Counted from the first letter of the stretch, positions 1 through 64,000 are shown. The stretch: DNA of 64,000 bases from Calditrichia bacterium (GCA_050633245.1 JBOEGD010000010.1:221989-285988); one strand, 5' to 3'. The notes: generated by a model from the sequence alone, not told the origin. Numbers and translations are program-made.

Positions 1-654
1 CTGGATCCACACAAACATGGACACCTGCTCGTATTTCCAGACGGGTCTCTAATTGGAGATTGGGCTTACTTGAATGAGGAAGCAAGGCAAGCGGCATTGA
101 ACGCATTTTCTGAGCGAAAAAGTCAGAAAGTCGAGCTGGCTGGGGAAGAAGTTTTAATCCAGATATTTCCCAGAAACGACCGCGTCATTATCATTGGTGC
201 GGCTCATATATCTGTTCCGCTGGTAACCTTTTCCAAACAGTTGGGGTTTGAGGTAATCGTAGTAGATCCACGGAAGATATTTGCGGCAGAGAAACGTTAC
301 CCCACGGCACCAGATAGAATGCTGGATAGCTGGCCGCAAGACGTGTTGCCAGAGTTAAAGTTAGATGCAGATTGTTACGCTGTTCTGCTAACACACGACC
401 CGAAAATAGACGATCCCGCCCTGCACCATTTTTTGAAAAGCGATGTTTCTTATATCGGAGCGCTGGGTAGCAGAAAAACACATGCTAAGCGTATTGAAAG
501 GTTGAAAGAAGTGGGGTTTTCTAAACAGGAAATTGCTAAAATTGCCGGACCGGCCGGATTAGATATTGCTGCTAAAACGCCGGAAGAGATTGCACTGAGT
601 ATTCTTGCGCAAATTGTGGGAGTAAAAAGGCGAGATAGATTTTCAGAAGGATAA
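1..654 (+). CDS. xdhC: XdhC/CoxI family molybdenum-hydroxylase accessory protein, C-terminal part (probably starts upstream of the window)
   Basis: IIIGAAHIS, VVDPR, LLTHDPKIDDPAL, YIGALGSRKT, GLDIAAKTPEEIALSILAQI are typical XdhC_C motifs. Confidence 0.9.
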   Translation: MDPHKHGHLLVFPDGSLIGDWAYLNEEARQAALNAFSERKSQKVELAGEEVLIQIFPRNDRVIIIGAAHISVPLVTFSKQLGFEVIVVDPRKIFAAEKRYPTAPDRMLDSWPQDVLPELKLDADCYAVLLTHDPKIDDPALHHFLKSDVSYIGALGSRKTHAKRIERLKEVGFSKQEIAKIAGPAGLDIAAKTPEEIALSILAQIVGVKRRDRFSEG

Positions 655-662
655 AGGCTCAT

Positions 663-899
663 CTATTCGGGAGGCGGTGCTACAGCCGGTGAAGCAAGAT
701 CAAAAACCGCGAGTAAAACGCCGACTGCAATTAGAACATAACCTGCAATGCGCATCCACCTGATACGCTTTGCCTGATCATCACTACCGTGGCCGCGCTC
801 CACGGCTTCCTGCGCTAATCCGGGATAAACAAACGCTGCAAAAATTCCGGTGCCGATCATTATAAGACGATCACCAATTAGTCCTAACAAGTCCAGCAT
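663..899 (-). CDS. Small two-TM hypothetical membrane protein
   Basis: ATG at 899 preceded by GGAAGG; two hydrophobic segments. Confidence 0.55.
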   Translation of the reverse strand: MLDLLGLIGDRLIMIGTGIFAAFVYPGLAQEAVERGHGSDDQAKRIRWMRIAGYVLIAVGVLLAVFDLASPAVAPPPE

Positions 900-1063
900 A
901 AACTTACCTTCCAATTTTAAGAGCAACACATGCAATTGTCTTATAAATCGGATAGTAAGCAGTTTTTGAGTGGATGTCAATAATTAGGCATAATCTATTT
1001 CGACAAGGAGGCTGACATGAATCAGGCACACCATAATTGATGTACCTGAAAAACCTGTTATGC

Positions 1064-1576
1064 TTAGAGATACACGCGAAATGTCAGCAGCATTTCATCT
1101 ACTAAATCTTTTGCCGCTTTAGCATTGTCTGCGCTGCTAATAATGCCAACAGTATAGGCAAAATCATTCATCGTAAAATAATAAGACGCCAAGTATTGCA
1201 TACTACCTGTTGCAGACGGCATAGTACCTTCTATTAGCAAATCCATTGACGCACCTTTTACTGAAACCTGCTGCACATTTGTGGCTTTAAAACCCGGCTG
1301 GGTTTCGAGCAGCTTGGCAACCAGCGTTTCCCGACGTTCATACACATCATCGGGTACGCCCGCTCCCAGCGTGGAAATGATGATATTGTCCGATGCGTCT
1401 GTCAGCTTTTCGGTTAACATTACGTCATACGGTTGCAAACGCGAGGATATCACATGCCAACTCTTAGGTATCTCAAGCGTATAGTTTCCGTCGAGGTTGG
1501 TGTAGTTTTGGGCATAACTCACCATAGTAAGCAAAAATAAAAAAAGTAGTGTTGAGTTGATATAAAATTTGCTCAT
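1064..1576 (-). CDS. Secreted hypothetical protein, possibly PsbP/DcrB-like fold
   Basis: Signal peptide MSKFYINSTLLFLFLLTMVSYAQ; YTLEIPKSW and C-terminal ..MLLTFRV pattern resemble PsbP-like proteins. Confidence 0.55.
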   Translation of the reverse strand: MSKFYINSTLLFLFLLTMVSYAQNYTNLDGNYTLEIPKSWHVISSRLQPYDVMLTEKLTDASDNIIISTLGAGVPDDVYERRETLVAKLLETQPGFKATNVQQVSVKGASMDLLIEGTMPSATGSMQYLASYYFTMNDFAYTVGIISSADNAKAAKDLVDEMLLTFRVYL

Positions 1577-1692
1577 TTTAATTCCCATTATACAAGCTCC
1601 CAATCAAAAATAGGTTGACAGTCATTCCAGTATGTCAAGTTTAGGCCATATAGAGATTAAGCAATTTTATTCTTAGCAGGAAAACTAAAGCA

Positions 1693-2097
1693 TTAACTTC
1701 TCTTTCCAATTTGATAACGTCTTATATATTCGAGCGTTAACAACCTGAAGTAATCCAGTTTTAATACATGTTCAACTATTTGAGGGAACTGTGTTTCTAG
1801 CTCAGGAAACTTCCCTCGAAGAAGAGGTTGTTGTTCAATAGCAAAGCTCTCCAACAATTCAACAGCTTCTTCTGGCCTTGATCTTTTTCCCTTGTATATT
1901 ATAGAGTCTGCAATTCCACTAATGCTCACTTCTAACAATGATAAATCTTCTAAGGTAAAATTTGAAGACTTCCACTCGGTTTGATGCAAGACTTTACGTT
2001 CCGCATTGGATATTTTCCTTTGCGTATTAAGTTCCTCAGCCAACTTTCCAATAAGTAGTCTTAAAAATAAAGCCTCCTCCGATACTATCAACGACAT
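1693..2097 (-). CDS. Hypothetical helical protein, candidate immunity protein of the upstream RHS toxin
   Basis: 134-aa AT-rich ORF with GAGG RBS; first ORF downstream of, and co-oriented with, the RHS gene. Confidence 0.55.
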   Translation of the reverse strand: MSLIVSEEALFLRLLIGKLAEELNTQRKISNAERKVLHQTEWKSSNFTLEDLSLLEVSISGIADSIIYKGKRSRPEEAVELLESFAIEQQPLLRGKFPELETQFPQIVEHVLKLDYFRLLTLEYIRRYQIGKRS

Positions 2098-2402
2098 AAT
2101 TACCTCTCAGGGATTTATATGCAAAAAACATTAAACTTTAACAATTAGAATTGTCTATTCCAGGCTTTTCTATAAGAGATAGTTACATAATATGATGAAT
2201 TTAATTGGAAACTTTAACAATAGTCTTGCCTCATAACTCGGTGGTGCAAAAATAATAGTGCAGCCTTCTCTAATCCCTTCGACTTCAAAACAGATCGAAG
2301 GATTAGCCTCGATCTGATGTAGTAACCAAACAGAAGGCATTAGAGTCATTTATTGAAAACTATAGTATATATAATTTTTTGCCACAACACCGGATTATCT
2401 TC

Positions 2403-5400
2403 TTAATCCTCGTAAAAAAGGTCGTAATTCCATCCAAAAGACACAATTTTACCTTCAGATTTCCCACCTTTTTTTATGATAAACTGTCCTTTACCTGTTT
2501 TCCACCGATCAGTACCATCACTCCTTACCACTTTCTCTGCCTTTCTATTCGAATTAAAGAATTCTCTAGCTTGATTCATATATTGAAGGGGGTTACTTTT
2601 ATCTTTTGCATGTTTGTTAATATGATATCTAAGTGATCTTACGGGAGATTCAAAGGTTCCCTTATCCCATTCTTCCACCATCTTTCTTAGCTCTTTAAAA
2701 TTTACCTTTGAGAAGGTACCATCAGCAAACCTTCCAGGCAACTTCTGATTCTTAGGCCCAAATCGCAGCCCCTTACCTCTAGTAAAAATAGTTACGGCGA
2801 TAGATGTTGTAAGATATCCCCCAGCATAAAACCATTCTTTCTCACCCCACTCAGGCATTCCTTCAAGTGTGGTAGCAAATCCATCAAGCGCTGCATATCC
2901 AAGATTCATCGCATATCTTTTATGCCAATTGCGACCCTCTGGAGTCCACACAGACCAAAACATGCCCACGGGGGTATTGAAAATAACCCATTCAGATGCA
3001 TCTTCTAGTCTTGCTGCGAGTCCCTCGGCATTGAAAGGGAGGGTTGCCATCCTCCATAGTCCAGTTGAAGTTACTGCCTCTGTTATTGGAGCAACAGCTC
3101 CCGTTCCAGCTGACCACCAATTACTTCCTGTTGTAAATGTAGTAGGTCCGCTCTCCCAGACTGATGCAACGTCGATACTGGATACTATTGCTGAGACTGC
3201 TGGCCGTATACGCCCAATATCAGGTGCATTACCGATTGCGGTACGCCATATAGAGGTAGCGTTATCGTCAATCCATCTTCCGATCGGTAATTTGGGATAT
3301 CCCCACCCACGGCAACCAAAATCTGTCCCACACTCAAACCCCCAATCATTTGAGCTTGAGGACTCGGAGGCTGTTGATTCGCCACTGGATAAAGTATGTG
3401 CCCCGTAACCGTGGTAATATCCTCCGTAGGAATAGTCTCCAAATGGGCTATATGGGAAGTAAATATCTCCCCAATTCTGTGACATCATCCCTGATGGATC
3501 TGTTCGATTCGTTGGATTGCTACCAACATAACTATAGGGTGAGGAGTATTCTAACGCTGGGTCCATTGCATAGAAACGACCCAGTTCGGCATCATACAGA
3601 CGGGCACGGTAGTTATAGAGATCGCTTTCAGAATCCAGCTCCTGCCCGGTAAACTGATAGCTGAGCGGCTGTGTTTCGGTGGAGCGCATCACCTCGCCAA
3701 ATGCCGCATAATCATAACTTCCCACAACCAATCCATTTTCATTTACCAGCACGCGATTGGAGCCCAAGTGGTCTTTCAGCGGAAAGAAGGTTTCGCCATC
3801 TTCCGAAAACGCCAGCAGTCCTGTAGGGCCATAAATGTAGGTTCTTGCCTCGCCTGCAACTGTTCCATCCTTGTCGCGCTCGACAAGAATATTACCGGAC
3901 AATCCGGGTTGATACATGGTGCTGGCAGTGGTACTGCTTCCGCTCGGCAGGAAAGATTTCAAGAGTCGTTCACCAGCATCGCTGTATTGAAAGTCCAGCA
4001 CACCGGCATTGGAACCGGTCATGTTGATGCTGCGCGTTAACTGTAGATGCGGGTCATAATAGATGCTGCTAATGTTTTTGGGAGTGGAGGCATTCATGTT
4101 GCCATTAGCATCGTACTGATAGTCCAGGGCAGCGGTGCCGTTGGTATTGATAACGCGGTTGGTGCCGTCTTCGTAGGTATAATTTCTGAAAACCGAACCA
4201 CGCTTCAAGCTCAAGATATTACCGTTGTGGTCATAGCTGATCTCATTACCGGCACCGATACCAATGTCGTAATCATCTAGTGGGGTTTGCGGGCCAAATT
4301 TGGCTTGCGCCTCTACAAAGTTCGCTACCTGAAGGCGCTGTAAATCGTCATATTGAAACTCGACATCATAATTGGTGGGCGGAGGAATATTACCTAAACT
4401 ATTAGACCACAAATAGCTGTAGCTAAGTCTGGCTATATCGCCATTATAATATCCTGTACCAAGATATCCATTCGACGTAAAGTCCAGCTGCTCCCGAAAA
4501 TATCCTGGCGTATGCATATCGGTCATCCAGCCAACGGGATTGTAATCATAAGACGTGGTAACCGTACTGCCGTTTTCAGGATGAATGGATTCGGAAGTCA
4601 TCTGACCAAGCGCATTATAACTGTAGCTGGCATAAAAGTCATCATCTCCGGGAATGCCTACGGATACGGGCTGCCCGAGCCGATTATAGGAATATGTTAC
4701 TATCCCCGAGGCGTTCCCTCCTGTAGCGCTAGCCACAAAAGTAGCTCCGTTCTCGGCAATAAATCCATCTCTCAACACCACCCCTTGCCCGGCAGTAAAG
4801 GTAATATCACTACCGGAGGCCACGGTCGTATTCGTCGAGTTCAAAGAATCACCCGCTTCATGCGTCGCAGTCCCGGAAAGGGTCTGATTATCCACATTCA
4901 GGTTATCTGAATAAAAATTTATTTGGGTTATAAAGCCGGCATTATCATATGTATAATTGGTTGCATACGACGTCGCCTCAAAATCCAGTACCTCTAAGGA
5001 CTTGTTAAGTACTTCGCCATCCGCATTATAAGCATAGCGTTCTTCGATTTCTGCAGCGATATCTATATCGTTATTACTTTGCGTATACTCAAGTCGATTG
5101 AGCAGAGTTGGATCACTGCCGTCGCCATCGTAAAAATACTTCATTCGCCATTTTATCGGAGTCGGGGGGTATGTCGGGTCCGTATCGGCTTTATTTTGCA
5201 GGGAGGTTCCCCAAATAATCTCATCATCTTCCAGGTATCCTTCCTCGACCACGCGGCCAAAATCATCGTACTTCCAGTAACTGATCAAATCTGGGTCTGG
5301 CAGAGCCCCCTCGGCATGCCGACTGAAGCGAACTTGACCCAGTTGGTCATAAATGTAATCCGTTACCCCATCGTCAGAAGAACTGCTGCTGGTTAGAAGA

Positions 5401-8400
5401 CCACGATGATCATAGGTCAAATCCACAATATAATCGTCTGCTATAGCACCACCCGGGGGTTGATAGTAATTGGGTGGGTAAATTCGTATTGCATTTCCCT
5501 TATCATCATATTCATAAGTGGTTTCAGTTGAGCTGGTTTTTACACCGATCACCTGCCCAACTTTATCTTCAACATAGGTGGTTTGAATGCCTTGGGGATC
5601 GGTTACCACCGTTTTGAAATACTCATTGTCCGGCAAATTATCGAGAAAACCGTCCTGCTCATTAGCTCCAAATTCGATACTAGCAGTATGTCCACCACCT
5701 AATGCAAAGGTTGCTCCAGGCATTCCTTGTTCAATTGCAGGTGAGAACGGAGACGCTTCATAAACTGTTCGGTAATAGGGGCGGTTTTGATCGTCTGGAT
5801 AAGCAGTATTTACTTCCCCATTCATTAACCCGCCTACTGCATCGAAAGGATCGATTACAAATCCGCTGCGATAGCCAAACCAGGCACCGACAGATTCTGC
5901 TATTTTAGTCTGCACAAAAGGGCGATTAAGTTCATCATATAGCGTTTCCGCAAGGTAGATACCGGTTTCAACTTCATACTGCACCTGTCGGGCTTTACTC
6001 AGCCCATCCGAGTAAACAATAGAGTGAGACGGATTTGTATAAACAAAGAGATCATCAATCTTCCAATCGGTTGCAGCACCGGAACCTTCGTTAAACAAAA
6101 CAAGCTTTTTTATTTCATTTGCCGTAGCGGGTAGCGCAACATCCTGCAGGCAGGGTACACCGTTCACATAGAAATCGCTCAGCTGATTATCCAAATCAAC
6201 AATAACCTGGAGTCGATAGGAATAGCCTAATGTGAACTCATCATGCACGGTGTTCGGTGATGAGTTATCGATTGTAACCCAATCTGATGAGTTAAAAACG
6301 GACCAAACCGCATTGCCGGCACCACTCTGGGTATAATCCCAATCGGTTCCTCCAAGTGCAATACCAAAATTCTGACCACTGGTTGCATCGGGAAGCGTCA
6401 GCGTCAACTCTATCCCAACTCTACCAGTAAGTGCTGAATGAAGCTCTTTTATCAACAAGTCCGGCGTTCCAATCACGCCGCCTCCATCATTAGAGTGATG
6501 AAGCTCCTGATCGACAACTTGCCAGGTGGACGCTGCACTATTAGCATTTTCTATGATAGACCAATCCAGCAGGGCGTTCGTAAAATCGATATAGGTTCCT
6601 TCGGTTCCTCTAACCGAGGTTTTTAGAAGCAGATTAGGATCAGAAGTCTGAAACGTCGCATTACGCTCCAGAGAACCGGAACTTAACTGAGATCCGTTGG
6701 GAACATTATCGCTACCAACACCACCAATCAGACGATGCAGCTTATCATAAACCAGCTTGCTTTTATTGCCATGCTGACCGATCGTTGCAATAGGAATGTC
6801 ATATTGACGATCAAAAACCACAGCGCCGAACGAGGCATCTATCGGCCCCACCCATAAATCATCGAAGTAAGCATCAACCTGATCTGTGGTATTGCGAACC
6901 AATGCGGTAATTGATATTAGCGCCTCAGAATATTCGGTCAGATCGCAGAGTGTATACAAATACTCCCATTCTCCGCTACCGGAGTGATAGACATTGTGGG
7001 AATGCTGCCCGCCATTATAATTATATTTGAGGTCGATGTTGGTTTCGCTACTGGTAGATTTTACCCAGGCTCCAAATGCATACTTACCATTTAAATCATC
7101 AAGGTCTGCGACCAGAAATGTCCGGGCAATATAGTAATCGTTAAGGTGCCCCTGGATTTGCCAGCTATGACTTCCGGTATGTGAGATGTCCGAGATATCA
7201 CCGTATTCATCGGTCCATCCGTCTTCTGAGACACCGGATTCAAAACCATTGTAAGAGGTTTCCGATGCTCTCGCGTTACTAAAAGAAGCAACTGGAAAGC
7301 GATCCGAATATTTGGTATTGGAGTATATTTTTCCTAAACCGTTCTTAATGCTACTGGTTTCCACTACAAAACCGGCAGAATTAATGCTTTCCACCTCGCT
7401 AAGCTTCAACCATTCGCTGCCTGGCTCACCGGCATTGCTCCACAGATCGAAATCGAATATCGCCGAAGTATTCGGCGTAGCGTCCCAAGAATAATTCTTA
7501 TGCGGACTCCAAACACCATTGCTCTGCACTTGCCAGGTTGTGGCTGTTGAGCTGGTAAGGGTGCCATTCACCTTAGTTCGGTTCGTAATAACTGGATCTA
7601 TGATGTTAGCTGTCTCTAAATCGGTATATCCTGACCAACTATAAATAAATACATCTTCGTAGGTATCCTCAACACCCTGAGAGTTAAAGTTAGAAACCGT
7701 TCTTCTCTCAAGCTGGTTTCTAATATTGTATTCGAATATAATTACACTCTCAACACCATCCTCTTCTTCTGTAATTCTTGTCGGGTGAAAATGTCCACTT
7801 TGTCCTTTACCGCCAACATTATTGTAAGTAAGTAGGTATTTGTATGTAGTTATGGCAATCGGTGAGGTTTCGCCTTCCTTATGCCTTTCAACTATATATG
7901 GACGACCAACCGAATTAATTGATGTGTTTCCACCAATATAAGGTTTAGCAACCTCTGAATTTGCCAAGTTACTGTGGAAGTAATACACTGTCTTGCCAAA
8001 AGAACCACTTTGATTTGCTGGTAAAATAGTAACTTCATTGTACTGAGCAATACTCGAACTGCGATCTATCGTTGCATGTGCCTCATTATAATCATAATAC
8101 GTACTGGTAGAGGCAAAGCCATCATTTACAGTAATAGCCGTTACCGGATAATCAATCTGATCTCCTTCTGCGGCACCATTAACGAGATGATAGAGCACAT
8201 AATTCTCAGACGTGGCATTAACGCGTCTATGAACCAAAATATTGCCTCGAACGAGTGTTGTCCCTTCCTGTCCCACTGTTATTTCCGGCTGCCACTGCCC
8301 ATTTTTAAAAAAGCTGACCTTGGCACCTGTTGAAATATTAGAGACAGGATCGACATCTGCATATACATAGAAGTTGTTTCCTACATACAAACCAATATCT

Positions 8401-11153
8401 TCGCTTTGCATCGGGATATCATTACCATTGTTCCAACCAAGGTGCGTGCGAGCATAGACTTTCCGTATGTTGTCGGAGCCGGCCAAAATAGAATATTTAT
8501 TAGGAGAAGCATTTACCTGAACTCCATGCAAATTATTAAAGTCGGCAATATCTTCCCATTGAAGTGAATTAGGATTAAAATAATGTGCAGTTATTGAGCC
8601 GTCATTTGTTGAAATACCGCTCCGGTGTCGCAAAATCAGATCTTTACTATTGGTACTATTCCTGTAGCTGGTGGAAAAGGATTCCTTTATCCAATCCTGA
8701 CCAGTCCATCGTAAACCTTGGGCATCCACAATACCATAAATTGAAATCATTGATTCAATAGTACTTACTAGTGAAGCATAAGGAACCGAGCCAATAACAC
8801 TATTGGTCGTAAATCCAGCCTGGGTAAAGTCTTCATCCCATTGGTAAATATAGTCTGTATTATTCTGAGTCACTCCAATGGCAAAAGTTTTACCAGCATA
8901 CCAATCATTGTTATTCTGAGTATGGTTGGGGAGGTTTGGCAGGTCGACAGAATGACGAGTATTTTCTTCGTCAAGATAGTGCATGCGAACAGCCATATCA
9001 TTACCGGGATTTCCGTTTTCATCCCGGTGAGTAATCATCCAATTTAGAATACCGGTATTAAAAAAGTCATCATCATTAGAAGTAACAAGCGGTCCGATAG
9101 GAAGAAAATCGCTCTTATTCCAGCTATCCCCATCCCATTTGATCTCAAAACCATATCCCTGTTCTCGCCCAACCAGAGAAAGAACATTGGAGCCAGCAAC
9201 CACATTGACATTGTTTTGCCAATCTCCCCCCCCCTGAACGCCAAGAGTACAATTCCTGATGGCTTTAGCCCGCCAAGTATGGCTATTAAAAGCACGATGT
9301 ACTAAATGCACGCTCTTCGTTTGGGCGTCGGTAAAGTAATCTTCAATAATACCAAAAAAGTTATTTGAGGTAACCACTGTTCCGCGAAGAATAGAAGTAT
9401 TTTCAAAAAAGTTTGGAAAGCTCGTATTTCCAGAGGAATGATCCCAGGTATTCTTACGCCAGTGTCCAGTCCAAACATAACTCTCTATTACTGCACTATT
9501 ATCCGCTGTATTTCTCCAGGCAACAACTAGATAATCACTACCATAGAAAAGCTCCGGATAGTTATCATATGGGTTTTCTTCGTCCGGCTTTTCAAGAATC
9601 AACTCGCGATCAGATTTCTCAAGCGTAGTCTCTTCATAAGTATACAAAACATCACCGCCAGAGGGCAGGAATATTTGCTCCAATGCACCATAATTGGGAT
9701 GTGCAGTGAGGTAGGTGAAGTTCAATCCCGGGAGGGACATGCCGTCGGGGTTTTGATGAGTAATAGAACTGAGCAAGCGCTTGGTTAAGTCGCCCTGCCC
9801 CATAAAGTTATAGTCAAACTCAATAGTAAAAAGGGTAGACGCTTCCGGACTCAACACCTCTATCTGATCAAGATATCGTGTCTCATAACGTTCCTGGTAA
9901 GCATCCGGTTCAGGCTGTTCGGCATGTGGATCCTGATATTCTTCGGATAGCTTTTCAGCATAGGTAAACTCCACAGAACGGCCATTCGAATCCACAATTT
10001 TCTTCAAATAACTCGCAACTGTGTGGTTAGTGGTGCCTGAAACGTTTGTCGTGTAAGTAAAGTCTGCATCTGACAATGCACTGATTTTTTTTATCTTGCG
10101 CATTTTGGTAGGAGGTCCTGATACGATAGAAACAAAATAATCTTTATTGGCGTACCCTGTGAAGGCACTATTTACCGGATAGTCGTTTTGATCAGAATAA
10201 ACAGTATGTACAACAGGCCCAGATGAGGAGTTTTTACGGACGATAATGGACTCATCATTATTCAGCGTACCGCTGATTCCAACCTGTTGGGTATTAAAAA
10301 TACTGAAGTCATCTTCTTCGCCTAAACGAATATAGGTGTTGGCTGCACCAAAATTATAGCCAACCGGTTCCTCTAATGCTTCGTATTCGTAAGTAACCTC
10401 ATCACCCCAGAGGTTTACAGATCTGGACTGATTCCATGCTGCTACAAACTGCTGCTGCCCGGCGGTTTCTGAACTTTCTCCAATCCAGTTTCCCCATTTT
10501 ACACCATACTGCAGGGTATTGCGTCCGGTCTCCTCACCGTATTCGACGATGGAGCCGTCTCCCTTTGTTACTTCCCATTTTTCTATGGAGGGGAAATACA
10601 GGATTTTCCAATTGTTGTAGGCTTTGGTTTCATAACGCAACGCAGTACCTTCAGAGCCATTGCGAATAAGCTCGACGCCTTCATGGTAGAACACATCATC
10701 GTGGCGGGTTCCAGTGCCTTTATGATCCCGGGTAATAGCAGAAAAGCCAAAGTTCCAACCAAGCCCCAAAACACCGGTTGGTGCTTCTACGTTCCACGTG
10801 TCAACTGTTCCATGTACATTGCTTGAGTATTCGATATTAACGCTCACATCCAAGCCACGTTTACCCGGTATATTGATTAGCGATATTGGCAGGTTGATAT
10901 CACCTGTGGCGAGTTGAAGGCTACTGGCGGTTGCTCCAATGCCGCCGCCACTTGCAAACGTTGCAATCGGGGGAATAGTATAGTCAACATCTCCAGAGCT
11001 ATTTGAAGATGAGCCTTGATGCCCAAGAGCTTCCGAAACGCTCTGCGTTGAAGACGCATCTACCTGACCCTGCGCGTAGACTATTTCAAGTGTGAATGAG
11101 ACTGCTACCAATAAAACACAAATATATAATTTCGGGCTTCCCGTCAATTGCAT
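2403..11153 (-). CDS. Giant RHS/YD-repeat polymorphic toxin (signal peptide, SpvB/TcB-like N-terminus, RHS core, C-terminal toxin tip)
   Basis: RHS core KDHLGSNRV..YDYAAFG..YQFTGQELD..LYNYRARLYDAELGRF..DP..SPYSYVGSNPTNRTDPSG; N-terminal IPGKRGLDVSVNIEYSS..GVLGLGW; ATG at 11153 with AGGGAG RBS (ORF is open to 11183). Confidence 0.92.
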   Translation of the reverse strand: MQLTGSPKLYICVLLVAVSFTLEIVYAQGQVDASSTQSVSEALGHQGSSSNSSGDVDYTIPPIATFASGGGIGATASSLQLATGDINLPISLINIPGKRGLDVSVNIEYSSNVHGTVDTWNVEAPTGVLGLGWNFGFSAITRDHKGTGTRHDDVFYHEGVELIRNGSEGTALRYETKAYNNWKILYFPSIEKWEVTKGDGSIVEYGEETGRNTLQYGVKWGNWIGESSETAGQQQFVAAWNQSRSVNLWGDEVTYEYEALEEPVGYNFGAANTYIRLGEEDDFSIFNTQQVGISGTLNNDESIIVRKNSSSGPVVHTVYSDQNDYPVNSAFTGYANKDYFVSIVSGPPTKMRKIKKISALSDADFTYTTNVSGTTNHTVASYLKKIVDSNGRSVEFTYAEKLSEEYQDPHAEQPEPDAYQERYETRYLDQIEVLSPEASTLFTIEFDYNFMGQGDLTKRLLSSITHQNPDGMSLPGLNFTYLTAHPNYGALEQIFLPSGGDVLYTYEETTLEKSDRELILEKPDEENPYDNYPELFYGSDYLVVAWRNTADNSAVIESYVWTGHWRKNTWDHSSGNTSFPNFFENTSILRGTVVTSNNFFGIIEDYFTDAQTKSVHLVHRAFNSHTWRAKAIRNCTLGVQGGGDWQNNVNVVAGSNVLSLVGREQGYGFEIKWDGDSWNKSDFLPIGPLVTSNDDDFFNTGILNWMITHRDENGNPGNDMAVRMHYLDEENTRHSVDLPNLPNHTQNNNDWYAGKTFAIGVTQNNTDYIYQWDEDFTQAGFTTNSVIGSVPYASLVSTIESMISIYGIVDAQGLRWTGQDWIKESFSTSYRNSTNSKDLILRHRSGISTNDGSITAHYFNPNSLQWEDIADFNNLHGVQVNASPNKYSILAGSDNIRKVYARTHLGWNNGNDIPMQSEDIGLYVGNNFYVYADVDPVSNISTGAKVSFFKNGQWQPEITVGQEGTTLVRGNILVHRRVNATSENYVLYHLVNGAAEGDQIDYPVTAITVNDGFASTSTYYDYNEAHATIDRSSSIAQYNEVTILPANQSGSFGKTVYYFHSNLANSEVAKPYIGGNTSINSVGRPYIVERHKEGETSPIAITTYKYLLTYNNVGGKGQSGHFHPTRITEEEDGVESVIIFEYNIRNQLERRTVSNFNSQGVEDTYEDVFIYSWSGYTDLETANIIDPVITNRTKVNGTLTSSTATTWQVQSNGVWSPHKNYSWDATPNTSAIFDFDLWSNAGEPGSEWLKLSEVESINSAGFVVETSSIKNGLGKIYSNTKYSDRFPVASFSNARASETSYNGFESGVSEDGWTDEYGDISDISHTGSHSWQIQGHLNDYYIARTFLVADLDDLNGKYAFGAWVKSTSSETNIDLKYNYNGGQHSHNVYHSGSGEWEYLYTLCDLTEYSEALISITALVRNTTDQVDAYFDDLWVGPIDASFGAVVFDRQYDIPIATIGQHGNKSKLVYDKLHRLIGGVGSDNVPNGSQLSSGSLERNATFQTSDPNLLLKTSVRGTEGTYIDFTNALLDWSIIENANSAASTWQVVDQELHHSNDGGGVIGTPDLLIKELHSALTGRVGIELTLTLPDATSGQNFGIALGGTDWDYTQSGAGNAVWSVFNSSDWVTIDNSSPNTVHDEFTLGYSYRLQVIVDLDNQLSDFYVNGVPCLQDVALPATANEIKKLVLFNEGSGAATDWKIDDLFVYTNPSHSIVYSDGLSKARQVQYEVETGIYLAETLYDELNRPFVQTKIAESVGAWFGYRSGFVIDPFDAVGGLMNGEVNTAYPDDQNRPYYRTVYEASPFSPAIEQGMPGATFALGGGHTASIEFGANEQDGFLDNLPDNEYFKTVVTDPQGIQTTYVEDKVGQVIGVKTSSTETTYEYDDKGNAIRIYPPNYYQPPGGAIADDYIVDLTYDHRGLLTSSSSSDDGVTDYIYDQLGQVRFSRHAEGALPDPDLISYWKYDDFGRVVEEGYLEDDEIIWGTSLQNKADTDPTYPPTPIKWRMKYFYDGDGSDPTLLNRLEYTQSNNDIDIAAEIEERYAYNADGEVLNKSLEVLDFEATSYATNYTYDNAGFITQINFYSDNLNVDNQTLSGTATHEAGDSLNSTNTTVASGSDITFTAGQGVVLRDGFIAENGATFVASATGGNASGIVTYSYNRLGQPVSVGIPGDDDFYASYSYNALGQMTSESIHPENGSTVTTSYDYNPVGWMTDMHTPGYFREQLDFTSNGYLGTGYYNGDIARLSYSYLWSNSLGNIPPPTNYDVEFQYDDLQRLQVANFVEAQAKFGPQTPLDDYDIGIGAGNEISYDHNGNILSLKRGSVFRNYTYEDGTNRVINTNGTAALDYQYDANGNMNASTPKNISSIYYDPHLQLTRSINMTGSNAGVLDFQYSDAGERLLKSFLPSGSSTTASTMYQPGLSGNILVERDKDGTVAGEARTYIYGPTGLLAFSEDGETFFPLKDHLGSNRVLVNENGLVVGSYDYAAFGEVMRSTETQPLSYQFTGQELDSESDLYNYRARLYDAELGRFYAMDPALEYSSPYSYVGSNPTNRTDPSGMMSQNWGDIYFPYSPFGDYSYGGYYHGYGAHTLSSGESTASESSSSNDWGFECGTDFGCRGWGYPKLPIGRWIDDNATSIWRTAIGNAPDIGRIRPAVSAIVSSIDVASVWESGPTTFTTGSNWWSAGTGAVAPITEAVTSTGLWRMATLPFNAEGLAARLEDASEWVIFNTPVGMFWSVWTPEGRNWHKRYAMNLGYAALDGFATTLEGMPEWGEKEWFYAGGYLTTSIAVTIFTRGKGLRFGPKNQKLPGRFADGTFSKVNFKELRKMVEEWDKGTFESPVRSLRYHINKHAKDKSNPLQYMNQAREFFNSNRKAEKVVRSDGTDRWKTGKGQFIIKKGGKSEGKIVSFGWNYDLFYED

Positions 11154-11230
11154 CGCTTTCTCCCTATAATTAAGCCTGGACACAAGCCATTACTTTCCAA
11201 TGTTCATATCGCTTGTCAAAAACACCTGAT

Positions 11231-12034
11231 TTACTTCGAACGAAGCTCGAGGATTTGCTCTTGTAAATCAGCATTCTTTTTTTCGAGTTGAATCATATAG
11301 AGCGTTAGCTCCTCAACCTTTTGGAGCAGAAGAGTTTGCATTTCAGATACACCGACACCGTTTTGCTGCATCTCAGCTGCCGGGGAAACACCGGGAAGAT
11401 GCTTCTTCTCTTTGATATGAGATTCGACCTCATCAAGCGGCATCAACTCATAATTTTCTTCAAAAACAAAGTCTGCACCCGAGCTTTCTACCCGCACTTC
11501 AGTTGCCCGAACTGTGCCGTCTACATCCAGCTTATAGGCTGGTGTCGCAAGCCCAATACCGACATTTCCTTCCTTAACAATCCTCATGGCTTCAGTTGGA
11601 GGAAGCGTGCTATTATTTGCACCAACATAAAATGCCAAATCCCGTGAATCTGCATCCCAAGTTCCTTGAATAGCCTTAATTGCAGCGCGAATATTTACGT
11701 TATTCGTCCCAATGGCATTTCCAAAAAGAAGCTCACTGGCAACACCATCTTCGCCGGTTGGTGAATCGCCGGCTATAATTATGGCTGAGGTTGCATTTGG
11801 TGTCTGAACATGAAGAAGTGCTTGGGGGACACTCGTTCCTAATCCAAGACTTGCGTCGAAGGGACTTAAATAGATGTGATTGGTACCATATTGAATCGTC
11901 GGTTGAGCAAATAATCCTGGAGAAACAGTCACGACCAACCACATAAGGAGAAACAGCGCTATCCTTTTCGGAGGCGTTATCGTCGACGTTGTAAGTAAAA
12001 GACCGCATTTTACGTTGCGAATGTTGGTTTTCAT
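11231..12034 (-). CDS. Secreted tail-fibre-like protein (GNVGIG repeat plus S74-chaperone-like coiled-coil C-terminus)
   Basis: GNVGIGLATPAYKLDVDG, ADFVFEENYELMPLDEVESHIKEKKHLPGV..LLQKVEELTLYMI; signal-peptide-like segment ending LFAQ; AAGGAG RBS. Confidence 0.8.
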   Translation of the reverse strand: MKTNIRNVKCGLLLTTSTITPPKRIALFLLMWLVVTVSPGLFAQPTIQYGTNHIYLSPFDASLGLGTSVPQALLHVQTPNATSAIIIAGDSPTGEDGVASELLFGNAIGTNNVNIRAAIKAIQGTWDADSRDLAFYVGANNSTLPPTEAMRIVKEGNVGIGLATPAYKLDVDGTVRATEVRVESSGADFVFEENYELMPLDEVESHIKEKKHLPGVSPAAEMQQNGVGVSEMQTLLLQKVEELTLYMIQLEKKNADLQEQILELRSK

Positions 12035-12082
12035 GTTTAGCTCCTTTTTGGGAAAGTTCTATTTATTCATACGTTCTTAGAA

Positions 12083-12099
12083 AACAAACTCAATGCCAA
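12083..12099 (-). promoter_or_regulatory. Putative sigma54 (-24/-12) promoter of the fibre-RHS operon
   Basis: Minus strand reads TTGGCATTGAGTTTGTT (TGGCA-N6-TTGT, one mismatch at the -12 GC), ~50 bp upstream of the ATG at 12034. Confidence 0.55.
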
Positions 12100-12146
12100 A
12101 CACCTAAGCATTTATTTTTAATTGACTTAAACAGCACACACAAACA

Positions 12147-12313
12147 CCTGCTGCAAGAATTCCTTGCAGCAGGACTTCATTAAAGTTTCTGCAGCTGCGA
12201 TTTCATGAGGTTTATGAGACGCAAGGTTTTCTTGCGTTCAATTACCTGATACCAACTCAAGCTCAATAAAAACAATTAACTACAGGTGCAATACATTCTT
12301 GCACCTGTAGTTA
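12147..12313. promoter_or_regulatory. Three palindromes with core GCAA-N7-TTGC (candidate enhancer sites); the third may also terminate gspE
   Basis: CCTGCTGCAAG-aattc-CTTGCAGCAGG (12147-12173), ACGCAAG-gtttt-CTTGCGT (12219-12237), TAACTACAGGTGCAA-tacattc-TTGCACCTGTAGTTA (12277-12313). Confidence 0.6.
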
Positions 12314-12360
12314 GAACCCGAAAGTTAGAGAGATAATCAAAGAGAGGTGTAGAGGTTATA

Positions 12361-13845
12361 CTAAACCGTCTCGGTCAGCACTTCTTCCAAAGTAGTAATT
12401 CCAGCTGCGACATGCCGCAGACCAGACTGACGCAGATTTACAGAATTTTGCTCGCGCAAAGTATTGCGCAACTCGGTAAGACCGCCACCATTAAGAATAA
12501 GATCACCAAGTGCCTCTGTCATAATGAATGGTTCAAATATCGCAATACGACCACTATAGCCGGTGTGGTAACAAGAATTGCATCCCCGACCGCGAAAAAG
12601 TGTAATACCAGATGGCAAAGAAGAGAGGAGTGAAGCACTCAAAGCCGATTTAGCTGCAAAATCTGGTTCACGGCAAGCAGAACAAATTTTACGCACCAAC
12701 CGCTGAGCCAATATCATCCGTACTGCTCCTGCTACCAGAAACGGCTCAATGCCCATATCAATAAGCCTGACAATAGTGCTGGCAGCGTCATTGGTGTGAA
12801 GCGTGCTCAATACCAAATGGCCGGTAAGAGCAGAACGCACGGCAATCTCCGCTGTTTCAGCATCACGGATTTCACCAAGCATAATGATATTTGGGTCCTG
12901 CCTTAGCACTGAACGCAGCACTGATGCGAACGTCAATCCTATATCCGCTCGCACCATGGTCTGATTGACACCCTGAAGGTTGTACTCAATTGGATCTTCA
13001 ATCGTAATAATATTAGATTCTGTGCGATTTAAATAGTTTAGCGCGGAATAAAGCGTCGTGGTCTTTCCACTGCCAGTCGGTCCGGTAACCAGAATCATTC
13101 CATGCGGCATTTTTAGAATTTGCTGAAGTTCATTTAGCAACGCCGACTGCATTTGCAAACTTTCCAAGGATAAATTGAGAGCGGATTTATCCAGAATACG
13201 CATGACTACCTTTTCTCCAAAGTCCGTTGGCAAAGTAGAGACCCGAATATCAACAGCTCTTGGGCCTGCTTCAAAACGAATTCTACCATCCTGCGGGCGA
13301 CGCTTCTCGGCAATATCCAATCCGGACATAATTTTAAGCCGTGAAATAACCGACTGCGGGCGACAATCGGGGTTATCAAATTCTACGAGTTTGCCGTCTA
13401 AACGAAGGCGAATACGGAATACCTCTTCATCGATTTCTACATGGATATCGCTTGCTCCAGCTTCTATGGCACTACGAATTAGCCAATCCACATATGATAC
13501 TACATCGCCATGTTCAGGCTGCTTTTGATAATTGCCCTTACTACGTGCGATATTGAACTGTTTATCTCGCGAGGGAGGCCTATTGGCCTGATAGGCATGG
13601 TTTAAAGCTACTTCAATCTCACTTACCGAATATTTGCTAAAATCTATCTGACAACCAGTCAAAAACCGCAGTTCAGCTCTTTCATTCAATTCCGGAGGCT
13701 GCTCACATGCGAGATGCAGCTTTTTTTCAAGCCATTTTATTGGAACAACGCGATAATATCGTGCCTGCTTTTCAGAAAGTAAGCCAACCACATCGCTCTC
13801 TATTCGGATTTCGCTATCGCTTTTAAGAATCTTGTTTGAATTCAC
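12361..13845 (-). CDS. gspE: GspE/PilB family secretion/pilus assembly ATPase
   Basis: ASDIH, LDIAEKRRPQDGR, Walker A GPTGSGKT, TIEDPIE, LRQDPNIIMLGEIRD, TGHLVLSTLH, tetracysteine motif; probable GTG start at 13845. Confidence 0.93.
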   Translation of the reverse strand: MNSNKILKSDSEIRIESDVVGLLSEKQARYYRVVPIKWLEKKLHLACEQPPELNERAELRFLTGCQIDFSKYSVSEIEVALNHAYQANRPPSRDKQFNIARSKGNYQKQPEHGDVVSYVDWLIRSAIEAGASDIHVEIDEEVFRIRLRLDGKLVEFDNPDCRPQSVISRLKIMSGLDIAEKRRPQDGRIRFEAGPRAVDIRVSTLPTDFGEKVVMRILDKSALNLSLESLQMQSALLNELQQILKMPHGMILVTGPTGSGKTTTLYSALNYLNRTESNIITIEDPIEYNLQGVNQTMVRADIGLTFASVLRSVLRQDPNIIMLGEIRDAETAEIAVRSALTGHLVLSTLHTNDAASTIVRLIDMGIEPFLVAGAVRMILAQRLVRKICSACREPDFAAKSALSASLLSSLPSGITLFRGRGCNSCYHTGYSGRIAIFEPFIMTEALGDLILNGGGLTELRNTLREQNSVNLRQSGLRHVAAGITTLEEVLTETV

Positions 13846-13865
13846 GTCACAACCTTTCAGCAAAT

Positions 13866-14279
13866 CTAATCAGCAATAGTTTGTCGAACAGCGCCGGTCT
13901 GATCTACCTGCCATACATTAAACACGCCATCCTTATCAAAATCTACCACCGCGACAGCCCGCGCCACATATCCCTGTGGACCGGCATTTTCAATCTCGAT
14001 ACGGTAACGTGCTTCTCCCTGATTTTCGAGAGTTGCCTGCTGCTCGAAACCAATATCTGCAAGCCGGACTGAATAGCGATCATGCTGATAATAGAAGGTT
14101 TCCTGCAAAGTATGTAGATGCTTAAGCATCAGCTTTGCTTCGGTTGTCTTTGCTTGCGTTATCACTGCTGTGAACTTTGGGAGAGCCAATAAAACCAGAA
14201 TACCGATAATAACGATCACGACAAGAATTTCGGTTAAGGAAAAGCCCTCTTCTGATTTGATAAAAATTGCTTTTTTCAT
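13866..14279 (-). CDS. Major pseudopilin / type IV pilin (GspG-like)
   Basis: Class III signal EEG|FSLTEILVVIVIIGILVLLALPKF; GGGAGG RBS before MKKAIF. Confidence 0.88.
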   Translation of the reverse strand: MKKAIFIKSEEGFSLTEILVVIVIIGILVLLALPKFTAVITQAKTTEAKLMLKHLHTLQETFYYQHDRYSVRLADIGFEQQATLENQGEARYRIEIENAGPQGYVARAVAVVDFDKDGVFNVWQVDQTGAVRQTIAD

Positions 14280-14310
14280 TTTTTCCTCCCTACCAAATAG
14301 TTCAAAGTTG

Positions 14311-14328
14311 CGTGGGTCACGACCCACG
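14311..14328. repeat. REP-like palindrome family A (CGTGGGTC-NN-GACCCACG)
   Basis: Further copies at 35076-35093 and 39251-39268. Confidence 0.7.
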
Positions 14329-14362
14329 GTACATTACTGGTTCAGATTTCTGTATTCTGTGT

Positions 14363-15448
14363 TCAGGGCATAATCGCCGCCATGTTAAATAAGGGCAGAT
14401 AAATTGAAATCAGAATCGCACCGATTGCTGCCCCAAGAAAAAGTATCATTACCGGTTCTATGAGCGTCGACATCAGGGCAATAGCACGATCCAATTCATC
14501 ACTTGAGACCGAGGCAATCTTTAGCAACATTTCCGGCAGTTCAGCTGTTTCCTCGCCTACCGTAATCATTTGCGCCACCATTGGAGGAAAAATAACCGAG
14601 TTGTCCAAAGATACCGCCAGCTCATCTCCGCGCCGCACCGAAAGAAGCATCTTGCTCACCTCACCCTGAAATTCACTATTTGGCGTAATGTCCCTGGCGA
14701 TACCTAATGCCTCATGCAGTGCAATTCCACTGGAAAGCAGCGTACCCAGTGTTCGGCAAAACCTTGCCAGATAGTTTAAGCGAACGAGTCTTCCCCAAAA
14801 GGGCAAATGAATAGCAAGCCGATCACAAAAATTGCGAAGGGCAGTAGAATGGCGAAAAATCCAGAGCAGTCCGATCCCTGACAGCATCATTAGCAACAGC
14901 CCTCCCAAATATGCTTGCAGCCATTCACTCAGATTCATTACATTTCTGGTTAGCCAGGGTAACTCTGCATCAAATTCACGAAAGAGCCCTTCAAAAGTGG
15001 GAAGCACAAAAAGCAGAATAAATGAAAGCGCCGTAATTGCAACGAGCACAACCAGAGATGGATAGGATAAAGCTTGCACCAACTTTCGCTTCAATCCGGC
15101 GATCTTTTCCTGATACTCCGAAATCCGGAGCAACATACTCGATAACTGGCCGGTCGCTTCTCCAACCTCAACAAGATTCAGATAAAATCCATTAAACAGG
15201 TTCGGATAATATGTTAACGTATCAACCAGACTATCTCCGGATCTTAAACCGTTCAGTATTTCATTCAGAATATTTCGAAATTCTTTATGATCACACTGCT
15301 TTGTCAACAACTCAAGGCTGTCTACCAGATGGAGTCCCGCACCAAGCAAAATTGCCAAATCCCTGCTAAATGCCCGTTGGATTTTTGCCGGAATCCGACG
15401 ATGATTGCGCGACTCAACATGCGTCTCTTTCTCAATTACCACAGACAC
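14363..15448 (-). CDS. gspF: GspF/PilC inner-membrane platform protein
   Basis: FSRDLAILLGAG, VEVGEATGQL, ALSYP, FCRTLGTLLSSGI, FPPMVAQMITVGEETAEL, LIEP..IYLPLF. Confidence 0.92.
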   Translation of the reverse strand: MSVVIEKETHVESRNHRRIPAKIQRAFSRDLAILLGAGLHLVDSLELLTKQCDHKEFRNILNEILNGLRSGDSLVDTLTYYPNLFNGFYLNLVEVGEATGQLSSMLLRISEYQEKIAGLKRKLVQALSYPSLVVLVAITALSFILLFVLPTFEGLFREFDAELPWLTRNVMNLSEWLQAYLGGLLLMMLSGIGLLWIFRHSTALRNFCDRLAIHLPFWGRLVRLNYLARFCRTLGTLLSSGIALHEALGIARDITPNSEFQGEVSKMLLSVRRGDELAVSLDNSVIFPPMVAQMITVGEETAELPEMLLKIASVSSDELDRAIALMSTLIEPVMILFLGAAIGAILISIYLPLFNMAAIMP

Positions 15449-15459
15449 ATTCCCCCTTT

Positions 15460-16776
15460 CTACATGTTTAGCTTGCGCATACGCTGCTGTAAATTTTGGC
15501 GGGTTATGCCAAGGTGTCGTGCTGCGGTAGTGATATTTTTTTCATTTTCCTCCAGTGCCCGCAGAATGAGGCGTGTCTCTACTTCGCGCAGGTTGGCCGC
15601 TAAATTCAGTGCTTCTCGCTGTTCCTTCGGATTTACACCCTGAAGGGCCGCCGTTTTTTCCAAATCGCTGATGGTAAGGCGAATATCATAAGGACGAAGT
15701 GTCACTAATACTCCTAAAAGCAAGTTTCGCAGCTGCCGGACATTACCGCTAAACTGGCGCGCACAAAGCCATCGGCAAACTTCCTCAGTAAAGATGCTCT
15801 TCCAACCGGGAATTGTTGCAACCCAGGTTTGCTCGAGAATGTGCTTTGCGATTGTGATTACGTCAGAGGGGCGGTTTCGCAGTGGAGGCAAATTTAACTG
15901 GAGTGCATTTAAGCGATGAAATAGATCTTCTCGAAACTTTCCCTGCTGAATTTCTTTTCTCAATTCGCGATTCGTCAATGCGATTATTCGAATGTCTATT
16001 TTTTTCCGTTCATGACTTCCAACCGGCATAATCTCATTATTATCAATTGCTCTCAATAGCTTGGCCTGAAGATTGATATCGAGCTCACCTATTTCGTCCA
16101 GAATAAGTGTTCCACCATTGGCATAGGCAAAGTGGCCGGTTTTTGCCCGGCTTGCTCCCGTAAAGGCCCCCTTCATATGCCCAAAGAACTCCGAGTCAAA
16201 AAGTTGTGGTGAAATCGCAGCACAATTTACGACATGATATGGCCCCGACTTTCTGGAGCTAAACGAATGAATGTGACTTGCCAGTAAGTCTTTCCCGGTA
16301 CCCGTTTCGCCACAGATCAAAACAGGTTCTTCCAGAAACGCTATTCGCTTTGCACGCTGCATTATGTTTCGCATAGCGCGACTCACGGCAATAATTGGTC
16401 GGTTTGTATCGGGTTGTCCAAATTTTCGTGTTCGCGCGGCCAGAATTGTAACAATCCGTTGCGAAACTGTCTCAATCAATTGATTATCAGCACTAAGGTC
16501 ACCTTCGAGCTGATAGCTATTTTCATTGAGATTCGGTAACCTATGTGGACATGAAATCAGGATGATCATTTTGGGAAAGTGGTTGTTTATTAATTCAACC
16601 GCACAGCGTATTGGTGAGAAAGATTCACCAACAAGCAATACTGCCAACTTACCAGATAGCGAGGCCGGTTCCAGTTCCTCCAGAGAATAAAAATCTGCCT
16701 GAAAAGGATTTAGTAACTCAACATAGTCTTTTAAACTTTGACAATTCTCGGTGATGACAGCCATCCGAAATCTCAT
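15460..16776 (-). CDS. Sigma54-dependent enhancer-binding transcriptional activator (AAA+ plus Fis HTH)
   Basis: GETGTGK, SEFFGHMKGAFTGA, LDEIGEL, FREDLFHRLN, GNVRQL, AARHLGITRQNL. Confidence 0.92.
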   Translation of the reverse strand: MRFRMAVITENCQSLKDYVELLNPFQADFYSLEELEPASLSGKLAVLLVGESFSPIRCAVELINNHFPKMIILISCPHRLPNLNENSYQLEGDLSADNQLIETVSQRIVTILAARTRKFGQPDTNRPIIAVSRAMRNIMQRAKRIAFLEEPVLICGETGTGKDLLASHIHSFSSRKSGPYHVVNCAAISPQLFDSEFFGHMKGAFTGASRAKTGHFAYANGGTLILDEIGELDINLQAKLLRAIDNNEIMPVGSHERKKIDIRIIALTNRELRKEIQQGKFREDLFHRLNALQLNLPPLRNRPSDVITIAKHILEQTWVATIPGWKSIFTEEVCRWLCARQFSGNVRQLRNLLLGVLVTLRPYDIRLTISDLEKTAALQGVNPKEQREALNLAANLREVETRLILRALEENEKNITTAARHLGITRQNLQQRMRKLNM

Positions 16777-16789
16777 TGTTGTCTCCCTA

Positions 16790-17269
16790 TTACTTCCTCA
16801 GCGTAATCCAATCTGTCTTTTTTCCTTTTTTAATACCAAGTTTCTCAGGGTGAATAGCGATAACTTTTATGTTAAAAATTGTGTCACCAACTGCACAAAA
16901 ACCCGTACGCTCGTTTTCCCCTTCTACGATGGCCAACAATCCATTATCCCCCTCCATAAATCCGATGTATTGCACATGAGGCATCCTCACTGGTGGCAGA
17001 GGCTTAGGCCGGGGCTTTTTGATACGGACCGCCTTTTTCTTTGATGGGTAAAACGGGCTTTTCACTTCAGAAATACGCCGAAGGAACGCTTCTTCACTAA
17101 GAAGTACAGGCTCGTTAATATTATTTCTCCGCAAATTATCCTGAAGAGCAACTTCCTCCTCTGTATGAACCTCCAACCCCTGATATATCCGCAACCCCAC
17201 AATTCCCCAAATAATCAGAGATGCAGTAAGCAGTAGGATCGTCGTTCCCCGCTTAACCGTTGTCCTCAT
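16790..17269 (-). CDS. Bitopic assembly protein, PilP/GspC-like position
   Basis: N-terminal TM (LIIWGIVGLRI), SPF motif, Pro/Lys linker, C-terminal YIG..LAIV..VGDTI beta domain; lies within the operon. Confidence 0.55.
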   Translation of the reverse strand: MRTTVKRGTTILLLTASLIIWGIVGLRIYQGLEVHTEEEVALQDNLRRNNINEPVLLSEEAFLRRISEVKSPFYPSKKKAVRIKKPRPKPLPPVRMPHVQYIGFMEGDNGLLAIVEGENERTGFCAVGDTIFNIKVIAIHPEKLGIKKGKKTDWITLRK

Positions 17270-17825
17270 TCTTGCCTCGTTTATGTATAATTACATCAAG
17301 ATCCAGTTCGAACTTTGTCTTGACGCTGCCTTTCCTGATTATCTGCTGGGAGAATCGCCGAATCTGATAGTTACTTCCTTTCGATTCAAGTACAAAAACA
17401 AGCCTGCTCACCTGCTTGAAACTACCTGAGGCCTGAAGTTTTATCGGCAGCAGAATCAACCGGCCCCGAAGCTGCGGTTTTTCAGGCTTCAGGACAACCA
17501 ACTCGACTCCGCATCTGCGAATTTCTTTGGTCAATGCTTCTATAATCTCGCCCTGATTAGTAAAGTCAGTCAGGCGCGTTTTCATAGAGTCTACCTGAGC
17601 ACGCATTGTCTTATTCCTTTGCCTGAACTGTAAAATAGAATTATTCAAAACCTCAGGTGATGTCTGAAGCTCCTGTTCATTGACAACAGACTTGCGCAAT
17701 TCATACAATGCATCAACCTCCCGAAGCAGTAATCTACTGCATACAAGAATGACCACAATTAGCATGCAGACAGGCCAATAAACGTTGTATTTAGAGTATT
17801 GCAAGAACAACCTCAAAGTAGACAT
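17253..17825 (-). CDS. PilO/GspM-like protein
   Basis: TM, coiled coil, LPIKLQASGSFKQVSRLVFVLE ferredoxin-like PilO pattern. Confidence 0.7.
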   Translation of the reverse strand: MSTLRLFLQYSKYNVYWPVCMLIVVILVCSRLLLREVDALYELRKSVVNEQELQTSPEVLNNSILQFRQRNKTMRAQVDSMKTRLTDFTNQGEIIEALTKEIRRCGVELVVLKPEKPQLRGRLILLPIKLQASGSFKQVSRLVFVLESKGSNYQIRRFSQQIIRKGSVKTKFELDLDVIIHKRGKNEDNG

Positions 17826-19092
17826 ATCCGTTATGGTAGTTTTCCCGCTTGATTCTGCCGCGGAATTCCGATTTAGTAAGCAGCTGCTTTAACTCGATGC
17901 CGCTGACCATGAGAGTTGATTGGAAATTGTTTAGTAGCAATGCGACTTTCTCATCTCCTTCAGCGTATCCGGAGAAGTTCCAGCTTGCCTCCTCCCGCTC
18001 ATTTATTATCTGGGAAAACCATACTCCCTTCGGCGTGATTTCGGCAAACTGCAAAAGCTGTAAAGCTGTAAAAGAAGATGGGATCGCCAGAGAATCAAGA
18101 ATATGCTTGTGCCCACGTAACTCTTGATTCGACCGTTTTAGACTCACCAGCTCGTTTTTCTGCCCTATCAAATTTATATTTTGGGTCTGAAGTTTCAGCT
18201 GTAGATCAGAGTAATAATAGACGGCTCCCGCAATAGCCCCATACATAATCAGTGTTAACATGCCCAGAAGCAGAATACCGCGAAACGCGAGATACTTGAT
18301 CAACACCGTTTGGTCAGCTTTTGTCACCTCACCCTGACGCAGATCTATTTCTGAGGAATCTTTGTTTAATAATGTTAGTGCAGCACCAAAGGCAGCTTGC
18401 TGTGAATCTTTCAGAGGTAAGTCATGAATCCGGCACAACGATGCGCCATATTTGTCTTGTACGCCACTTACTGCATTCTGCTCATCAAGAAGACCTAGCG
18501 TGCTCTCTTCCTTATCACTTAATATCAACTTCCAATACCCCTCAGGGCTGGATGTGCTCAAGCGGGCATCCGAAAGAGAATAATATTTTGTTAACTGATT
18601 AAGTGCATTTAATCGGCTAAACAAGTGCGATCGCTCTGTTGGTATTCCATCCGGGAATTTCGCCAGGCTTCCCAAGCGCCAAAAGGTTATCAGATCAGTT
18701 TCTTTATTCAGAAGCACCTTAATGAAATCAATGTCTGGCTGCTCATCGACCGAAGCACCTCCCAATTTCATTTCCTCTTCAGACATATTACCCGAAAGCA
18801 TATAATGCGTAGCCGATGAGGGCGCGAGAACAGCAATATGAGCGACGTTTCTAAGAAATTCGTCCAGCTTTTGTTCTTTAAATTCGGCCAAAGAAATGCA
18901 ATAACAACGCTGCTTCACGATACAAAATCCACTGAATGTCTTTCTCAGTGTTACAATGCAAATCTCTGAATCAGTTGCGTCGATTCCAACAAACAGATCA
19001 CCGGGAAATGACACCTCTTTCAGGAAACTTAAGGTCTTTTCTACAAACTCCGTGAGTTGCTCCCTCATTGCCTCTCCCCTCCCGGCAACCAA
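17791..19092 (-). CDS. PilM/PilN (GspL-like) fusion protein
   Basis: N-terminal VGID actin-like start, AFGAAL, TM, coiled coil, PKGVWFSQI..FSGYA PilN pattern. Confidence 0.65.
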   Translation of the reverse strand: MVAGRGEAMREQLTEFVEKTLSFLKEVSFPGDLFVGIDATDSEICIVTLRKTFSGFCIVKQRCYCISLAEFKEQKLDEFLRNVAHIAVLAPSSATHYMLSGNMSEEEMKLGGASVDEQPDIDFIKVLLNKETDLITFWRLGSLAKFPDGIPTERSHLFSRLNALNQLTKYYSLSDARLSTSSPEGYWKLILSDKEESTLGLLDEQNAVSGVQDKYGASLCRIHDLPLKDSQQAAFGAALTLLNKDSSEIDLRQGEVTKADQTVLIKYLAFRGILLLGMLTLIMYGAIAGAVYYYSDLQLKLQTQNINLIGQKNELVSLKRSNQELRGHKHILDSLAIPSSFTALQLLQFAEITPKGVWFSQIINEREEASWNFSGYAEGDEKVALLLNNFQSTLMVSGIELKQLLTKSEFRGRIKRENYHNGYVYFEVVLAIL

Positions 19093-20942
19093 TCTTCTGT
19101 ATACAAAAGGTGAGGTGTTACGTAAATAATTAACTCACTTTTGGCTTTTGTTCTGCTGGTATTGCTAAACAGCTTTCCAAGCAGTGGAATGCGGCCAAGC
19201 AAGGGCACCCGGCTGACACTTTCAGAATCGATTTCCTGAATTAATCCGCCCAGGACAATCGTCTCCCCATCGCGGAGACGAACAGTTGAGCTTAGACTGC
19301 GACTCTGAATATTGGGTGGCAAACTCGGGTCGAGTTGTTCGCCGGGTGTATTGAACTCAGGATAAATTTCAACAGTGATTTCCCCTGACGCACTTACCCA
19401 GGGAGTTACCTTAAGCGAAATATTTATTTCAATAGTTTGAAATCGTTCCGTCGTTTGTAGAAAGACTTGTGATGGGTCGCGAAGTGGTGTTTCGGAAATG
19501 AGTTTATAGTATTGAGTTTCTCCAACCTTCAGCTCAGCACTATGGCCATTAAGAGTAGATATTTGCGGGCGAGAGCGAACTTTGGCTTTGCCGGCACTTT
19601 CCATTGCACGAACCCGCAAATAAAAGTCCTCCGGAAGCTTACCAATGTTCACTCCCGTGAGAGCCTTATCGAGTTTCCCCAAATACTTGTTCGCGACCGA
19701 ACCATTCCAGAGGAAGTCGATACCTGGAATCCAACCGTCTCCCCTTGCACGCGTAGAGTCGCCATAATCTAGCCCGGCCTGCACTGAGAACTCATAACTA
19801 TCCGAGACGGTATAGTCCACCACAAGCGCTTCAAAAAACACTTGTGGTATCGGATTATCAATTTCCTTAAGAATATTCTTAATTTGCATAATGACATCAG
19901 GAGAGCCGTTTACCAGCAACGCATTATGTTCGGGTACAACCTTTATGTCTGATGATGCCGTTACCTTATTCGGTAAACGTTCGATAACACCATCAACTTT
20001 GAGATGATTCAGCCGAAAAAGCCGAGATGTTTGCATGCTCCGTGCATCATTCTTGGCAATAAGATACAGGTTTTTCTTGCGTCGCCAACTAAAACCCGTT
20101 TCCAAAAGTACTGTTTGCAGGCATTCCTCCAGAGTCGCGTCGGTCAGGTTGAGAGTAAGGGAGCCCTGGGGCTCACCGATAATCGACAGGCTTGCTTTTT
20201 CTGTTGAAGCCAATTCACTGAGCACTTTTGCAATTGGAACCTTTTGCGCCTGGATACTTATTCGCCCATCTTTCTTCTGAACCCATAACCCCCTACCCGG
20301 CTCTTTTTTGTCGATAAACATCCGCTCTATCAACCAGGCTTTTCCGTTGCGATTTAAGCGTAATCCATTCGTGCGCATGAGAAGAGTTAATCCCTCTTCA
20401 AAGGGTAAGTTGGTAATCTTTCCGCTGATTGAACCGCTAATAGATTGGTCCGCAAGAATGGTATATCCGGTAGAATCTGCTAATCTCGCCAACACCAACT
20501 TTAGTGGCTCATCATCTACATCCACAGACAAATGTTCATTTCGCCAGTTGATTTTGCAGTTCGGTTCAGGTATCGGTTGTATTTCCGGCATAACGGTTAA
20601 GACACCGTTTTCAAACTCGAGTTGCAATCCATGCCGTTTGGCGATGTGAGTAAGCACATCAATAATCCGAACGTCTGTTAACTGCGTCGTAATCTTTGCA
20701 GCAACCTCCGGACTTACAAATACGTTCAGATGATACTGTTTGGCAATTCCGCGAATGACATCTCGAATATCAGTACTGCGGAAATCCACTGACTTGATTT
20801 TCTCGAAGTACGCTGCCGGCACACCAGACAAACTGCTATCGGCAAGGCTGTCCGCCTCACCAAATGCAGATGCGCGTCCCAGAAAGAGTAGAATCAAAGA
20901 TAAAATCACTAAGAATTTTAGACGCATGGCAAGTGGGCTCAT
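19065..20942 (-). CDS. gspD: Secretin (GspD/PilQ family) with STN domains
   Basis: DFRSTDIRDV, NALLVNG, PQVFFEALVV, SRPQISTLNG, LKVTP, TVRLRDGETIVLGGLI, VPLLGRIPLLGKLF, SELIIYVTP. Confidence 0.93.
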   Translation of the reverse strand: MSPLAMRLKFLVILSLILLFLGRASAFGEADSLADSSLSGVPAAYFEKIKSVDFRSTDIRDVIRGIAKQYHLNVFVSPEVAAKITTQLTDVRIIDVLTHIAKRHGLQLEFENGVLTVMPEIQPIPEPNCKINWRNEHLSVDVDDEPLKLVLARLADSTGYTILADQSISGSISGKITNLPFEEGLTLLMRTNGLRLNRNGKAWLIERMFIDKKEPGRGLWVQKKDGRISIQAQKVPIAKVLSELASTEKASLSIIGEPQGSLTLNLTDATLEECLQTVLLETGFSWRRKKNLYLIAKNDARSMQTSRLFRLNHLKVDGVIERLPNKVTASSDIKVVPEHNALLVNGSPDVIMQIKNILKEIDNPIPQVFFEALVVDYTVSDSYEFSVQAGLDYGDSTRARGDGWIPGIDFLWNGSVANKYLGKLDKALTGVNIGKLPEDFYLRVRAMESAGKAKVRSRPQISTLNGHSAELKVGETQYYKLISETPLRDPSQVFLQTTERFQTIEINISLKVTPWVSASGEITVEIYPEFNTPGEQLDPSLPPNIQSRSLSSTVRLRDGETIVLGGLIQEIDSESVSRVPLLGRIPLLGKLFSNTSRTKAKSELIIYVTPHLLYTEDWLPGGERQ

Positions 20943-21110
20943 TTTCTTTTCATAATCTTTTATGTTGAGGCGAATAACTGTTCAGTTAGTTTTATGTTAT
21001 TGAACTTCTAATACTCGTTTCAATCTGATATTCTTATAAACGATGAAAATTCTCAAAAAAAATTTCAAAAAATTAAAAAAAAGTTTGACTTTTAGAAAAA
21101 AATCAAACAT

Positions 21111-21551
21111 ATGTTAAATATGAACATTTTTTCCAAACATGCGCTGGGCAGTAAAATAAAATTGGTTATCAAAAATTCTCCGTTTACGCAGAAAGTATTA
21201 GCGAAGGACTTAAAGATAACTGAAACGACCCTTTCAAACTATGTAGCAGGCAGGCGGCTCCCGGACGCTCAGCTAGTTGCAGGTTTGGCAAAACTCTGCA
21301 ATGTCAGTTTAAATTGGCTATTGCTAGGAGAAGGCGACATGTCATTGGAGAAATCGATCCACCCAGCACCGCACCAGGAATTTATCGAGCAGTTAAAGGA
21401 AGAGGTAGAAATGCTTCGCGCTCAAAACAATCAGCTATTAGAGCAGCTAATTAATTTGACATCGACGAGCAGTAAACAGGATAACAAACTCAAGACTCTT
21501 GAAAAAGATGTTCAGATCATAAAGCAGAAGCTTGATAATGAAGATACTTAG
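21111..21551 (+). CDS. XRE-family HTH transcriptional regulator with C-terminal coiled coil
   Basis: TQKVLAKDLKITETTLSNYVAGRRLPD..VSLNWLLLGEG. Confidence 0.85.
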   Translation: MLNMNIFSKHALGSKIKLVIKNSPFTQKVLAKDLKITETTLSNYVAGRRLPDAQLVAGLAKLCNVSLNWLLLGEGDMSLEKSIHPAPHQEFIEQLKEEVEMLRAQNNQLLEQLINLTSTSSKQDNKLKTLEKDVQIIKQKLDNEDT

Positions 21552-22896
21552 GGCTAAGCAGTCTTTGAATGACAAAGGTTCTGCGCTTAATGCAGTTCTA
21601 ATGCTTTCATTGCTTGTAAGCCTCACGCTACTAATTTTTCTTAGTGTGTATGTCCGACAGTTTCACTTTGCAAATTCGACTCTTCGAGGAACCCAAGCGC
21701 ACTATCATGCGGAAAGCGGCATCATTGAATGGCTTCATGCAATGGAAAATTATCAGACAGGCTCCCAGCAAAACACATTACAATCGACTCTTCTGCTATC
21801 ATGTGGAGACAGCATTGCAATATCCTCACTGCGCTGGGGAGTCTTTCAACGGGTTTATTCTCGCGAGCATAAAAATGCCAACGGCATTCGCGCTACAATT
21901 GGCTACGCATATGCCAAGCAATTTAATGCCAGTTTGATTGTCCAACCTCTCAATCAGTCGCTGATAGTCTGTGAGGATACACGACTTTACGATCGTGTTA
22001 TCTGCGGACCACAAGGAGTTCGCGCACAACGCTTGCAAGGTGTACCCTATTCCGGAGAAAAACCTGTATATGGCAAACTTTATAAATCTACCCTGGATCA
22101 TCGCCCAAAAGTCCGTCATCAACAACTAAAAGATATTGTGCGGCATTATCGTAAGGGCATTTCAGATTGGCAACACATACAGCTACAAAAGAATGCCATA
22201 AGCCCCGAGAATGTCATTCAACTACCTCAATCCAAGGTGCTATATAAGACGGATCAACTTATTGATTCAAAATCTCCTTTAACCATTATAGGCCCCGGGA
22301 AATTGCTGGTTACAGACGCTTCATTTTTTGAGCAAAAATTAAAGATAAGAAATGAGGTTGAGGTTTTGATTTCAGCAAGATGTCGAATTGGTTCCAACGT
22401 TGAATTACAGAACGTTATACTCTTCTCGACACTGCCATTAAGTCTTAAAGATGTACAAGCGAGCCAGCTCCAGATTATCTCAACAAATGAGGTAATAGTT
22501 GAAGGAAACAGCTCTCTCGGTGAAAATTCGGTTGTACTTTCAATTCCTGATGAAGATGGAATCGGTATTTCAATTCGTGATCGAGTTGCTATTTCGGGAA
22601 GCGTATGCCTGGTAAATAGCAATAACAATCCGGCTGCTTGGAACAACACTATCCAGATTACGCGGAATGCAAGGGTAGAAGGACTGGTCTTCAGCGACTG
22701 GCTATTAAATTTGGGAGGAACAGTAAATGGATGCACTATAGCTAGTCGCTTTCATTTTTATAAATCACCTACTCACTTCTATAACTGGATTCGCAACGCC
22801 ACTATTCGTCAAAGCTCCGAAGCTCTTAGCGGTATTCCTCTTTTTTTCGATTTACCGGACAGCAATCGCGCCGTTGTTTACCGGGAGGAATTATGA
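21532..22896 (+). CDS. PilX/GspK-like minor pilin with a beta-helix-like C-terminal region
   Basis: DKG|SAL hydrophobic helix, QAHYHAESGI PilX motif; coupled to two minor pilin genes. Confidence 0.65.
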   Translation: MIMKILRAKQSLNDKGSALNAVLMLSLLVSLTLLIFLSVYVRQFHFANSTLRGTQAHYHAESGIIEWLHAMENYQTGSQQNTLQSTLLLSCGDSIAISSLRWGVFQRVYSREHKNANGIRATIGYAYAKQFNASLIVQPLNQSLIVCEDTRLYDRVICGPQGVRAQRLQGVPYSGEKPVYGKLYKSTLDHRPKVRHQQLKDIVRHYRKGISDWQHIQLQKNAISPENVIQLPQSKVLYKTDQLIDSKSPLTIIGPGKLLVTDASFFEQKLKIRNEVEVLISARCRIGSNVELQNVILFSTLPLSLKDVQASQLQIISTNEVIVEGNSSLGENSVVLSIPDEDGIGISIRDRVAISGSVCLVNSNNNPAAWNNTIQITRNARVEGLVFSDWLLNLGGTVNGCTIASRFHFYKSPTHFYNWIRNATIRQSSEALSGIPLFFDLPDSNRAVVYREEL

Positions 22897-23249
22897 CCCT
22901 GCAAGATGAAAAAGGATACACTCTGATAGAGGTACTTACAGCGTTGGTATTGCTCTTCCTGATACTCACCCCAACCACTTACGTAATTACCAAGCTAATA
23001 ACCGGTGCTGATATCGAGGATAGAAGAAATGCCAATATTATTTGTATCAATACCGCAGAGAAGGCTCTCCTAATGGGCGAGACCGGCTCTGCTGAGGAGA
23101 ACTATCTGTTCAAGGGCAGGCGCTATCAAATTCGGAAGAAGCTGGAATCAAAGAGAGAAGGCTTGCAGCTTTTCTCTGTGACCGTCTCGCGCCATAAGCG
23201 CATACTAAGTGAACTACACCACGTCTTACCTGCTTTGGAGGAGCGATAG
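22893..23249 (+). CDS. Minor pseudopilin (GspI/PilV-like)
   Basis: EKG|YTLIEVLTALVLL class III signal. Confidence 0.8.
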   Translation: MTLQDEKGYTLIEVLTALVLLFLILTPTTYVITKLITGADIEDRRNANIICINTAEKALLMGETGSAEENYLFKGRRYQIRKKLESKREGLQLFSVTVSRHKRILSELHHVLPALEER

Positions 23250-23770
23250 TGAACTCGTTATTAATTGAGTATCAGAATCATCCGATCAGAAATGAAAAGG
23301 GGTATACGCTAATCGAACTTTTAATCGCTATGCAGCTCGCAATGATGATAATCGGCCTTGCTGTTTGGGGATATGGGTTTACGACAAAAGTTTTAAATAA
23401 GTGGCAACAGAATGTTGTAAGTCAAATTGAACTGATCCGCCTTGAAAATTCAATTCGTATTCCTTTAAATCGTATTCTGATAATTAAGCAAGCAGATGAA
23501 CGTTTCCTGGCCGGCCAAACGTGCGACGGATCAAAAATTATAATTAAACACGATACCTCAAGTTTGCAATTTAACAGCAAAGTTATTACGGGAATAAAGA
23601 AGCATAGAATACGCTATCATCTCGGAAACAATAATGACATCACTATGGTGGAAAGTGTTCCAAAAGCCTGGTTAAAACACATTCGGGCCATAGAAGTTGA
23701 GTTGCATCCTACTTTAGAAAACGCAAAGCCCATTCGTTTCTTACAGAGAATAAAATGGGGTAAAATTTAA
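23249..23770 (+). CDS. Minor pseudopilin (GspJ/PilW-like)
   Basis: EKG|YTLIELLIAM class III signal. Confidence 0.8.
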   Translation: MNSLLIEYQNHPIRNEKGYTLIELLIAMQLAMMIIGLAVWGYGFTTKVLNKWQQNVVSQIELIRLENSIRIPLNRILIIKQADERFLAGQTCDGSKIIIKHDTSSLQFNSKVITGIKKHRIRYHLGNNNDITMVESVPKAWLKHIRAIEVELHPTLENAKPIRFLQRIKWGKI

Positions 23771-24543
23771 AAAAAGCCAAGTATATGCAACAACTCAGAC
23801 TCACTGGGGAACAAAAGTAATATTGTGGATGCGCACAAAAAACTTCCGAACGGTAGTTCATTATTTATTCTCTTCTTGTCATATAGATAGGTAAGCCCAG
23901 CATATAACAGTCCCAGAGTTGATGCTAAAAAAAGCGATGCTAAGAAACCAGATATTCCCAGCGCCATTCCGATAACCATGCCCAATTTCACATCACCTAA
24001 ACCCATGCTCTCACGACCCAAACAATAATTTCCTACTCGCCTTATCAGTAGTAGTAATGCTGAAGCCATGAAGCCATCTAATAAACGTACCGCAAACTGA
24101 TCTTCGACAAACCCCTGAATCAACAAGATGACGCCTGCCGTCGCTACCAGAAAATTCGGGATTCTATAGTGTTGCCAATCAATCACGAGAATCGTAGCGA
24201 GGACTGAACCAATAATCAGAACCGACAAGGCCTGCAAGGAGAATCCAAAATAAATCACAGTGATGGTAAAGAACATGCCGGAAAAGAGTTCAACGAGAGG
24301 ATATTGAACTGAGATTTTCGATCTGCAGCTTGCACATCGCCTACCGAGTAAAAAATAACTCAAAATAGGAATGTTATGGAATGCCGAAATAGCATGGGTA
24401 CATACCGGACAATAAGATCGCCTCGGATTCAGTAACGAAATCCCACGAGGAATGCGATAGATACAGCTATTTAAAAAACTGCCAATCAGCAGTCCTAAAA
24501 TAGCAACAGATAAGAGGATAAGTTCAGGCGCGACTTTAGACAT
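23767..24543 (-). CDS. pilD: Prepilin peptidase/N-methyltransferase
   Basis: IGSFLN..IYRIP, SYCPVC, NIPILSY..GRRCASC, YPLVE, ID..IP, MGLGDVKL, LPFG. Confidence 0.92.
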   Translation of the reverse strand: MSKVAPELILLSVAILGLLIGSFLNSCIYRIPRGISLLNPRRSYCPVCTHAISAFHNIPILSYFLLGRRCASCRSKISVQYPLVELFSGMFFTITVIYFGFSLQALSVLIIGSVLATILVIDWQHYRIPNFLVATAGVILLIQGFVEDQFAVRLLDGFMASALLLLIRRVGNYCLGRESMGLGDVKLGMVIGMALGISGFLASLFLASTLGLLYAGLTYLYDKKRINNELPFGSFLCASTILLLFPSESELLHILGFF

Positions 24544-24632
24544 TATGCGAACTCCGGCTGGTGACCAACGACTTTTTAGTCTCTGTACCGGTATATTCGC
24601 AGGAACGAAAGAAATTTTGAAAATTAGCGAAA

Positions 24633-25805
24633 TTAGTAATAGCGTTTTTTGCCAGAACGGCTTAACACTGCAACCAACTGGCGTAAACTATCAATATTAT
24701 GTGCCGGGGCAAAGACATCGATATACGGCATTGCTGCAGCCATTCCCTGCACGGTTGGCTGGAAGGCAGGATTTCCCGCGAGTGGGTTTAGCCAGATGAT
24801 CCGCGCAGCCTTTTTTTGCAAAAAAGCCATGTTCTCTGCAAGGATTTCTGTTTCTCCGGTATCCCAGCCATCACTTAAAATGAGCACGATTGTACGGTCA
24901 TCTATTAATCGAGGACTATAACTCTCGTTAAATTCGCGCAAAGATTCTCCAATACGCGTTCCACCAGACCATCCGGGGATTCGCTCCAACGCATCAAGCG
25001 CAGATCGCAATCCATCAGTTTGCAGTAAATCGGTAATCTGATAGAGCTTTGAGCTAAAGACGAATGTTTCCATTTGGCGAAAAACAGTTTGAAAGGCATA
25101 CATAAATTGGATTAGAAACTTGCTATACAGATCCATGGATTTACTGACATCACACAGCACGACCAACCGAAAGCGATGAATCTTGCGACGCCTGAAGGCC
25201 AAGTCGAATATATCACCTCCGCGACGCAAGTTAGTGCGAATGGTTCGTTTGATGTCCAGCCTACCATGCTGTCTCTTTTCATAGCGACGATTGTAGCGGT
25301 TCGCCAACGAACGGGCGATTACGGCAATAAGCTTCATGACTTCCTGCAGCTCATCCTCACTGAAAGTGCTGAAGTCCCGTTTGGTCAACACCTCAGCCGG
25401 GCTATAGGCAGCCATTTCTTCAATATCCTGCGCCTTGTTGCCGTATAACCAGTTTTGCAGGCTCTTTAAAGATGGTTTTGGCGGTGCAGCCTGGTTGTCA
25501 TCCTGCCGTGTTTCCGTTTCATCCTGTACTATCTTGGAGTCCTTAGCACAATCGTATTCTTGCCAGTACGCCCCGTATAGTTCGTCAAAACGCAGTAGAT
25601 CGGCTCGGCCTTTTACCAAAACGGTTCGCAGCGTAAGACGCAGGTTTTCACGGGAATCGAATGGCATAACGCACAGTGCTTCAAGAGCATCCACTTCATC
25701 CTGCGGGCCAAGAGGCATGCCCCTGACACGTAAAAATCGGCAAAGTGAAATGACCGTTTCGCTTAGAGAGGTTTTGCGCATAATAACATCATCGATACGC
25801 TGCAT
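24633..25805 (-). CDS. coxE: CoxE-like VWA domain protein
   Basis: LCDVSKSM, WSGGTRIGESL, ILSDGWDTG, IIWLNPL. Confidence 0.88.
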   Translation of the reverse strand: MQRIDDVIMRKTSLSETVISLCRFLRVRGMPLGPQDEVDALEALCVMPFDSRENLRLTLRTVLVKGRADLLRFDELYGAYWQEYDCAKDSKIVQDETETRQDDNQAAPPKPSLKSLQNWLYGNKAQDIEEMAAYSPAEVLTKRDFSTFSEDELQEVMKLIAVIARSLANRYNRRYEKRQHGRLDIKRTIRTNLRRGGDIFDLAFRRRKIHRFRLVVLCDVSKSMDLYSKFLIQFMYAFQTVFRQMETFVFSSKLYQITDLLQTDGLRSALDALERIPGWSGGTRIGESLREFNESYSPRLIDDRTIVLILSDGWDTGETEILAENMAFLQKKAARIIWLNPLAGNPAFQPTVQGMAAAMPYIDVFAPAHNIDSLRQLVAVLSRSGKKRYY

Positions 25806-25807
25806 GC

Positions 25808-26701
25808 TTATCCAATCCGCGAGCGCACGCCCATGCGCTCGTAAAGTTCGGAGAGTGACATTTGAGTTTGACGAATATCCTGCCAGTCTTTTAGCACAAT
25901 ACCCAGAGTCTGTTCAATTATTTCTGTCTCAAGATGATCGAAGTGTAGTTCGGAAAGCGCCATCGCCCAATCAAGCGTCTCGGCAATTCCAGGTGTCTTT
26001 TCCAGCTTCTGCTTCCGTAGTTCCTGCATAAAATGGCAGATTTCTTCAGCAAGACGTTTGTTGATGTCAGGCACTTTTCCCATAACAATAGAAAGTTCTT
26101 TTGTATAATCAGGGTAATCGATCCAGAGGTAGAGACAGCGTCGGCGTAAGGCTTCAGATAGTTCGCGTACGCGATTGCTTGTGACAACAACATGAGGAAC
26201 ATAAGTTGCTTTAATGGTGCCCATTTCCGGGATGGTAATCTGCCAATCCGAAAGAATTTCCAACAAGAAACTTTCAAACTCAATATCTGAACGATCGACC
26301 TCATCAATGAGAAGTACAGGAGCTTTATGATGAGTTATAGCCTGAAGAAGCGGACGCTTCAGCAAAAACTGTTCACTGAAAATTGTAGCCTCTTTTTCCT
26401 CGACGGTCTTGCCGCTTTGTTCTTCGAGCTTGATGTGCAGTAGCTGTCGCTGATAGTTCCACTCATAAAGCGCATGGGTGGCGTCGAGCCCTTCATAACA
26501 CTGTAGGCGAATCAAATCTGTATCGAGTGCAGAAGACATGACTTTGGCTATCTCAGTTTTCCCTACTCCGGCTGGCCCTTCAATAAGCAGCGGTTTTCCG
26601 AGTTTCATTGCCAGAAAGGTAGACATAACAATACTGTCCTCGGTAATATAGCCTTGCGAGGCCAGCATGGTAGCAATTCGGTTGAGTTCTTTGTTGTTCA
26701 T
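25808..26701 (-). CDS. coxD: CoxD-like MoxR AAA+ ATPase
   Basis: LLIEGPAGVGKT, RLQCYEGLD..ALYEWNY, LLIDEVD, ALRRRC, PGIAETLDW. Confidence 0.9.
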   Translation of the reverse strand: MNNKELNRIATMLASQGYITEDSIVMSTFLAMKLGKPLLIEGPAGVGKTEIAKVMSSALDTDLIRLQCYEGLDATHALYEWNYQRQLLHIKLEEQSGKTVEEKEATIFSEQFLLKRPLLQAITHHKAPVLLIDEVDRSDIEFESFLLEILSDWQITIPEMGTIKATYVPHVVVTSNRVRELSEALRRRCLYLWIDYPDYTKELSIVMGKVPDINKRLAEEICHFMQELRKQKLEKTPGIAETLDWAMALSELHFDHLETEIIEQTLGIVLKDWQDIRQTQMSLSELYERMGVRSRIG

Positions 26702-26705
26702 ATGA

Positions 26706-26730
26706 GTTCAAGGTTCAAGGTTCAAGGTTC
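26706..26730. repeat. Heptamer tandem repeat (GTTCAAG)n; related heptamer runs at ~39301-39330 and ~51003-51076
   Basis: Seen directly; the copies at 51003-51076 form an inverted pair (AAGTTCA.. / ..TGAACTT). Confidence 0.75.
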
Positions 26731-26758
26731 TGAGTTTTGAATAAGATAAAGGCAGAGG

Positions 26759-26884
26759 GGCAACAAGGCAACAAGGCAATTAGGCAACAAGGCAACAAGG
26801 CAACAAGGCAACAAGGCAACAAGGCAACAAGGCAACAAGGCAACAAGGCAACAAGGCAACAAGGCAACAAGGCAATTAGGCAAA
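26759..26884 (+). repeat. Octamer tandem repeat (GGCAACAA)n, about 15 units with two GGCAATTA variants
   Basis: Seen directly. Confidence 0.95.
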
Positions 26885-27012
26885 AAATAAAGGCAGAACA
26901 GAAGAGAAGAATCGGGCAAAGACTGCGAGGAAGTCAGGCAAGCAGAAATAAGTCAGCAGCGCTGGCCTGGTTAAGGTTTAACGCTGCTGACTTTCCATAT
27001 CAAATACTCAGG

Positions 27013-27834
27013 TTATTTCAGATAAACCATGCGCTTAATTTGCTGAAAGCTACCGCTGCTAAGTCGATAAACATAAACGCCGCTACTAACTGCAGCTCCA
27101 GCATCGTTTGTTGCATTCCAGCTGGTCTGAAAGCGCCCTGCCGCTAACTGCTCATCGACCAGCGTTTTGACCAGCTTACCGCTAATATCATAAATTTTAA
27201 GACTCACTACGCCACTCACGGGTAGCGCAAACTCAATGGTCGTTTCCGGATTGAAGGGATTCGGATAGTTTTGAGTTAGCATATAGTCTTGCGGAGCAGA
27301 GCTAAGCGGATCGATTGAGGTCGGAGGATCAATGGTCAACATCGTGTCACGAGCTGACAAAACTGGCAGCAAGTTTGTAAAAGCCGTCGAGGCCATTGCT
27401 GAATATTCCAGGTCTACCAGAGAGCTATAACCGCTGCTGCCAATGGCAACAAAGTCTATAGTAATCAGTGAAAAGGCTCCTGTTGCTCCATTTATGTTGG
27501 CGCCATTGAAAATAAGTTCTCCACTGGATGCATTTTGATCATTTACGACACCGGTAAATCCGGAAGCTATGCCGGAGTTGCCGACGTAGCTAACCGCTAG
27601 AGTATCCCATTTTAAAGAAGCGGTAAAACTACCCAGTTTGTCGTTTGGTGAGGGGCTGTCATTCATATCCACACCAACGGTTACGCTGAGAGTCTCATTT
27701 TGTCCGGGGGTTGCATCCGTTGGAACGGGAACAGATTTCACGTCACTGGCAAATAGAGGATTACTCATCATCCCAAACAGCAGGATTGGCAAGAGTCTGG
27801 TTTGAAATCGTTGAAATAAATTTATGATAGTCAT
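27013..27834 (-). CDS. Secreted cohesin-like domain protein with a FlgD-Ig/T9SS-type C-terminal tail
   Basis: Signal peptide, cohesin-like beta sandwich (LGSFTASLKWD..IFNGAN..IDF), QNYPNPFNPETTIEF..IYDISGKLVKTL..VSSGVYVYRL..MVYLK. Confidence 0.8.
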   Translation of the reverse strand: MTIINLFQRFQTRLLPILLFGMMSNPLFASDVKSVPVPTDATPGQNETLSVTVGVDMNDSPSPNDKLGSFTASLKWDTLAVSYVGNSGIASGFTGVVNDQNASSGELIFNGANINGATGAFSLITIDFVAIGSSGYSSLVDLEYSAMASTAFTNLLPVLSARDTMLTIDPPTSIDPLSSAPQDYMLTQNYPNPFNPETTIEFALPVSGVVSLKIYDISGKLVKTLVDEQLAAGRFQTSWNATNDAGAAVSSGVYVYRLSSGSFQQIKRMVYLK

Positions 27835-27892
27835 GTTATATCCTTTTATGCGTTTTTATTCATCTATGAAGTTAACCTGGCTACTTAACACC

Positions 27893-30490
27893 CTATTGCG
27901 TACAAACGGCATAAGGAACAGGTAGCCCGGCATCGTATGTAAGCAGCACCAGCGCATCTGTGGAATTGGTAAGACCATCTCCATTCGTATCACCGCAACC
28001 ATTATTGATCAGATCCAGAATTCCCGGATCACTGATAGCTACTCCTGCATCATAGGCAAGCAAAATTAATGCATCTGTGGAATTACAAAGGCCATCTCCA
28101 TTAACGTCACCCAACCGGCACCCAGCCACAATTTCTACCAGCTTATCTATGGGGGCATTAAGGCATGGCAATAAGTTATCGAAGGTCTGTGAGGCTGCCA
28201 TTGCCGAGTATTCCAAATCCAAAAGGGTCGTATTACCTACGCTACCGACCGCTTTGAAAGTGACATCCAAAACTTGAATCAGTCCTCCTGCACCATTCGC
28301 ATTGGCACCATTAAAAATAATTTGACCAGGCGTCTGGTTAATTTGGCCGACAAAAGCGGAATTTAACGAAGCGGTTACATACTCAACAACAGCGGGATCA
28401 TACAACATTGAACCGGTAAAGCTGCCAAGTGAATCTGAAGGACTGGCGGCATTGCGCATATCAATCCAAACTGAATAATCTTCTTCCTGGCCTTCCCCAT
28501 GAGTAGAAGGGCCATTGACAGTTGAACGAACCACTCCTTGACAACCCACCCCTTGAACCACAGGAATTTTTATATTGGCGAAGGTCCAGGGACCACCATT
28601 GAGCGCAGTAACCGTAATCGTGCATTCAATTTCATGGCCTATCGGCACATTTGAATCTACTGCGAAAACAAATGGTGTATTATTCGTATCCTGCTGTGCG
28701 ACACCAATATTCCCATAGTTGATTGTAGTATCACCGATAAATCCATTCACATACGGGCTAAACTCTTCAACTGTTACCTCAACTCCAATGGCTTCGGTTG
28801 CACCATTAACACTGTTAAACAAGTCGATATGCCACTCAATGGTTTCACCGGGATTTACCTGCCCATCCCCGTTTCCATTGCTCTGCCCATTGTTGTCGTC
28901 ATCGTAAGACTGTCCGCCGAGGATAATCGTGGGGTTTCCAAGATTAAAATTTCCGTCGACGTAAATATCGAAGTCCGATCCGCCATCACGATTATCCGCC
29001 CAGGCAACGTAGGCTTCGTCTGATCCCCAGTCACTGGTAATACTTTTGAGAGCGCCACCAGTGCTGGCATCCTGTGTATCGTTGACTAACGTTGCAGGTA
29101 AGCTCCAACCGCTGGAAAGATCCTGAGGTCGGCTTAGATAGCGAACTGTTCCATCATCTCTTGTATAAGTGAGGTGCCAACTGACACCACCTTCATTCAT
29201 ATGAAGATGTGTTTGAAAGAGATCGAAATTATTTGAAATTAACGCTGTGCTTTGATTCCACGAGATTCCTTTATCAGTTGAATTCAGATATCTAAGGCGT
29301 TCGCGCGTCGGATTTCCACCCGAACTGGTATAGGTTACCATCACGTTTTCGGTATCCATGCTGCCGGCGATCTGTGGTTCAACTTCCTTGCCTTGTGGAG
29401 GAGTAATCTGCTCAATTGCCGCTTCGTTAGAAAAGGTCGCACCGCCATCATCGCTATAGACCAATTCAATCTGCTCTTGCGTTTCATTATAGGCAATGCA
29501 GTAAAGCCGTCCGCCAACCAACCCGGTACGTCCATAGGCGCCAGTTGCGTCAAGAAATTTATCTGGGGAGGTATTACCGAGAGCTGAAATACGCGAATAG
29601 CTTGAACCGAAGTTCGTGCTGCGAAATAAGGTGCCATTTACGTTAGTCGCAGAGCCAAGAACGTGGGCCTGTGTAATGATAAAAATGTCCCAAAGCCCCG
29701 TAAAAGGAGAGTCTGTCCAGACCACTGGCTTTACATAATCCCAATCAGCTATCTGACTTGGCACAATTAAATCATCAATTTGCTCGGTGGCCATGTCAAT
29801 TGTAGCAACTTCGATGTATTCATCACCTGAGCTATCCACTTCATACGCTACAATAATGCGGTCCTCTGTTCCTTCCCCAATAGCCAGGGATGGTGAGGCA
29901 AGACTAACAAACGGATCCGGGGTTGAGAATCCGATTACATAATCCCAGGAGAGCCCTCGTGTAGTAGACTTATAAACAACAATATCGTTTGTTGAAACAA
30001 CACTGCTTATATGAAAGGCAATATAGATGGTGCCATCTGAAGCGGTAGCCATCGAAGGCTGATTCTGTAGACCGATTAGATCCCTTACGGGCACATCGGT
30101 ATTCCATACATTTGGTATTGGTGGAGCAGGCGATGACGCCTCATAATTTACAATCGTGCTGCTTTCACGAACGACGACTTCTCCAAGAGCTTCCTCCCCT
30201 TCTCGTTCGGAATTCTGATCCTCTTGCTGCGCATTGATTTCATTGAGTGTTTCAAAATCTTCACTATGCTTGGCCTGGGCACGCTGAACGGCCAATTCCG
30301 ACAATGGCACCGGCTGAATACGTTGTATATATTCAGATGACTCTGGTTCCAAAATAATGTCTTCAGTCTGGTTAGTTGCTGTCCCCTTTTGCTGAGCCAG
30401 CAGGGTTGCGCTGAGAAGAACAAGCCACACCAAAAAGTGTTGAACAAATTTTCTCGCCTCATTCAGGGTTAACTGATTTTTTGAATCCAT
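27893..30490 (-). CDS. Secreted modular protein: BNR/Asp-box propeller, Ig-like domain, cohesin-like domain, C-terminal dockerin
   Basis: Asp-boxes (STTRGLSW, STNFGSSY, SDDGGATF, STDKGISW); DDDNNGQSNGNGDGQVNPGE; duplicated GDVNGDGLCNSTDAL / GDTNGDGLTNSTDAL. Confidence 0.8.
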   Translation of the reverse strand: MDSKNQLTLNEARKFVQHFLVWLVLLSATLLAQQKGTATNQTEDIILEPESSEYIQRIQPVPLSELAVQRAQAKHSEDFETLNEINAQQEDQNSEREGEEALGEVVVRESSTIVNYEASSPAPPIPNVWNTDVPVRDLIGLQNQPSMATASDGTIYIAFHISSVVSTNDIVVYKSTTRGLSWDYVIGFSTPDPFVSLASPSLAIGEGTEDRIIVAYEVDSSGDEYIEVATIDMATEQIDDLIVPSQIADWDYVKPVVWTDSPFTGLWDIFIITQAHVLGSATNVNGTLFRSTNFGSSYSRISALGNTSPDKFLDATGAYGRTGLVGGRLYCIAYNETQEQIELVYSDDGGATFSNEAAIEQITPPQGKEVEPQIAGSMDTENVMVTYTSSGGNPTRERLRYLNSTDKGISWNQSTALISNNFDLFQTHLHMNEGGVSWHLTYTRDDGTVRYLSRPQDLSSGWSLPATLVNDTQDASTGGALKSITSDWGSDEAYVAWADNRDGGSDFDIYVDGNFNLGNPTIILGGQSYDDDNNGQSNGNGDGQVNPGETIEWHIDLFNSVNGATEAIGVEVTVEEFSPYVNGFIGDTTINYGNIGVAQQDTNNTPFVFAVDSNVPIGHEIECTITVTALNGGPWTFANIKIPVVQGVGCQGVVRSTVNGPSTHGEGQEEDYSVWIDMRNAASPSDSLGSFTGSMLYDPAVVEYVTASLNSAFVGQINQTPGQIIFNGANANGAGGLIQVLDVTFKAVGSVGNTTLLDLEYSAMAASQTFDNLLPCLNAPIDKLVEIVAGCRLGDVNGDGLCNSTDALILLAYDAGVAISDPGILDLINNGCGDTNGDGLTNSTDALVLLTYDAGLPVPYAVCTQ

Positions 30491-30764
30491 TAAAGACCTC
30501 CAAAAAGGATTGGTTTGACATAATTCCTATAATGATGAGCTTCCCAACATCCATCCAGTTCCAGCTATTTGGGTCTAATAACCTGTGTATAAATCAGATC
30601 TGATTGCATGCAGAGGTAACATATAACAGAGGGGTATTTCAGGACTAACAGTAGAACGACAAATTGTGTTGCGGAAACGTAACTTTGGCAGAATTGGAGG
30701 GGTTCTTGAAAAAAAAAGTGCAAAATCAGCGTCTGCTCAGTTCATAAAACAGAGCAACATGAAC

Positions 30765-31127
30765 TTACTTTTCAACTGCGATTGCATCCAAAACATCTTC
30801 TATTGGAAGGTCTTCGACAGCATTTTTTATCTTTTCAACCGTTTCATCGGCCTTTTCCGCTGCATCGCGAACATCTTCCACCACTTCTTTTACCTCTTCG
30901 ACTTTTTCTTTGCCTTTTTGAAAACCTTCGCGGATGCGCTTCATGTCCTCGGCCGGATCTTCACTGATCATCAGAAAAGACATTAGACCAAACGCCAGCA
31001 GCATTGTGCAGGTAATGGCGAACTTTACCAGCCTTTTCAGGATTCCAAAGGCAACTGAAAAGCAAAGAAAAGCACCAACGGCAAGATATGTTTGTGGTTG
31101 AAGCAGAAATTCCGGCATGTTGATCAT
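30765..31127 (-). CDS. Small membrane protein with a charged coiled-coil tail
   Basis: Two TM segments followed by an E/K-rich helix; GGAGG RBS. Confidence 0.65.
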   Translation of the reverse strand: MINMPEFLLQPQTYLAVGAFLCFSVAFGILKRLVKFAITCTMLLAFGLMSFLMISEDPAEDMKRIREGFQKGKEKVEEVKEVVEDVRDAAEKADETVEKIKNAVEDLPIEDVLDAIAVEK

Positions 31128-31204
31128 CCTCCGTGATAACGTAATTCGCCCGCTTCCTTGCGGCCCTAACAGAATAATCGGAGCTGAGAGGTCTTAGCTT
31201 GAAG

Positions 31205-31240
31205 AAAAAAAGGCCGTCCCGATTTCTCGGGACGGCCTTT
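31205..31240 (-). terminator. Rho-independent terminator after coxM
   Basis: AAAGGCCGTCCCGA-tttc-TCGGGACGGCCTTT with a T-run on the minus strand. Confidence 0.85.
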
Positions 31241-31266
31241 AGAAAAACAAACGATGTTATAAAGGA

Positions 31267-32127
31267 TCAGGCGTTCTTAATTGCCTGCATAATCGCTCGC
31301 TTGGCAAAAACACCAGCCAAGTGACGACGATACTCTTCAGACGCATAGTGATCACTCATGACATCGACACCGGCAGCAGAATTGGCAACAACAACTGCTA
31401 CTGAGGTTTCATCTGCAGACTGCCCGTTCAGTGCAGCTTCTACACCACTATCGCGAAATGCAGCGTTAGCAACGCCATTAAAAGCCACGCGTACATCCTT
31501 GCACACACCGTCATCAACCGTTACCATAGCGGCACAGCCTACCAGAGCAAAGCGTGATGCCGGCTGAGGAAACTTCGCATAGCTGCCACCCCGTCCATTC
31601 GGCGTGGAAGGAACACGAACCTGAGTAACGATCTCACCCTCATTAAGCGCAGTGTGATAAATATCGATGAAGAAGTCAGTCGCAGCTACAGTTCTGGGGC
31701 CACTACTGCCGCGCATCGTAACTTCGGCATCCAACGCAAGTAGCGCCGCCGGATAATCTGAAGCCGGATCGGCATGTGCAATACTACCACCCAAGGTGCC
31801 ACGATTGCGCACCTGAATATCGCCAATCCAACCGGCATTTTCGGCCAAAAGTGGAGCCTTCGACTTTACCAGATCGGAGTGTTCTATTGAAGCATGCGTT
31901 GTTGCCGCCCCAATGACCAAACCACCGCCATCTTCACGGATATAGCTCAGCTCGTCGATTTTTGAGATATCAATTAGCGCTGAAGGCTCACTCAATCGCA
32001 ACTTCATTGCCGGTAGCAGGCTGTGTCCGCCCGCCAGGAGACGTGCATCGTCTCCCTGCTCCTCCAGCATTCTAAGTGCCTCATCCACCGATGATGCGCG
32101 AAGGTATTCAAATTTTGCAGGTACCAT
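31267..32127 (-). CDS. coxM: Molybdenum hydroxylase FAD-binding medium subunit (CoxM-like)
   Basis: LAGGHSLLPAMKLRL, QVRNRGTLGGSIAHADPASD, SEEYRRHL. Confidence 0.9.
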   Translation of the reverse strand: MVPAKFEYLRASSVDEALRMLEEQGDDARLLAGGHSLLPAMKLRLSEPSALIDISKIDELSYIREDGGGLVIGAATTHASIEHSDLVKSKAPLLAENAGWIGDIQVRNRGTLGGSIAHADPASDYPAALLALDAEVTMRGSSGPRTVAATDFFIDIYHTALNEGEIVTQVRVPSTPNGRGGSYAKFPQPASRFALVGCAAMVTVDDGVCKDVRVAFNGVANAAFRDSGVEAALNGQSADETSVAVVVANSAAGVDVMSDHYASEEYRRHLAGVFAKRAIMQAIKNA

Positions 32128-32144
32128 TATTATCTCCTGTTATA

Positions 32145-34514
32145 TTATTTCGCATCCTGAATTGCGCGCCAGACACGCTCGGGCGTGCAGGGCATCTCGA
32201 TGGAGTTTACGCCAAACGGCTTTAGCGCATCTACTACGGCATTGACGACAGCTGGAGTAGAACCAATAGTTCCGGCCTCTCCGGCACCCTTTACGCCAAG
32301 CGGATTGTGCGGGCATGGTGTTACCGTGCGATCGACCTCGAATGAAGGCAGATCATCTGCACGCGGCATACAGTAATCCATATACGAGCCATTCAGCAAC
32401 TGACCATTATCATCATAAAGTGCAGCTTCATGTAGTGCCTGACCAATTCCTTGCGCCAGTCCACCGTGAATCTGTCCATCAACGATCATCGGATTAATCA
32501 CATTACCTACGTCATCACATGCAACGAAACGCTTCAGCTCGACACGTCCGGTTTCCGGATCTACTTCTACCACAGCAATATGGCATCCGTATGGATAAGT
32601 AAAGTTGGCCGGGTCGTAGAAGCTGGAAAAATCTAATCCGGGCTCAAGTCCTTCCGGATAATCATGCGGCACGTAGGCAGTAAGCGAAACATCACCAAAG
32701 GCAATGGATTTGTCAGTTCCCTTAACCGTCCAGGCACCATTGGCAAACTCAAGATCATCTTCCGATGCCTCGAGTTTATGTGCGGCAATTTTGGCACCTT
32801 TTTCCAGCACCTTATCAATGCTCTTCATGATGGCGCTGCCCCCTACTGCCAGGCTTCGCGAACCGTAGGTTCCCATTCCGAATGCAACGGAATCGGAATC
32901 ACCGTGAACCACATCCACATCTTCCAGAGCAATTCCAAGTTTATCAGCAACAATCTGCGCAAACGTTGTTTCATGACCTTGTCCATGTGAATGAGAGCCG
33001 GTAAAAACGCTTACCTTGCCGGTTGGTTGAACACGCACCTGCGCCGATTCATACAATCCGGCACGAGCCCCTAATGAACCCACCACCGCTGAGGGTGCAA
33101 TTCCACATGCTTCGATGTAGGTTGAAAATCCAACCCCGATGTAGCGTCCGTTCTTTCGTGCTTCTTCCTGCTCTTTACGCAGATTATCATAATCGATCAT
33201 TTCCAAAGCGCGGTCGAGAACACCATGATAATTTCCACTATCGTATTGCAGTGCAACCTGTGTTTCATAACTAGGTTGAGTTACGCCATCAAATGCCGGA
33301 ATGAAATTTTTTCTTCGCAGCTCAGCGGGATCCATATTTAGTTCATGCGCAGCGGTATCGACCAAACGTTCCAGCAAATAGGTCGCTTCGGGGCGCCCTG
33401 CTCCGCGATAGGCATCTACTGCAACGGTATTGGTAAAGGTTGCCACCAGATCAATGTGAATCGCCGGAGTAGTATAAAGCCCCTGCAAAAGCGTTCCGTG
33501 CAGCCAGGTTGGCACACAGGTTGAAAAAGTAGATAGATAGGCACCAAGATTCGCATACGTCTTAATACGTAAGCCAACCATTTTACCATCAGTATCAAAA
33601 CCCATTTCCGCTTTGGTTACATGATCGCGACCGTGTGCGTCAGACATAAAGCTTTCGCTACGCTCGGCAGTCCACTTTACCGGGCGACCAAGTCGTTCGG
33701 TTGCCCAAATTACCAGAGCCTCTTCGGTATAGTGAAAAATTTTACTTCCAAATCCACCACCGACATCCGGGGAAACCACGCGAACCTTATGTTCCGGCAA
33801 GTTCAACACAAAAGCACACATCAGAAGGCGAATGAGATGCGGATTCTGAGAACTGGTATACAGCGTGTATTTGTCATTTGCAGTGTCGTAGTGTCCAATA
33901 GCGGCTCGCGGCTCAATGGCATTCGGCACAAGGCGTTGATTTACAAACTCTAAGGTGGTAATGTGTGCAGCGCCGCTCATTGCGGTATCCGTTTTCGCCT
34001 TATCACCAAGTTCCCAATCGAAACAGGTATTGTTCGGCACATCATCATGCACCTGCGGTGCGCTTGAGTCGGCTGCTTTCTTCGCATCGACAACGGCATC
34101 CAGTTCTTCATAGTCAATATCGATAAGGTCGGCGGCATCTACGGCAATACCTTTTTCTTCAGCGATAATCATGGCAACTGCATCTCCAACGTGTCGAACC
34201 TTATCGGCCACTAACAGCGGATGAGACGGTTCTTTCATGGTATCGCCATTTTTAAAGTCTACCTGCCAACCGCAAGGAACTCCATTTACACCGGAATCGA
34301 CGATATCCTTGCCGATATAAACGGCGACCACTCCGGGATGCGCTTTGGCTGCGGAGACATCAATACTATTAATTTTAGCGTGAGCGTATGGACTACGCAC
34401 AATGTGAGCGTGAAGCATATTTGGCAGCACAATATCATCTGTATAGCGGCCCTTACCGGTGATGAACCGTTTATCTTCAACGCGTTTTACCGATTTTCCA
34501 ATCATTTTTCCCAT
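32145..34514 (-). CDS. coxL: Molybdenum hydroxylase large subunit, form II CoxL-like
   Basis: [23 protein letters not shown], active-site loop [32 protein letters not shown]. Confidence 0.9.
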
Positions 34515-34528
34515 AGGTCAGGCCTCCT

Positions 34529-34996
34529 TTAGCTCATTTTGTTTGCTGCATACTGGATGGCTTTAACGATGTTATGATATCCGGTGCAGCGGCAGAAGTT
34601 GCCCTCCAATGCTTCACGAATTTCATGTTCACTTGGCTTCGGATTATCTTCCAAAAGCTGAGCGGCGGTCATAATCATTCCCGGCGTACAGAATCCGCAC
34701 TGCAAACCGTGCTCTTCGCGAAACCCTTCCTGAAGCGGATGCAAATCACCATTCGAAGAAATGCCCTCAATTGTAACAACGTCGGCTCCATCGGCCTGAA
34801 CAGCCAGCATAGTGCAAGATTTTACAGCTTTACCGTTAACGTGAACCGTGCAGGCGCCACAAGCCGTGGTATCGCAACCAACATGGGTTCCAGTGAGTTT
34901 GAGCGACTCTCTCAGGAAATCGACAAGCATCATTCGCGGTTCAACCTCTTTCTGTAAGGTTTCACCATTCACTTTTACCGAAATGGACATCGCCAT
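34529..34996 (-). CDS. coxS: Molybdenum hydroxylase 2Fe-2S small subunit (CoxS-like)
   Basis: [27 protein letters not shown]; ATG at 34996 after AGGAGG. Confidence 0.92.
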
Positions 34997-35028
34997 TCGT
35001 GTTCCTCCTGTATTATTTAAGTCTGTTG

Positions 35029-35052
35029 AGACGCGATGCATCGCGTCTTTAC
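35029..35052. repeat. REP-like palindrome family B (GTAAAGACGCGATGCWTCGCGTCT)
   Basis: Further copies at 39217-39241 and 53825-53849. Confidence 0.8.
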
Positions 35053-35127
35053 GGTAGTTATGTTTTTAGTGCGGGCGTGGGTCAAGACCCACGTTACTCT
35101 TATCTGCAGTCTTTTCATTGCCGTCTT

Positions 35128-35646
35128 TTACTTTTTTCCAAAGAGACCTGCGAGAAAGGCTTTTATGATCTGCCAAAGAGACCCCCGACCGGTGCTGCCA
35201 CTCTCGACGCCGGTAACCTCTTCATCGATCGCGCTGAAAAATTGACCGGTCATACTATTTGCAACACCGCTAAGCACGCGCTGTCCGGTTCTTGCCAGCG
35301 TTCCACTGAGCTTTGCATCTCCGGAGAACCGTACTTCCGTTTCATTCTTGGACAGTGAATTTAGCTTCAAATCGCCTTCTGCATTCACATTGCCGATCTT
35401 ACCATTCAGCTTAATTTTCAGCTTATAGCTTTCCGGAGCAACCTTATCGACCACAGCCAACGTGCCTTTAAAGTCCCCTTTTACAGGTCCCATTTTCACT
35501 TCAAAAATTGCTTTATATTCATCATTACCAAGCGGTTCGAGTGATTTTGCGCCAGGCGTTACTTTCGCGAGAACAATCGGGTCGAGAAGGGCCTTCCAAA
35601 CGGCTTCACGAGAGGCTTTGAGGGTATGCGTACCTTCCAGGTGCAT
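35128..35646 (-). CDS. coxG: CoxG (SRPBCC) protein
   Basis: REAVWKALLDP..PG, VKMGPVKGDF, LSGTLARTGQRVL. Confidence 0.88.
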   Translation of the reverse strand: MHLEGTHTLKASREAVWKALLDPIVLAKVTPGAKSLEPLGNDEYKAIFEVKMGPVKGDFKGTLAVVDKVAPESYKLKIKLNGKIGNVNAEGDLKLNSLSKNETEVRFSGDAKLSGTLARTGQRVLSGVANSMTGQFFSAIDEEVTGVESGSTGRGSLWQIIKAFLAGLFGKK

Positions 35647-35735
35647 GGAAATCTCCTACTGCTGAAAAGTTAGATGGGACGTCACTTAGTCAGGCGTGAC
35701 GATCAATTCAAAATCAGATGAAATACAATATATTG

Positions 35736-36146
35736 TCAGGCGTGACTGCTTAACCACGTTTCGCCATCAACAGCGACTTCTTTTTTCCAGATGGGTACAA
35801 TTTGCTTTAAGCGATCGATGGTGTATTGGCATGCCTCAAAGGCATCTGCTCGATGAGGTGATGCAACGGCAATAACAACCGCCACGTCACCAATGTCCAA
35901 AATACCGGTGCGATGCGAAACGGCAGCAGCACGCACATCCCAGCGTTCGGTGATTTCATCAATAATTCGCTGAATCATTTTTCCGGCCATTGCAGGATAG
36001 GCTTCATATTCCAGGCGCTGCACTTCTTTGCCGTATGAATGATTTCTCACCGTGCCGAGAAAGACGCTCAATCCACCGCAATCGTCTCGCGACGCAGCAG
36101 CAATTATCTTATTCACATCGATTGGTTCAGCCGTAATTTCAATCAT
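35736..36146 (-). CDS. moaE: Molybdopterin synthase catalytic subunit
   Basis: FLGTVRN, LEYEAYPAMA, HRTG, SPHRADAF, IDRLKQIVPIWKKE. Confidence 0.95.
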   Translation of the reverse strand: MIEITAEPIDVNKIIAAASRDDCGGLSVFLGTVRNHSYGKEVQRLEYEAYPAMAGKMIQRIIDEITERWDVRAAAVSHRTGILDIGDVAVVIAVASPHRADAFEACQYTIDRLKQIVPIWKKEVAVDGETWLSSHA

Positions 36147-36147
36147 A

Positions 36148-36390
36148 TCATCCCCCGCTTACCGGTGGAATAATTGCAACCTCATCGCCATCAGCCAATG
36201 TTCGCGTCTCATCAGCGTATTCCATATTCACAGCAATCATATAGCTACCCAGGCGGGCAAATTCGCTATAATCTGCCTTCAATCTATCCAGCGCCTGCTT
36301 CACAGTATCTCCGGGGGTCAACTGTATCGCCAGTTCACTTTTTCCGGTCAATTCTCTGCCCAGCGCAAATAGTTTGATGGTTATTGTCAT
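36148..36390 (-). CDS. moaD: Molybdopterin synthase sulfur carrier
   Basis: LFA..RE, AVN.EY, GDEVAIIPPVSGG. Confidence 0.95.
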   Translation of the reverse strand: MTITIKLFALGRELTGKSELAIQLTPGDTVKQALDRLKADYSEFARLGSYMIAVNMEYADETRTLADGDEVAIIPPVSGG

Positions 36391-36721
36391 GTATATAGAT
36401 TCAGGTAGTATTTAAAACGCAAAGATGCGTCATGGTCGTGTGCCGAAACATAGTGGGAGCTTCGACCGAATTTGGAAGCTTGTATATGGATTTAATATAT
36501 AGGCGAGGTGTGAAATTGTCAAATAGTATATCGGTCAAGAGCAGAATTGCTGAGCGTTCTGGTGAGGAATACAAATTTAATGGACAAAGAAGTCCTAAAG
36601 TCGTATCTTCCTCTTGTCATCATAAAAAACCACCTCAATGTCGATTGCATCTGTTCCCAACGAGCGTAACGCTCTCGGGAGTGACGTTTTCCGGCTCATT
36701 AGCGCATTTTTGGAGATTTGT

Positions 36722-38116
36722 ATGGCAAGCAAACGCGAAACGATGTCTAACGTAGACACCGCATGGCTGCGTATGGAACATCCAACCAATTTAATGATGA
36801 TAACCGGTATTATTGTTTTTGATACACACCTCGACTTTCCCCGACTTCGCAAAATTGTAACGGAACGCTTGCTTAGCTACAACCGATTTAAACAACGTGT
36901 TATTCGTTCCCGTGGCGGACTAAGAAATCCGGAATGGGAAGAAGACCCCGAATTCGATTTGGACAATCACCTTATCCAATCCAAACTGCAGGATGTTAAC
37001 AGCGAGGCCGAACTTCACGATACGATCAGCAATCTGATGAGTGAGCCGCTCGATTATGACCGTCCACTCTGGCAATATCACATTGTAGAGAGTTACAACG
37101 GCGGTAGCGTAATGATTGGCCGTATTCACCATTGTATTGGTGATGGAACGGCGCTGGTTCGTGTATTGCTGTCATTAACAGACAATACTCCCGATTTTGC
37201 GATATATGGCGGCGCCAGCAGTAATCCGGTAAAATCACGAAAACCGGCAAAGTCGTTTTTGGGCAATCTGTCCGCCGTTACAGAGAAAGCCTGGCGTTTT
37301 GGTTCACACCTTATAAAGCAGGGTAAACAAACAATTCAAAACCCTGAGAGACTGGTAACGGCCGCAAAAATGGGAGCGACAGGTCTTGGAGCACTTGGAA
37401 AACTCGCGCTGCGATCAGCCGACCCGCAAACCCGATTTAAGGGCGACCTCGGCATCAAAAAACTCGGCGTTTGGTCGAAACCCATTCCACTTGACGATAT
37501 TAAAGCAATTGGCAAAGCAACCGGCGGAACCGTTAACGATGTACTACTCACTGCCATGACGGGAGCACTTCGGCGCTACCTGGAGCATCACTCCGAGAGC
37601 ACCGAGCGATTAAATTTACGCGCAGCCGTTCCGGTAAACCTGAGACCCATGAGCAATAAAATTGAACTGGGCAATAAATTTGGTCTCGTATTTCCTTCTC
37701 TGCCAATCGGCATCGTTGATGAGAAAAAACGGCTTCGGGTGTTAAAGAATCGTATGAATAAGTTAAAAAACTCTCCCGAAGCAATGATTACCCTGGGCGC
37801 GTTGAATGCTGCCGCCCTTGCCCCACATGAAATTCAGAACTTTGTTATTAACTTTTTGGGTGCAAAAACCAGCGCGGTAATGACCAATGTCCCGGGCCCA
37901 AAAGAAACAATCTACCTGGCAGGCTCTCCGATCACGGATCTTATTTTCTGGGTGCCACAGTCTGGCCGCGTTGCTTTGGGCATCAGTATATTCAGCTATG
38001 CCGGCAAGGTTGTTCTCGGAGTTGCGAGCGATGTAGAGCGCGTCCCTGATCCCGAGCGCATTCTGGAAGCATTCCACGAAGAGTTCGAGTCGCTCAAACT
38101 TTTAATTGCCAATTAA
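36722..38116 (+). CDS. Wax ester synthase/diacylglycerol acyltransferase (WS/DGAT)
   Basis: PLDYDRPLWQ, catalytic HHCIGDG, TVNDV, VPVNLR, GNKF, TNVPGP, SYAG. Confidence 0.92.
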   Translation: MASKRETMSNVDTAWLRMEHPTNLMMITGIIVFDTHLDFPRLRKIVTERLLSYNRFKQRVIRSRGGLRNPEWEEDPEFDLDNHLIQSKLQDVNSEAELHDTISNLMSEPLDYDRPLWQYHIVESYNGGSVMIGRIHHCIGDGTALVRVLLSLTDNTPDFAIYGGASSNPVKSRKPAKSFLGNLSAVTEKAWRFGSHLIKQGKQTIQNPERLVTAAKMGATGLGALGKLALRSADPQTRFKGDLGIKKLGVWSKPIPLDDIKAIGKATGGTVNDVLLTAMTGALRRYLEHHSESTERLNLRAAVPVNLRPMSNKIELGNKFGLVFPSLPIGIVDEKKRLRVLKNRMNKLKNSPEAMITLGALNAAALAPHEIQNFVINFLGAKTSAVMTNVPGPKETIYLAGSPITDLIFWVPQSGRVALGISIFSYAGKVVLGVASDVERVPDPERILEAFHEEFESLKLLIAN

Positions 38117-38127
38117 CGAAAGATCTC

Positions 38128-39195
38128 ATGGCAAAACCGAAGTATCCCATCATCGATGGACACAATGATGTCGCTCAGTATCTGTATTTGCCTGAAAAGC
38201 TGCCGGGATATATGTTTACCAAAGAAAATGCAGGTGCATGTCTGGACGCTCAAAAGGCACGTAAAGGTGGCTTTAAAGGCGGCTTTTTTGCCGTTTTCAA
38301 CCCACCAATGCGATCGGAGGTTATTTCTGACCAGGCGACTTATCGAGCATTGGGATTCAGAATTCCTCCCTTTCCTTCGCTTCCGCATTCCCGTGCGCAA
38401 CAGCAAACGATTGAGGGAATTGTAGAATTATTGAGACTGGAAAAAGATCCGGAAGCAGGCATTATCATTGTTCGCACGCTTACCGATTTGGTTAACAGTT
38501 TGGAAACTGATAAAATTGCGGCAATCCTTCATCTGGAAGGTGCAGAGGCGATTGACGCAAAACTCAATGCCCTGGAGGTGTTCTACCAGTCCGGATTGCG
38601 TTCGGTTGGCATTACCTGGTCACGACCGAATATTTTTGGACATGGCGTTCCTTTCAAATATCCGTCCAGACCCGATATTGGCCCCGGCTTAACAACGTTG
38701 GGCAAAAAGCTGGTACGCCGCTGCAATGAGATGGGCATTATGATCGACCTGGCGCACCTGAACGAAAAAGGATTCTGGGATGTCGCCGAGCTAAGCAATG
38801 CACCGCTGGTATCGACGCATACCGCAGCATACTCGCTTTGCGAATCATCCAGAAATCTGACCGATAAACAAATCGATGCCATTGGGCATTCCGGCGGACT
38901 TATTGGTATAAACTTTTATGTCGCCGATTTAAGGGAAGATGGTGAAGACAACTCAGACATGCCGCTTACTCGTATTGTTGAGCACGTCAAATACATTGCA
39001 GATCGAATCGGTATTGACCATGTCGCATTGGGATCTGATTTTGATGGTGCCTTAATGCCCAACGATCTCAACAGCGCCGATAAGCTGCCCAATCTAATCG
39101 CCGCCTTTGAAGAAGCAGGCTTTAGCGAAAGCGACCTGCAAAAAATCACTCACAAAAACTGGATCAGGATACTCTATCATACCTGGCATGAGTAA
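38128..39195 (+). CDS. Membrane dipeptidase (peptidase M19)
   Basis: DGHND, LEGAE, IDLAH, STH, RNLTD, GIDHVALGSDFDG. Confidence 0.92.
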   Translation: MAKPKYPIIDGHNDVAQYLYLPEKLPGYMFTKENAGACLDAQKARKGGFKGGFFAVFNPPMRSEVISDQATYRALGFRIPPFPSLPHSRAQQQTIEGIVELLRLEKDPEAGIIIVRTLTDLVNSLETDKIAAILHLEGAEAIDAKLNALEVFYQSGLRSVGITWSRPNIFGHGVPFKYPSRPDIGPGLTTLGKKLVRRCNEMGIMIDLAHLNEKGFWDVAELSNAPLVSTHTAAYSLCESSRNLTDKQIDAIGHSGGLIGINFYVADLREDGEDNSDMPLTRIVEHVKYIADRIGIDHVALGSDFDGALMPNDLNSADKLPNLIAAFEEAGFSESDLQKITHKNWIRILYHTWHE

Positions 39196-39349
39196 AGCAG
39201 GAGGCAGGTGGCAGCAGTAAAGACGCGATGCTTCGCGTCTCAAATAGTAACGTGGGTCTTGACCCACGCAGCCGCATAGTCTTAGCTAGTCGGAACACAG
39301 AACTTTGAACCTTGAACCTTGAACTCAGAACCTCTAAAGGAGAAAATCT

Positions 39350-40900
39350 ATGGCAATGCCTATACCCAGTCTGCTTCTAAAGCAGCTATATACGTTTAAC
39401 AGCCTGAAGAATGAAGGCGCCAGCGTGCGCTTTTCCATCAAGAATCGATTAAGCGACGCCACGTTCAGCGGTATTTCCGCGGTTAAGATTAACGGAAAAG
39501 AAGTGCCGATCAGTAATGTCAGTGTAGATCTCGGTGATGGCAATCCGATCAGCCCAAATGATATCACAAAGGAACCTCTGGATTTTCCGCTGCGCAAAGA
39601 GCTGGATATTATTGCAACCGGCATCACGCTCGAGACCGGTAAGCACAAGCTGGAAATTCACTTCTCAACCAAGCCATTTGGTAAACTAAAGCTGAAGGTT
39701 GAAGATGCGATCTCAGACAAACAGCCCGAAATCGTGCGAATTCCACGTCGTAAGGATGATGATTATGGCGAAGAAGCGATTAAAATGCGTCAAAAATTTG
39801 CCGAAGAGTTCTCCAATACAAAGCTGGAACATATTCCCAACTATTCATTCGACCCACATATGCTCAATGGTAACATCGAACACTTTACCGGCGTCGCGCA
39901 AATTCCGCTTGGACTGGCCGGGCCGTTAACCGTTAATGGTGAGCATGCCAATGGCGACTACATCATTCCGATGGCGACAACCGAAGGAACCCTGGTTGCC
40001 TCCTACAATCGCGGAATAAAATTGCTAAACCTTTGTGGTGGCGTTAAGTGTACCATAGTTGGCGACGCGATGCAGCGCGCACCGGTTTTCGTATTTTCAG
40101 ACGCCCGCGGTGCCAGAGATTTTGTTACCTGGGTGCAAACGCCGGAGAATCTGGCTCAGATTCGCGAACATGCTGAAGCCACGTCGAGCGTTGCAAAGCT
40201 GGTAGACATTGATTGCTACCTTGCCAGCAAGTTTGCTTATCTTCGCTTTAATTATACCACGGGTGATGCTGCCGGACAAAATATGGTCGGGCGCGCTACC
40301 TTTGCTGCCTGTAGTTGGGTGCTCGATAACTATAAGGGCATCGAAAGCTTCTTTCTCGAGTCGAATTTTGCGACGGACAAAAAAGCTTCACAGATTAATA
40401 TAATGCGAACCCGAGGTAAGCGCGTAACTGCTGAAGCGACCATCAAGCGCGACATTCTTATTCAAAACATGCGTGTTGAGCCAGAGAATCTGGTTTATCA
40501 CACCGGCGTGGCCAATGTAGGATCGATTCTTTCGGGTGCAAACAACAATGGACTGCATTCTGCGAATGCCATTACTGCCATATTTATCGCAACCGGTCAG
40601 GATGTGGCGAACGTGGCGGAATCCTCTGCCGGGTTGATTTATACCGAGCTAACGCCGGAACGCGATCTGTATATCTCGATAACCATTCCATCGCTCATTG
40701 TAGCGACTTATGGAGGGGGCACCGGACTGGCTACTCAAAATGAGTCGCTGGAGATCATGGGCTGCACCGGTCGTGGTAAGGTTAAGAAGTTTGCCGAGAT
40801 TATTGCTGGTGTTGTGCTGGCAGGTGAGCTTTCTCTTGCTTCTGCTATTTCTTCATCAGATTGGGTTTCCAGCCACGAACAGTATGGACGCAATCGCTAA
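39350..40900 (+). CDS. Class I-type HMG-CoA reductase with an extra ~120-aa N-terminal domain
   Basis: PMATTEGTLVASYNRG, TGDAAGQNM, TDKK, IATGQD, VATYGGGT, GELSL, C-terminal His. Confidence 0.88.
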   Translation: MAMPIPSLLLKQLYTFNSLKNEGASVRFSIKNRLSDATFSGISAVKINGKEVPISNVSVDLGDGNPISPNDITKEPLDFPLRKELDIIATGITLETGKHKLEIHFSTKPFGKLKLKVEDAISDKQPEIVRIPRRKDDDYGEEAIKMRQKFAEEFSNTKLEHIPNYSFDPHMLNGNIEHFTGVAQIPLGLAGPLTVNGEHANGDYIIPMATTEGTLVASYNRGIKLLNLCGGVKCTIVGDAMQRAPVFVFSDARGARDFVTWVQTPENLAQIREHAEATSSVAKLVDIDCYLASKFAYLRFNYTTGDAAGQNMVGRATFAACSWVLDNYKGIESFFLESNFATDKKASQINIMRTRGKRVTAEATIKRDILIQNMRVEPENLVYHTGVANVGSILSGANNNGLHSANAITAIFIATGQDVANVAESSAGLIYTELTPERDLYISITIPSLIVATYGGGTGLATQNESLEIMGCTGRGKVKKFAEIIAGVVLAGELSLASAISSSDWVSSHEQYGRNR

Positions 40901-40944
40901 ACCTCTTTACAGTCCGGCAGCGCATGCTGCCGGACGAACTTATT

Positions 40945-41403
40945 ATGAACCTACTCATCTCCTACCAAAAAACGCTTACCTTCCCCCACGACCTGGAAAC
41001 GACGTTTTGCTTTCTGGCAGATATTCCACTCACCTCGACATTCTTTCCCAAACTGGAAGAACTGATCGATCTCGGTCGTAACTGCTATCAATGGGATCTT
41101 CAGCCACAGGGCCCGGCTGCGTATGCCGTACAAACAATCTATGCCTGTCGCTATCGTTTTAAGCCAAATAGCCAAATAGCCTGGGAGCCGATACGAGATA
41201 TCGGCAACTCATTTTTCAGTGGTAGCTGGCAGCTGTCTCCCCTTGCCAATAAGTGCCACGCAAACTTCAACTTAAAGGGAGAGCTTTCACTGCCAGTACC
41301 TGCCTTCGCAGAAGTTGTGGCTGCTCCGCTTATTCGCTCGCTCTTTAATTCTCTGCTGAATGACTACCTCGAAAACCTGCAATCAGGCCTCGCAAAAGTA
41401 TAG
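40945..41403 (+). CDS. SRPBCC/START-fold lipid-binding protein
   Basis: FLADIP..FP, WEP..GN..SGSWQL, C-terminal helix; start codon uncertain. Confidence 0.7.
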   Translation: MNLLISYQKTLTFPHDLETTFCFLADIPLTSTFFPKLEELIDLGRNCYQWDLQPQGPAAYAVQTIYACRYRFKPNSQIAWEPIRDIGNSFFSGSWQLSPLANKCHANFNLKGELSLPVPAFAEVVAAPLIRSLFNSLLNDYLENLQSGLAKV

Positions 41404-41523
41404 AAACACCCAAAATGACTCATCCAGTCATTTTTTCCAAAAATAAGAAAACTTTATTTTTGCTGTAAAAAGTCATATAAAACAGCAGTTTAAACAAATT
41501 CCTCCAGCATCTACTTACGCATT

Positions 41524-41566
41524 GCGTCAAAAAAAGGTTGACAAAATTGACGCGCTGTGTTATATT
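41524..41566 (+). promoter_or_regulatory. Sigma70 promoter of the phasin gene overlapped by an inverted repeat
   Basis: TTGACA(41538)-17 bp-TATATT(41561) with extended -10 TG; GCGTCAA..TTGACGC inverted repeat around the -35. Confidence 0.7.
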
Positions 41567-41624
41567 GTAATTGAAACAAAGATAACAAGTTCTTACGCAA
41601 ATATAAAAGAAGTGAGGTTTTACT

Positions 41625-42128
41625 ATGAAAGATCAAAAAACGATTATCGAACAGATTCAAAGCAATGTTGGCAACCTTTCACGAGACATTTGGTTGGCCG
41701 GCCTCGGTATGGTCTCCGTAGCTCAGGAAGAAGGACAAAAACTGATTGAACGTGCTGAGAAAGAAGGCAAAAGCCTTATTGAACGTGCCGAGACGGAAGG
41801 CAAGAAATTGTATGAGCGCGCTGAAAAAGAAGGCACTCGTATTAAGAATGATTTTGCCAAGCAGAACGACGAGCTAATCAAAGCTGGAAAAGGCCTTGAG
41901 AAGAAAGCCAGGGACTTTGCAGACGAAAAGCGCAGCGAAGTAAAAGAGACAGTAAGCTCTGCTACCGAGACCGTAGAAAGCCGCCTTGCCGGAATGCTTG
42001 AAGGCCTGGGAATCTCCTTCAACAATGATGTAAAGGACTTGAACGAGAAGGTAGACAAGCTAACCAAGACCGTTAACAAGCTGTCCCGCGAAATTAACGC
42101 AAAGGCAAAAGCCAAGGCAAAGAAGTAG
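41625..42128 (+). CDS. Phasin family granule-associated protein (PhaF/PhaI-like)
   Basis: IWLAGLG..AQEEG.K, 11-aa amphipathic repeats, LGI..DV..L..KVDKL. Confidence 0.8.
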   Translation: MKDQKTIIEQIQSNVGNLSRDIWLAGLGMVSVAQEEGQKLIERAEKEGKSLIERAETEGKKLYERAEKEGTRIKNDFAKQNDELIKAGKGLEKKARDFADEKRSEVKETVSSATETVESRLAGMLEGLGISFNNDVKDLNEKVDKLTKTVNKLSREINAKAKAKAKK

Positions 42129-42170
42129 TAACCCCTTGGGAGTTGACCAAATGGGAGTTACATATAGATG

Positions 42171-42217
42171 CAATAGCCGTTACGCAGAATCATTCTGTTT
42201 ACGGCTATTGCTTTTTA
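42171..42217 (+). terminator. Probable terminator after the phasin gene
   Basis: GCAATAGCCGT..ACGGCTATTGC followed by TTTTT. Confidence 0.6.
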
Positions 42218-42232
42218 GTATGAAGGAATAGC

Positions 42233-42457
42233 ATGATTCAGATAAAGATTAAAAATCATCGCCAGATTCTTAGAAAAGAGCGTAGCCGACTCGTTTCTAC
42301 CCTGGCTCCGTTCTTCGTAGATGTTGAACAGCGCGTTGAAGAAGAGATCGTTAAACAAATTCAACAGGTTTTTGAAAGCCACAATATTGAAGCAGATTTT
42401 GAAATTGTGCTTGATGGCAGCAGTCCGGCATCCCCCTCCTCTGTTGCTCGTAAATAG
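42233..42457 (+). CDS. Small hypothetical protein
   Basis: 74-aa ORF with AAGGA RBS. Confidence 0.55.
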   Translation: MIQIKIKNHRQILRKERSRLVSTLAPFFVDVEQRVEEEIVKQIQQVFESHNIEADFEIVLDGSSPASPSSVARK

Positions 42458-42543
42458 CCAATTGTTTTATTTTGCGAAAATGAATACCTTAACTGGTGTT
42501 TAATTAATATGTTCCTCACTCACCTAATTCTGGTCCTTCCGAC

Positions 42544-43794
42544 ATGTGGGCAACGCTTTCCGAATTCGCCATTCAAGCTTGGAATCACCCCGATTTCTGG
42601 AAGTATGTCAGTATACCCATTGTTGCTTCTCTCGTGGGTTGGATAACAAATTGGGTTGCGGTAAAGCTTCTATTTCATCCGCTCGAACCTATCGGTAAAC
42701 CACCATTTTTTGGCTGGCAGGGAATTATTCCATCAAAAGCTGCCAAGATGGGCGCTATGACGGCGGACAGCACGCTCAGCAAGCTGGGCAGTTTGCCAGA
42801 GCTTTTTCGTCATATGGAACCCGAACGCATTGCCGACCACCTCATTAACTCCATCCAGCCACGCGTTGAAGAATATGTCGATGCCGTAATGATGCACGAA
42901 AATCCGGCCGTGTGGGAGCTAATCCCCGGCGTGATGAAGACCTACGTCTACACAATGGTGAAGAACGAACTGCCACTGGCAATGAGCGAGATGATGGCCG
43001 ATCTGGAACACAATATCAATGATGTGGTCGATTTGAAGCAAACCGTTGTGGATGCACTGGTGAAAGACAAGCGCATCATCAACAGCATCTTTATGGAATG
43101 TGGCAAAAAGGAGTTCGAGTTTATCGTTCGCTCAGGTCTCTGCTTCGGTCTGTTCTTCGGTATCATTCAGATGATCGTTTGGTCATTTTATCAAGCCTGG
43201 TGGATCTTACCACTTTTCGGGATGATTAACGGCTATGCAACCAACTGGATTGCCATTCGCATCATCTTTCAGCCGCTAAATCCGGTAAAAATCGGTCCTC
43301 TGAAAATTCAGGGACTGTTTCTAAAGCGCCAGAAAGAAGTTGCCGCTGAATGGTGCAGTATTGTGGCCGGACAGGTTATTACCGTGCGCAATATTATTAA
43401 CGACATGCTGAATGGCGCAAAGTCTGAACGCACGCATATTATCGTGCGCCGCCATATCCGGGACGTTGTAGACCGCGCTGTCGGTATCACCAAACCCATC
43501 GTGCAATTTACGGTTGGCCTAAAAGAATTTGTGAAGATCAAAGAGTCTGCCTCAGAAACGGCAATTCATATCACGTCCGAAGTCTTCGACGACCCCAGCT
43601 TTAATGAAGAGCGCGCAGCAATTATCAAGGAGCTCTTGGAAGAACGCATGATCGCGCTCTCGTCTGAAGAATTTCAGTATCTGCTGCGGCCGGCTTTTGA
43701 GGAAGAAGAACTGAAGCTGATTATCGTCGGTGCCATCCTTGGTGCCCTGGCGGGTTTTGCCCAACTGGTTTACATTTTTGGGGGAAGTCTTTAA
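42544..43794 (+). CDS. DUF445 family membrane protein
   Basis: Duplicated GWITNWVAVKLLFHP / GYATNWIAIRIIFQP; QGIIP; E..LIIVGAILG. Confidence 0.85.
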   Translation: MWATLSEFAIQAWNHPDFWKYVSIPIVASLVGWITNWVAVKLLFHPLEPIGKPPFFGWQGIIPSKAAKMGAMTADSTLSKLGSLPELFRHMEPERIADHLINSIQPRVEEYVDAVMMHENPAVWELIPGVMKTYVYTMVKNELPLAMSEMMADLEHNINDVVDLKQTVVDALVKDKRIINSIFMECGKKEFEFIVRSGLCFGLFFGIIQMIVWSFYQAWWILPLFGMINGYATNWIAIRIIFQPLNPVKIGPLKIQGLFLKRQKEVAAEWCSIVAGQVITVRNIINDMLNGAKSERTHIIVRRHIRDVVDRAVGITKPIVQFTVGLKEFVKIKESASETAIHITSEVFDDPSFNEERAAIIKELLEERMIALSSEEFQYLLRPAFEEEELKLIIVGAILGALAGFAQLVYIFGGSL

Positions 43795-43871
43795 ATTATG
43801 AATTATGAATTATGAATTATGAATGATGAGTTATGAATGATGAGTTATGAATGATGAGTTATGAGTTATGA
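43794..43871 (+). repeat. Heptamer tandem repeat (AATTATG/AATGATG/AGTTATG), about 11 units
   Basis: Seen directly. Confidence 0.92.
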
Positions 43872-43914
43872 TTGGCCATTGAACGGTGAACTTTAACGAA
43901 GAATTGAGTCTATT

Positions 43915-44772
43915 ATGCCTTTAAGGAAATTTAGCATTCTTTTCCTGCTTTTATTAGCTTTTCCGGGCTGTAGTGAGGCTGAACCGGATTTGTTTTTGAG
44001 AGGTTATGCTACAAGCATATCCTTTGATTCCCAGAAGGTTTTATCCTACTATCGCAATGGCGAGACGGACAGCATTTTTGTTCAACATATACACGATGGA
44101 ACGATCCTGTTTGAATATGAATTAAACGAGAATCTGGAAGGACTCGTATTTTCAAAAGATGCGAAGATTCTCATCTTTACAGAAACGTCGCTACTCGAAT
44201 TAGACTGGCAATTAATCCGGATATCCGAACTAGCAAAACTTGACTCCATGAACATAACCGGAATAAAAGTAGACTACGACGCAAATCGTTTACTTTGGGG
44301 CAATGCTCCGGAAAACATGCACGATACGACGTCCGGGACCTCCGAAATTGTTGAATTTGATTTAAGCAGTCGAAAACTTCGTCGCACGAGTTTTGACGAG
44401 AACTTTGGTCAGCTGTATGATATCGCACCTCGAAGCAAGGATATGCTTTTCCTTAATCAGGGTGGGGAATTAATAATGGTGATCTTGTCCAAAAGCTATG
44501 TTATGGGATACGGACCGGGTGTACTGAACGGTATTTCGTTGGGCAAAAGTTCCATCCATCTTTCGAAGAACAAAAAGGAGTTAGTCGCCTGTTTCAATGA
44601 AGGAGAAGTCGGGGTTTTGGATATAGACACAGGAAAGATCAGAACACTTGATATAGCGGGAGATTATATCAATCCCATTCTCTCCTATGACAACAAGTTC
44701 ATTGTTGCTCAGGAAGTTACTCGCTATAGAGTAAGAGCAGGCGTTTTCTCCGCTGAGCCTTTTTTGAAGTAA
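43915..44772 (+). CDS. Hypothetical lipoprotein, possible beta-propeller
   Basis: Lipobox-like FPGC after a hydrophobic stretch; WD40/TolB-like periodicity (FSKDAK, LSKNKK, LSYDNK). Confidence 0.6.
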   Translation: MPLRKFSILFLLLLAFPGCSEAEPDLFLRGYATSISFDSQKVLSYYRNGETDSIFVQHIHDGTILFEYELNENLEGLVFSKDAKILIFTETSLLELDWQLIRISELAKLDSMNITGIKVDYDANRLLWGNAPENMHDTTSGTSEIVEFDLSSRKLRRTSFDENFGQLYDIAPRSKDMLFLNQGGELIMVILSKSYVMGYGPGVLNGISLGKSSIHLSKNKKELVACFNEGEVGVLDIDTGKIRTLDIAGDYINPILSYDNKFIVAQEVTRYRVRAGVFSAEPFLK

Positions 44773-44791
44773 AGTTATTTTTTTCCCTATG

Positions 44792-44855
44792 AGCTGCCGT
44801 CTTTTAGCTGCCGTCTTTTAGCTGCCGTCTTTTAGCTGCCGTCTTTTAGCTGCCG
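44792..44855 (+). repeat. 14-bp tandem repeat AGCTGCCGTCTTTT, four units plus a partial one
   Basis: Seen directly; reverse-complement relatives at 63930-64000 and ~53680-53720. Confidence 0.92.
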
Positions 44856-44994
44856 CCTATTATCTTTCCGACCCCCGACACCTGTCCTTGTATAATAATT
44901 TCACAATAAATTGGATATTCCCCTCGCCCCTCTCCACTCTCATCACGAGTTGTTTTTATTCAACTTACGACTTGATCCCGCGCAAATCCCCCCT

Positions 44995-45011
44995 TTGGCA
45001 CAGTTATTGAA
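44995..45011 (+). promoter_or_regulatory. Putative sigma54 (-24/-12) promoter
   Basis: TTGGCACAGTTATTGAA (TGGCAC-N5-TTGA), ~40 bp before AAGGAGG-N8-ATG at 45049. Confidence 0.6.
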
Positions 45012-45048
45012 ATACAACAGACAACTATGTGACAAGGAGGTCCAGGGA

Positions 45049-45699
45049 ATGCGACCTACAGATCTTTCCAAACAACTTCGAATCCAAACGAAACTACCGG
45101 CGGGTATTTTGGTGAAGAAAACTCTTAAACACGTTTGCGTTTTTGCGTTCTTCCTTTGCCTGCTAAACCAATCTGCACTTGCCGATGAGAAAAAGTCTCA
45201 GCTGCACGCCGCCATATTTAGCGAAGGTGCGCGTTTTCATTCATCCTTCATGCAGAATTTTGGGTTGGGCTTCGGTCTGCGCCTAAGATGGCAACCGAGC
45301 AATCTGTATGGGTTTTCAGAGTTTGGCAGCATTCGAAGTGAACAGACGTTTGACGTAATAAGTGGTGAGGCGTCTGTAGACATTGGATGGCAAACGTTGT
45401 TTTTGGGTGCAGGCTATTCCTATCCACTCGGAAGGAACTGGCACCTGGGCGGCGAAGTAGGGGTTGGTCTGTTGAACTATCGCACCGATGCACTTACAGT
45501 TGACCTCGGAGCAGCAGGAAGCCTTGAGATAGACGAGCAAAGCGACAATAAATTGATTTATAAACCGACACTGGTGATATCGAAAACCTTCTCCGGGCGA
45601 GTTCATGTTTTTATCGCTCCAGCGATTTCACTGGTGTCATTTTCAGGATTAAAAAACAATCTTCACTTGAAAGGGGGAATTGGATTTGCGCTACATTAA
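45049..45699 (+). CDS. Small outer-membrane beta-barrel protein
   Basis: Signal peptide, alternating amphipathic strands (LFLGAGYSYPLG, LGGEVGVGLL), C-terminal GGIGFALH. Confidence 0.7.
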   Translation: MRPTDLSKQLRIQTKLPAGILVKKTLKHVCVFAFFLCLLNQSALADEKKSQLHAAIFSEGARFHSSFMQNFGLGFGLRLRWQPSNLYGFSEFGSIRSEQTFDVISGEASVDIGWQTLFLGAGYSYPLGRNWHLGGEVGVGLLNYRTDALTVDLGAAGSLEIDEQSDNKLIYKPTLVISKTFSGRVHVFIAPAISLVSFSGLKNNLHLKGGIGFALH

Positions 45700-46222
45700 A
45701 CCACTTCTCATACTATTGATTTCTACCGTTCTATTTGCACAATCCGGCAAGAAAGCCAACACCGGCCCGGATATCGATCTTCGAAAAGGTGTTTTCTTCG
45801 AGGTCGCTCCCTATGCCGGTGCAATGGGCGGTAGCGGCATGTTTGGACTGCGTCTTGGTATGAACTACAGCGCGCTCAACGTAGAAGTATCCGGCGAGCA
45901 GGTGATTGGCAAGACGGCAAACACCTACCCAATAATGTTGAACTTCATGCTGAATCTTTCCAAAACCGGGCGATTTCTGCCCTACGTCGGTGCAGGCGGC
46001 GGCTTACTAATGACGGTTCCTACCAACGCGATTGGCTCTCAGACGGTATCGAGTTTGGGCGCAAGTTTAGGAGTCGGTACAAGAATTTACTTAACAAAAC
46101 AGTTTGGCTTCCGCGCGGAATTCAGACAGCTGGCAACAAATATTACCGATGAGTTCGAGGCACGAGAGGAATTTCTGACGTTTCAGGAAATTAGCCTTGG
46201 AGTCACCTTTATGTTCAATTAA
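45680..46222 (+). CDS. Small outer-membrane beta-barrel protein
   Basis: Signal peptide, PYVGAGGG, LGVGTRIYL..FGFRAEFR, C-terminal LGVTFMFN. Confidence 0.8.
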   Translation: MDLRYIKPLLILLISTVLFAQSGKKANTGPDIDLRKGVFFEVAPYAGAMGGSGMFGLRLGMNYSALNVEVSGEQVIGKTANTYPIMLNFMLNLSKTGRFLPYVGAGGGLLMTVPTNAIGSQTVSSLGASLGVGTRIYLTKQFGFRAEFRQLATNITDEFEAREEFLTFQEISLGVTFMFN

Positions 46223-46243
46223 TACAATCTTTACAAAGGGGAA

Positions 46244-46822
46244 ATGATGTTGAGGAGAAGAACGGTTCTCACAAAAGGTGCCGTAGTGCTCGGGTTTATG
46301 CTGATGCTGCTACCGCAACATGCGTCTGGAAAAGGTGGGGTTTTTAACAATAGTGTTACCATCAATACCGGACTCTATGCAGCAGAAGGCTTTGGATCCA
46401 ATCTGTACGTCGGAGGACGCTACAATCACTACTTTGAAAAATGGAAATACTTCGTAGAGACATCTGTCGGATACAGCAGCATGCGTTCGCAAGTGCTGAG
46501 AGATCTGGCCAACTTTCAGGTATTCGATACAGAGAATTTATGGACCTACGAATTCATTTTGGGCTATGACATGTCACCGTTGAGAAACTTTCCGTATCTC
46601 CTCACCGGTGTTGCAGGCATCAGCCAGGGCGGACAGTTTAAATTTGCTTATGTAATCGGTTTAGGTAAACAGATCCCTCTGGCCCAATTTTTCAAAGTGA
46701 AGCGTCTCGGCTTACGCTACGATATTCGCGATCAAATTTTTAAGCAGCAGGTAACAAACACTGCGAAAGCGTTTATCGCTCATAATCTAATCTTTACTAT
46801 AGGTCTTCAGTACTATTTCTAA
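46244..46822 (+). CDS. Small outer-membrane beta-barrel protein
   Basis: Signal peptide, PYLLTGVAG, LRYDIRD, C-terminal IGLQYYF beta-signal. Confidence 0.8.
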   Translation: MMLRRRTVLTKGAVVLGFMLMLLPQHASGKGGVFNNSVTINTGLYAAEGFGSNLYVGGRYNHYFEKWKYFVETSVGYSSMRSQVLRDLANFQVFDTENLWTYEFILGYDMSPLRNFPYLLTGVAGISQGGQFKFAYVIGLGKQIPLAQFFKVKRLGLRYDIRDQIFKQQVTNTAKAFIAHNLIFTIGLQYYF

Positions 46823-46837
46823 CGCGAGGTAACAATC

Positions 46838-49078
46838 ATGAGTACGCATTACAGGAAGTATGTGTGTCGATTGATCCGGAAGGGGATAATCAGTCGCGGG
46901 GTGATTTTGTTTGCAGCCGCAATCATTTTCGCCGCCTGTGGATCGAATCCACCTGACGATATACTCGGTAAAGCCGGGCAAGCCGGACTGATTTTCGTTA
47001 AGGAAAACAGCGCCGGATCAAACAATAACCATGCAATGAGAAGCAACCGGGACGAGTTTCACGCCGGTAGCGACATTTTTCTACTGCGCCCTATTTCTCC
47101 ATCAGGTGAGTTAAAAAACCTCACGGAAAAATATACGCGTGAAGGTGAAGAGAATGAGAACAATTGGGGCCACGCTTGTGATCCCGAAATATCAATGGAC
47201 GGCAAGAAGGTTCTCTTCTCAATGAAGAAACGCCGCCAGTCCAGCTGGCATCTATATGAAATGGATGTTAATGGTGATAATCTGGTGCAGCTGACTGACC
47301 AGAGCTTCGGAGATGATATGGATCCAGTGTATTTGCCGAATGGTCAGATTCTCTTCGCCTCTACCCGTCCCGGAATTGTGGATGAGTATGAGCGTCGCGC
47401 CTCCCCCCTGCTTCACGTAGGTGATCGGGGTCCTGGCGGAAAACTCGTCAATATTCGCCAGACATCCTTCAATCAGAGTCACGATACCAATCCAATAGTT
47501 CACTCCAGCGGTAAGATATTCTTCAGTCGCTGGGAACACCTGGGAAGCCCCAACAAATTCCCACTGTTCGTAATGAACCCGGATGGAACGAAAAACTTTG
47601 TTCTTTATGGAAACCACTCTCCGCGCAGCAGCGGCAGCCGGGTATTCCTCGAGCCGCGCGAACTGTCTGACGGTGGATTGGTTTGTTCCGTCATGGAGCG
47701 TAACTCCCGCTTTGAGGGCGGTGCTATTGGCATCATCGATATCAGCGATTCTGATGACAACATTACGTTTATTACGCCGGATACCTCACCATTTCGCACC
47801 GGTGGTGGCTCGCAGGCTATTTATAAATCACCACATCCGATTCTGGACCCGACCGCACCTGCCGATCGTCGCGAGCGTATTCTATTCGCAATGTCACCGA
47901 TTCCAATTAATATGGGCGAACAAGAAAATCGCGTAGACTACGGTATTTACATCATGGATAAAGACGGTAAAAATACGCGTCTTATCTATAATGATCCCGA
48001 TTTCAACGAAGTTGACGCCGTTCCGGTAATGCCGCGTGCAGATCTGCCTGGCGGTGAGCCGTCCGTTATTCCGACTGATCCAAATGTCGTTGCCGGGCTT
48101 CAGTCTAATCAGCAAACGGGTTTCTTCTTTGATGCGAACGTATATGAGCGCGCAACGAATGACGGTCAAATGCGTCCCGACAAAAACTATGTCAACAGAG
48201 ACGGTAGCACCGGTCAGGTAAAATGGCTGCGTATTCTGGAAGCTATTCCAATGCCGATGGACCGCAGTCGTCGTGGCGGACCAATTGGCAACACCAACTT
48301 CGAAAAGCAGCGTGTGGTAGGTTATGCTCCGGTTCGTTCAGACGGTTCATTTACTGTAGAAGTACCTGCAAATCGTTCACTGCACATGCAGACATTGGAT
48401 GAGAATGGTATGCGTCTGGTGAATCAGCGCACCTGGGTTCAGGTTATGCCTGGTGAGAAACGCCTTTGCACCGGCTGTCACGGATCACATGATAAAGATA
48501 AGCTAATTGAAGATATCGAGATTCAGGCAAATGATGAGGTCATCAACAAGTCTGAAGGTCGTACCTACGACTCCGGCTTTCACAATGCGATTAATGTGGA
48601 AATGCACGTTGCTGCAAAATCGGATACCATCGACTTCTTTGACAAAGACAATCCGAACAATTCCAATACCATTCAGGCCATATTCGACAATCGCTGTATT
48701 AGTTGTCACGGTAACAGCTCACCTTCTGGTGGATTGAGCCTTCAGCTGATTGCATCTGATCTAAACGGAGATGATCAGGTATCTTCTGTTTACGACAGAC
48801 TGACCGAGAATGGTGGCTATTCTACAGCGAACGGTAATACCCGTGACTATGCATCTCGCAACGGTTCACGCATTAGCCCGTTGATGTGGGTGATGCACGG
48901 TAAGCAACTGGACGGCGACAATGATGAATATCGCACTTCCAGCTATGACCATACCCAGCTGTGGCAAAAAGGCACCGGCGGACTCATAGATCCATTTCTT
49001 ACAGGCAACAAGGATTTGCTGATGCTAATTGAATGGATTGATGCCGGAATTCAATATTCTAACAACAGTGACATGTAA
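46838..49078 (+). CDS. Hydrazine synthase alpha-like lipoprotein (TolB-like propeller, HZS-alpha middle domain, two c-type heme motifs)
   Basis: Lipobox FAAC; DPEISMDGKKVLFSM, DMDPVYLPNGQILFASTR, FSRWEH, MNPDGT; GYAPVRSDGSF..VPA..QTLDENG..WVQVMPGEKRLCTGCH; second motif CISCH. Confidence 0.82.
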   Translation: MSTHYRKYVCRLIRKGIISRGVILFAAAIIFAACGSNPPDDILGKAGQAGLIFVKENSAGSNNNHAMRSNRDEFHAGSDIFLLRPISPSGELKNLTEKYTREGEENENNWGHACDPEISMDGKKVLFSMKKRRQSSWHLYEMDVNGDNLVQLTDQSFGDDMDPVYLPNGQILFASTRPGIVDEYERRASPLLHVGDRGPGGKLVNIRQTSFNQSHDTNPIVHSSGKIFFSRWEHLGSPNKFPLFVMNPDGTKNFVLYGNHSPRSSGSRVFLEPRELSDGGLVCSVMERNSRFEGGAIGIIDISDSDDNITFITPDTSPFRTGGGSQAIYKSPHPILDPTAPADRRERILFAMSPIPINMGEQENRVDYGIYIMDKDGKNTRLIYNDPDFNEVDAVPVMPRADLPGGEPSVIPTDPNVVAGLQSNQQTGFFFDANVYERATNDGQMRPDKNYVNRDGSTGQVKWLRILEAIPMPMDRSRRGGPIGNTNFEKQRVVGYAPVRSDGSFTVEVPANRSLHMQTLDENGMRLVNQRTWVQVMPGEKRLCTGCHGSHDKDKLIEDIEIQANDEVINKSEGRTYDSGFHNAINVEMHVAAKSDTIDFFDKDNPNNSNTIQAIFDNRCISCHGNSSPSGGLSLQLIASDLNGDDQVSSVYDRLTENGGYSTANGNTRDYASRNGSRISPLMWVMHGKQLDGDNDEYRTSSYDHTQLWQKGTGGLIDPFLTGNKDLLMLIEWIDAGIQYSNNSDM

Positions 49079-49100
49079 GAGAGAGCGGAGAGGAAGATTC

Positions 49101-49592
49101 ATGAATCAGATTCGTTTAATAGTTGTTGCGGTCGGACTGTTCTTTTTAGGAGCAGCCGGCTCCACCAGCGGACTAGTAGGAAAACAAGCCCCGCATTTCA
49201 AATTAAAGACGCTGGAAGGTGGTTCCATCCACTCCCCTGCTGACTTTCGCGGCGACGTTCTACTGCTGGATTTCTGGGCAAGCTGGTGTCCTCCATGTAA
49301 GGTTTCTCTTCCTGAGCTTCAAAAGATGGAGAAATCAATCAAGGGTCTAAAGGTCGTTACTGTCAATATTGATGACGACGTAAAGAACGCCTCGAAGTTT
49401 ATGAAAAAGCATGGCTTGGAAATGACAACTCTTTTCGACGCTAAGAAAAGCGTAGCAGAGACGTATGGTGTCGAAGCCATGCCGACGGCTATTCTGATCG
49501 ACAAAAAGGGAGTCGTTCGCAAAGTGCTTTCCGGCTATACGATTAAAAAGAAAGACGAACTGGAATCTTCCATAAAGGCTCTGCTGAAATAA
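49101..49592 (+). CDS. TlpA-family thiol-disulfide oxidoreductase
   Basis: LLDFWASWCPPC, AMPTAILIDKKG, N-terminal signal. Confidence 0.92.
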   Translation: MNQIRLIVVAVGLFFLGAAGSTSGLVGKQAPHFKLKTLEGGSIHSPADFRGDVLLLDFWASWCPPCKVSLPELQKMEKSIKGLKVVTVNIDDDVKNASKFMKKHGLEMTTLFDAKKSVAETYGVEAMPTAILIDKKGVVRKVLSGYTIKKKDELESSIKALLK

Positions 49593-49607
49593 CGATTGGA
49601 GTATAAT

Positions 49608-49820
49608 ATGAAAAAGATGCTTGGACTTATGCTGGCGCTGTTTCTGCTAAACAGCTGCGTAATGGTAAAAGCCTACGAACGGGAAAAGCTGTCTGATCCG
49701 TTGATTACACCGACGAATCAGTTTGCAAAACAGAAGCTGGACGAGAAGTTTTTCTCTACTCGTGAAGGCAGCATCGGCGGCGCGCGCGGTATTGGCGGCG
49801 GCTGCGGATGTGCAAAATAA
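49608..49820 (+). CDS. DUF4266 family small lipoprotein
   Basis: Lipobox LNSC, VKAYEREKLSDP, REGSIGG..GGGCGC. Confidence 0.85.
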   Translation: MKKMLGLMLALFLLNSCVMVKAYEREKLSDPLITPTNQFAKQKLDEKFFSTREGSIGGARGIGGGCGCAK

Positions 49821-49852
49821 CCCTGTAATCGTAGCGAATAAAAGGACCAACT

Positions 49853-51001
49853 ATGTTTTTACGAAGCAAAAAATGGATATCTCTGATGTTGTTGAGTCTG
49901 CTACCGCTTAGCATCTTCTCTCCTGTTCTGGCGGAAGATGGCGAGGCGCTTGGTTACACCACCTATTATTTTAGCGATAGTGGTGGCAACAGCGTCTCAA
50001 CAACCTCCTTTAATCTGGCAAAGAAGCTGTTTGCAAAAACAGTTCTGCTGCTGGATCTGGAGCTGGACAATGTAACCGTGCCGCCGGTAACGGCCACCAC
50101 AGGTGCAACACGTCCGCAGAGAGAGGGCAGCTCAACGTTCGAAAAGAGCCGCACCCAGGTTATTCTCGGTATGGAACAGGGATTAACCGCCGATGCCGCT
50201 CTTGCTGTGAACTACTACCATAGTGAAGAGGAAGACTACAAGTCCAACTCCCTAATTGCCACCCTTACCCGAGAGTTTAATCAGAAGAACACAACTCTTA
50301 CCCTGCGAGGACAATACATCCAGGATGAGGTTGGCGAAATTCTCGACGACGGGTCGTTGCTTTATCGCGACAAGCAATCTGCCTGGAGCATTTTTGGATT
50401 GGATCAGGTGCTTTCCAAAACTTCGGTGCTGAGCCTTAGCTATGATTTTCTCTGGCAGGATGGTTTTCTTAGCGATCCCTATCGCCAGGTGCGCATTTTC
50501 GATACGCAGGGTGTTGCTACCCAGGTAGCTGAAGTTCACCCGGATTCACGTATTCGTCATGCCGGTAGCGTGAAAATCAACAAGCTCATTCCATCAATTA
50601 AAGCATCATTCAGCAGCAGCTATCGTTTCTATCTGGACGATTGGGAAGTGAATTCCCACACCTTCGATATCGAATTCGGCAAGTATGTCTTCGATGAGCT
50701 GATTGCGAAATTCAACTATCGCAATTACATCCAGGACGGTGCCTACTTTATTCAGGATCGTTATCAGGGCGATGAATTTCTGGCTGAAACAGCATTCAAA
50801 AGCCAGGACTATAAGCTGAACTCCTTTTATTCGAACAATATTGGTTTAAGCGTCTCTTATCTATTCAAAAAAGTGGCTGATGAAAAGCCCGGATTCAAGT
50901 TTTTGGAAAACGCGTCTATCGACCTTCGTTACTTCCGCTACTTTAATTCGCTGGACTTCTCGGCAAATATATATCAGATGAACGTGAATTTAGGGATTTA
51001 A
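49853..51001 (+). CDS. DUF3570 family outer-membrane beta-barrel protein
   Basis: TGAT, SEEEDYKS, FNQKNTTL, GFLSDPYR, E.HPDSR.R, YRFY.DDW.V.SHT, DYKL; follows TlpA and DUF4266. Confidence 0.8.
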   Translation: MFLRSKKWISLMLLSLLPLSIFSPVLAEDGEALGYTTYYFSDSGGNSVSTTSFNLAKKLFAKTVLLLDLELDNVTVPPVTATTGATRPQREGSSTFEKSRTQVILGMEQGLTADAALAVNYYHSEEEDYKSNSLIATLTREFNQKNTTLTLRGQYIQDEVGEILDDGSLLYRDKQSAWSIFGLDQVLSKTSVLSLSYDFLWQDGFLSDPYRQVRIFDTQGVATQVAEVHPDSRIRHAGSVKINKLIPSIKASFSSSYRFYLDDWEVNSHTFDIEFGKYVFDELIAKFNYRNYIQDGAYFIQDRYQGDEFLAETAFKSQDYKLNSFYSNNIGLSVSYLFKKVADEKPGFKFLENASIDLRYFRYFNSLDFSANIYQMNVNLGI

Positions 51002-51098
51002 GAAAGTTCAAGGTTCAAAGTTCGACGTTCTAAGTTAACAGCATTTTTAAACTTTGAACTCTGAACTTTGAACTTCAAAAAACAACAGTGAGGTTAGA

Positions 51099-53471
51099 AT
51101 GAAACCCATGGTCATCATCCTATCGCTTTTAATGCTTATCGCCAGCGTGTCTGCCGATGAGAACGGCTCTGCCAAAAAGCAGGGAGCCAACTGGGCAAAC
51201 GTCTCTGACGAAGCTCAAATTCAACTACTCATAGATGAACTGCGTTCCGCAATGAAGGATGCCGTACGCAGACAGGCCGTATCCAACCACCTGATGAAGT
51301 CGGCTGCAACAACGGCTATCGCCAATTCGCCGGTGAAATCTATGCGCATCGACGGCAGCAAGGCCTACGTTTCTCTGGATGGACAAGATATTACGCTGGA
51401 GAAAATCGATAATCACTGGCAGGTGTTGGCACTCGAGAGCGAAGGCATTGTCGAAGCTCCTACCAGCACCACTTTCGAGAACTTCGGCATTAATGACGGT
51501 TTCTCGGCTGGCGAAACATTCGCCAAACGCGACATCAGTGAAGACTACAATATCAATACGCTGTCCAAAGGAATTGCGACAACCTATCTCGATCGCAAGC
51601 TGTTCGGTTCGCCGGAAAAAACGGCTTCCTACTATTCAGCAACCTATCGCAAGAGCGCTCCACACGTGTCGGCTACTTATGTGCAGTTCGTGATCGATCC
51701 TGCCTGGAACCGCGTGGTTTACGGTAGCCTGAATCGCTGGATAAAAGCCTTTGAAGACGTGAACGGGCCTTCTGCTATCGCAGTTGACGCCGATGCCCGC
51801 GTCTTTGTTGGCGAGACCGGCTCCAGTCGCGTATCCGTGCTGCAGCTCGATGCAGCGCAGGAGAATTCAGATCTAAGCTTCTCTTTTGCCATCGACGGCA
51901 TTAAAAATCCTGCCGATATCGCACTGGATGACAATAATACGCCGCTTGACGTGTCAGATGACCTGCTTTATGTCGCCGATCCGGTTGAGAACACCATCAT
52001 CAAATTTGCTGTCGGTTCGTCCGATGCTCAGAAGGTGACGAGCTACGATGGCTTTAGCGAGCCAACCAGCGTACTGGTCGGTCGCTGGAATGGCGCCAAC
52101 AACAATCTGATCTACGTAATTGACAAGATTGGCAAGCGCGTTCAGCTATTCGAAGATACCGGTTCTAATCTGCAGCTTCTTCGTGAGCTAAAGGGTGGCT
52201 ATCACCAGTATTTCAGCGGCATTCGCGTAGATCACTTTGGAAACGTCTATCTGGTAGACAACGTGAATTCCAATCTCTACAAGTATTCCGCAACGCTCGA
52301 ACTGCTCGACCAGCTTAGCGGCGGCGCACAGTTTGAAGGCCTGGTAAATGCCGACATTCCCTTCGGTCGCATCACTGTTGAAGGTGAAGGTACCACCTGG
52401 GCAGGCTTCGATCAGCTGTTTACTCTTGAGCGCTGGACCGAGAACAGCGGCGCACAGCGACGCGTTCCGGGTCTTGGTATTCGTAACGCCACGTTCCACA
52501 GTGATGCCGATATCAGTACCATCACCAATCGCTTCATGATCACCGACGTAGCCGACGTAACCGTTCATATCATCGATGAAGAGGATCGCCTGGTGCGCGA
52601 CTTACCTGCAGGCTGGATGGTTTCAGGCTCCAAGGAAATCAACTGGGATCGCCGCGACAACAATGGCGAGCAGGTTAAAGCCGGCGTCTATCGCTATCAG
52701 CTGGAAGCAACAAGCTCTTATGGTGAGAATAACAAAACCACTCTGGATACGCGTTTCTATCTGCCGCTGTATTACTGGCAGGATTCCGGTAGTGAGAGTG
52801 ATGATCAGTTCCGCACCAGCGGCACCATCACCAAGTGGGGAGAAAATGCCTCTCAGACAATCGTTACTGATCGCGACCGCATCACCTATCGCTTTAGCGG
52901 CCTGAATTCCGAGAGTGACTATCAGATCTCCCTGGAAGCAGTTGTAAACGACGACAAAAAGCGTTCGCAGGCAATCTATGCCGGTAAGTCTGAGCTGGCC
53001 ATAATCGAAGTAAATGGCGAAGAGCAGCAAACCGCCTGGCTCGATATTCCGCGTGAGGAGTATGCTAATGGCACGCTGGAGCTTTCCATAGCACGTATTG
53101 AAGGCGAGTCTGCAGCTGTATCTCAGCTTTGGCTGAAGGAAAACGGCATTGGCCTGAATCCTGAGCAGCTGAATGGTGATCCGCAAGTTGCAGAAGGTTT
53201 TGCCCTTGAGCAGAACTATCCGAACCCGTTCAACCCGACCACCACGATTCGCTTCCGCATTCCGGAAGACGCGCGCGTGAAGCTGGAAGTATTTAACCTG
53301 CTTGGTCAGAAGGTTCGCACTCTGGTAGATGCACAGCGTAGCGCTGGCGTAACCTCTGTAAACTGGGACGGCCGCAATAGTGCCGGTGCTCAAGTAAGCA
53401 GTGGAATTTACTTCTATCGTCTTGAAGCAGGTAGCCTGGTGCAGTCTCGCCAGATGTTGCTGATTAAATAA
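51099..53471 (+). CDS. Secreted NHL-repeat protein with an internal and a C-terminal FlgD-Ig/T9SS-type domain
   Basis: Signal peptide; GPSAIAVD..VFVGE, NPADIALD..LYVAD; internal INWDRRDNNGEQVKAGVYRY; C-terminal QNYPNPFNPTT..SSGIYFYRL..MLLIK. Confidence 0.8.
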   Translation: MKPMVIILSLLMLIASVSADENGSAKKQGANWANVSDEAQIQLLIDELRSAMKDAVRRQAVSNHLMKSAATTAIANSPVKSMRIDGSKAYVSLDGQDITLEKIDNHWQVLALESEGIVEAPTSTTFENFGINDGFSAGETFAKRDISEDYNINTLSKGIATTYLDRKLFGSPEKTASYYSATYRKSAPHVSATYVQFVIDPAWNRVVYGSLNRWIKAFEDVNGPSAIAVDADARVFVGETGSSRVSVLQLDAAQENSDLSFSFAIDGIKNPADIALDDNNTPLDVSDDLLYVADPVENTIIKFAVGSSDAQKVTSYDGFSEPTSVLVGRWNGANNNLIYVIDKIGKRVQLFEDTGSNLQLLRELKGGYHQYFSGIRVDHFGNVYLVDNVNSNLYKYSATLELLDQLSGGAQFEGLVNADIPFGRITVEGEGTTWAGFDQLFTLERWTENSGAQRRVPGLGIRNATFHSDADISTITNRFMITDVADVTVHIIDEEDRLVRDLPAGWMVSGSKEINWDRRDNNGEQVKAGVYRYQLEATSSYGENNKTTLDTRFYLPLYYWQDSGSESDDQFRTSGTITKWGENASQTIVTDRDRITYRFSGLNSESDYQISLEAVVNDDKKRSQAIYAGKSELAIIEVNGEEQQTAWLDIPREEYANGTLELSIARIEGESAAVSQLWLKENGIGLNPEQLNGDPQVAEGFALEQNYPNPFNPTTTIRFRIPEDARVKLEVFNLLGQKVRTLVDAQRSAGVTSVNWDGRNSAGAQVSSGIYFYRLEAGSLVQSRQMLLIK

Positions 53472-53728
53472 TTTGATTACCACTGTGGCAATCAACAGCG
53501 GGACCCGGACGGATCGGTGAGGTTCTGTCCGGACGCCACAACGCATTAGAAGATCCTCTCCTCAACCCCGGTAAGGGCGGCGCCAGTTTTGGGTCGCCTT
53601 TGCTCTTTTGGGGCAGGGACAGAAAGTGGGTAGATCGTCCCGAAAAAAACGGGACTTGTAGGAGGTAGGGGGAAATTAACAAACGGCAAAGAACTGACGG
53701 CATAGAACAGACGGCAATAAACCTTGTT

Positions 53729-53752
53729 GTCACGCCGAGCGGAGTCGAGGCG
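53729..53752. repeat. Interspersed repeat family C (GTCA..C.GAGCGGAGTCGA.G)
   Basis: Further copies at ~55687-55734 (nested pair), ~62231-62254 (reverse) and 63901-63925. Confidence 0.7.
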
Positions 53753-54205
53753 CTAGCAGAAGTCAGAAAAGAAGGTGAGAAACGGTGAGGGATCGAGCTA
53801 TGTCTCGATCCGGAATGTGCATCGGTAAAGACGCGATGCTTCGCGTCTCATAAGCAGGCAGCGGATTCAGAAAATCAGCGGCAAATAACTAACGGCAATC
53901 AACATAGGGCAAACAACGGAGAAAAGGGAAAGACTATGAGGGATCGAACCATGTCCCGATCCGTAACATGCAACGTGCACCCCAGAAGCGAAGCGATCCA
54001 TATTTTTCTCCCGCTCTCCCTATCTCCCGCTCTAAATCGGCGAAGCGACCTATCCCCAAACATTGCTTGCCCTCATGCAGCCCAACATCTATATTTCACT
54101 AATCACGCAAAATATTGACACATTTCAACTACCGAGCGTTATTCTCGATATCGGACTGCCATAGACAGCTGCGGTTGAATGCAAAACATAAAACGGATTA
54201 CTCCG

Positions 54206-55051
54206 ATGGGAAGTTGGGGACCAGCAATTTCGTCAAATGACATCTATAAGGATATTTACGATGACTTCATGGATTTATATGATGAAGGTCTTGAATCAGC
54301 GGAGATATCTAAAAAGGTGATCAAAAAGAACTCTGAGCTTATTAATAGCCATGAAGATAAAAATAACTTCTGGTTTGCATTGGCAATGGCTCAGTGGCAG
54401 TGCAAAGCATTAGAGCCAGATTTGTATCAAAGAGTTAAACAAATTGTTAAAACTGGTGAAGATATTAGGCTTTGGAAAGACTTGGGGGCTGAATCTAAAG
54501 CACTTCAAAAGCGAGAAAAGGCTCTTAACTCGTTTTTAGAGAAGCTAAGCACTGAAAAGGAGAAGGCCAGAAAAAGAAAAAAGAAAGTTCTTCGCGATTC
54601 TATTTTCCAAAGAGGCGATTGTTTAACTTTTAAGTTGGAAAATGAGAATTATGGCGGAGCCTTTGTGTTGACATCTGAGGAAAAGACAGAGTATGGGATG
54701 AACATGATCGCAATAACAACTTTGAATCTTGAAGAAAAACCAAGAGTCGATGAATTTAAGAGTGCTTCAATTCTAATTACAGATCAGGAGGTTTACCAAT
54801 ACCTAGGCCCGGAAATGATATTTTGGCATTGCGCTAAGCATTTCAAAAAAGCTCCAATAAACTTTGAGGTGATTGGACACTTAAAAGTAAGCCGGAAGTA
54901 CAAGTTTGACAGTCACTACACCAGAGTTGCTCCATGGGATGCAATTAAGATAATGGTAGATACTCACATGCATTTAATTACCGCAGGAATCGGGGCGAAG
55001 AAAGGAGTAAAACTAAATAAATTGAGAAAGCGATCCTGGTTCTGGCGATAG
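54206..55051 (+). CDS. Hypothetical protein with MGSWG..ND (DUF4259-like) N-terminus and an Imm26-like second half
   Basis: MGSWGPAISSND, FWFALA..QW, GDCLTFKL...YG; AT-rich. Confidence 0.55.
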   Translation: MGSWGPAISSNDIYKDIYDDFMDLYDEGLESAEISKKVIKKNSELINSHEDKNNFWFALAMAQWQCKALEPDLYQRVKQIVKTGEDIRLWKDLGAESKALQKREKALNSFLEKLSTEKEKARKRKKKVLRDSIFQRGDCLTFKLENENYGGAFVLTSEEKTEYGMNMIAITTLNLEEKPRVDEFKSASILITDQEVYQYLGPEMIFWHCAKHFKKAPINFEVIGHLKVSRKYKFDSHYTRVAPWDAIKIMVDTHMHLITAGIGAKKGVKLNKLRKRSWFWR

Positions 55052-55137
55052 GGCTAGTTCCTCGAGAAAATGCTTTTTGATAATCATTGTTCATATATAC
55101 AAAAGCCTTGTTCCCAGAATCAGCAAAAGAAAACACC

Positions 55138-55662
55138 ATGCCCGAAACAATTAAGAACCACGCCACTGGCGACCAAATTGAATTTCTGCAAACCGCCGAA
55201 GAGACCAATGGTGAAATGTGCAATTTCATTATGACATTGGCACCAAAATCCTCATGGGCAAAGAGTCCGAGGCATTTTCATCCCTATCAAACCGAAACGT
55301 TCAGAGTCATTTCCGGCGAGCTAAACCTGACTGCTGGCGATAAGCATTATGTTTTGGGGCCGGATGACGACATGGTTGTAGTCGACAAATTTGTTTTGCA
55401 TTCCTTCTGGAATGAGACGGATGAGGAAGTTCGATTTGAAGCAGAGATCTATCCTCCAATAAATATTGAGAAAGGTTTACGGCTTACCTATAAACTGTCT
55501 CAGGAAGGCAAAATCAACAAGAACAATATTCCTACCAATCCTTTTCACACGCTCATACTTATGAATGACTTTGACTCCTATTTTGCAATCATCCCCTGGA
55601 AAATTCAGAAATTCATGTTTGCCCAAGGGGCGAATCTGGCTAGGCTGTTTGGTTATAAGTAA
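55138..55662 (+). CDS. Cupin domain protein
   Basis: HFHPYQTETFRVISGEL, HSFWN. Confidence 0.85.
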   Translation: MPETIKNHATGDQIEFLQTAEETNGEMCNFIMTLAPKSSWAKSPRHFHPYQTETFRVISGELNLTAGDKHYVLGPDDDMVVVDKFVLHSFWNETDEEVRFEAEIYPPINIEKGLRLTYKLSQEGKINKNNIPTNPFHTLILMNDFDSYFAIIPWKIQKFMFAQGANLARLFGYK

Positions 55663-55867
55663 GTGTCGTGTCGGCAACCCGCTCTGGCTTCGACGGAGTC
55701 TATACCGAGCGTAGTCGAGGTGCTCAGCCTGACGCTTTAAATACTCCTTGTCACCCGCTCTCCTTGTCTCCCGCTCTCTTTGTCTATCAAAAAACCCCTT
55801 GCCATGTAGCCCAAAGTGAGCTACATTTTAATCGTCACCATCAAACACGCATTGGGAGTGTAGAAAC

Positions 55868-56149
55868 ATGGACTCAACAACACGAACAAATCGAAACACT
55901 GTTGTTCGAGCGAGGACAGACTCTAAGCTAAAAGAGAACGCTGAAGGAATTTTAAAACAACTTGGTTTCACTATGTCTGACGCGATCAATATTTATCTGA
56001 ATATGATCGTTATGCATCGAGGTATTCCATTTGAGATAAAGATTCCTAGTGAGCTCACCCTGGAGACCTTCAAAAAGTCTGAAGCAGGAGAAGATTTAGA
56101 GCATGTCGGTAGCCTGGACAATCTCAAAAACTTAATCGACAAGCAATGA
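55868..56149 (+). CDS. dinJ: RelB/DinJ family antitoxin
   Basis: VRARTD..LKENAEGILKQLGFTMSDAINIYL..GIPFEI..PSELT. Confidence 0.9.
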   Translation: MDSTTRTNRNTVVRARTDSKLKENAEGILKQLGFTMSDAINIYLNMIVMHRGIPFEIKIPSELTLETFKKSEAGEDLEHVGSLDNLKNLIDKQ

Positions 56150-56153
56150 GGTA

Positions 56154-56432
56154 TTGGATGTGCTGAAAGTTGTCGTGACTGGACAGTTCAAAAAAGATAT
56201 TAGAAAGTCACTCAAACAAGGAAAAGCAGTAGAAGCTCTATTAACGGTTATGGGTTATTTGATACATCAACAACCTTTACCAGAGAATTTCAAGGATCAT
56301 CCTTTGGTTGGAGATCTGGTTGGTCGAAGAGACTGTCACTTGCAGCCCGATTTACTTTTGATCTATCGGGTCGAAGGTGAGAGGCTAATTTTGGAACGAA
56401 TGGGAAACCACTCGGAGCTGTTCAGAAAATAA
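56154..56432 (+). CDS. yafQ: YafQ family mRNA interferase toxin
   Basis: QFKKD, DHPL.G, RDCHLQPDLLLIY, RMGNHSELF; TTG start. Confidence 0.92.
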   Translation: MDVLKVVVTGQFKKDIRKSLKQGKAVEALLTVMGYLIHQQPLPENFKDHPLVGDLVGRRDCHLQPDLLLIYRVEGERLILERMGNHSELFRK

Positions 56433-56614
56433 GTCTTTCTTTGCTTCAAAAAGCGACTTCTATATGCCTTCTCAACCGCTCACCTTATCGCCCCGTCTCG
56501 CACTCTACTTGTAGACAGCTCTTGCCCACAACGAGTCTGACGTCTATATTTCGTTTGTCGATCTTCAATAGACTTATAACGTATTCCTGATCTTATCAGT
56601 AGCGGAGGCTTGAG

Positions 56615-56923
56615 ATGCTGGCTATAGAAAAACTGCACAGCGACAAAACTTTAAAAGTTACCAACTGGATTCTCGCAGGCATAATTGTTCTGGTAAACAT
56701 TTACTTCCTTCCACTAAGCCTGAACTTGTATACCAGCACTGGTGGTCCGATGGGCATTGGTCTTTTATTATTGCCAGCAACCCTTTCAATCAATTTCTTG
56801 CTCATCACCGCATTTCCGGTTTTCAATTCTAAATACCATACAAGTCGTGGACTTCTGTTTTTAAACGGATTTGGAGTTCTATGGTCTTTCTTCTGGATGT
56901 GGCTTTCGGTAACGGCAGCTTAG
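56615..56923 (+). CDS. Small three-TM hypothetical protein
   Basis: GGAGG RBS, three hydrophobic segments, GGPMG loop. Confidence 0.65.
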   Translation: MLAIEKLHSDKTLKVTNWILAGIIVLVNIYFLPLSLNLYTSTGGPMGIGLLLLPATLSINFLLITAFPVFNSKYHTSRGLLFLNGFGVLWSFFWMWLSVTAA

Positions 56924-57000
56924 GATAACGCCATTTCATTTGGCAAATTGCCTCGGATCGCTTACACTAGAATAAGCAAACCTAACGCCGAGGTCGGATA

Positions 57001-57831
57001 ATGAATCCCAACATTTCAAGCGCATTTACAAAGGTAGAAGATACAAACATCCACTATCTGACCGTCGGCAAGGGCGAGACAATTCTCTTTCTGCACGGCT
57101 GGCCAACCTCTTCTTATCTATGGCGAGATATGATGCAGGCACTATCCGAGAAGTATCAGGTGATAGCAATGGATCTGCCGGGATTTGGAAAGTCTGATAA
57201 AAGACCAGAAGATTCCTACAGCTTTCGCTACTACGAACGTATCATTAGCGGCTTTCTGAAGAACTTAAAGATCGAGAAGATAACGCTCGGCGTTCATGAT
57301 CTCGGCGGTCCGCTTGGTCTCTATTGGATGATTCAGCATATGGAACAGGTGAATCGGCTGATCCTGTTCAACACGCTGGTTTATCCGCAGTTCTCCAATA
57401 TGGTCAAGCTCTTTGGCCTTTCAACGATGCTGCCGGGAATAAGGCATTATTTGAGTAGCGCTGCAGGACTAAAAAAAGCAATGCTTTTTGGCGTATATCA
57501 AAAAGACAAGCTGACGGATGAAGCGATAGAAAACTATCAGGCGCCTTTTATAGAAAGTGATTCCAGAAAGGCACTGCTAAAAACGGTGCAGCGTCTCAGC
57601 AAAAAAGGATTTGAGGAAATCAGCGCCAAGCTGAAAGGATTCAAAGGCCCGGTGCAAATATTGTATGGAGAAGATGACAAGATTCTTCCAAAGGTCGCCG
57701 ACACCATGCAGCGCGTAAAAAAGGACCTGCCGCAAGCTCATATCAAATCGTTCCCAAACTGTGGCCACTTTCTTCAGGAAGAAATACCCGATCAGCTGGC
57801 TGAAGCAGTGCTGGAGTTTATGGTAACTTAG
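57001..57831 (+). CDS. Alpha/beta hydrolase (haloalkane dehalogenase/epoxide hydrolase-like)
   Basis: LHGWPTSSYLWR, DLPGFGKSD, nucleophile HDLGG, GHFLQEE. Confidence 0.9.
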   Translation: MNPNISSAFTKVEDTNIHYLTVGKGETILFLHGWPTSSYLWRDMMQALSEKYQVIAMDLPGFGKSDKRPEDSYSFRYYERIISGFLKNLKIEKITLGVHDLGGPLGLYWMIQHMEQVNRLILFNTLVYPQFSNMVKLFGLSTMLPGIRHYLSSAAGLKKAMLFGVYQKDKLTDEAIENYQAPFIESDSRKALLKTVQRLSKKGFEEISAKLKGFKGPVQILYGEDDKILPKVADTMQRVKKDLPQAHIKSFPNCGHFLQEEIPDQLAEAVLEFMVT

Positions 57832-57893
57832 ATTTGCGCGATAAATAAATGCTTCTAAACCTGTTTTTATGATAAAGGCTGTCTATACCTGTT

Positions 57894-58736
57894 ATGAAAA
57901 AACGCTTTCTACTCCTAGCACTTGCGTTCCTCTTCGCAACCATGTTTTCTGCCGGCTACATGAACTACCACCAGTTAAACATCAACGATGTTGCACTCAG
58001 TGTTCTGAGCAAGATAAAGAAGATCCAGGGTAATGAGGTCGACCTGCAAGCCATTAAGACAGCAGATTCACCCATCGTTAATCATGACATCTGGACAACA
58101 CTCCTGCAACAACATGTCAGCGAAACCGGAGATGTAGACTATGATGCTATTCTTGCGGACAGCGATTTATTCGAAAGCTATCTGCAGGAATTGAGTAATC
58201 ATCCTCCCGGCGCAAACTGGAGCAAGAATGAAAAGATCGCCTACTGGATAAATGCCTACAATGCCTTCACGGTAAAACTGATTTTAGATTTTTATCCGCT
58301 GAAAAGCATTAAAGACATTAGCAGTGGATTACCGATGCTGAATTCTCCCTGGGATCTTAAGTTCTTCAAAATTGCAGGCGTGGCATTCGATCTGAATACC
58401 ATTGAGCATGAGATTCTGCGTAAGGACTTTAACGAACCGCGCATTCACTTCGCCATCAACTGCGCCTCGTTTTCCTGTCCGAAGTTGCTAAATATGGCTT
58501 TTACTGCTGATTCTCTGGAAACTCAGCTGGAAGCACAAACGAGAGCCTTCCTGAATAACCCGGATAAGAATATCATCACAGATAAAGAAATCCGGGTGTC
58601 GAAGATCTTCAGCTGGTTTCAGCGAGATTTTGGTGGGCAGAATGGCGTGCTTGCCTTCATTCAAAAATATCGTCCTGAGCTCAATAAGGAAAACCCGGTT
58701 GAGTATTTGGATTATAATTGGGGCTTGAATAATTGA
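57894..58736 (+). CDS. DUF547 domain protein
   Basis: AYWINAYNA, LNTIEH.ILR, EPRIHFAINCASFSCP, SKIFSWF..DF, YNWGLN. Confidence 0.9.
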   Translation: MKKRFLLLALAFLFATMFSAGYMNYHQLNINDVALSVLSKIKKIQGNEVDLQAIKTADSPIVNHDIWTTLLQQHVSETGDVDYDAILADSDLFESYLQELSNHPPGANWSKNEKIAYWINAYNAFTVKLILDFYPLKSIKDISSGLPMLNSPWDLKFFKIAGVAFDLNTIEHEILRKDFNEPRIHFAINCASFSCPKLLNMAFTADSLETQLEAQTRAFLNNPDKNIITDKEIRVSKIFSWFQRDFGGQNGVLAFIQKYRPELNKENPVEYLDYNWGLNN

Positions 58737-58926
58737 CTCTTTCACTGACCGTGAACCTCAATGGAGTTTATCCTGGGTTCTATGAAAGACTAAAGATATA
58801 ATCCGTTGAAAGGAATGCTCCCAAAACAAGCTCTTGCTGGAAACCTGGTCGGTCTCTATATTCACATATATGTAATCTTTAAAAACAACCCCTCTGAGCA
58901 ATGCTTGATACTAAAACGAGAAACCA

Positions 58927-59925
58927 ATGAAAAATAAATTCCTGGCAATACTTGAAGTCATTGGAGTTTTGGTAATTGGTTGGACATTAACACGAATCCT
59001 GGTTACAGCACTTGGCGTACCTCCTCTCCAAGAATATTTAGACAAAGCCATTTTAAGCGATAACCCGGATTTTCTTTACCTTTCAAAAATTGGTTTCCTT
59101 ACACTGTTGATACAGTTCCTCTGCTTAATGATTCCTGCATACATAATAACCAAGCTGCTGCATAAGGGAGGATTAAAAAGCTTTGGAATTACCACAGGAA
59201 ATAAACCGCTAAAAGAGACTGTTTTAACTGGCTTTGTGCTCTTTTGCTTATTAGGTATTCCAATGAAACTTTTGCTCATTGCCAATCATTTTACAAACCT
59301 GGGGATGATTCCAAGCTATTGGGAAGTATTCAATAAAGATTGGAACGTGGGATTTTGGATTTTTATGGCAGTTGGCAGTTATGCTGTTATCCCGGTATTT
59401 GAAGAATTATTTTACCGGGGATACGCGCAGTTCAGACTTGAAAAAGAGTTTAAGTTTTTTGCCATACTATTCATTTCGTTGCTTTTTACCCTAAGTCATT
59501 TTCAATATTTCATTCCTGATATGTTTAATATTGGCATGTTATTCTCCCTTTTTTTGCTTGCCATTGGAATGGCATTTTCAAGGTACCTGAATGTGTCAAT
59601 AATTGCACCGATAGTTATTCATTCATTAATGAATATTCCCTTAAAATATCCTTATGATCTGTTTGTACTGGCAGCCATGATTCTTGGTTTAGTAATATTG
59701 AGAAAAAGAGTTGCAAAGCTCATTACAGATTCAATTGATGAATCAAAAAATACAAACTATCTAGAAAATTCTTTGTTCTTGATAATTATTCTAGCATTCG
59801 CACTAGGAATGAATTTTACACCTGAGATTACATTGATAGCATTCATATTTTTATTTATTGTTTCTCTGATCGTCCAAATTCTGAGTAAAAGAGGACATAA
59901 AGTAAAGGCCACGGACAATTCATAA
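58927..59925 (+). CDS. CPBP (CAAX/Abi) family intramembrane metalloprotease
   Basis: EELFYRG, FTLSH, HSLMN, many TMs; very AT-rich. Confidence 0.88.
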   Translation: MKNKFLAILEVIGVLVIGWTLTRILVTALGVPPLQEYLDKAILSDNPDFLYLSKIGFLTLLIQFLCLMIPAYIITKLLHKGGLKSFGITTGNKPLKETVLTGFVLFCLLGIPMKLLLIANHFTNLGMIPSYWEVFNKDWNVGFWIFMAVGSYAVIPVFEELFYRGYAQFRLEKEFKFFAILFISLLFTLSHFQYFIPDMFNIGMLFSLFLLAIGMAFSRYLNVSIIAPIVIHSLMNIPLKYPYDLFVLAAMILGLVILRKRVAKLITDSIDESKNTNYLENSLFLIIILAFALGMNFTPEITLIAFIFLFIVSLIVQILSKRGHKVKATDNS

Positions 59926-60318
59926 TTTAATAACCAAGACAGAGTAAAAGTCCTCCCCTCTCTCAATCACTACAACATCAACCACATTATTGGGAACCAG
60001 ACACCCGATCAGCTCCGACCTGTTGGGACGCGCCAGAAGCAAAGCATCCAATAGATCCCGAAGGGACGCCCCATAAGCGAAGTGCCCAAGAAGTCCTTGC
60101 TCACCTCTTTACCCGCACTTATATTCTAAAATATTCCACGAAAAACTACGGGTGTTATCCTCTCTATATATGAGGTTTCATACCCAAAAAGGCATACAAA
60201 GTTAATTTCTTTCGAAAAATAGAGTTCATTAATCTTTTACGGAGTTGAAAGAATATTGCAAAGGGCGTTCCTATGCAGCACGGTCAACTTACGCCCCGCA
60301 TATTCTTTAATTTGCCAC

Positions 60319-62109
60319 ATGAATACAACAGCGATTGAATTAGGCTTAAAGCTTTTTAGTGCCGTTCCAAAGAACACATCCCAAGCGACCTCTTTTGAGA
60401 CGTCTCTGAAATACGGTGTAATTGTCGACAGACATGCTTCTTACGCACAGGCAGAGATACTCAACTATTTTGTAAAGAACAAACTAAGCGCCGAGCAGTT
60501 GAATGCAACTTTCCACAAGTCCTGGCAAGTAATTGAAAATAGCAGCCGTCAGGAATTGTTCGTTCATCAAATTCTGCACTATCTCACCACATACGGAACA
60601 GATTTCACCTCTGAGTTCGTATATTTTCCGGCTGAGCATCTATCGCTTCCTAAAGCGACAAAGATTCCGCTTCGCGTTGTTCGGGGAATCGAGTCGGCTG
60701 AGTTAATTAATATGGCCTTAGACATGCTCAGTAGCGGTATTGCTCTGGATGAAATAACGCTGGATGATCTGCTGGATTTATTGGATGCGCTGGACTATAA
60801 ATTCACTTCCGTTAGCCATATTAAAAATAAAGAAGCATCCGTAAAGGTTATTTCCAGAACAGGAATTTATCCGGACAGCCCTGTTGAGTTTTTACGCTTC
60901 CTCGTCTACCTCTCAACCGGGACAACACTGTTGATAAAGAATGACGAAACGATTAAGGCAATAAAAGAATCTGAACTACCTATTGCTGAACATGTAGCGG
61001 CGTTCGGACTTAAAAAATGTGCTGAAATCTTTAATCGATTTAAGCCGCTCTGGCTGTCATTCAAGACAAACAGGACAAACAGGGCGGCAATTAATGAAAT
61101 AAACAGGCTCGCCAAAAGACATCATAAACCGATGCCGGTCGATGTCTTAAATTCAGTAACGTCTATTTCATACAGCACTACAGAAGTTCTCGAGGCACTA
61201 CAACAGGTTAATAACTTTAGGAAGATACGACTGCTCAATGCATTGAATATTCGACTGAATGCAGCAGATACGTTCTTATACCGAATACGAAACGGCAAGT
61301 CTTTTTCCAAAGAGAAACACACCAACAAGTCAGCTCTGTATTATCGTACGATGTTTAATTTGGTTTACGAGAATCTGCTTGATTCTTTGGATTTGGCCGG
61401 AAAGAAAGTAGCTTATCCTGAAAACATTGACTATGCACTACCAGTTTCGGAGAAGATGTTTGTAGGCAATTTTCCTGTTGGAACCAAAATTACATCGGAG
61501 AATTTAGCCTCAGGAATTTATTGGGAGAATAAGTGGGGCGCGAATGATCTTGACTTGTCTGCGCTGCAGCTGTCTGGGAAAGTCGGTTGGAATAGTGTCT
61601 TTAAGTCGAAGGGACTGCTGTATTCGGGAGATATAACGGATGCGCCAAATGGCGCAACAGAACTCCTGTATACAAAAAAGAACCTGCCTAATCCCGCTTT
61701 ATCAATTGCTAATATCTATTCCGGCACCCTGGGCTGCAAGTTCAAAATAATTATTGGATCCGCACCGCGTGTTCGGGAGAACTACATGTTTGACCCAAAT
61801 GAATTAATTTTGGAAGCCGAATCGACAATGAAAGGCAGCCAGCAAATTCTCGGCTTATTTTTACCCGAAGAAGGTAACACAGTTAGTTTTGTTATTATTA
61901 ATACGGTCTTCGGCAGCATGAGCGTCAGTTCCAATTCGATTCACAATCAGAATGCCAGGAAAGCGCTTTACTTTCAATACGCGTCTCCGATATCCATGAG
62001 AAAACTGCTTACCGATGCTGGTGCCATTTTAGTTTCCGACGAGAAGTCAGAAATCAACCTGATGCCCCATCACCTCTCGAAGAGCACAATTGTGACGATC
62101 TTCAGCTAG
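60319..62109 (+). CDS. Hypothetical protein with a TerD-like C-terminal domain
   Basis: GIYWEN..DLDLSA..GWN..LYSGDITDAPNGATE resembles TerD-type motifs; helical N-terminal region. Confidence 0.6.
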   Translation: MNTTAIELGLKLFSAVPKNTSQATSFETSLKYGVIVDRHASYAQAEILNYFVKNKLSAEQLNATFHKSWQVIENSSRQELFVHQILHYLTTYGTDFTSEFVYFPAEHLSLPKATKIPLRVVRGIESAELINMALDMLSSGIALDEITLDDLLDLLDALDYKFTSVSHIKNKEASVKVISRTGIYPDSPVEFLRFLVYLSTGTTLLIKNDETIKAIKESELPIAEHVAAFGLKKCAEIFNRFKPLWLSFKTNRTNRAAINEINRLAKRHHKPMPVDVLNSVTSISYSTTEVLEALQQVNNFRKIRLLNALNIRLNAADTFLYRIRNGKSFSKEKHTNKSALYYRTMFNLVYENLLDSLDLAGKKVAYPENIDYALPVSEKMFVGNFPVGTKITSENLASGIYWENKWGANDLDLSALQLSGKVGWNSVFKSKGLLYSGDITDAPNGATELLYTKKNLPNPALSIANIYSGTLGCKFKIIIGSAPRVRENYMFDPNELILEAESTMKGSQQILGLFLPEEGNTVSFVIINTVFGSMSVSSNSIHNQNARKALYFQYASPISMRKLLTDAGAILVSDEKSEINLMPHHLSKSTIVTIFS

Positions 62110-62308
62110 AGACAGGAAATCTCAATACATCGAGCCCGGCTCCCAAATTACTTCCTATCCTGAAAAAGCATCTCTCATATATCGGCAACTCGAATAAGCC
62201 CTTATCGCAGAGCCCTATTAACCAGCTCTGGCTTCGACTCCGCTCTGGCTGACGCTTTCGGTCGCCTTGTCTCCTTGTCTCCTTGTCCATCAATGCGTAT
62301 AATTTTAT

Positions 62309-63850
62309 ATGAAAAAACAATCCCTATTCCCCGCATTGCTGACAGCGTTTGTATTACTTTTTCTGTCGTGCAATAATCAGTCGAGTAGTAAAATGACTGT
62401 CATCGATTTAGACGAACTAACCGTCGCTCAAATTCATCAGGCCTACGAAGACGGTGACTACACTTCCGAGCAGCTTACCGCGGCCTATTTCGCACGGATT
62501 GATAGCCTTGACCAGTCCACCACGCTCAATGCGATTGTGGTAAAAAATCCCGATGCGCTGAAGCGCGCTCGCGAGCTCGATGAAGAGTATGCCAAAACCG
62601 GCAAGCTACGGCCAATGCACGGTATTCCGGTAATTGTGAAGGACAACTATCACACAATGGGACTGCAAACAGCCGGCGGTTCAATTGTGCTTAAAGGTTT
62701 TGAACCAAAAGACGATGCCTGGCAGGTTGCGAAGCTTAAAGAGGCTGGTGCTATTGTGCTGGTAAAATCCAACATGGGTGAATGGGCATTCAGCGCAAAA
62801 CACACCAACAGCTCGCTAATTGGAACGACGCGCAATCCCTACAATACCGATCACGTGCCGGCCGGCTCCAGCGGTGGAACCGCGGCAGGTGTGGCAGCCA
62901 ACTTTGGTGCAGTCGGACTCGGAACAGATACCGGAAACTCCATACGTGGACCGTCTTCACATAACGCACTGGTGGGATTTCGCTCTACGCTGGGCCTTAC
63001 CAGTCGGCATGGGATTATCCCGCTCTATATGCGCAACGACGTCGGCGGGCCAATGTGTCGCACCGTTGAGGATGCCACGCGCATTCTGGAACTGATTGCC
63101 GGATACGATCCCGCCGATCCGCTGACAAAGCATAGCGAAGGCCGTGTCGCCGAAAGCTACATGGCGCATCTAAAGAAGGACGGTCTGAAGGGAAAACGTA
63201 TCGGTGTGCTGCGTCAACTCAGCGAGCGCGATTCTCACCCTTCCATTCAAAAGTTGTTTAACACTGCCGTTGAAGATTTAGAGAAACTGGGTGCCGAAAT
63301 TGTCGACCCGTTCGACATTCCGAATTTCGACGAGGTGCGTAAAGATCAGTGGTGCTCTGAGTTCCGTGTAGACATCGAGGAATGGCTGGCAGCAAATCAT
63401 CCAACGTTACGCACATTGGAAGACATTATTGCAGCTGGCACGCCAACGCCTTCGGCAGCTGAAGGGCTGGAGTATTTTCTCACCAACGCCGGGCGTGGTG
63501 ATGATTCTGCCGTTCCCTGCGGTGATGCCTATAGCGATCCGAAACGCATTGCCTACCGCAAAGCGATCGAGGGTGAAATGGATCGGCTGAAAGTTGATGC
63601 CATTATCTACCCAAGCTGGGGACATCCACCGGCAAAGATCGAACTGTTTGAGGAAGGATATCTGGGAGATAATAGTCAGATCATCGCGCCACATACCGGC
63701 CAACCGGCGTTTACCGTTCCAATGGGATTTAGCGAAGGCAATTTACCGGCAGGTCTACAGATCCTGGGCAGGATGTACGATGAGCCAACGCTAATCGAGA
63801 TCGCCTATGGCTATGAGCAGGGAACGATGCATCGCAGGAAACCGTATTAG
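62309..63850 (+). CDS. Amidase signature family lipoprotein
   Basis: Lipobox FLSC; HGIPVIVKDN, TRNPY..PAGSSGG, LGTDTGNSIRGPS, LPAGLQILG. Confidence 0.92.
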   Translation: MKKQSLFPALLTAFVLLFLSCNNQSSSKMTVIDLDELTVAQIHQAYEDGDYTSEQLTAAYFARIDSLDQSTTLNAIVVKNPDALKRARELDEEYAKTGKLRPMHGIPVIVKDNYHTMGLQTAGGSIVLKGFEPKDDAWQVAKLKEAGAIVLVKSNMGEWAFSAKHTNSSLIGTTRNPYNTDHVPAGSSGGTAAGVAANFGAVGLGTDTGNSIRGPSSHNALVGFRSTLGLTSRHGIIPLYMRNDVGGPMCRTVEDATRILELIAGYDPADPLTKHSEGRVAESYMAHLKKDGLKGKRIGVLRQLSERDSHPSIQKLFNTAVEDLEKLGAEIVDPFDIPNFDEVRKDQWCSEFRVDIEEWLAANHPTLRTLEDIIAAGTPTPSAAEGLEYFLTNAGRGDDSAVPCGDAYSDPKRIAYRKAIEGEMDRLKVDAIIYPSWGHPPAKIELFEEGYLGDNSQIIAPHTGQPAFTVPMGFSEGNLPAGLQILGRMYDEPTLIEIAYGYEQGTMHRRKPY

Positions 63851-63929
63851 TGAGACGATGGGGTGACAAGGAGACTTGAGGATGGGGCGAAAGCTAGCCG
63901 CGTCAGGCTGAGCGGAGTCGAAGTCTAGC

Positions 63930-64000
63930 GGCAACTAAAACACGGCAATGAAAAGACGGCAGAGAAAACACGGCAATTAAAACACGGCAATTAAAAGACG
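63930..64000 (+). repeat. Degenerate 14-bp tandem repeat (AAAASACGGCAATT), truncated by the window end
   Basis: Seen directly. Confidence 0.85.

Follow-up and report, generated by a model that had tools for sequence, protein, structure and literature searches.

The firmest new result of this analysis is a conserved pairing of a tail-fibre-like gene with a rare domain of about 50 residues, GCX_COOH (GCX below), in the protein encoded next, which is either an RHS protein or a T9SS cargo. The gene pair is conserved across two phyla and lies mostly far from filament genes. In the window, i.e. the whole stretch of 64,000 nucleotides that was analysed, from a probable Calditrichota genome, the fibre gene is followed by a giant RHS polymorphic toxin and a candidate immunity gene, beside a full set of type IV filament genes without PilT (12361-24543). 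An earlier note had regarded the whole as a self-contained, dedicated T2SS-like exporter of the toxin with its own sigma54 activator. Every gene that it named was recovered by ORF calling as an intact ORF in place (Table 1). With a probability of roughly one half, the locus is read here as two separable units: a PilT-less filament cluster, and a cassette of fibre, RHS and candidate immunity genes that is likely autonomous and probably has no dedicated neighbouring exporter.

Table 1. Features of the cassette and of the filament cluster, with positions counted from the first nucleotide of the window (a slash marks the leader boundary)
Feature	Position	Strand	Basis
Candidate immunity gene, 134 aa, without signal peptide	1693-2097	-	role proposed from position
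RHS polymorphic toxin, 2,926 aa	2403-11183	-	PF05593 50.5 bits, TIGR03696 70.1 bits
C-terminal toxin region of RHS, ~360 aa	2406-3485	-	hydrophobic stretches, final H..KH motif
Rhs-associated core, residues 2492-2566	3486-3710	-	TIGR03696; end ...TDPSGMM
GCX_COOH '3-coathanger stack' domain in RHS YD shell, residues 2109-2152	4728-4859	-	NF045639 38.1 bits
SpvB-like domain of RHS, residues 94-269	10377-10904	-	PF03534 E 4.9e-6, 26.4 bits, cut-off 22
Tail-fibre-like partner, 267 aa	11231-12034	-	relatives >6,700
Terminator-like hairpin, 12-bp stem	12173-12147	-	between ATPase and fibre genes
Terminator-like hairpin, 15-bp stem	12313-12277	-	between ATPase and fibre genes
Assembly ATPase, GspE/PilB type	12361-13863	-	T2SSE E 2.9e-132
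Major pilin	13866-14327	-	leader ...EEG/FSLTE; N_methyl + ComP_DUS (30.1 bits)
Platform protein, GspF/PilC type	14363-15448	-	T2SSF E 4e-53
Sigma54 enhancer-binding protein, inside operon	15460-16776	-	Sigma54_activat E 3.7e-63 + HTH_8
Small membrane protein, 159 aa, PilP position	16790-17269	-	'PilP-like' by position only
PilO-like protein	17253-17825	-	PF04350, 26 bits
Alignment-complex protein, 433 aa, PilN-like C-terminus	17791-19092	-	PilN 20.6 bits, below cut-off 22.8
Secretin	19065-20942	-	PF00263 E 1.6e-44; N0, STN, Secretin_N, Secretin domains
Xre-type HTH regulator, head of minor-pilin operon	21111-21551	+	HTH_19, HTH_3
Large minor pilin, 454 aa	21532-22896	+	leader KG/SALNA; long N-terminal helix, beta-solenoid body
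Small minor prepilins, 118 + 173 aa	22893-23249, 23249-23770	+	KG/YTLIE; N_methyl
Prepilin peptidase	23767-24543	-	A24_N_bact E 1.7e-29 + Peptidase_A24

The cassette of fibre, RHS and candidate immunity genes and its GCX domain

The RHS protein starts with a Sec-type leader (MQLTGSPKLYICVLLVAVSFTLEIVYA/QG) and an SpvB-like N-terminus, followed by a long middle part that carries no domain assignment, DUF6443 (26.9 bits), a YD shell, the Rhs core and the C-terminal toxin region. The core closes with the motif TDPSGMM, presumably the site at which proteins of this family usually cut themselves ahead of the toxin part. The toxin region gave no Pfam match at E up to 10 and no sequence relative in the PDB; an Atlas search returned toxin-tip-like leads only, all below 0.9. 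The fibre also carries a Sec-type leader (...IALFLLMWLVVTVSPGLFA/QP), followed in the alignment by a beta-rich shaft, a GNVGIG motif, a conserved C-terminal domain and a coiled coil. Both leaders, already claimed for the two proteins, were seen by eye. With the AF2 model of the fibre (pLDDT 72), Foldseek retrieved the Bdellovibrio fibres 8ond, 8oml, 8onc and 8onf (E 1.5e-5 to 9e-4); 134 matches were of the viral tail-fibre type, and no S74 domain was detected. The RHS protein had been said to lack a C-terminal sorting tail, and the profile search indeed found no T9SS C-terminal domain on it, nor on the fibre. No Pfam or NCBIfam family fits the candidate immunity ORF, whose start lies 305 bp past the stop codon of the RHS gene.

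All five RHS proteins placed directly after a fibre gene contain GCX, and none of the seven RHS loci placed otherwise does. The domain also occurs in three T9SS-tailed proteins encoded after fibre genes, with one weaker case under the curated cut-off. A genome-wide search again recovers GCX inside the window RHS, at 4725-4859, where the insert aligns with the others, and the genome holds exactly two fibre genes and two GCX sites, paired with each other. Across Calditrichota, a fibre gene precedes 10 of the 17 GCX sites (nine loci were read and one, in G052, was judged by coordinates only). In a second phylum (that of G086, 121 genomes), a fibre gene lies directly upstream of 6 of the 12 GCX sites (a further three could not be assessed), and filament genes were found near none of the 12 in the 20 kb read. 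Of three metagenome loci, one likewise has a YD-repeat protein encoded after a fibre gene. Secretins are absent altogether from three genomes with fibre-GCX pairs; both second-phylum genomes in which the partner is an RHS protein carry secretins elsewhere, at least 150 kb from the cassette or on another contig. The fibre had been proposed as the partner of the RHS protein, and the conserved gene pair, tied to the GCX domain in the latter, bears this out. GCX is predicted from the gene pairing to be the docking site of the fibre.

Parts and affinities of the filament cluster

The filament set had been called complete and co-oriented with the toxin genes. Its core parts were recovered by profiles, except that the PilN-like half of the 433-aa protein scores below cut-off, that no profile confirms the fused PilM-like N-terminal half and that the protein in the PilP position matches no family. 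A PDB sequence search with the 433-aa protein gave no match; the 159-aa one has weak tblastn matches at the equivalent place in orthologous clusters. Curated equivalog cut-offs are not reached by any part. Co-orientation holds for the block from secretin to ATPase and for the peptidase, all on the minus strand, which the fibre, RHS and candidate immunity genes share, but not for the HTH regulator and the three minor pilins. As claimed, PilT is missing from the cluster, true PilT genes lying on another contig only.

The comparison does not support the T2SS identity of the machine. Its core parts are those of type IVa/competence pili (PilMNOPQ, PilB, PilC, PilD) and of T2SS alike, but the secretin is fitted better by the PilQ and HofQ models than by the GspD model (PilQ 234.8 bits vs GspD 180.2 bits), and the nearest solved chains to the major pilin are T4a pilins (8tj2, E 2.3e-11; for GspG, 5wda, E 0.42). 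The ATPase scores 533 bits with the PilB model and 530 bits with the GspE model, both under their own cut-offs. VIA-align matched the AF2 model of the large minor pilin (pLDDT 82.6) to beta-helix proteins at Z 10-12. They include ComZ, a competence pilin of Thermus (6qvi; Z 10.6, rmsd 3.9, 213 residues aligned), which ties with many unrelated beta-helix proteins; a word search found only 6 relatives of the window pilin. With a PilA-like pilin, a PilQ-like secretin and a beta-solenoid minor pilin resembling ComZ, the machine has the look of a T4a or competence pilus and not of a canonical T2SS. T2SS-like traits are the absence of PilT and of Glu at +5 in the large minor pilin, GspK of T2SS being a large minor pilin without Glu5. 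The small minor pilins show weak GspI and prepilin-type matches. The fused 433-aa PilN-like protein and the embedded sigma54 activator are unlike either kind of system.

This activator belongs to the filament cluster. Orthologues occur in 7 of 12 orthologous clusters with or without RHS, and no sigma54-type promoter or other regulatory motif shared with the toxin genes was found in the search made. A paralogous cluster on contig C18, which an integrase adjoins, holds in the equivalent slot three tandem Sec-leader proteins of about 500 aa that look like embedded cargo.

Co-location and separability of cassette and cluster

The window's secretin type was found in 13 of the 86 genomes of the phylum survey, and 12 orthologous clusters could be read over at least 15 kb. 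Nine of these neither contain an RHS gene nor adjoin one; in some Calditrichota genomes the filament cluster is a long-standing element, usually without RHS alongside. In the other three, belonging to three families, RHS genes lie inside or against the cluster (one locus in G000, two each in G073 and G051), all co-oriented and in four different positions. In G051, the RHS gene sits between the PilP and platform genes with no terminator ahead, an arrangement that a neutral insertion does not easily explain. An IS110 transposase adjoins the cassette in G073. Over a 45-kb span in the 12 other genomes, 0.33 Rhs-core matches are expected by chance; 7 cores (P ~6e-8) were observed, at 4 loci (4e-4) in 2 genomes (0.04). 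RHS or fibre matches were found at 0 of 80 unrelated GspE/PilB control loci (1.2 Mb), and no Rhs core lies within 25 kb, on the same contig, of the other secretin loci of the family. The co-location of cluster and RHS is not random. What stands of the claimed tie is its recurrence in three families, far above chance; its dedicated and self-contained character does not, most clusters being free of RHS.

Five relatives and two second-phylum genomes carry the cassette away from any such cluster. In G008, G015, G006 and G004 it lies on other contigs with no filament-gene match in 12-20 kb; in G003 it is likewise apart, its upstream side ending at the contig end. G006, 97% complete, has a cassette and no match to the window's secretin or ATPase type. 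RHS is present in 12 of the 13 genomes with the cluster vs 31 of the 73 without (Fisher P 0.0016, kinship uncorrected). In the window itself, the filament genes do precede the fibre gene, but not immediately: 326 bp that include two strong terminator-like hairpins lie between it and the ATPase gene.

As for the export route, searches of the genome (97% complete) for the T6SS sheath protein and for PAAR, which the earlier note had not recognised either, gave no match. With neither T6SS markers nor a T9SS tail on the RHS, no other known route is seen for so large a protein folded in the periplasm. A search for a TcA-type partner was silent there and in the control genomes alike. Activity of the RHS-family bacteriocin Bcn-A of Xanthomonas perforans is lost in a mutant of the T2SS secretin gene xpsD, according to the cited part of the report (PMC7259588), which makes a Sec-plus-secretin route experimentally plausible for RHS proteins. 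T2SS-dependent release of an RHS bacteriocin is already published, whereas the earlier note knew of no experimental characterisation of such an arrangement. Because the fibre-toxin module is also met at a distance from such clusters, the adjacent machine can be regarded as no more than a possible and unproven way out for the RHS protein, and it is probably not the toxin's obligatory conduit.

Under the preferred reading of two separable units, Sec would export both RHS and fibre. The structural relatives of the fibre are trimers, and the fibre is probably one as well; it would dock on the GCX domain protruding from the RHS shell and may hold the toxin at the envelope or surface of the cell, or present it there. 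Once the Rhs core has cut itself at the DPSG motif, the C-terminal toxin of about 360 residues would pass into a competitor, with the producer itself shielded by the small protein encoded downstream. That RHS genes have lodged repeatedly in this cluster type is most likely due to a looser link, be it joint use at cell contact or an insertion site that is favoured and tolerated. The model of the earlier note makes the adjacent machine the outer-membrane conduit that releases or displays RHS and fibre, T2SS-like or pilus-tip assisted, with the toxin genes as cargo genes lodged in its operon. The co-oriented recurrence of RHS at this cluster type, the mid-operon gene of G051, the cargo-like C18 proteins and the enrichment of RHS in cluster-bearing genomes are consistent with it, as are the lack of PilT in the cluster, of T6SS and PAAR in the genome and of a T9SS tail on the RHS, and the Bcn-A precedent. 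We nevertheless hold it to be doubtful: nine of 12 clusters do without RHS, 31 RHS-bearing genomes do without the cluster type, cassettes stand apart in five relatives, including one that lacks the cluster, and hairpins follow gspE. The second-phylum cassettes, with no filament genes within 20 kb and their secretins remote, also count against a dedicated exporter; no shared promoter motif was found, and the parts resemble those of T4a or competence pili more than those of a T2SS.

A functional link without export, in which a contact or DNA-uptake pilus is co-selected or co-regulated with toxins that leave otherwise (killed neighbours feeding DNA uptake, or the pilus drawing targets close), is judged unlikely. 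Killing and competence are coupled in other bacteria, as with the Vibrio cholerae T6SS, and the ComP_DUS-type, T4a-like major pilin, the PilQ/HofQ-like secretin, the ComZ-like minor pilin and the non-random co-location would all suit such a pilus; yet the ComZ likeness is shared with many unrelated proteins, no common regulatory motif was found and most clusters lack RHS. That a mobile RHS cassette merely landed beside an unrelated pilus cluster is improbable. The many unrelated locations of the cassettes, the transposase and integrase mentioned above and the terminators parting the two units would suggest chance, but three clusters, each from a different family, hold five RHS loci where 0.33 would be expected, and the control and family secretin loci are empty.

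Comparison with known systems

TcpF (Vibrio cholerae TCP) and CofJ (ETEC CFA/III) are secreted cargo encoded in type IV pilus operons, and their export is aided by a large tip minor pilin. By analogy, these operons may be taken as the nearest precedent for the conduit model of the earlier note, although they concern T4b pili and small soluble cargo, whereas the candidate cargo in the window is a 320-kDa RHS protein whose link to the machine is facultative. The RHS shell can be likened to the TcB-TcC cocoon of Tc toxins, but TcB mid (propeller) domains found no match in it at E 0.01 or better and, unlike in Tc toxins, the partner is a small fibre and the shell bears the GCX insert.

The window RHS shares a signal peptide, SpvB, RHS repeats and a variable C-terminal toxin with the 'TcdB/TcaC-type' polymorphic toxins; tail-fibre repeats and bacteroidetes, too, are given for this class in the cited part of the survey (Zhang et al. 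2012, PMC3482391). Bcn-A, like the window RHS, is a diderm RHS protein built of a plug, a propeller and a YD barrel; it was found in the supernatant and has an immunity gene downstream (PMC7259588). It differs in its size (1,398 aa), in relying on Xps, the general T2SS of the cell, whose genes are not its neighbours, and in its accessory genes ORF2 and ORF4, the cited part of the report mentioning no fibre or GCX (PMC7259588). The mosaic adhesive trimer fibres of Bdellovibrio bacteriovorus, displayed at the surface by an outer-membrane route that is also unknown according to the part cited (PMC10769870), have a Sec-type leader and a beta-helical shaft in common with the window fibre and 20-25% identity in the aligned part. 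They are much longer, roughly 900-1,000 aa against 267 (PMC10769870). Conservation in the window fibre lies in the C-terminal domain and its coiled coil and not in an N-terminal domain, and the fibre has a GCX-bearing neighbour instead of the terminal binding tip described for the Bdellovibrio fibres in that part of the report (PMC10769870).

Composition of the toxin cassette and its surroundings

The locus is a cassette for a polymorphic RHS toxin that includes a previously undescribed pair of fibre and predicted docking domain, and it is of a kind repeatedly lodged in a divergent pilus-like gene cluster. The genome of the window (6.35 Mb, 59 contigs, 97% complete) carries on the minus strand, in this order, genes for a secretin, a 433-residue PilN-like protein, PilO, a small protein at the PilP position, a sigma54 activator, a platform protein, a major pilin and an ATPase. 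Downstream of the ATPase gene, a 326-bp gap that contains two strong terminator-like hairpins leads to the cassette, composed of genes for a 267-residue fibre-like protein and a 2,926-residue RHS protein, and of a 134-residue ORF starting 305 bp further on. The divergent plus-strand genes code for an Xre-type regulator, a 454-residue minor pilin without Glu5 and two small prepilins, and a prepilin peptidase completes the filament set. This gene list, first drawn up in the earlier note, is borne out by ORF listing and profile scans. Prepilin and Sec-type leaders were identified by eye.

The block is flanked by genes for XdhC, a MoxR-type AAA and CoxE-type VWA pair and molybdopterin dehydrogenase subunits. 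Whether the 24-kb block had interrupted this xdh/cox group was assessed from relatives: in all six that have both genes, the top orthologues of XdhC and CoxE are on separate contigs, and this lack of linkage gives no sign of an operon split by the block. Several window proteins carry T9SS sorting tails, with an 865-residue BNR/dockerin protein in their midst, and the organism thus has an active T9SS cargo repertoire near the locus. A 746-residue protein with a hydrazine-synthase-alpha middle domain (E 5e-22) is encoded amid a run of unassigned genes.

Coordinates of the features discussed. Plain positions are those of the window; L numbers are other loci read, with genome (G) and contig (C) where given.
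Feature	Locus	Position	Strand
Candidate immunity ORF	window	1693-2097	minus
RHS gene	window	2403-11183	minus
Fibre gene	window	11231-12034	minus
Filament cluster	window	12361-24543	
Flanking xdh/cox-type genes	window	1-654, 24633-26701, 31267-34514	
T9SS-tailed proteins	window	27013-27834, 27893-30490, 51099-53471	
Hydrazine-synthase-alpha-like protein	window	46838-49078	
Paralogous filament cluster	L001 (G000:C18:1-20000)	5459-10354	minus
RHS with orphan core-tip modules	L002 (G000:C33)	6523-8764	
RHS with Scabin-like tip	L003 (G000:C9)	10712-16972	
RHS with Scabin-like tip	L096 (G008:C34)	10767-17966	
Fibre-Skp-lipoprotein-RHS cassette	L093	8605-9955	
Fibre-Skp-lipoprotein-RHS cassette	L095	4722-6070	
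Fibre-family gene in filament cluster	L091 (G013:C214)	9515-9883	
rpoN downstream of cluster	L104/L105 (G080:C7)	32174-33643	
rpoN downstream of cluster	L108	1142-2611	
rpoN downstream of cluster	L113	12423-13892	
Lipoprotein between pilin and ATPase genes (others exist)	L102	16264-16791	
Lipoprotein between pilin and ATPase genes	L086	1022-1534	
Lipoprotein between pilin and ATPase genes	L089	13962-14498	
Lipoprotein between pilin and ATPase genes	L107	4793-5353	

The RHS protein contains RHS/YD repeats (PF05593, 50.5 bits for a cut-off of 22; TIGR01643 matches too) and an Rhs-associated core at residues 2492-2566 (TIGR03696, 70.1 bits, cut-off 32.5), in which the DPxG motif, read as ...NRTDPSGMM, lies ahead of the toxin. 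Its leader is followed by an SpvB-like domain (residues 94-269, 26.4 bits, cut-off 22), about 1,400 residues without assignment, DUF6443, the YD repeats, the core and a tip of about 360 residues. Inserted in the YD repeats, at residues 2109-2152, is a GCX_COOH '3-coathanger stack' domain (NF045639, hereafter GCX). No family matched the tip, which gave toxin-like leads only, or the 134-residue ORF. Over the whole RHS protein, residues 270-1700 being covered by sequence profile only, no TcB mid or integrin-like beta-propeller Pfam family was found at E <=0.01, and BLAST found no N-terminal domain peculiar to filament-cluster- or fibre-linked RHS proteins. The statements that no PAAR is recognisable and that the RHS protein lacks a sorting tail both hold. 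PAAR (PF05488) and the sheath protein (PF05943) have no match in the 97%-complete genome, and the RHS protein does not class as a T6SS effector; Por_Secre_tail is absent from the RHS and fibre proteins and present on neighbouring genes, and neither protein classes as T9SS cargo. The TcA-type translocator domain VRP1 (PF03538) has no match in the genome, the same search being silent in control genomes too.

Two other RHS proteins with Sec leaders, one from the same genome (contig C9) and one from a relative, bear Scabin-like ADP-ribosyltransferase tips; the gene on C9 has two OMP beta-barrel genes and no fibre gene upstream. An 11.6-kb contig of the same genome (C33) encodes a 1,905-residue RHS protein and, after it, two orphan Rhs-core-plus-tip modules, of which one has a Peptidase_M91-like tip. 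An RHS gene with orphan core-tip modules is the usual displaced-tip array.

Pairing of fibre genes with the GCX domain

The GCX domain was found in all five RHS proteins encoded directly after a fibre gene, and in three T9SS-tailed proteins after fibre genes, with one weaker case under the cut-off. It was found in none of the seven RHS loci lacking a directly preceding fibre gene; in two of these, Skp-like and lipoprotein genes intervene. The latter cassettes are ordered fibre, Skp-like chaperone (203 and 189 residues), lipoprotein (235 and 274 residues) and RHS without GCX, which may represent an alternative, chaperone-assisted layout. The domain is rare: 12 sites in 16 family genomes, eight of them behind a fibre gene. 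The window's genome has two sites and two fibre genes, which are paired. Phylum-wide, 10 of 17 GCX sites lie behind one of 16 fibre genes (nine read, one taken from coordinates only). An independent sample was formed by 121 genomes of the phylum of an Ignavibacteria-labelled MAG, a phylum that is Bacteroidota in GTDB. Among its 12 GCX sites, six have a same-strand fibre gene directly upstream, three have none and three are on contigs too short to tell. Partners in this second phylum include a 2,028-residue RHS protein behind two fibre genes and a 2,923-residue one behind three. Filament genes were seen at none of the 12 sites within the 20 kb read; secretins are encoded elsewhere in both genomes with an RHS partner and in none of the three with mid-size partners.

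The fibre family is very large and unannotated, with more than 6,700 matches, a few of them named at source as S74/'chaperone of endosialidase' or 'bZIP'. Its members share a C-terminal module that runs from GNVGIG to a coiled coil. In the PDB, the predicted fibre structure (pLDDT 72) matched beta-helical shafts of Bdellovibrio MAT fibres (Foldseek, E 1.5e-5 to 9e-4), the best being Bd2133 (E 1.5e-5, probability 1.0), so that a beta-helical shaft is predicted. A further 134 matches at E <=0.001 in BFVD were to phage tail-fibre-type proteins. The matches are local, which keeps TM-scores low (0.2-0.3). As for an S74 chaperone domain, no Pfam family matched the fibre at E up to 10, one chance-level match apart, and a metagenome scan with the fibre returned three loci only. 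Modelling the GCX segment in complex with three copies of the fibre scored 0.01, 0.37 and 0.01 in its runs, which tells neither for nor against docking. A literature search found nothing on the GCX or 'coathanger' domain, on the fibre-GCX pair or on any pilus cluster harbouring RHS genes.

The filament cluster and its relation to RHS genes

The filament genes had been described as a T2SS-like set; the comparisons made here bring them nearer to T4a or competence pili. The secretin scored 235 bits with the PilQ model versus 180 bits with GspD (cut-off 351), the ATPase 533 bits with PilB versus 530 with GspE (cut-off 630) and the platform protein 293 bits with GspF (cut-off 424). The major pilin reached 35.6 bits with the GspG-type pseudopilin model TIGR01710 (cut-off 88.85); it has a ComP_DUS-type domain and its nearest solved chains are T4a pilins (Myxococcus PilA, E 2.3e-11; GspG, E 0.42). 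For GspC, GspL, GspM and the GspH-K tip set, the only Pfam signals were those of PilO and PilN, with a weak GspI match of 23.5 bits. All type IVa parts except PilM and PilP gave domain-level matches, all parts being below curated equivalog cut-offs. The large minor pilin was modelled (pLDDT 82.6) as a long N-terminal helix with a beta-solenoid. VIA-align matched it to many beta-helix proteins at Z 10-12, the sole pilin among them being the Thermus competence pilin ComZ (Z 10.6, rmsd 3.9, 213 residues aligned), with the widest range of the model. PDB sequence searches with this pilin and the 433-residue PilN-like protein gave no useful match. PilT is absent from the locus, as had been noted, and the two PilT-family genes that exceed the cut-off in this genome accompany other pilus clusters on contig C1. 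Given the PilQ-leaning secretin, the T4a/ComP_DUS pilin, the ComZ-like minor pilin, the lack of PilT and the sub-cut-off scores, the machine is called here, on profiles and models, a putative PilT-less T4a/competence-pilus-like filament system, not a canonical T2SS. In 10 orthologous clusters the pilin and ATPase genes flank a gene for a lipoprotein of about 170-185 residues, with a weak LpoB-like match in one copy. This lipoprotein could be a pilotin, and is absent from the window's cluster.

This secretin type was found in 13 of 86 phylum genomes, and 12 clusters were compared, each read over at least 15 kb. RHS genes are absent inside or abutting nine of them (G000:C18, G008, G015, G009, G013, G080, G083, G084 and G085); the RHS tail pieces seen in G080 are 12.6 kb distant, with housekeeping-like genes in between. 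Three genomes of a single genus have the cluster in conserved housekeeping surroundings, followed by RNase HII, rpoN and hslVU. Fibre-RHS cassettes are found elsewhere in five relatives (G008, G015, G006, G004 and G003), with no filament-gene match in the 12-20 kb read, the upstream side being cut off in G003; G006 has no such filament cluster at all. Rhs cores also occur in 31 of the 73 genomes without the cluster. RHS-less clusters, stand-alone cassettes, cluster-less RHS genomes and the hairpins after the ATPase gene together refute the proposal of a dedicated and self-contained module. The sigma54 activator, claimed as the toxin module's own, is present in seven of the 12 clusters irrespective of RHS. 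In the window, the sigma54 pattern TGGCAC-N5-TTGCW with two mismatches had 38 matches versus 35 expected. One degenerate match lies 50 nt ahead of the fibre gene; none precedes 18 other cassette or cluster starts or the pilin genes. One genus has rpoN a few genes 3' of a filament cluster that itself includes one or two sigma54 activators. A fibre-family gene also lies inside the filament cluster of G013, where it separates the pilin gene from the ATPase gene; the 15.6-kb contig has no RHS.

The co-location of RHS genes with this cluster type is not due to chance. A genome of another family (G073) has one RHS gene 3' of the ATPase gene and a second cassette (fibre and RHS) between the prepilin peptidase gene and the minor-pilin operon, beside an IS110 transposase. 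A genome of a third family (G051) has an RHS gene between the PilP and platform genes, with no terminator in front, and another just upstream of the secretin. At all five RHS loci of these two genomes and the window, the RHS gene is co-oriented with its filament neighbours. Within a 45-kb span in the 12 genomes other than the window's, 0.33 Rhs cores were expected and seven were observed, at four loci in two genomes (P ~6e-8 for cores, 4e-4 for loci and 0.04 for genomes). No RHS or fibre gene occurs at 80 unrelated GspE/PilB loci (1.2 Mb), generic loci of many phyla that came from an ATPase scan matching conserved motifs and served as control only. Other secretin loci in the family have no Rhs core within 25 kb on the contig, the nearest being 30 kb away (G015:C13). 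RHS is present in 12 of 13 genomes with the cluster versus 31 of 73 without it (Fisher P 0.0016, uncorrected for kinship). The earlier observation is confirmed and its interpretation partly supported: RHS genes recur in this cluster type beyond chance and the fibre-RHS pair is conserved, but the machine is not a dedicated exporter.

A paralogous cluster on contig C18 of the window's genome (secretin 51% and ATPase 54% identical) has, between the PilP and platform genes and in place of the sigma54 activator, three tandem paralogues of about 500 residues. They have Sec leaders and no family match, and resemble cargo embedded in the cluster. The contig stops 1.3 kb past the ATPase gene; an rve integrase is encoded on the far side of the peptidase. 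Contig C33 was examined as its continuation; small ORFs were found at both ends, without similarity to the fibre. Overall, the analysis showed that the two gene sets are separable, that fibre genes and the GCX domain form a conserved pair and that RHS genes lodge non-randomly in one cluster type.

Possible functions of the locus and known systems

The fibre and the RHS protein would be exported by Sec. The fibre, probably trimeric, would dock where the GCX domain is inserted in the RHS shell, so as to hold or present the toxin at the envelope. The protein would then cleave itself at the Rhs core and its tip be delivered to a competitor, with the small downstream protein protecting the producer.

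The largest share of the probability goes to an autonomous cassette, whose neighbourhood here would be explained by a looser tie or by a preferred site of insertion. That the adjacent machine is the outer-membrane conduit of the RHS protein is unlikely, being set between the repeated, co-oriented lodging of RHS genes and the nine clusters devoid of them; among secretin-dependent routes, this cluster still offers the best candidate at present. Less probable still is that the cluster builds a pilus for contact or DNA uptake which is co-selected with toxins, as the ComZ-like pilin and the non-random co-location with RHS genes might suggest. A broader proposal, with roughly one chance in five, is that in T6SS-less Calditrichota the PilT-less pilus-like machine would be the outer-membrane gate for Sec-exported SpvB-RHS toxins. 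The trimeric fibre would grip the '3-coathanger' domain and aim the toxin at neighbours, and the fibre-GCX coupling would be shared with T9SS cargo throughout the FCB group. If true, this reading of gate and fibre grip would amount to a new contact-dependent toxin delivery system. If neither link holds, the locus is an ordinary polymorphic-toxin cassette beside an ordinary pilus cluster.

In T6SS-less diderms, the exit of Sec-dependent RHS toxins and the way they reach their targets are poorly understood, and the locus gives two testable handles on them. One is the pilus-like cluster with its recurrent RHS genes. The other is a widespread, undescribed pair made of a small tail-fibre-like protein and a rare domain of about 50 residues in its neighbour, which points to a step of docking or presentation that RHS toxins would have in common with T9SS cargo in two phyla.

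Parts of these features have counterparts in known systems. The MAT fibres are described, in a portion of their report, as surface fibres whose anchoring is unknown (PMC10769870). The RHS-family bacteriocin Bcn-A loses its activity in an xpsD mutant, according to an excerpt of the original study (Marutani-Hert et al., PMC7259588). Extracts of a toxin survey label leader-bearing toxins 'T2SS' on sequence grounds and already catalogue 'signal peptide + SpvB + RHS' toxins as the TcdB/TcaC class (Zhang et al., PMC3482391), to which the RHS protein of the window corresponds by its leader and SpvB-like domain.
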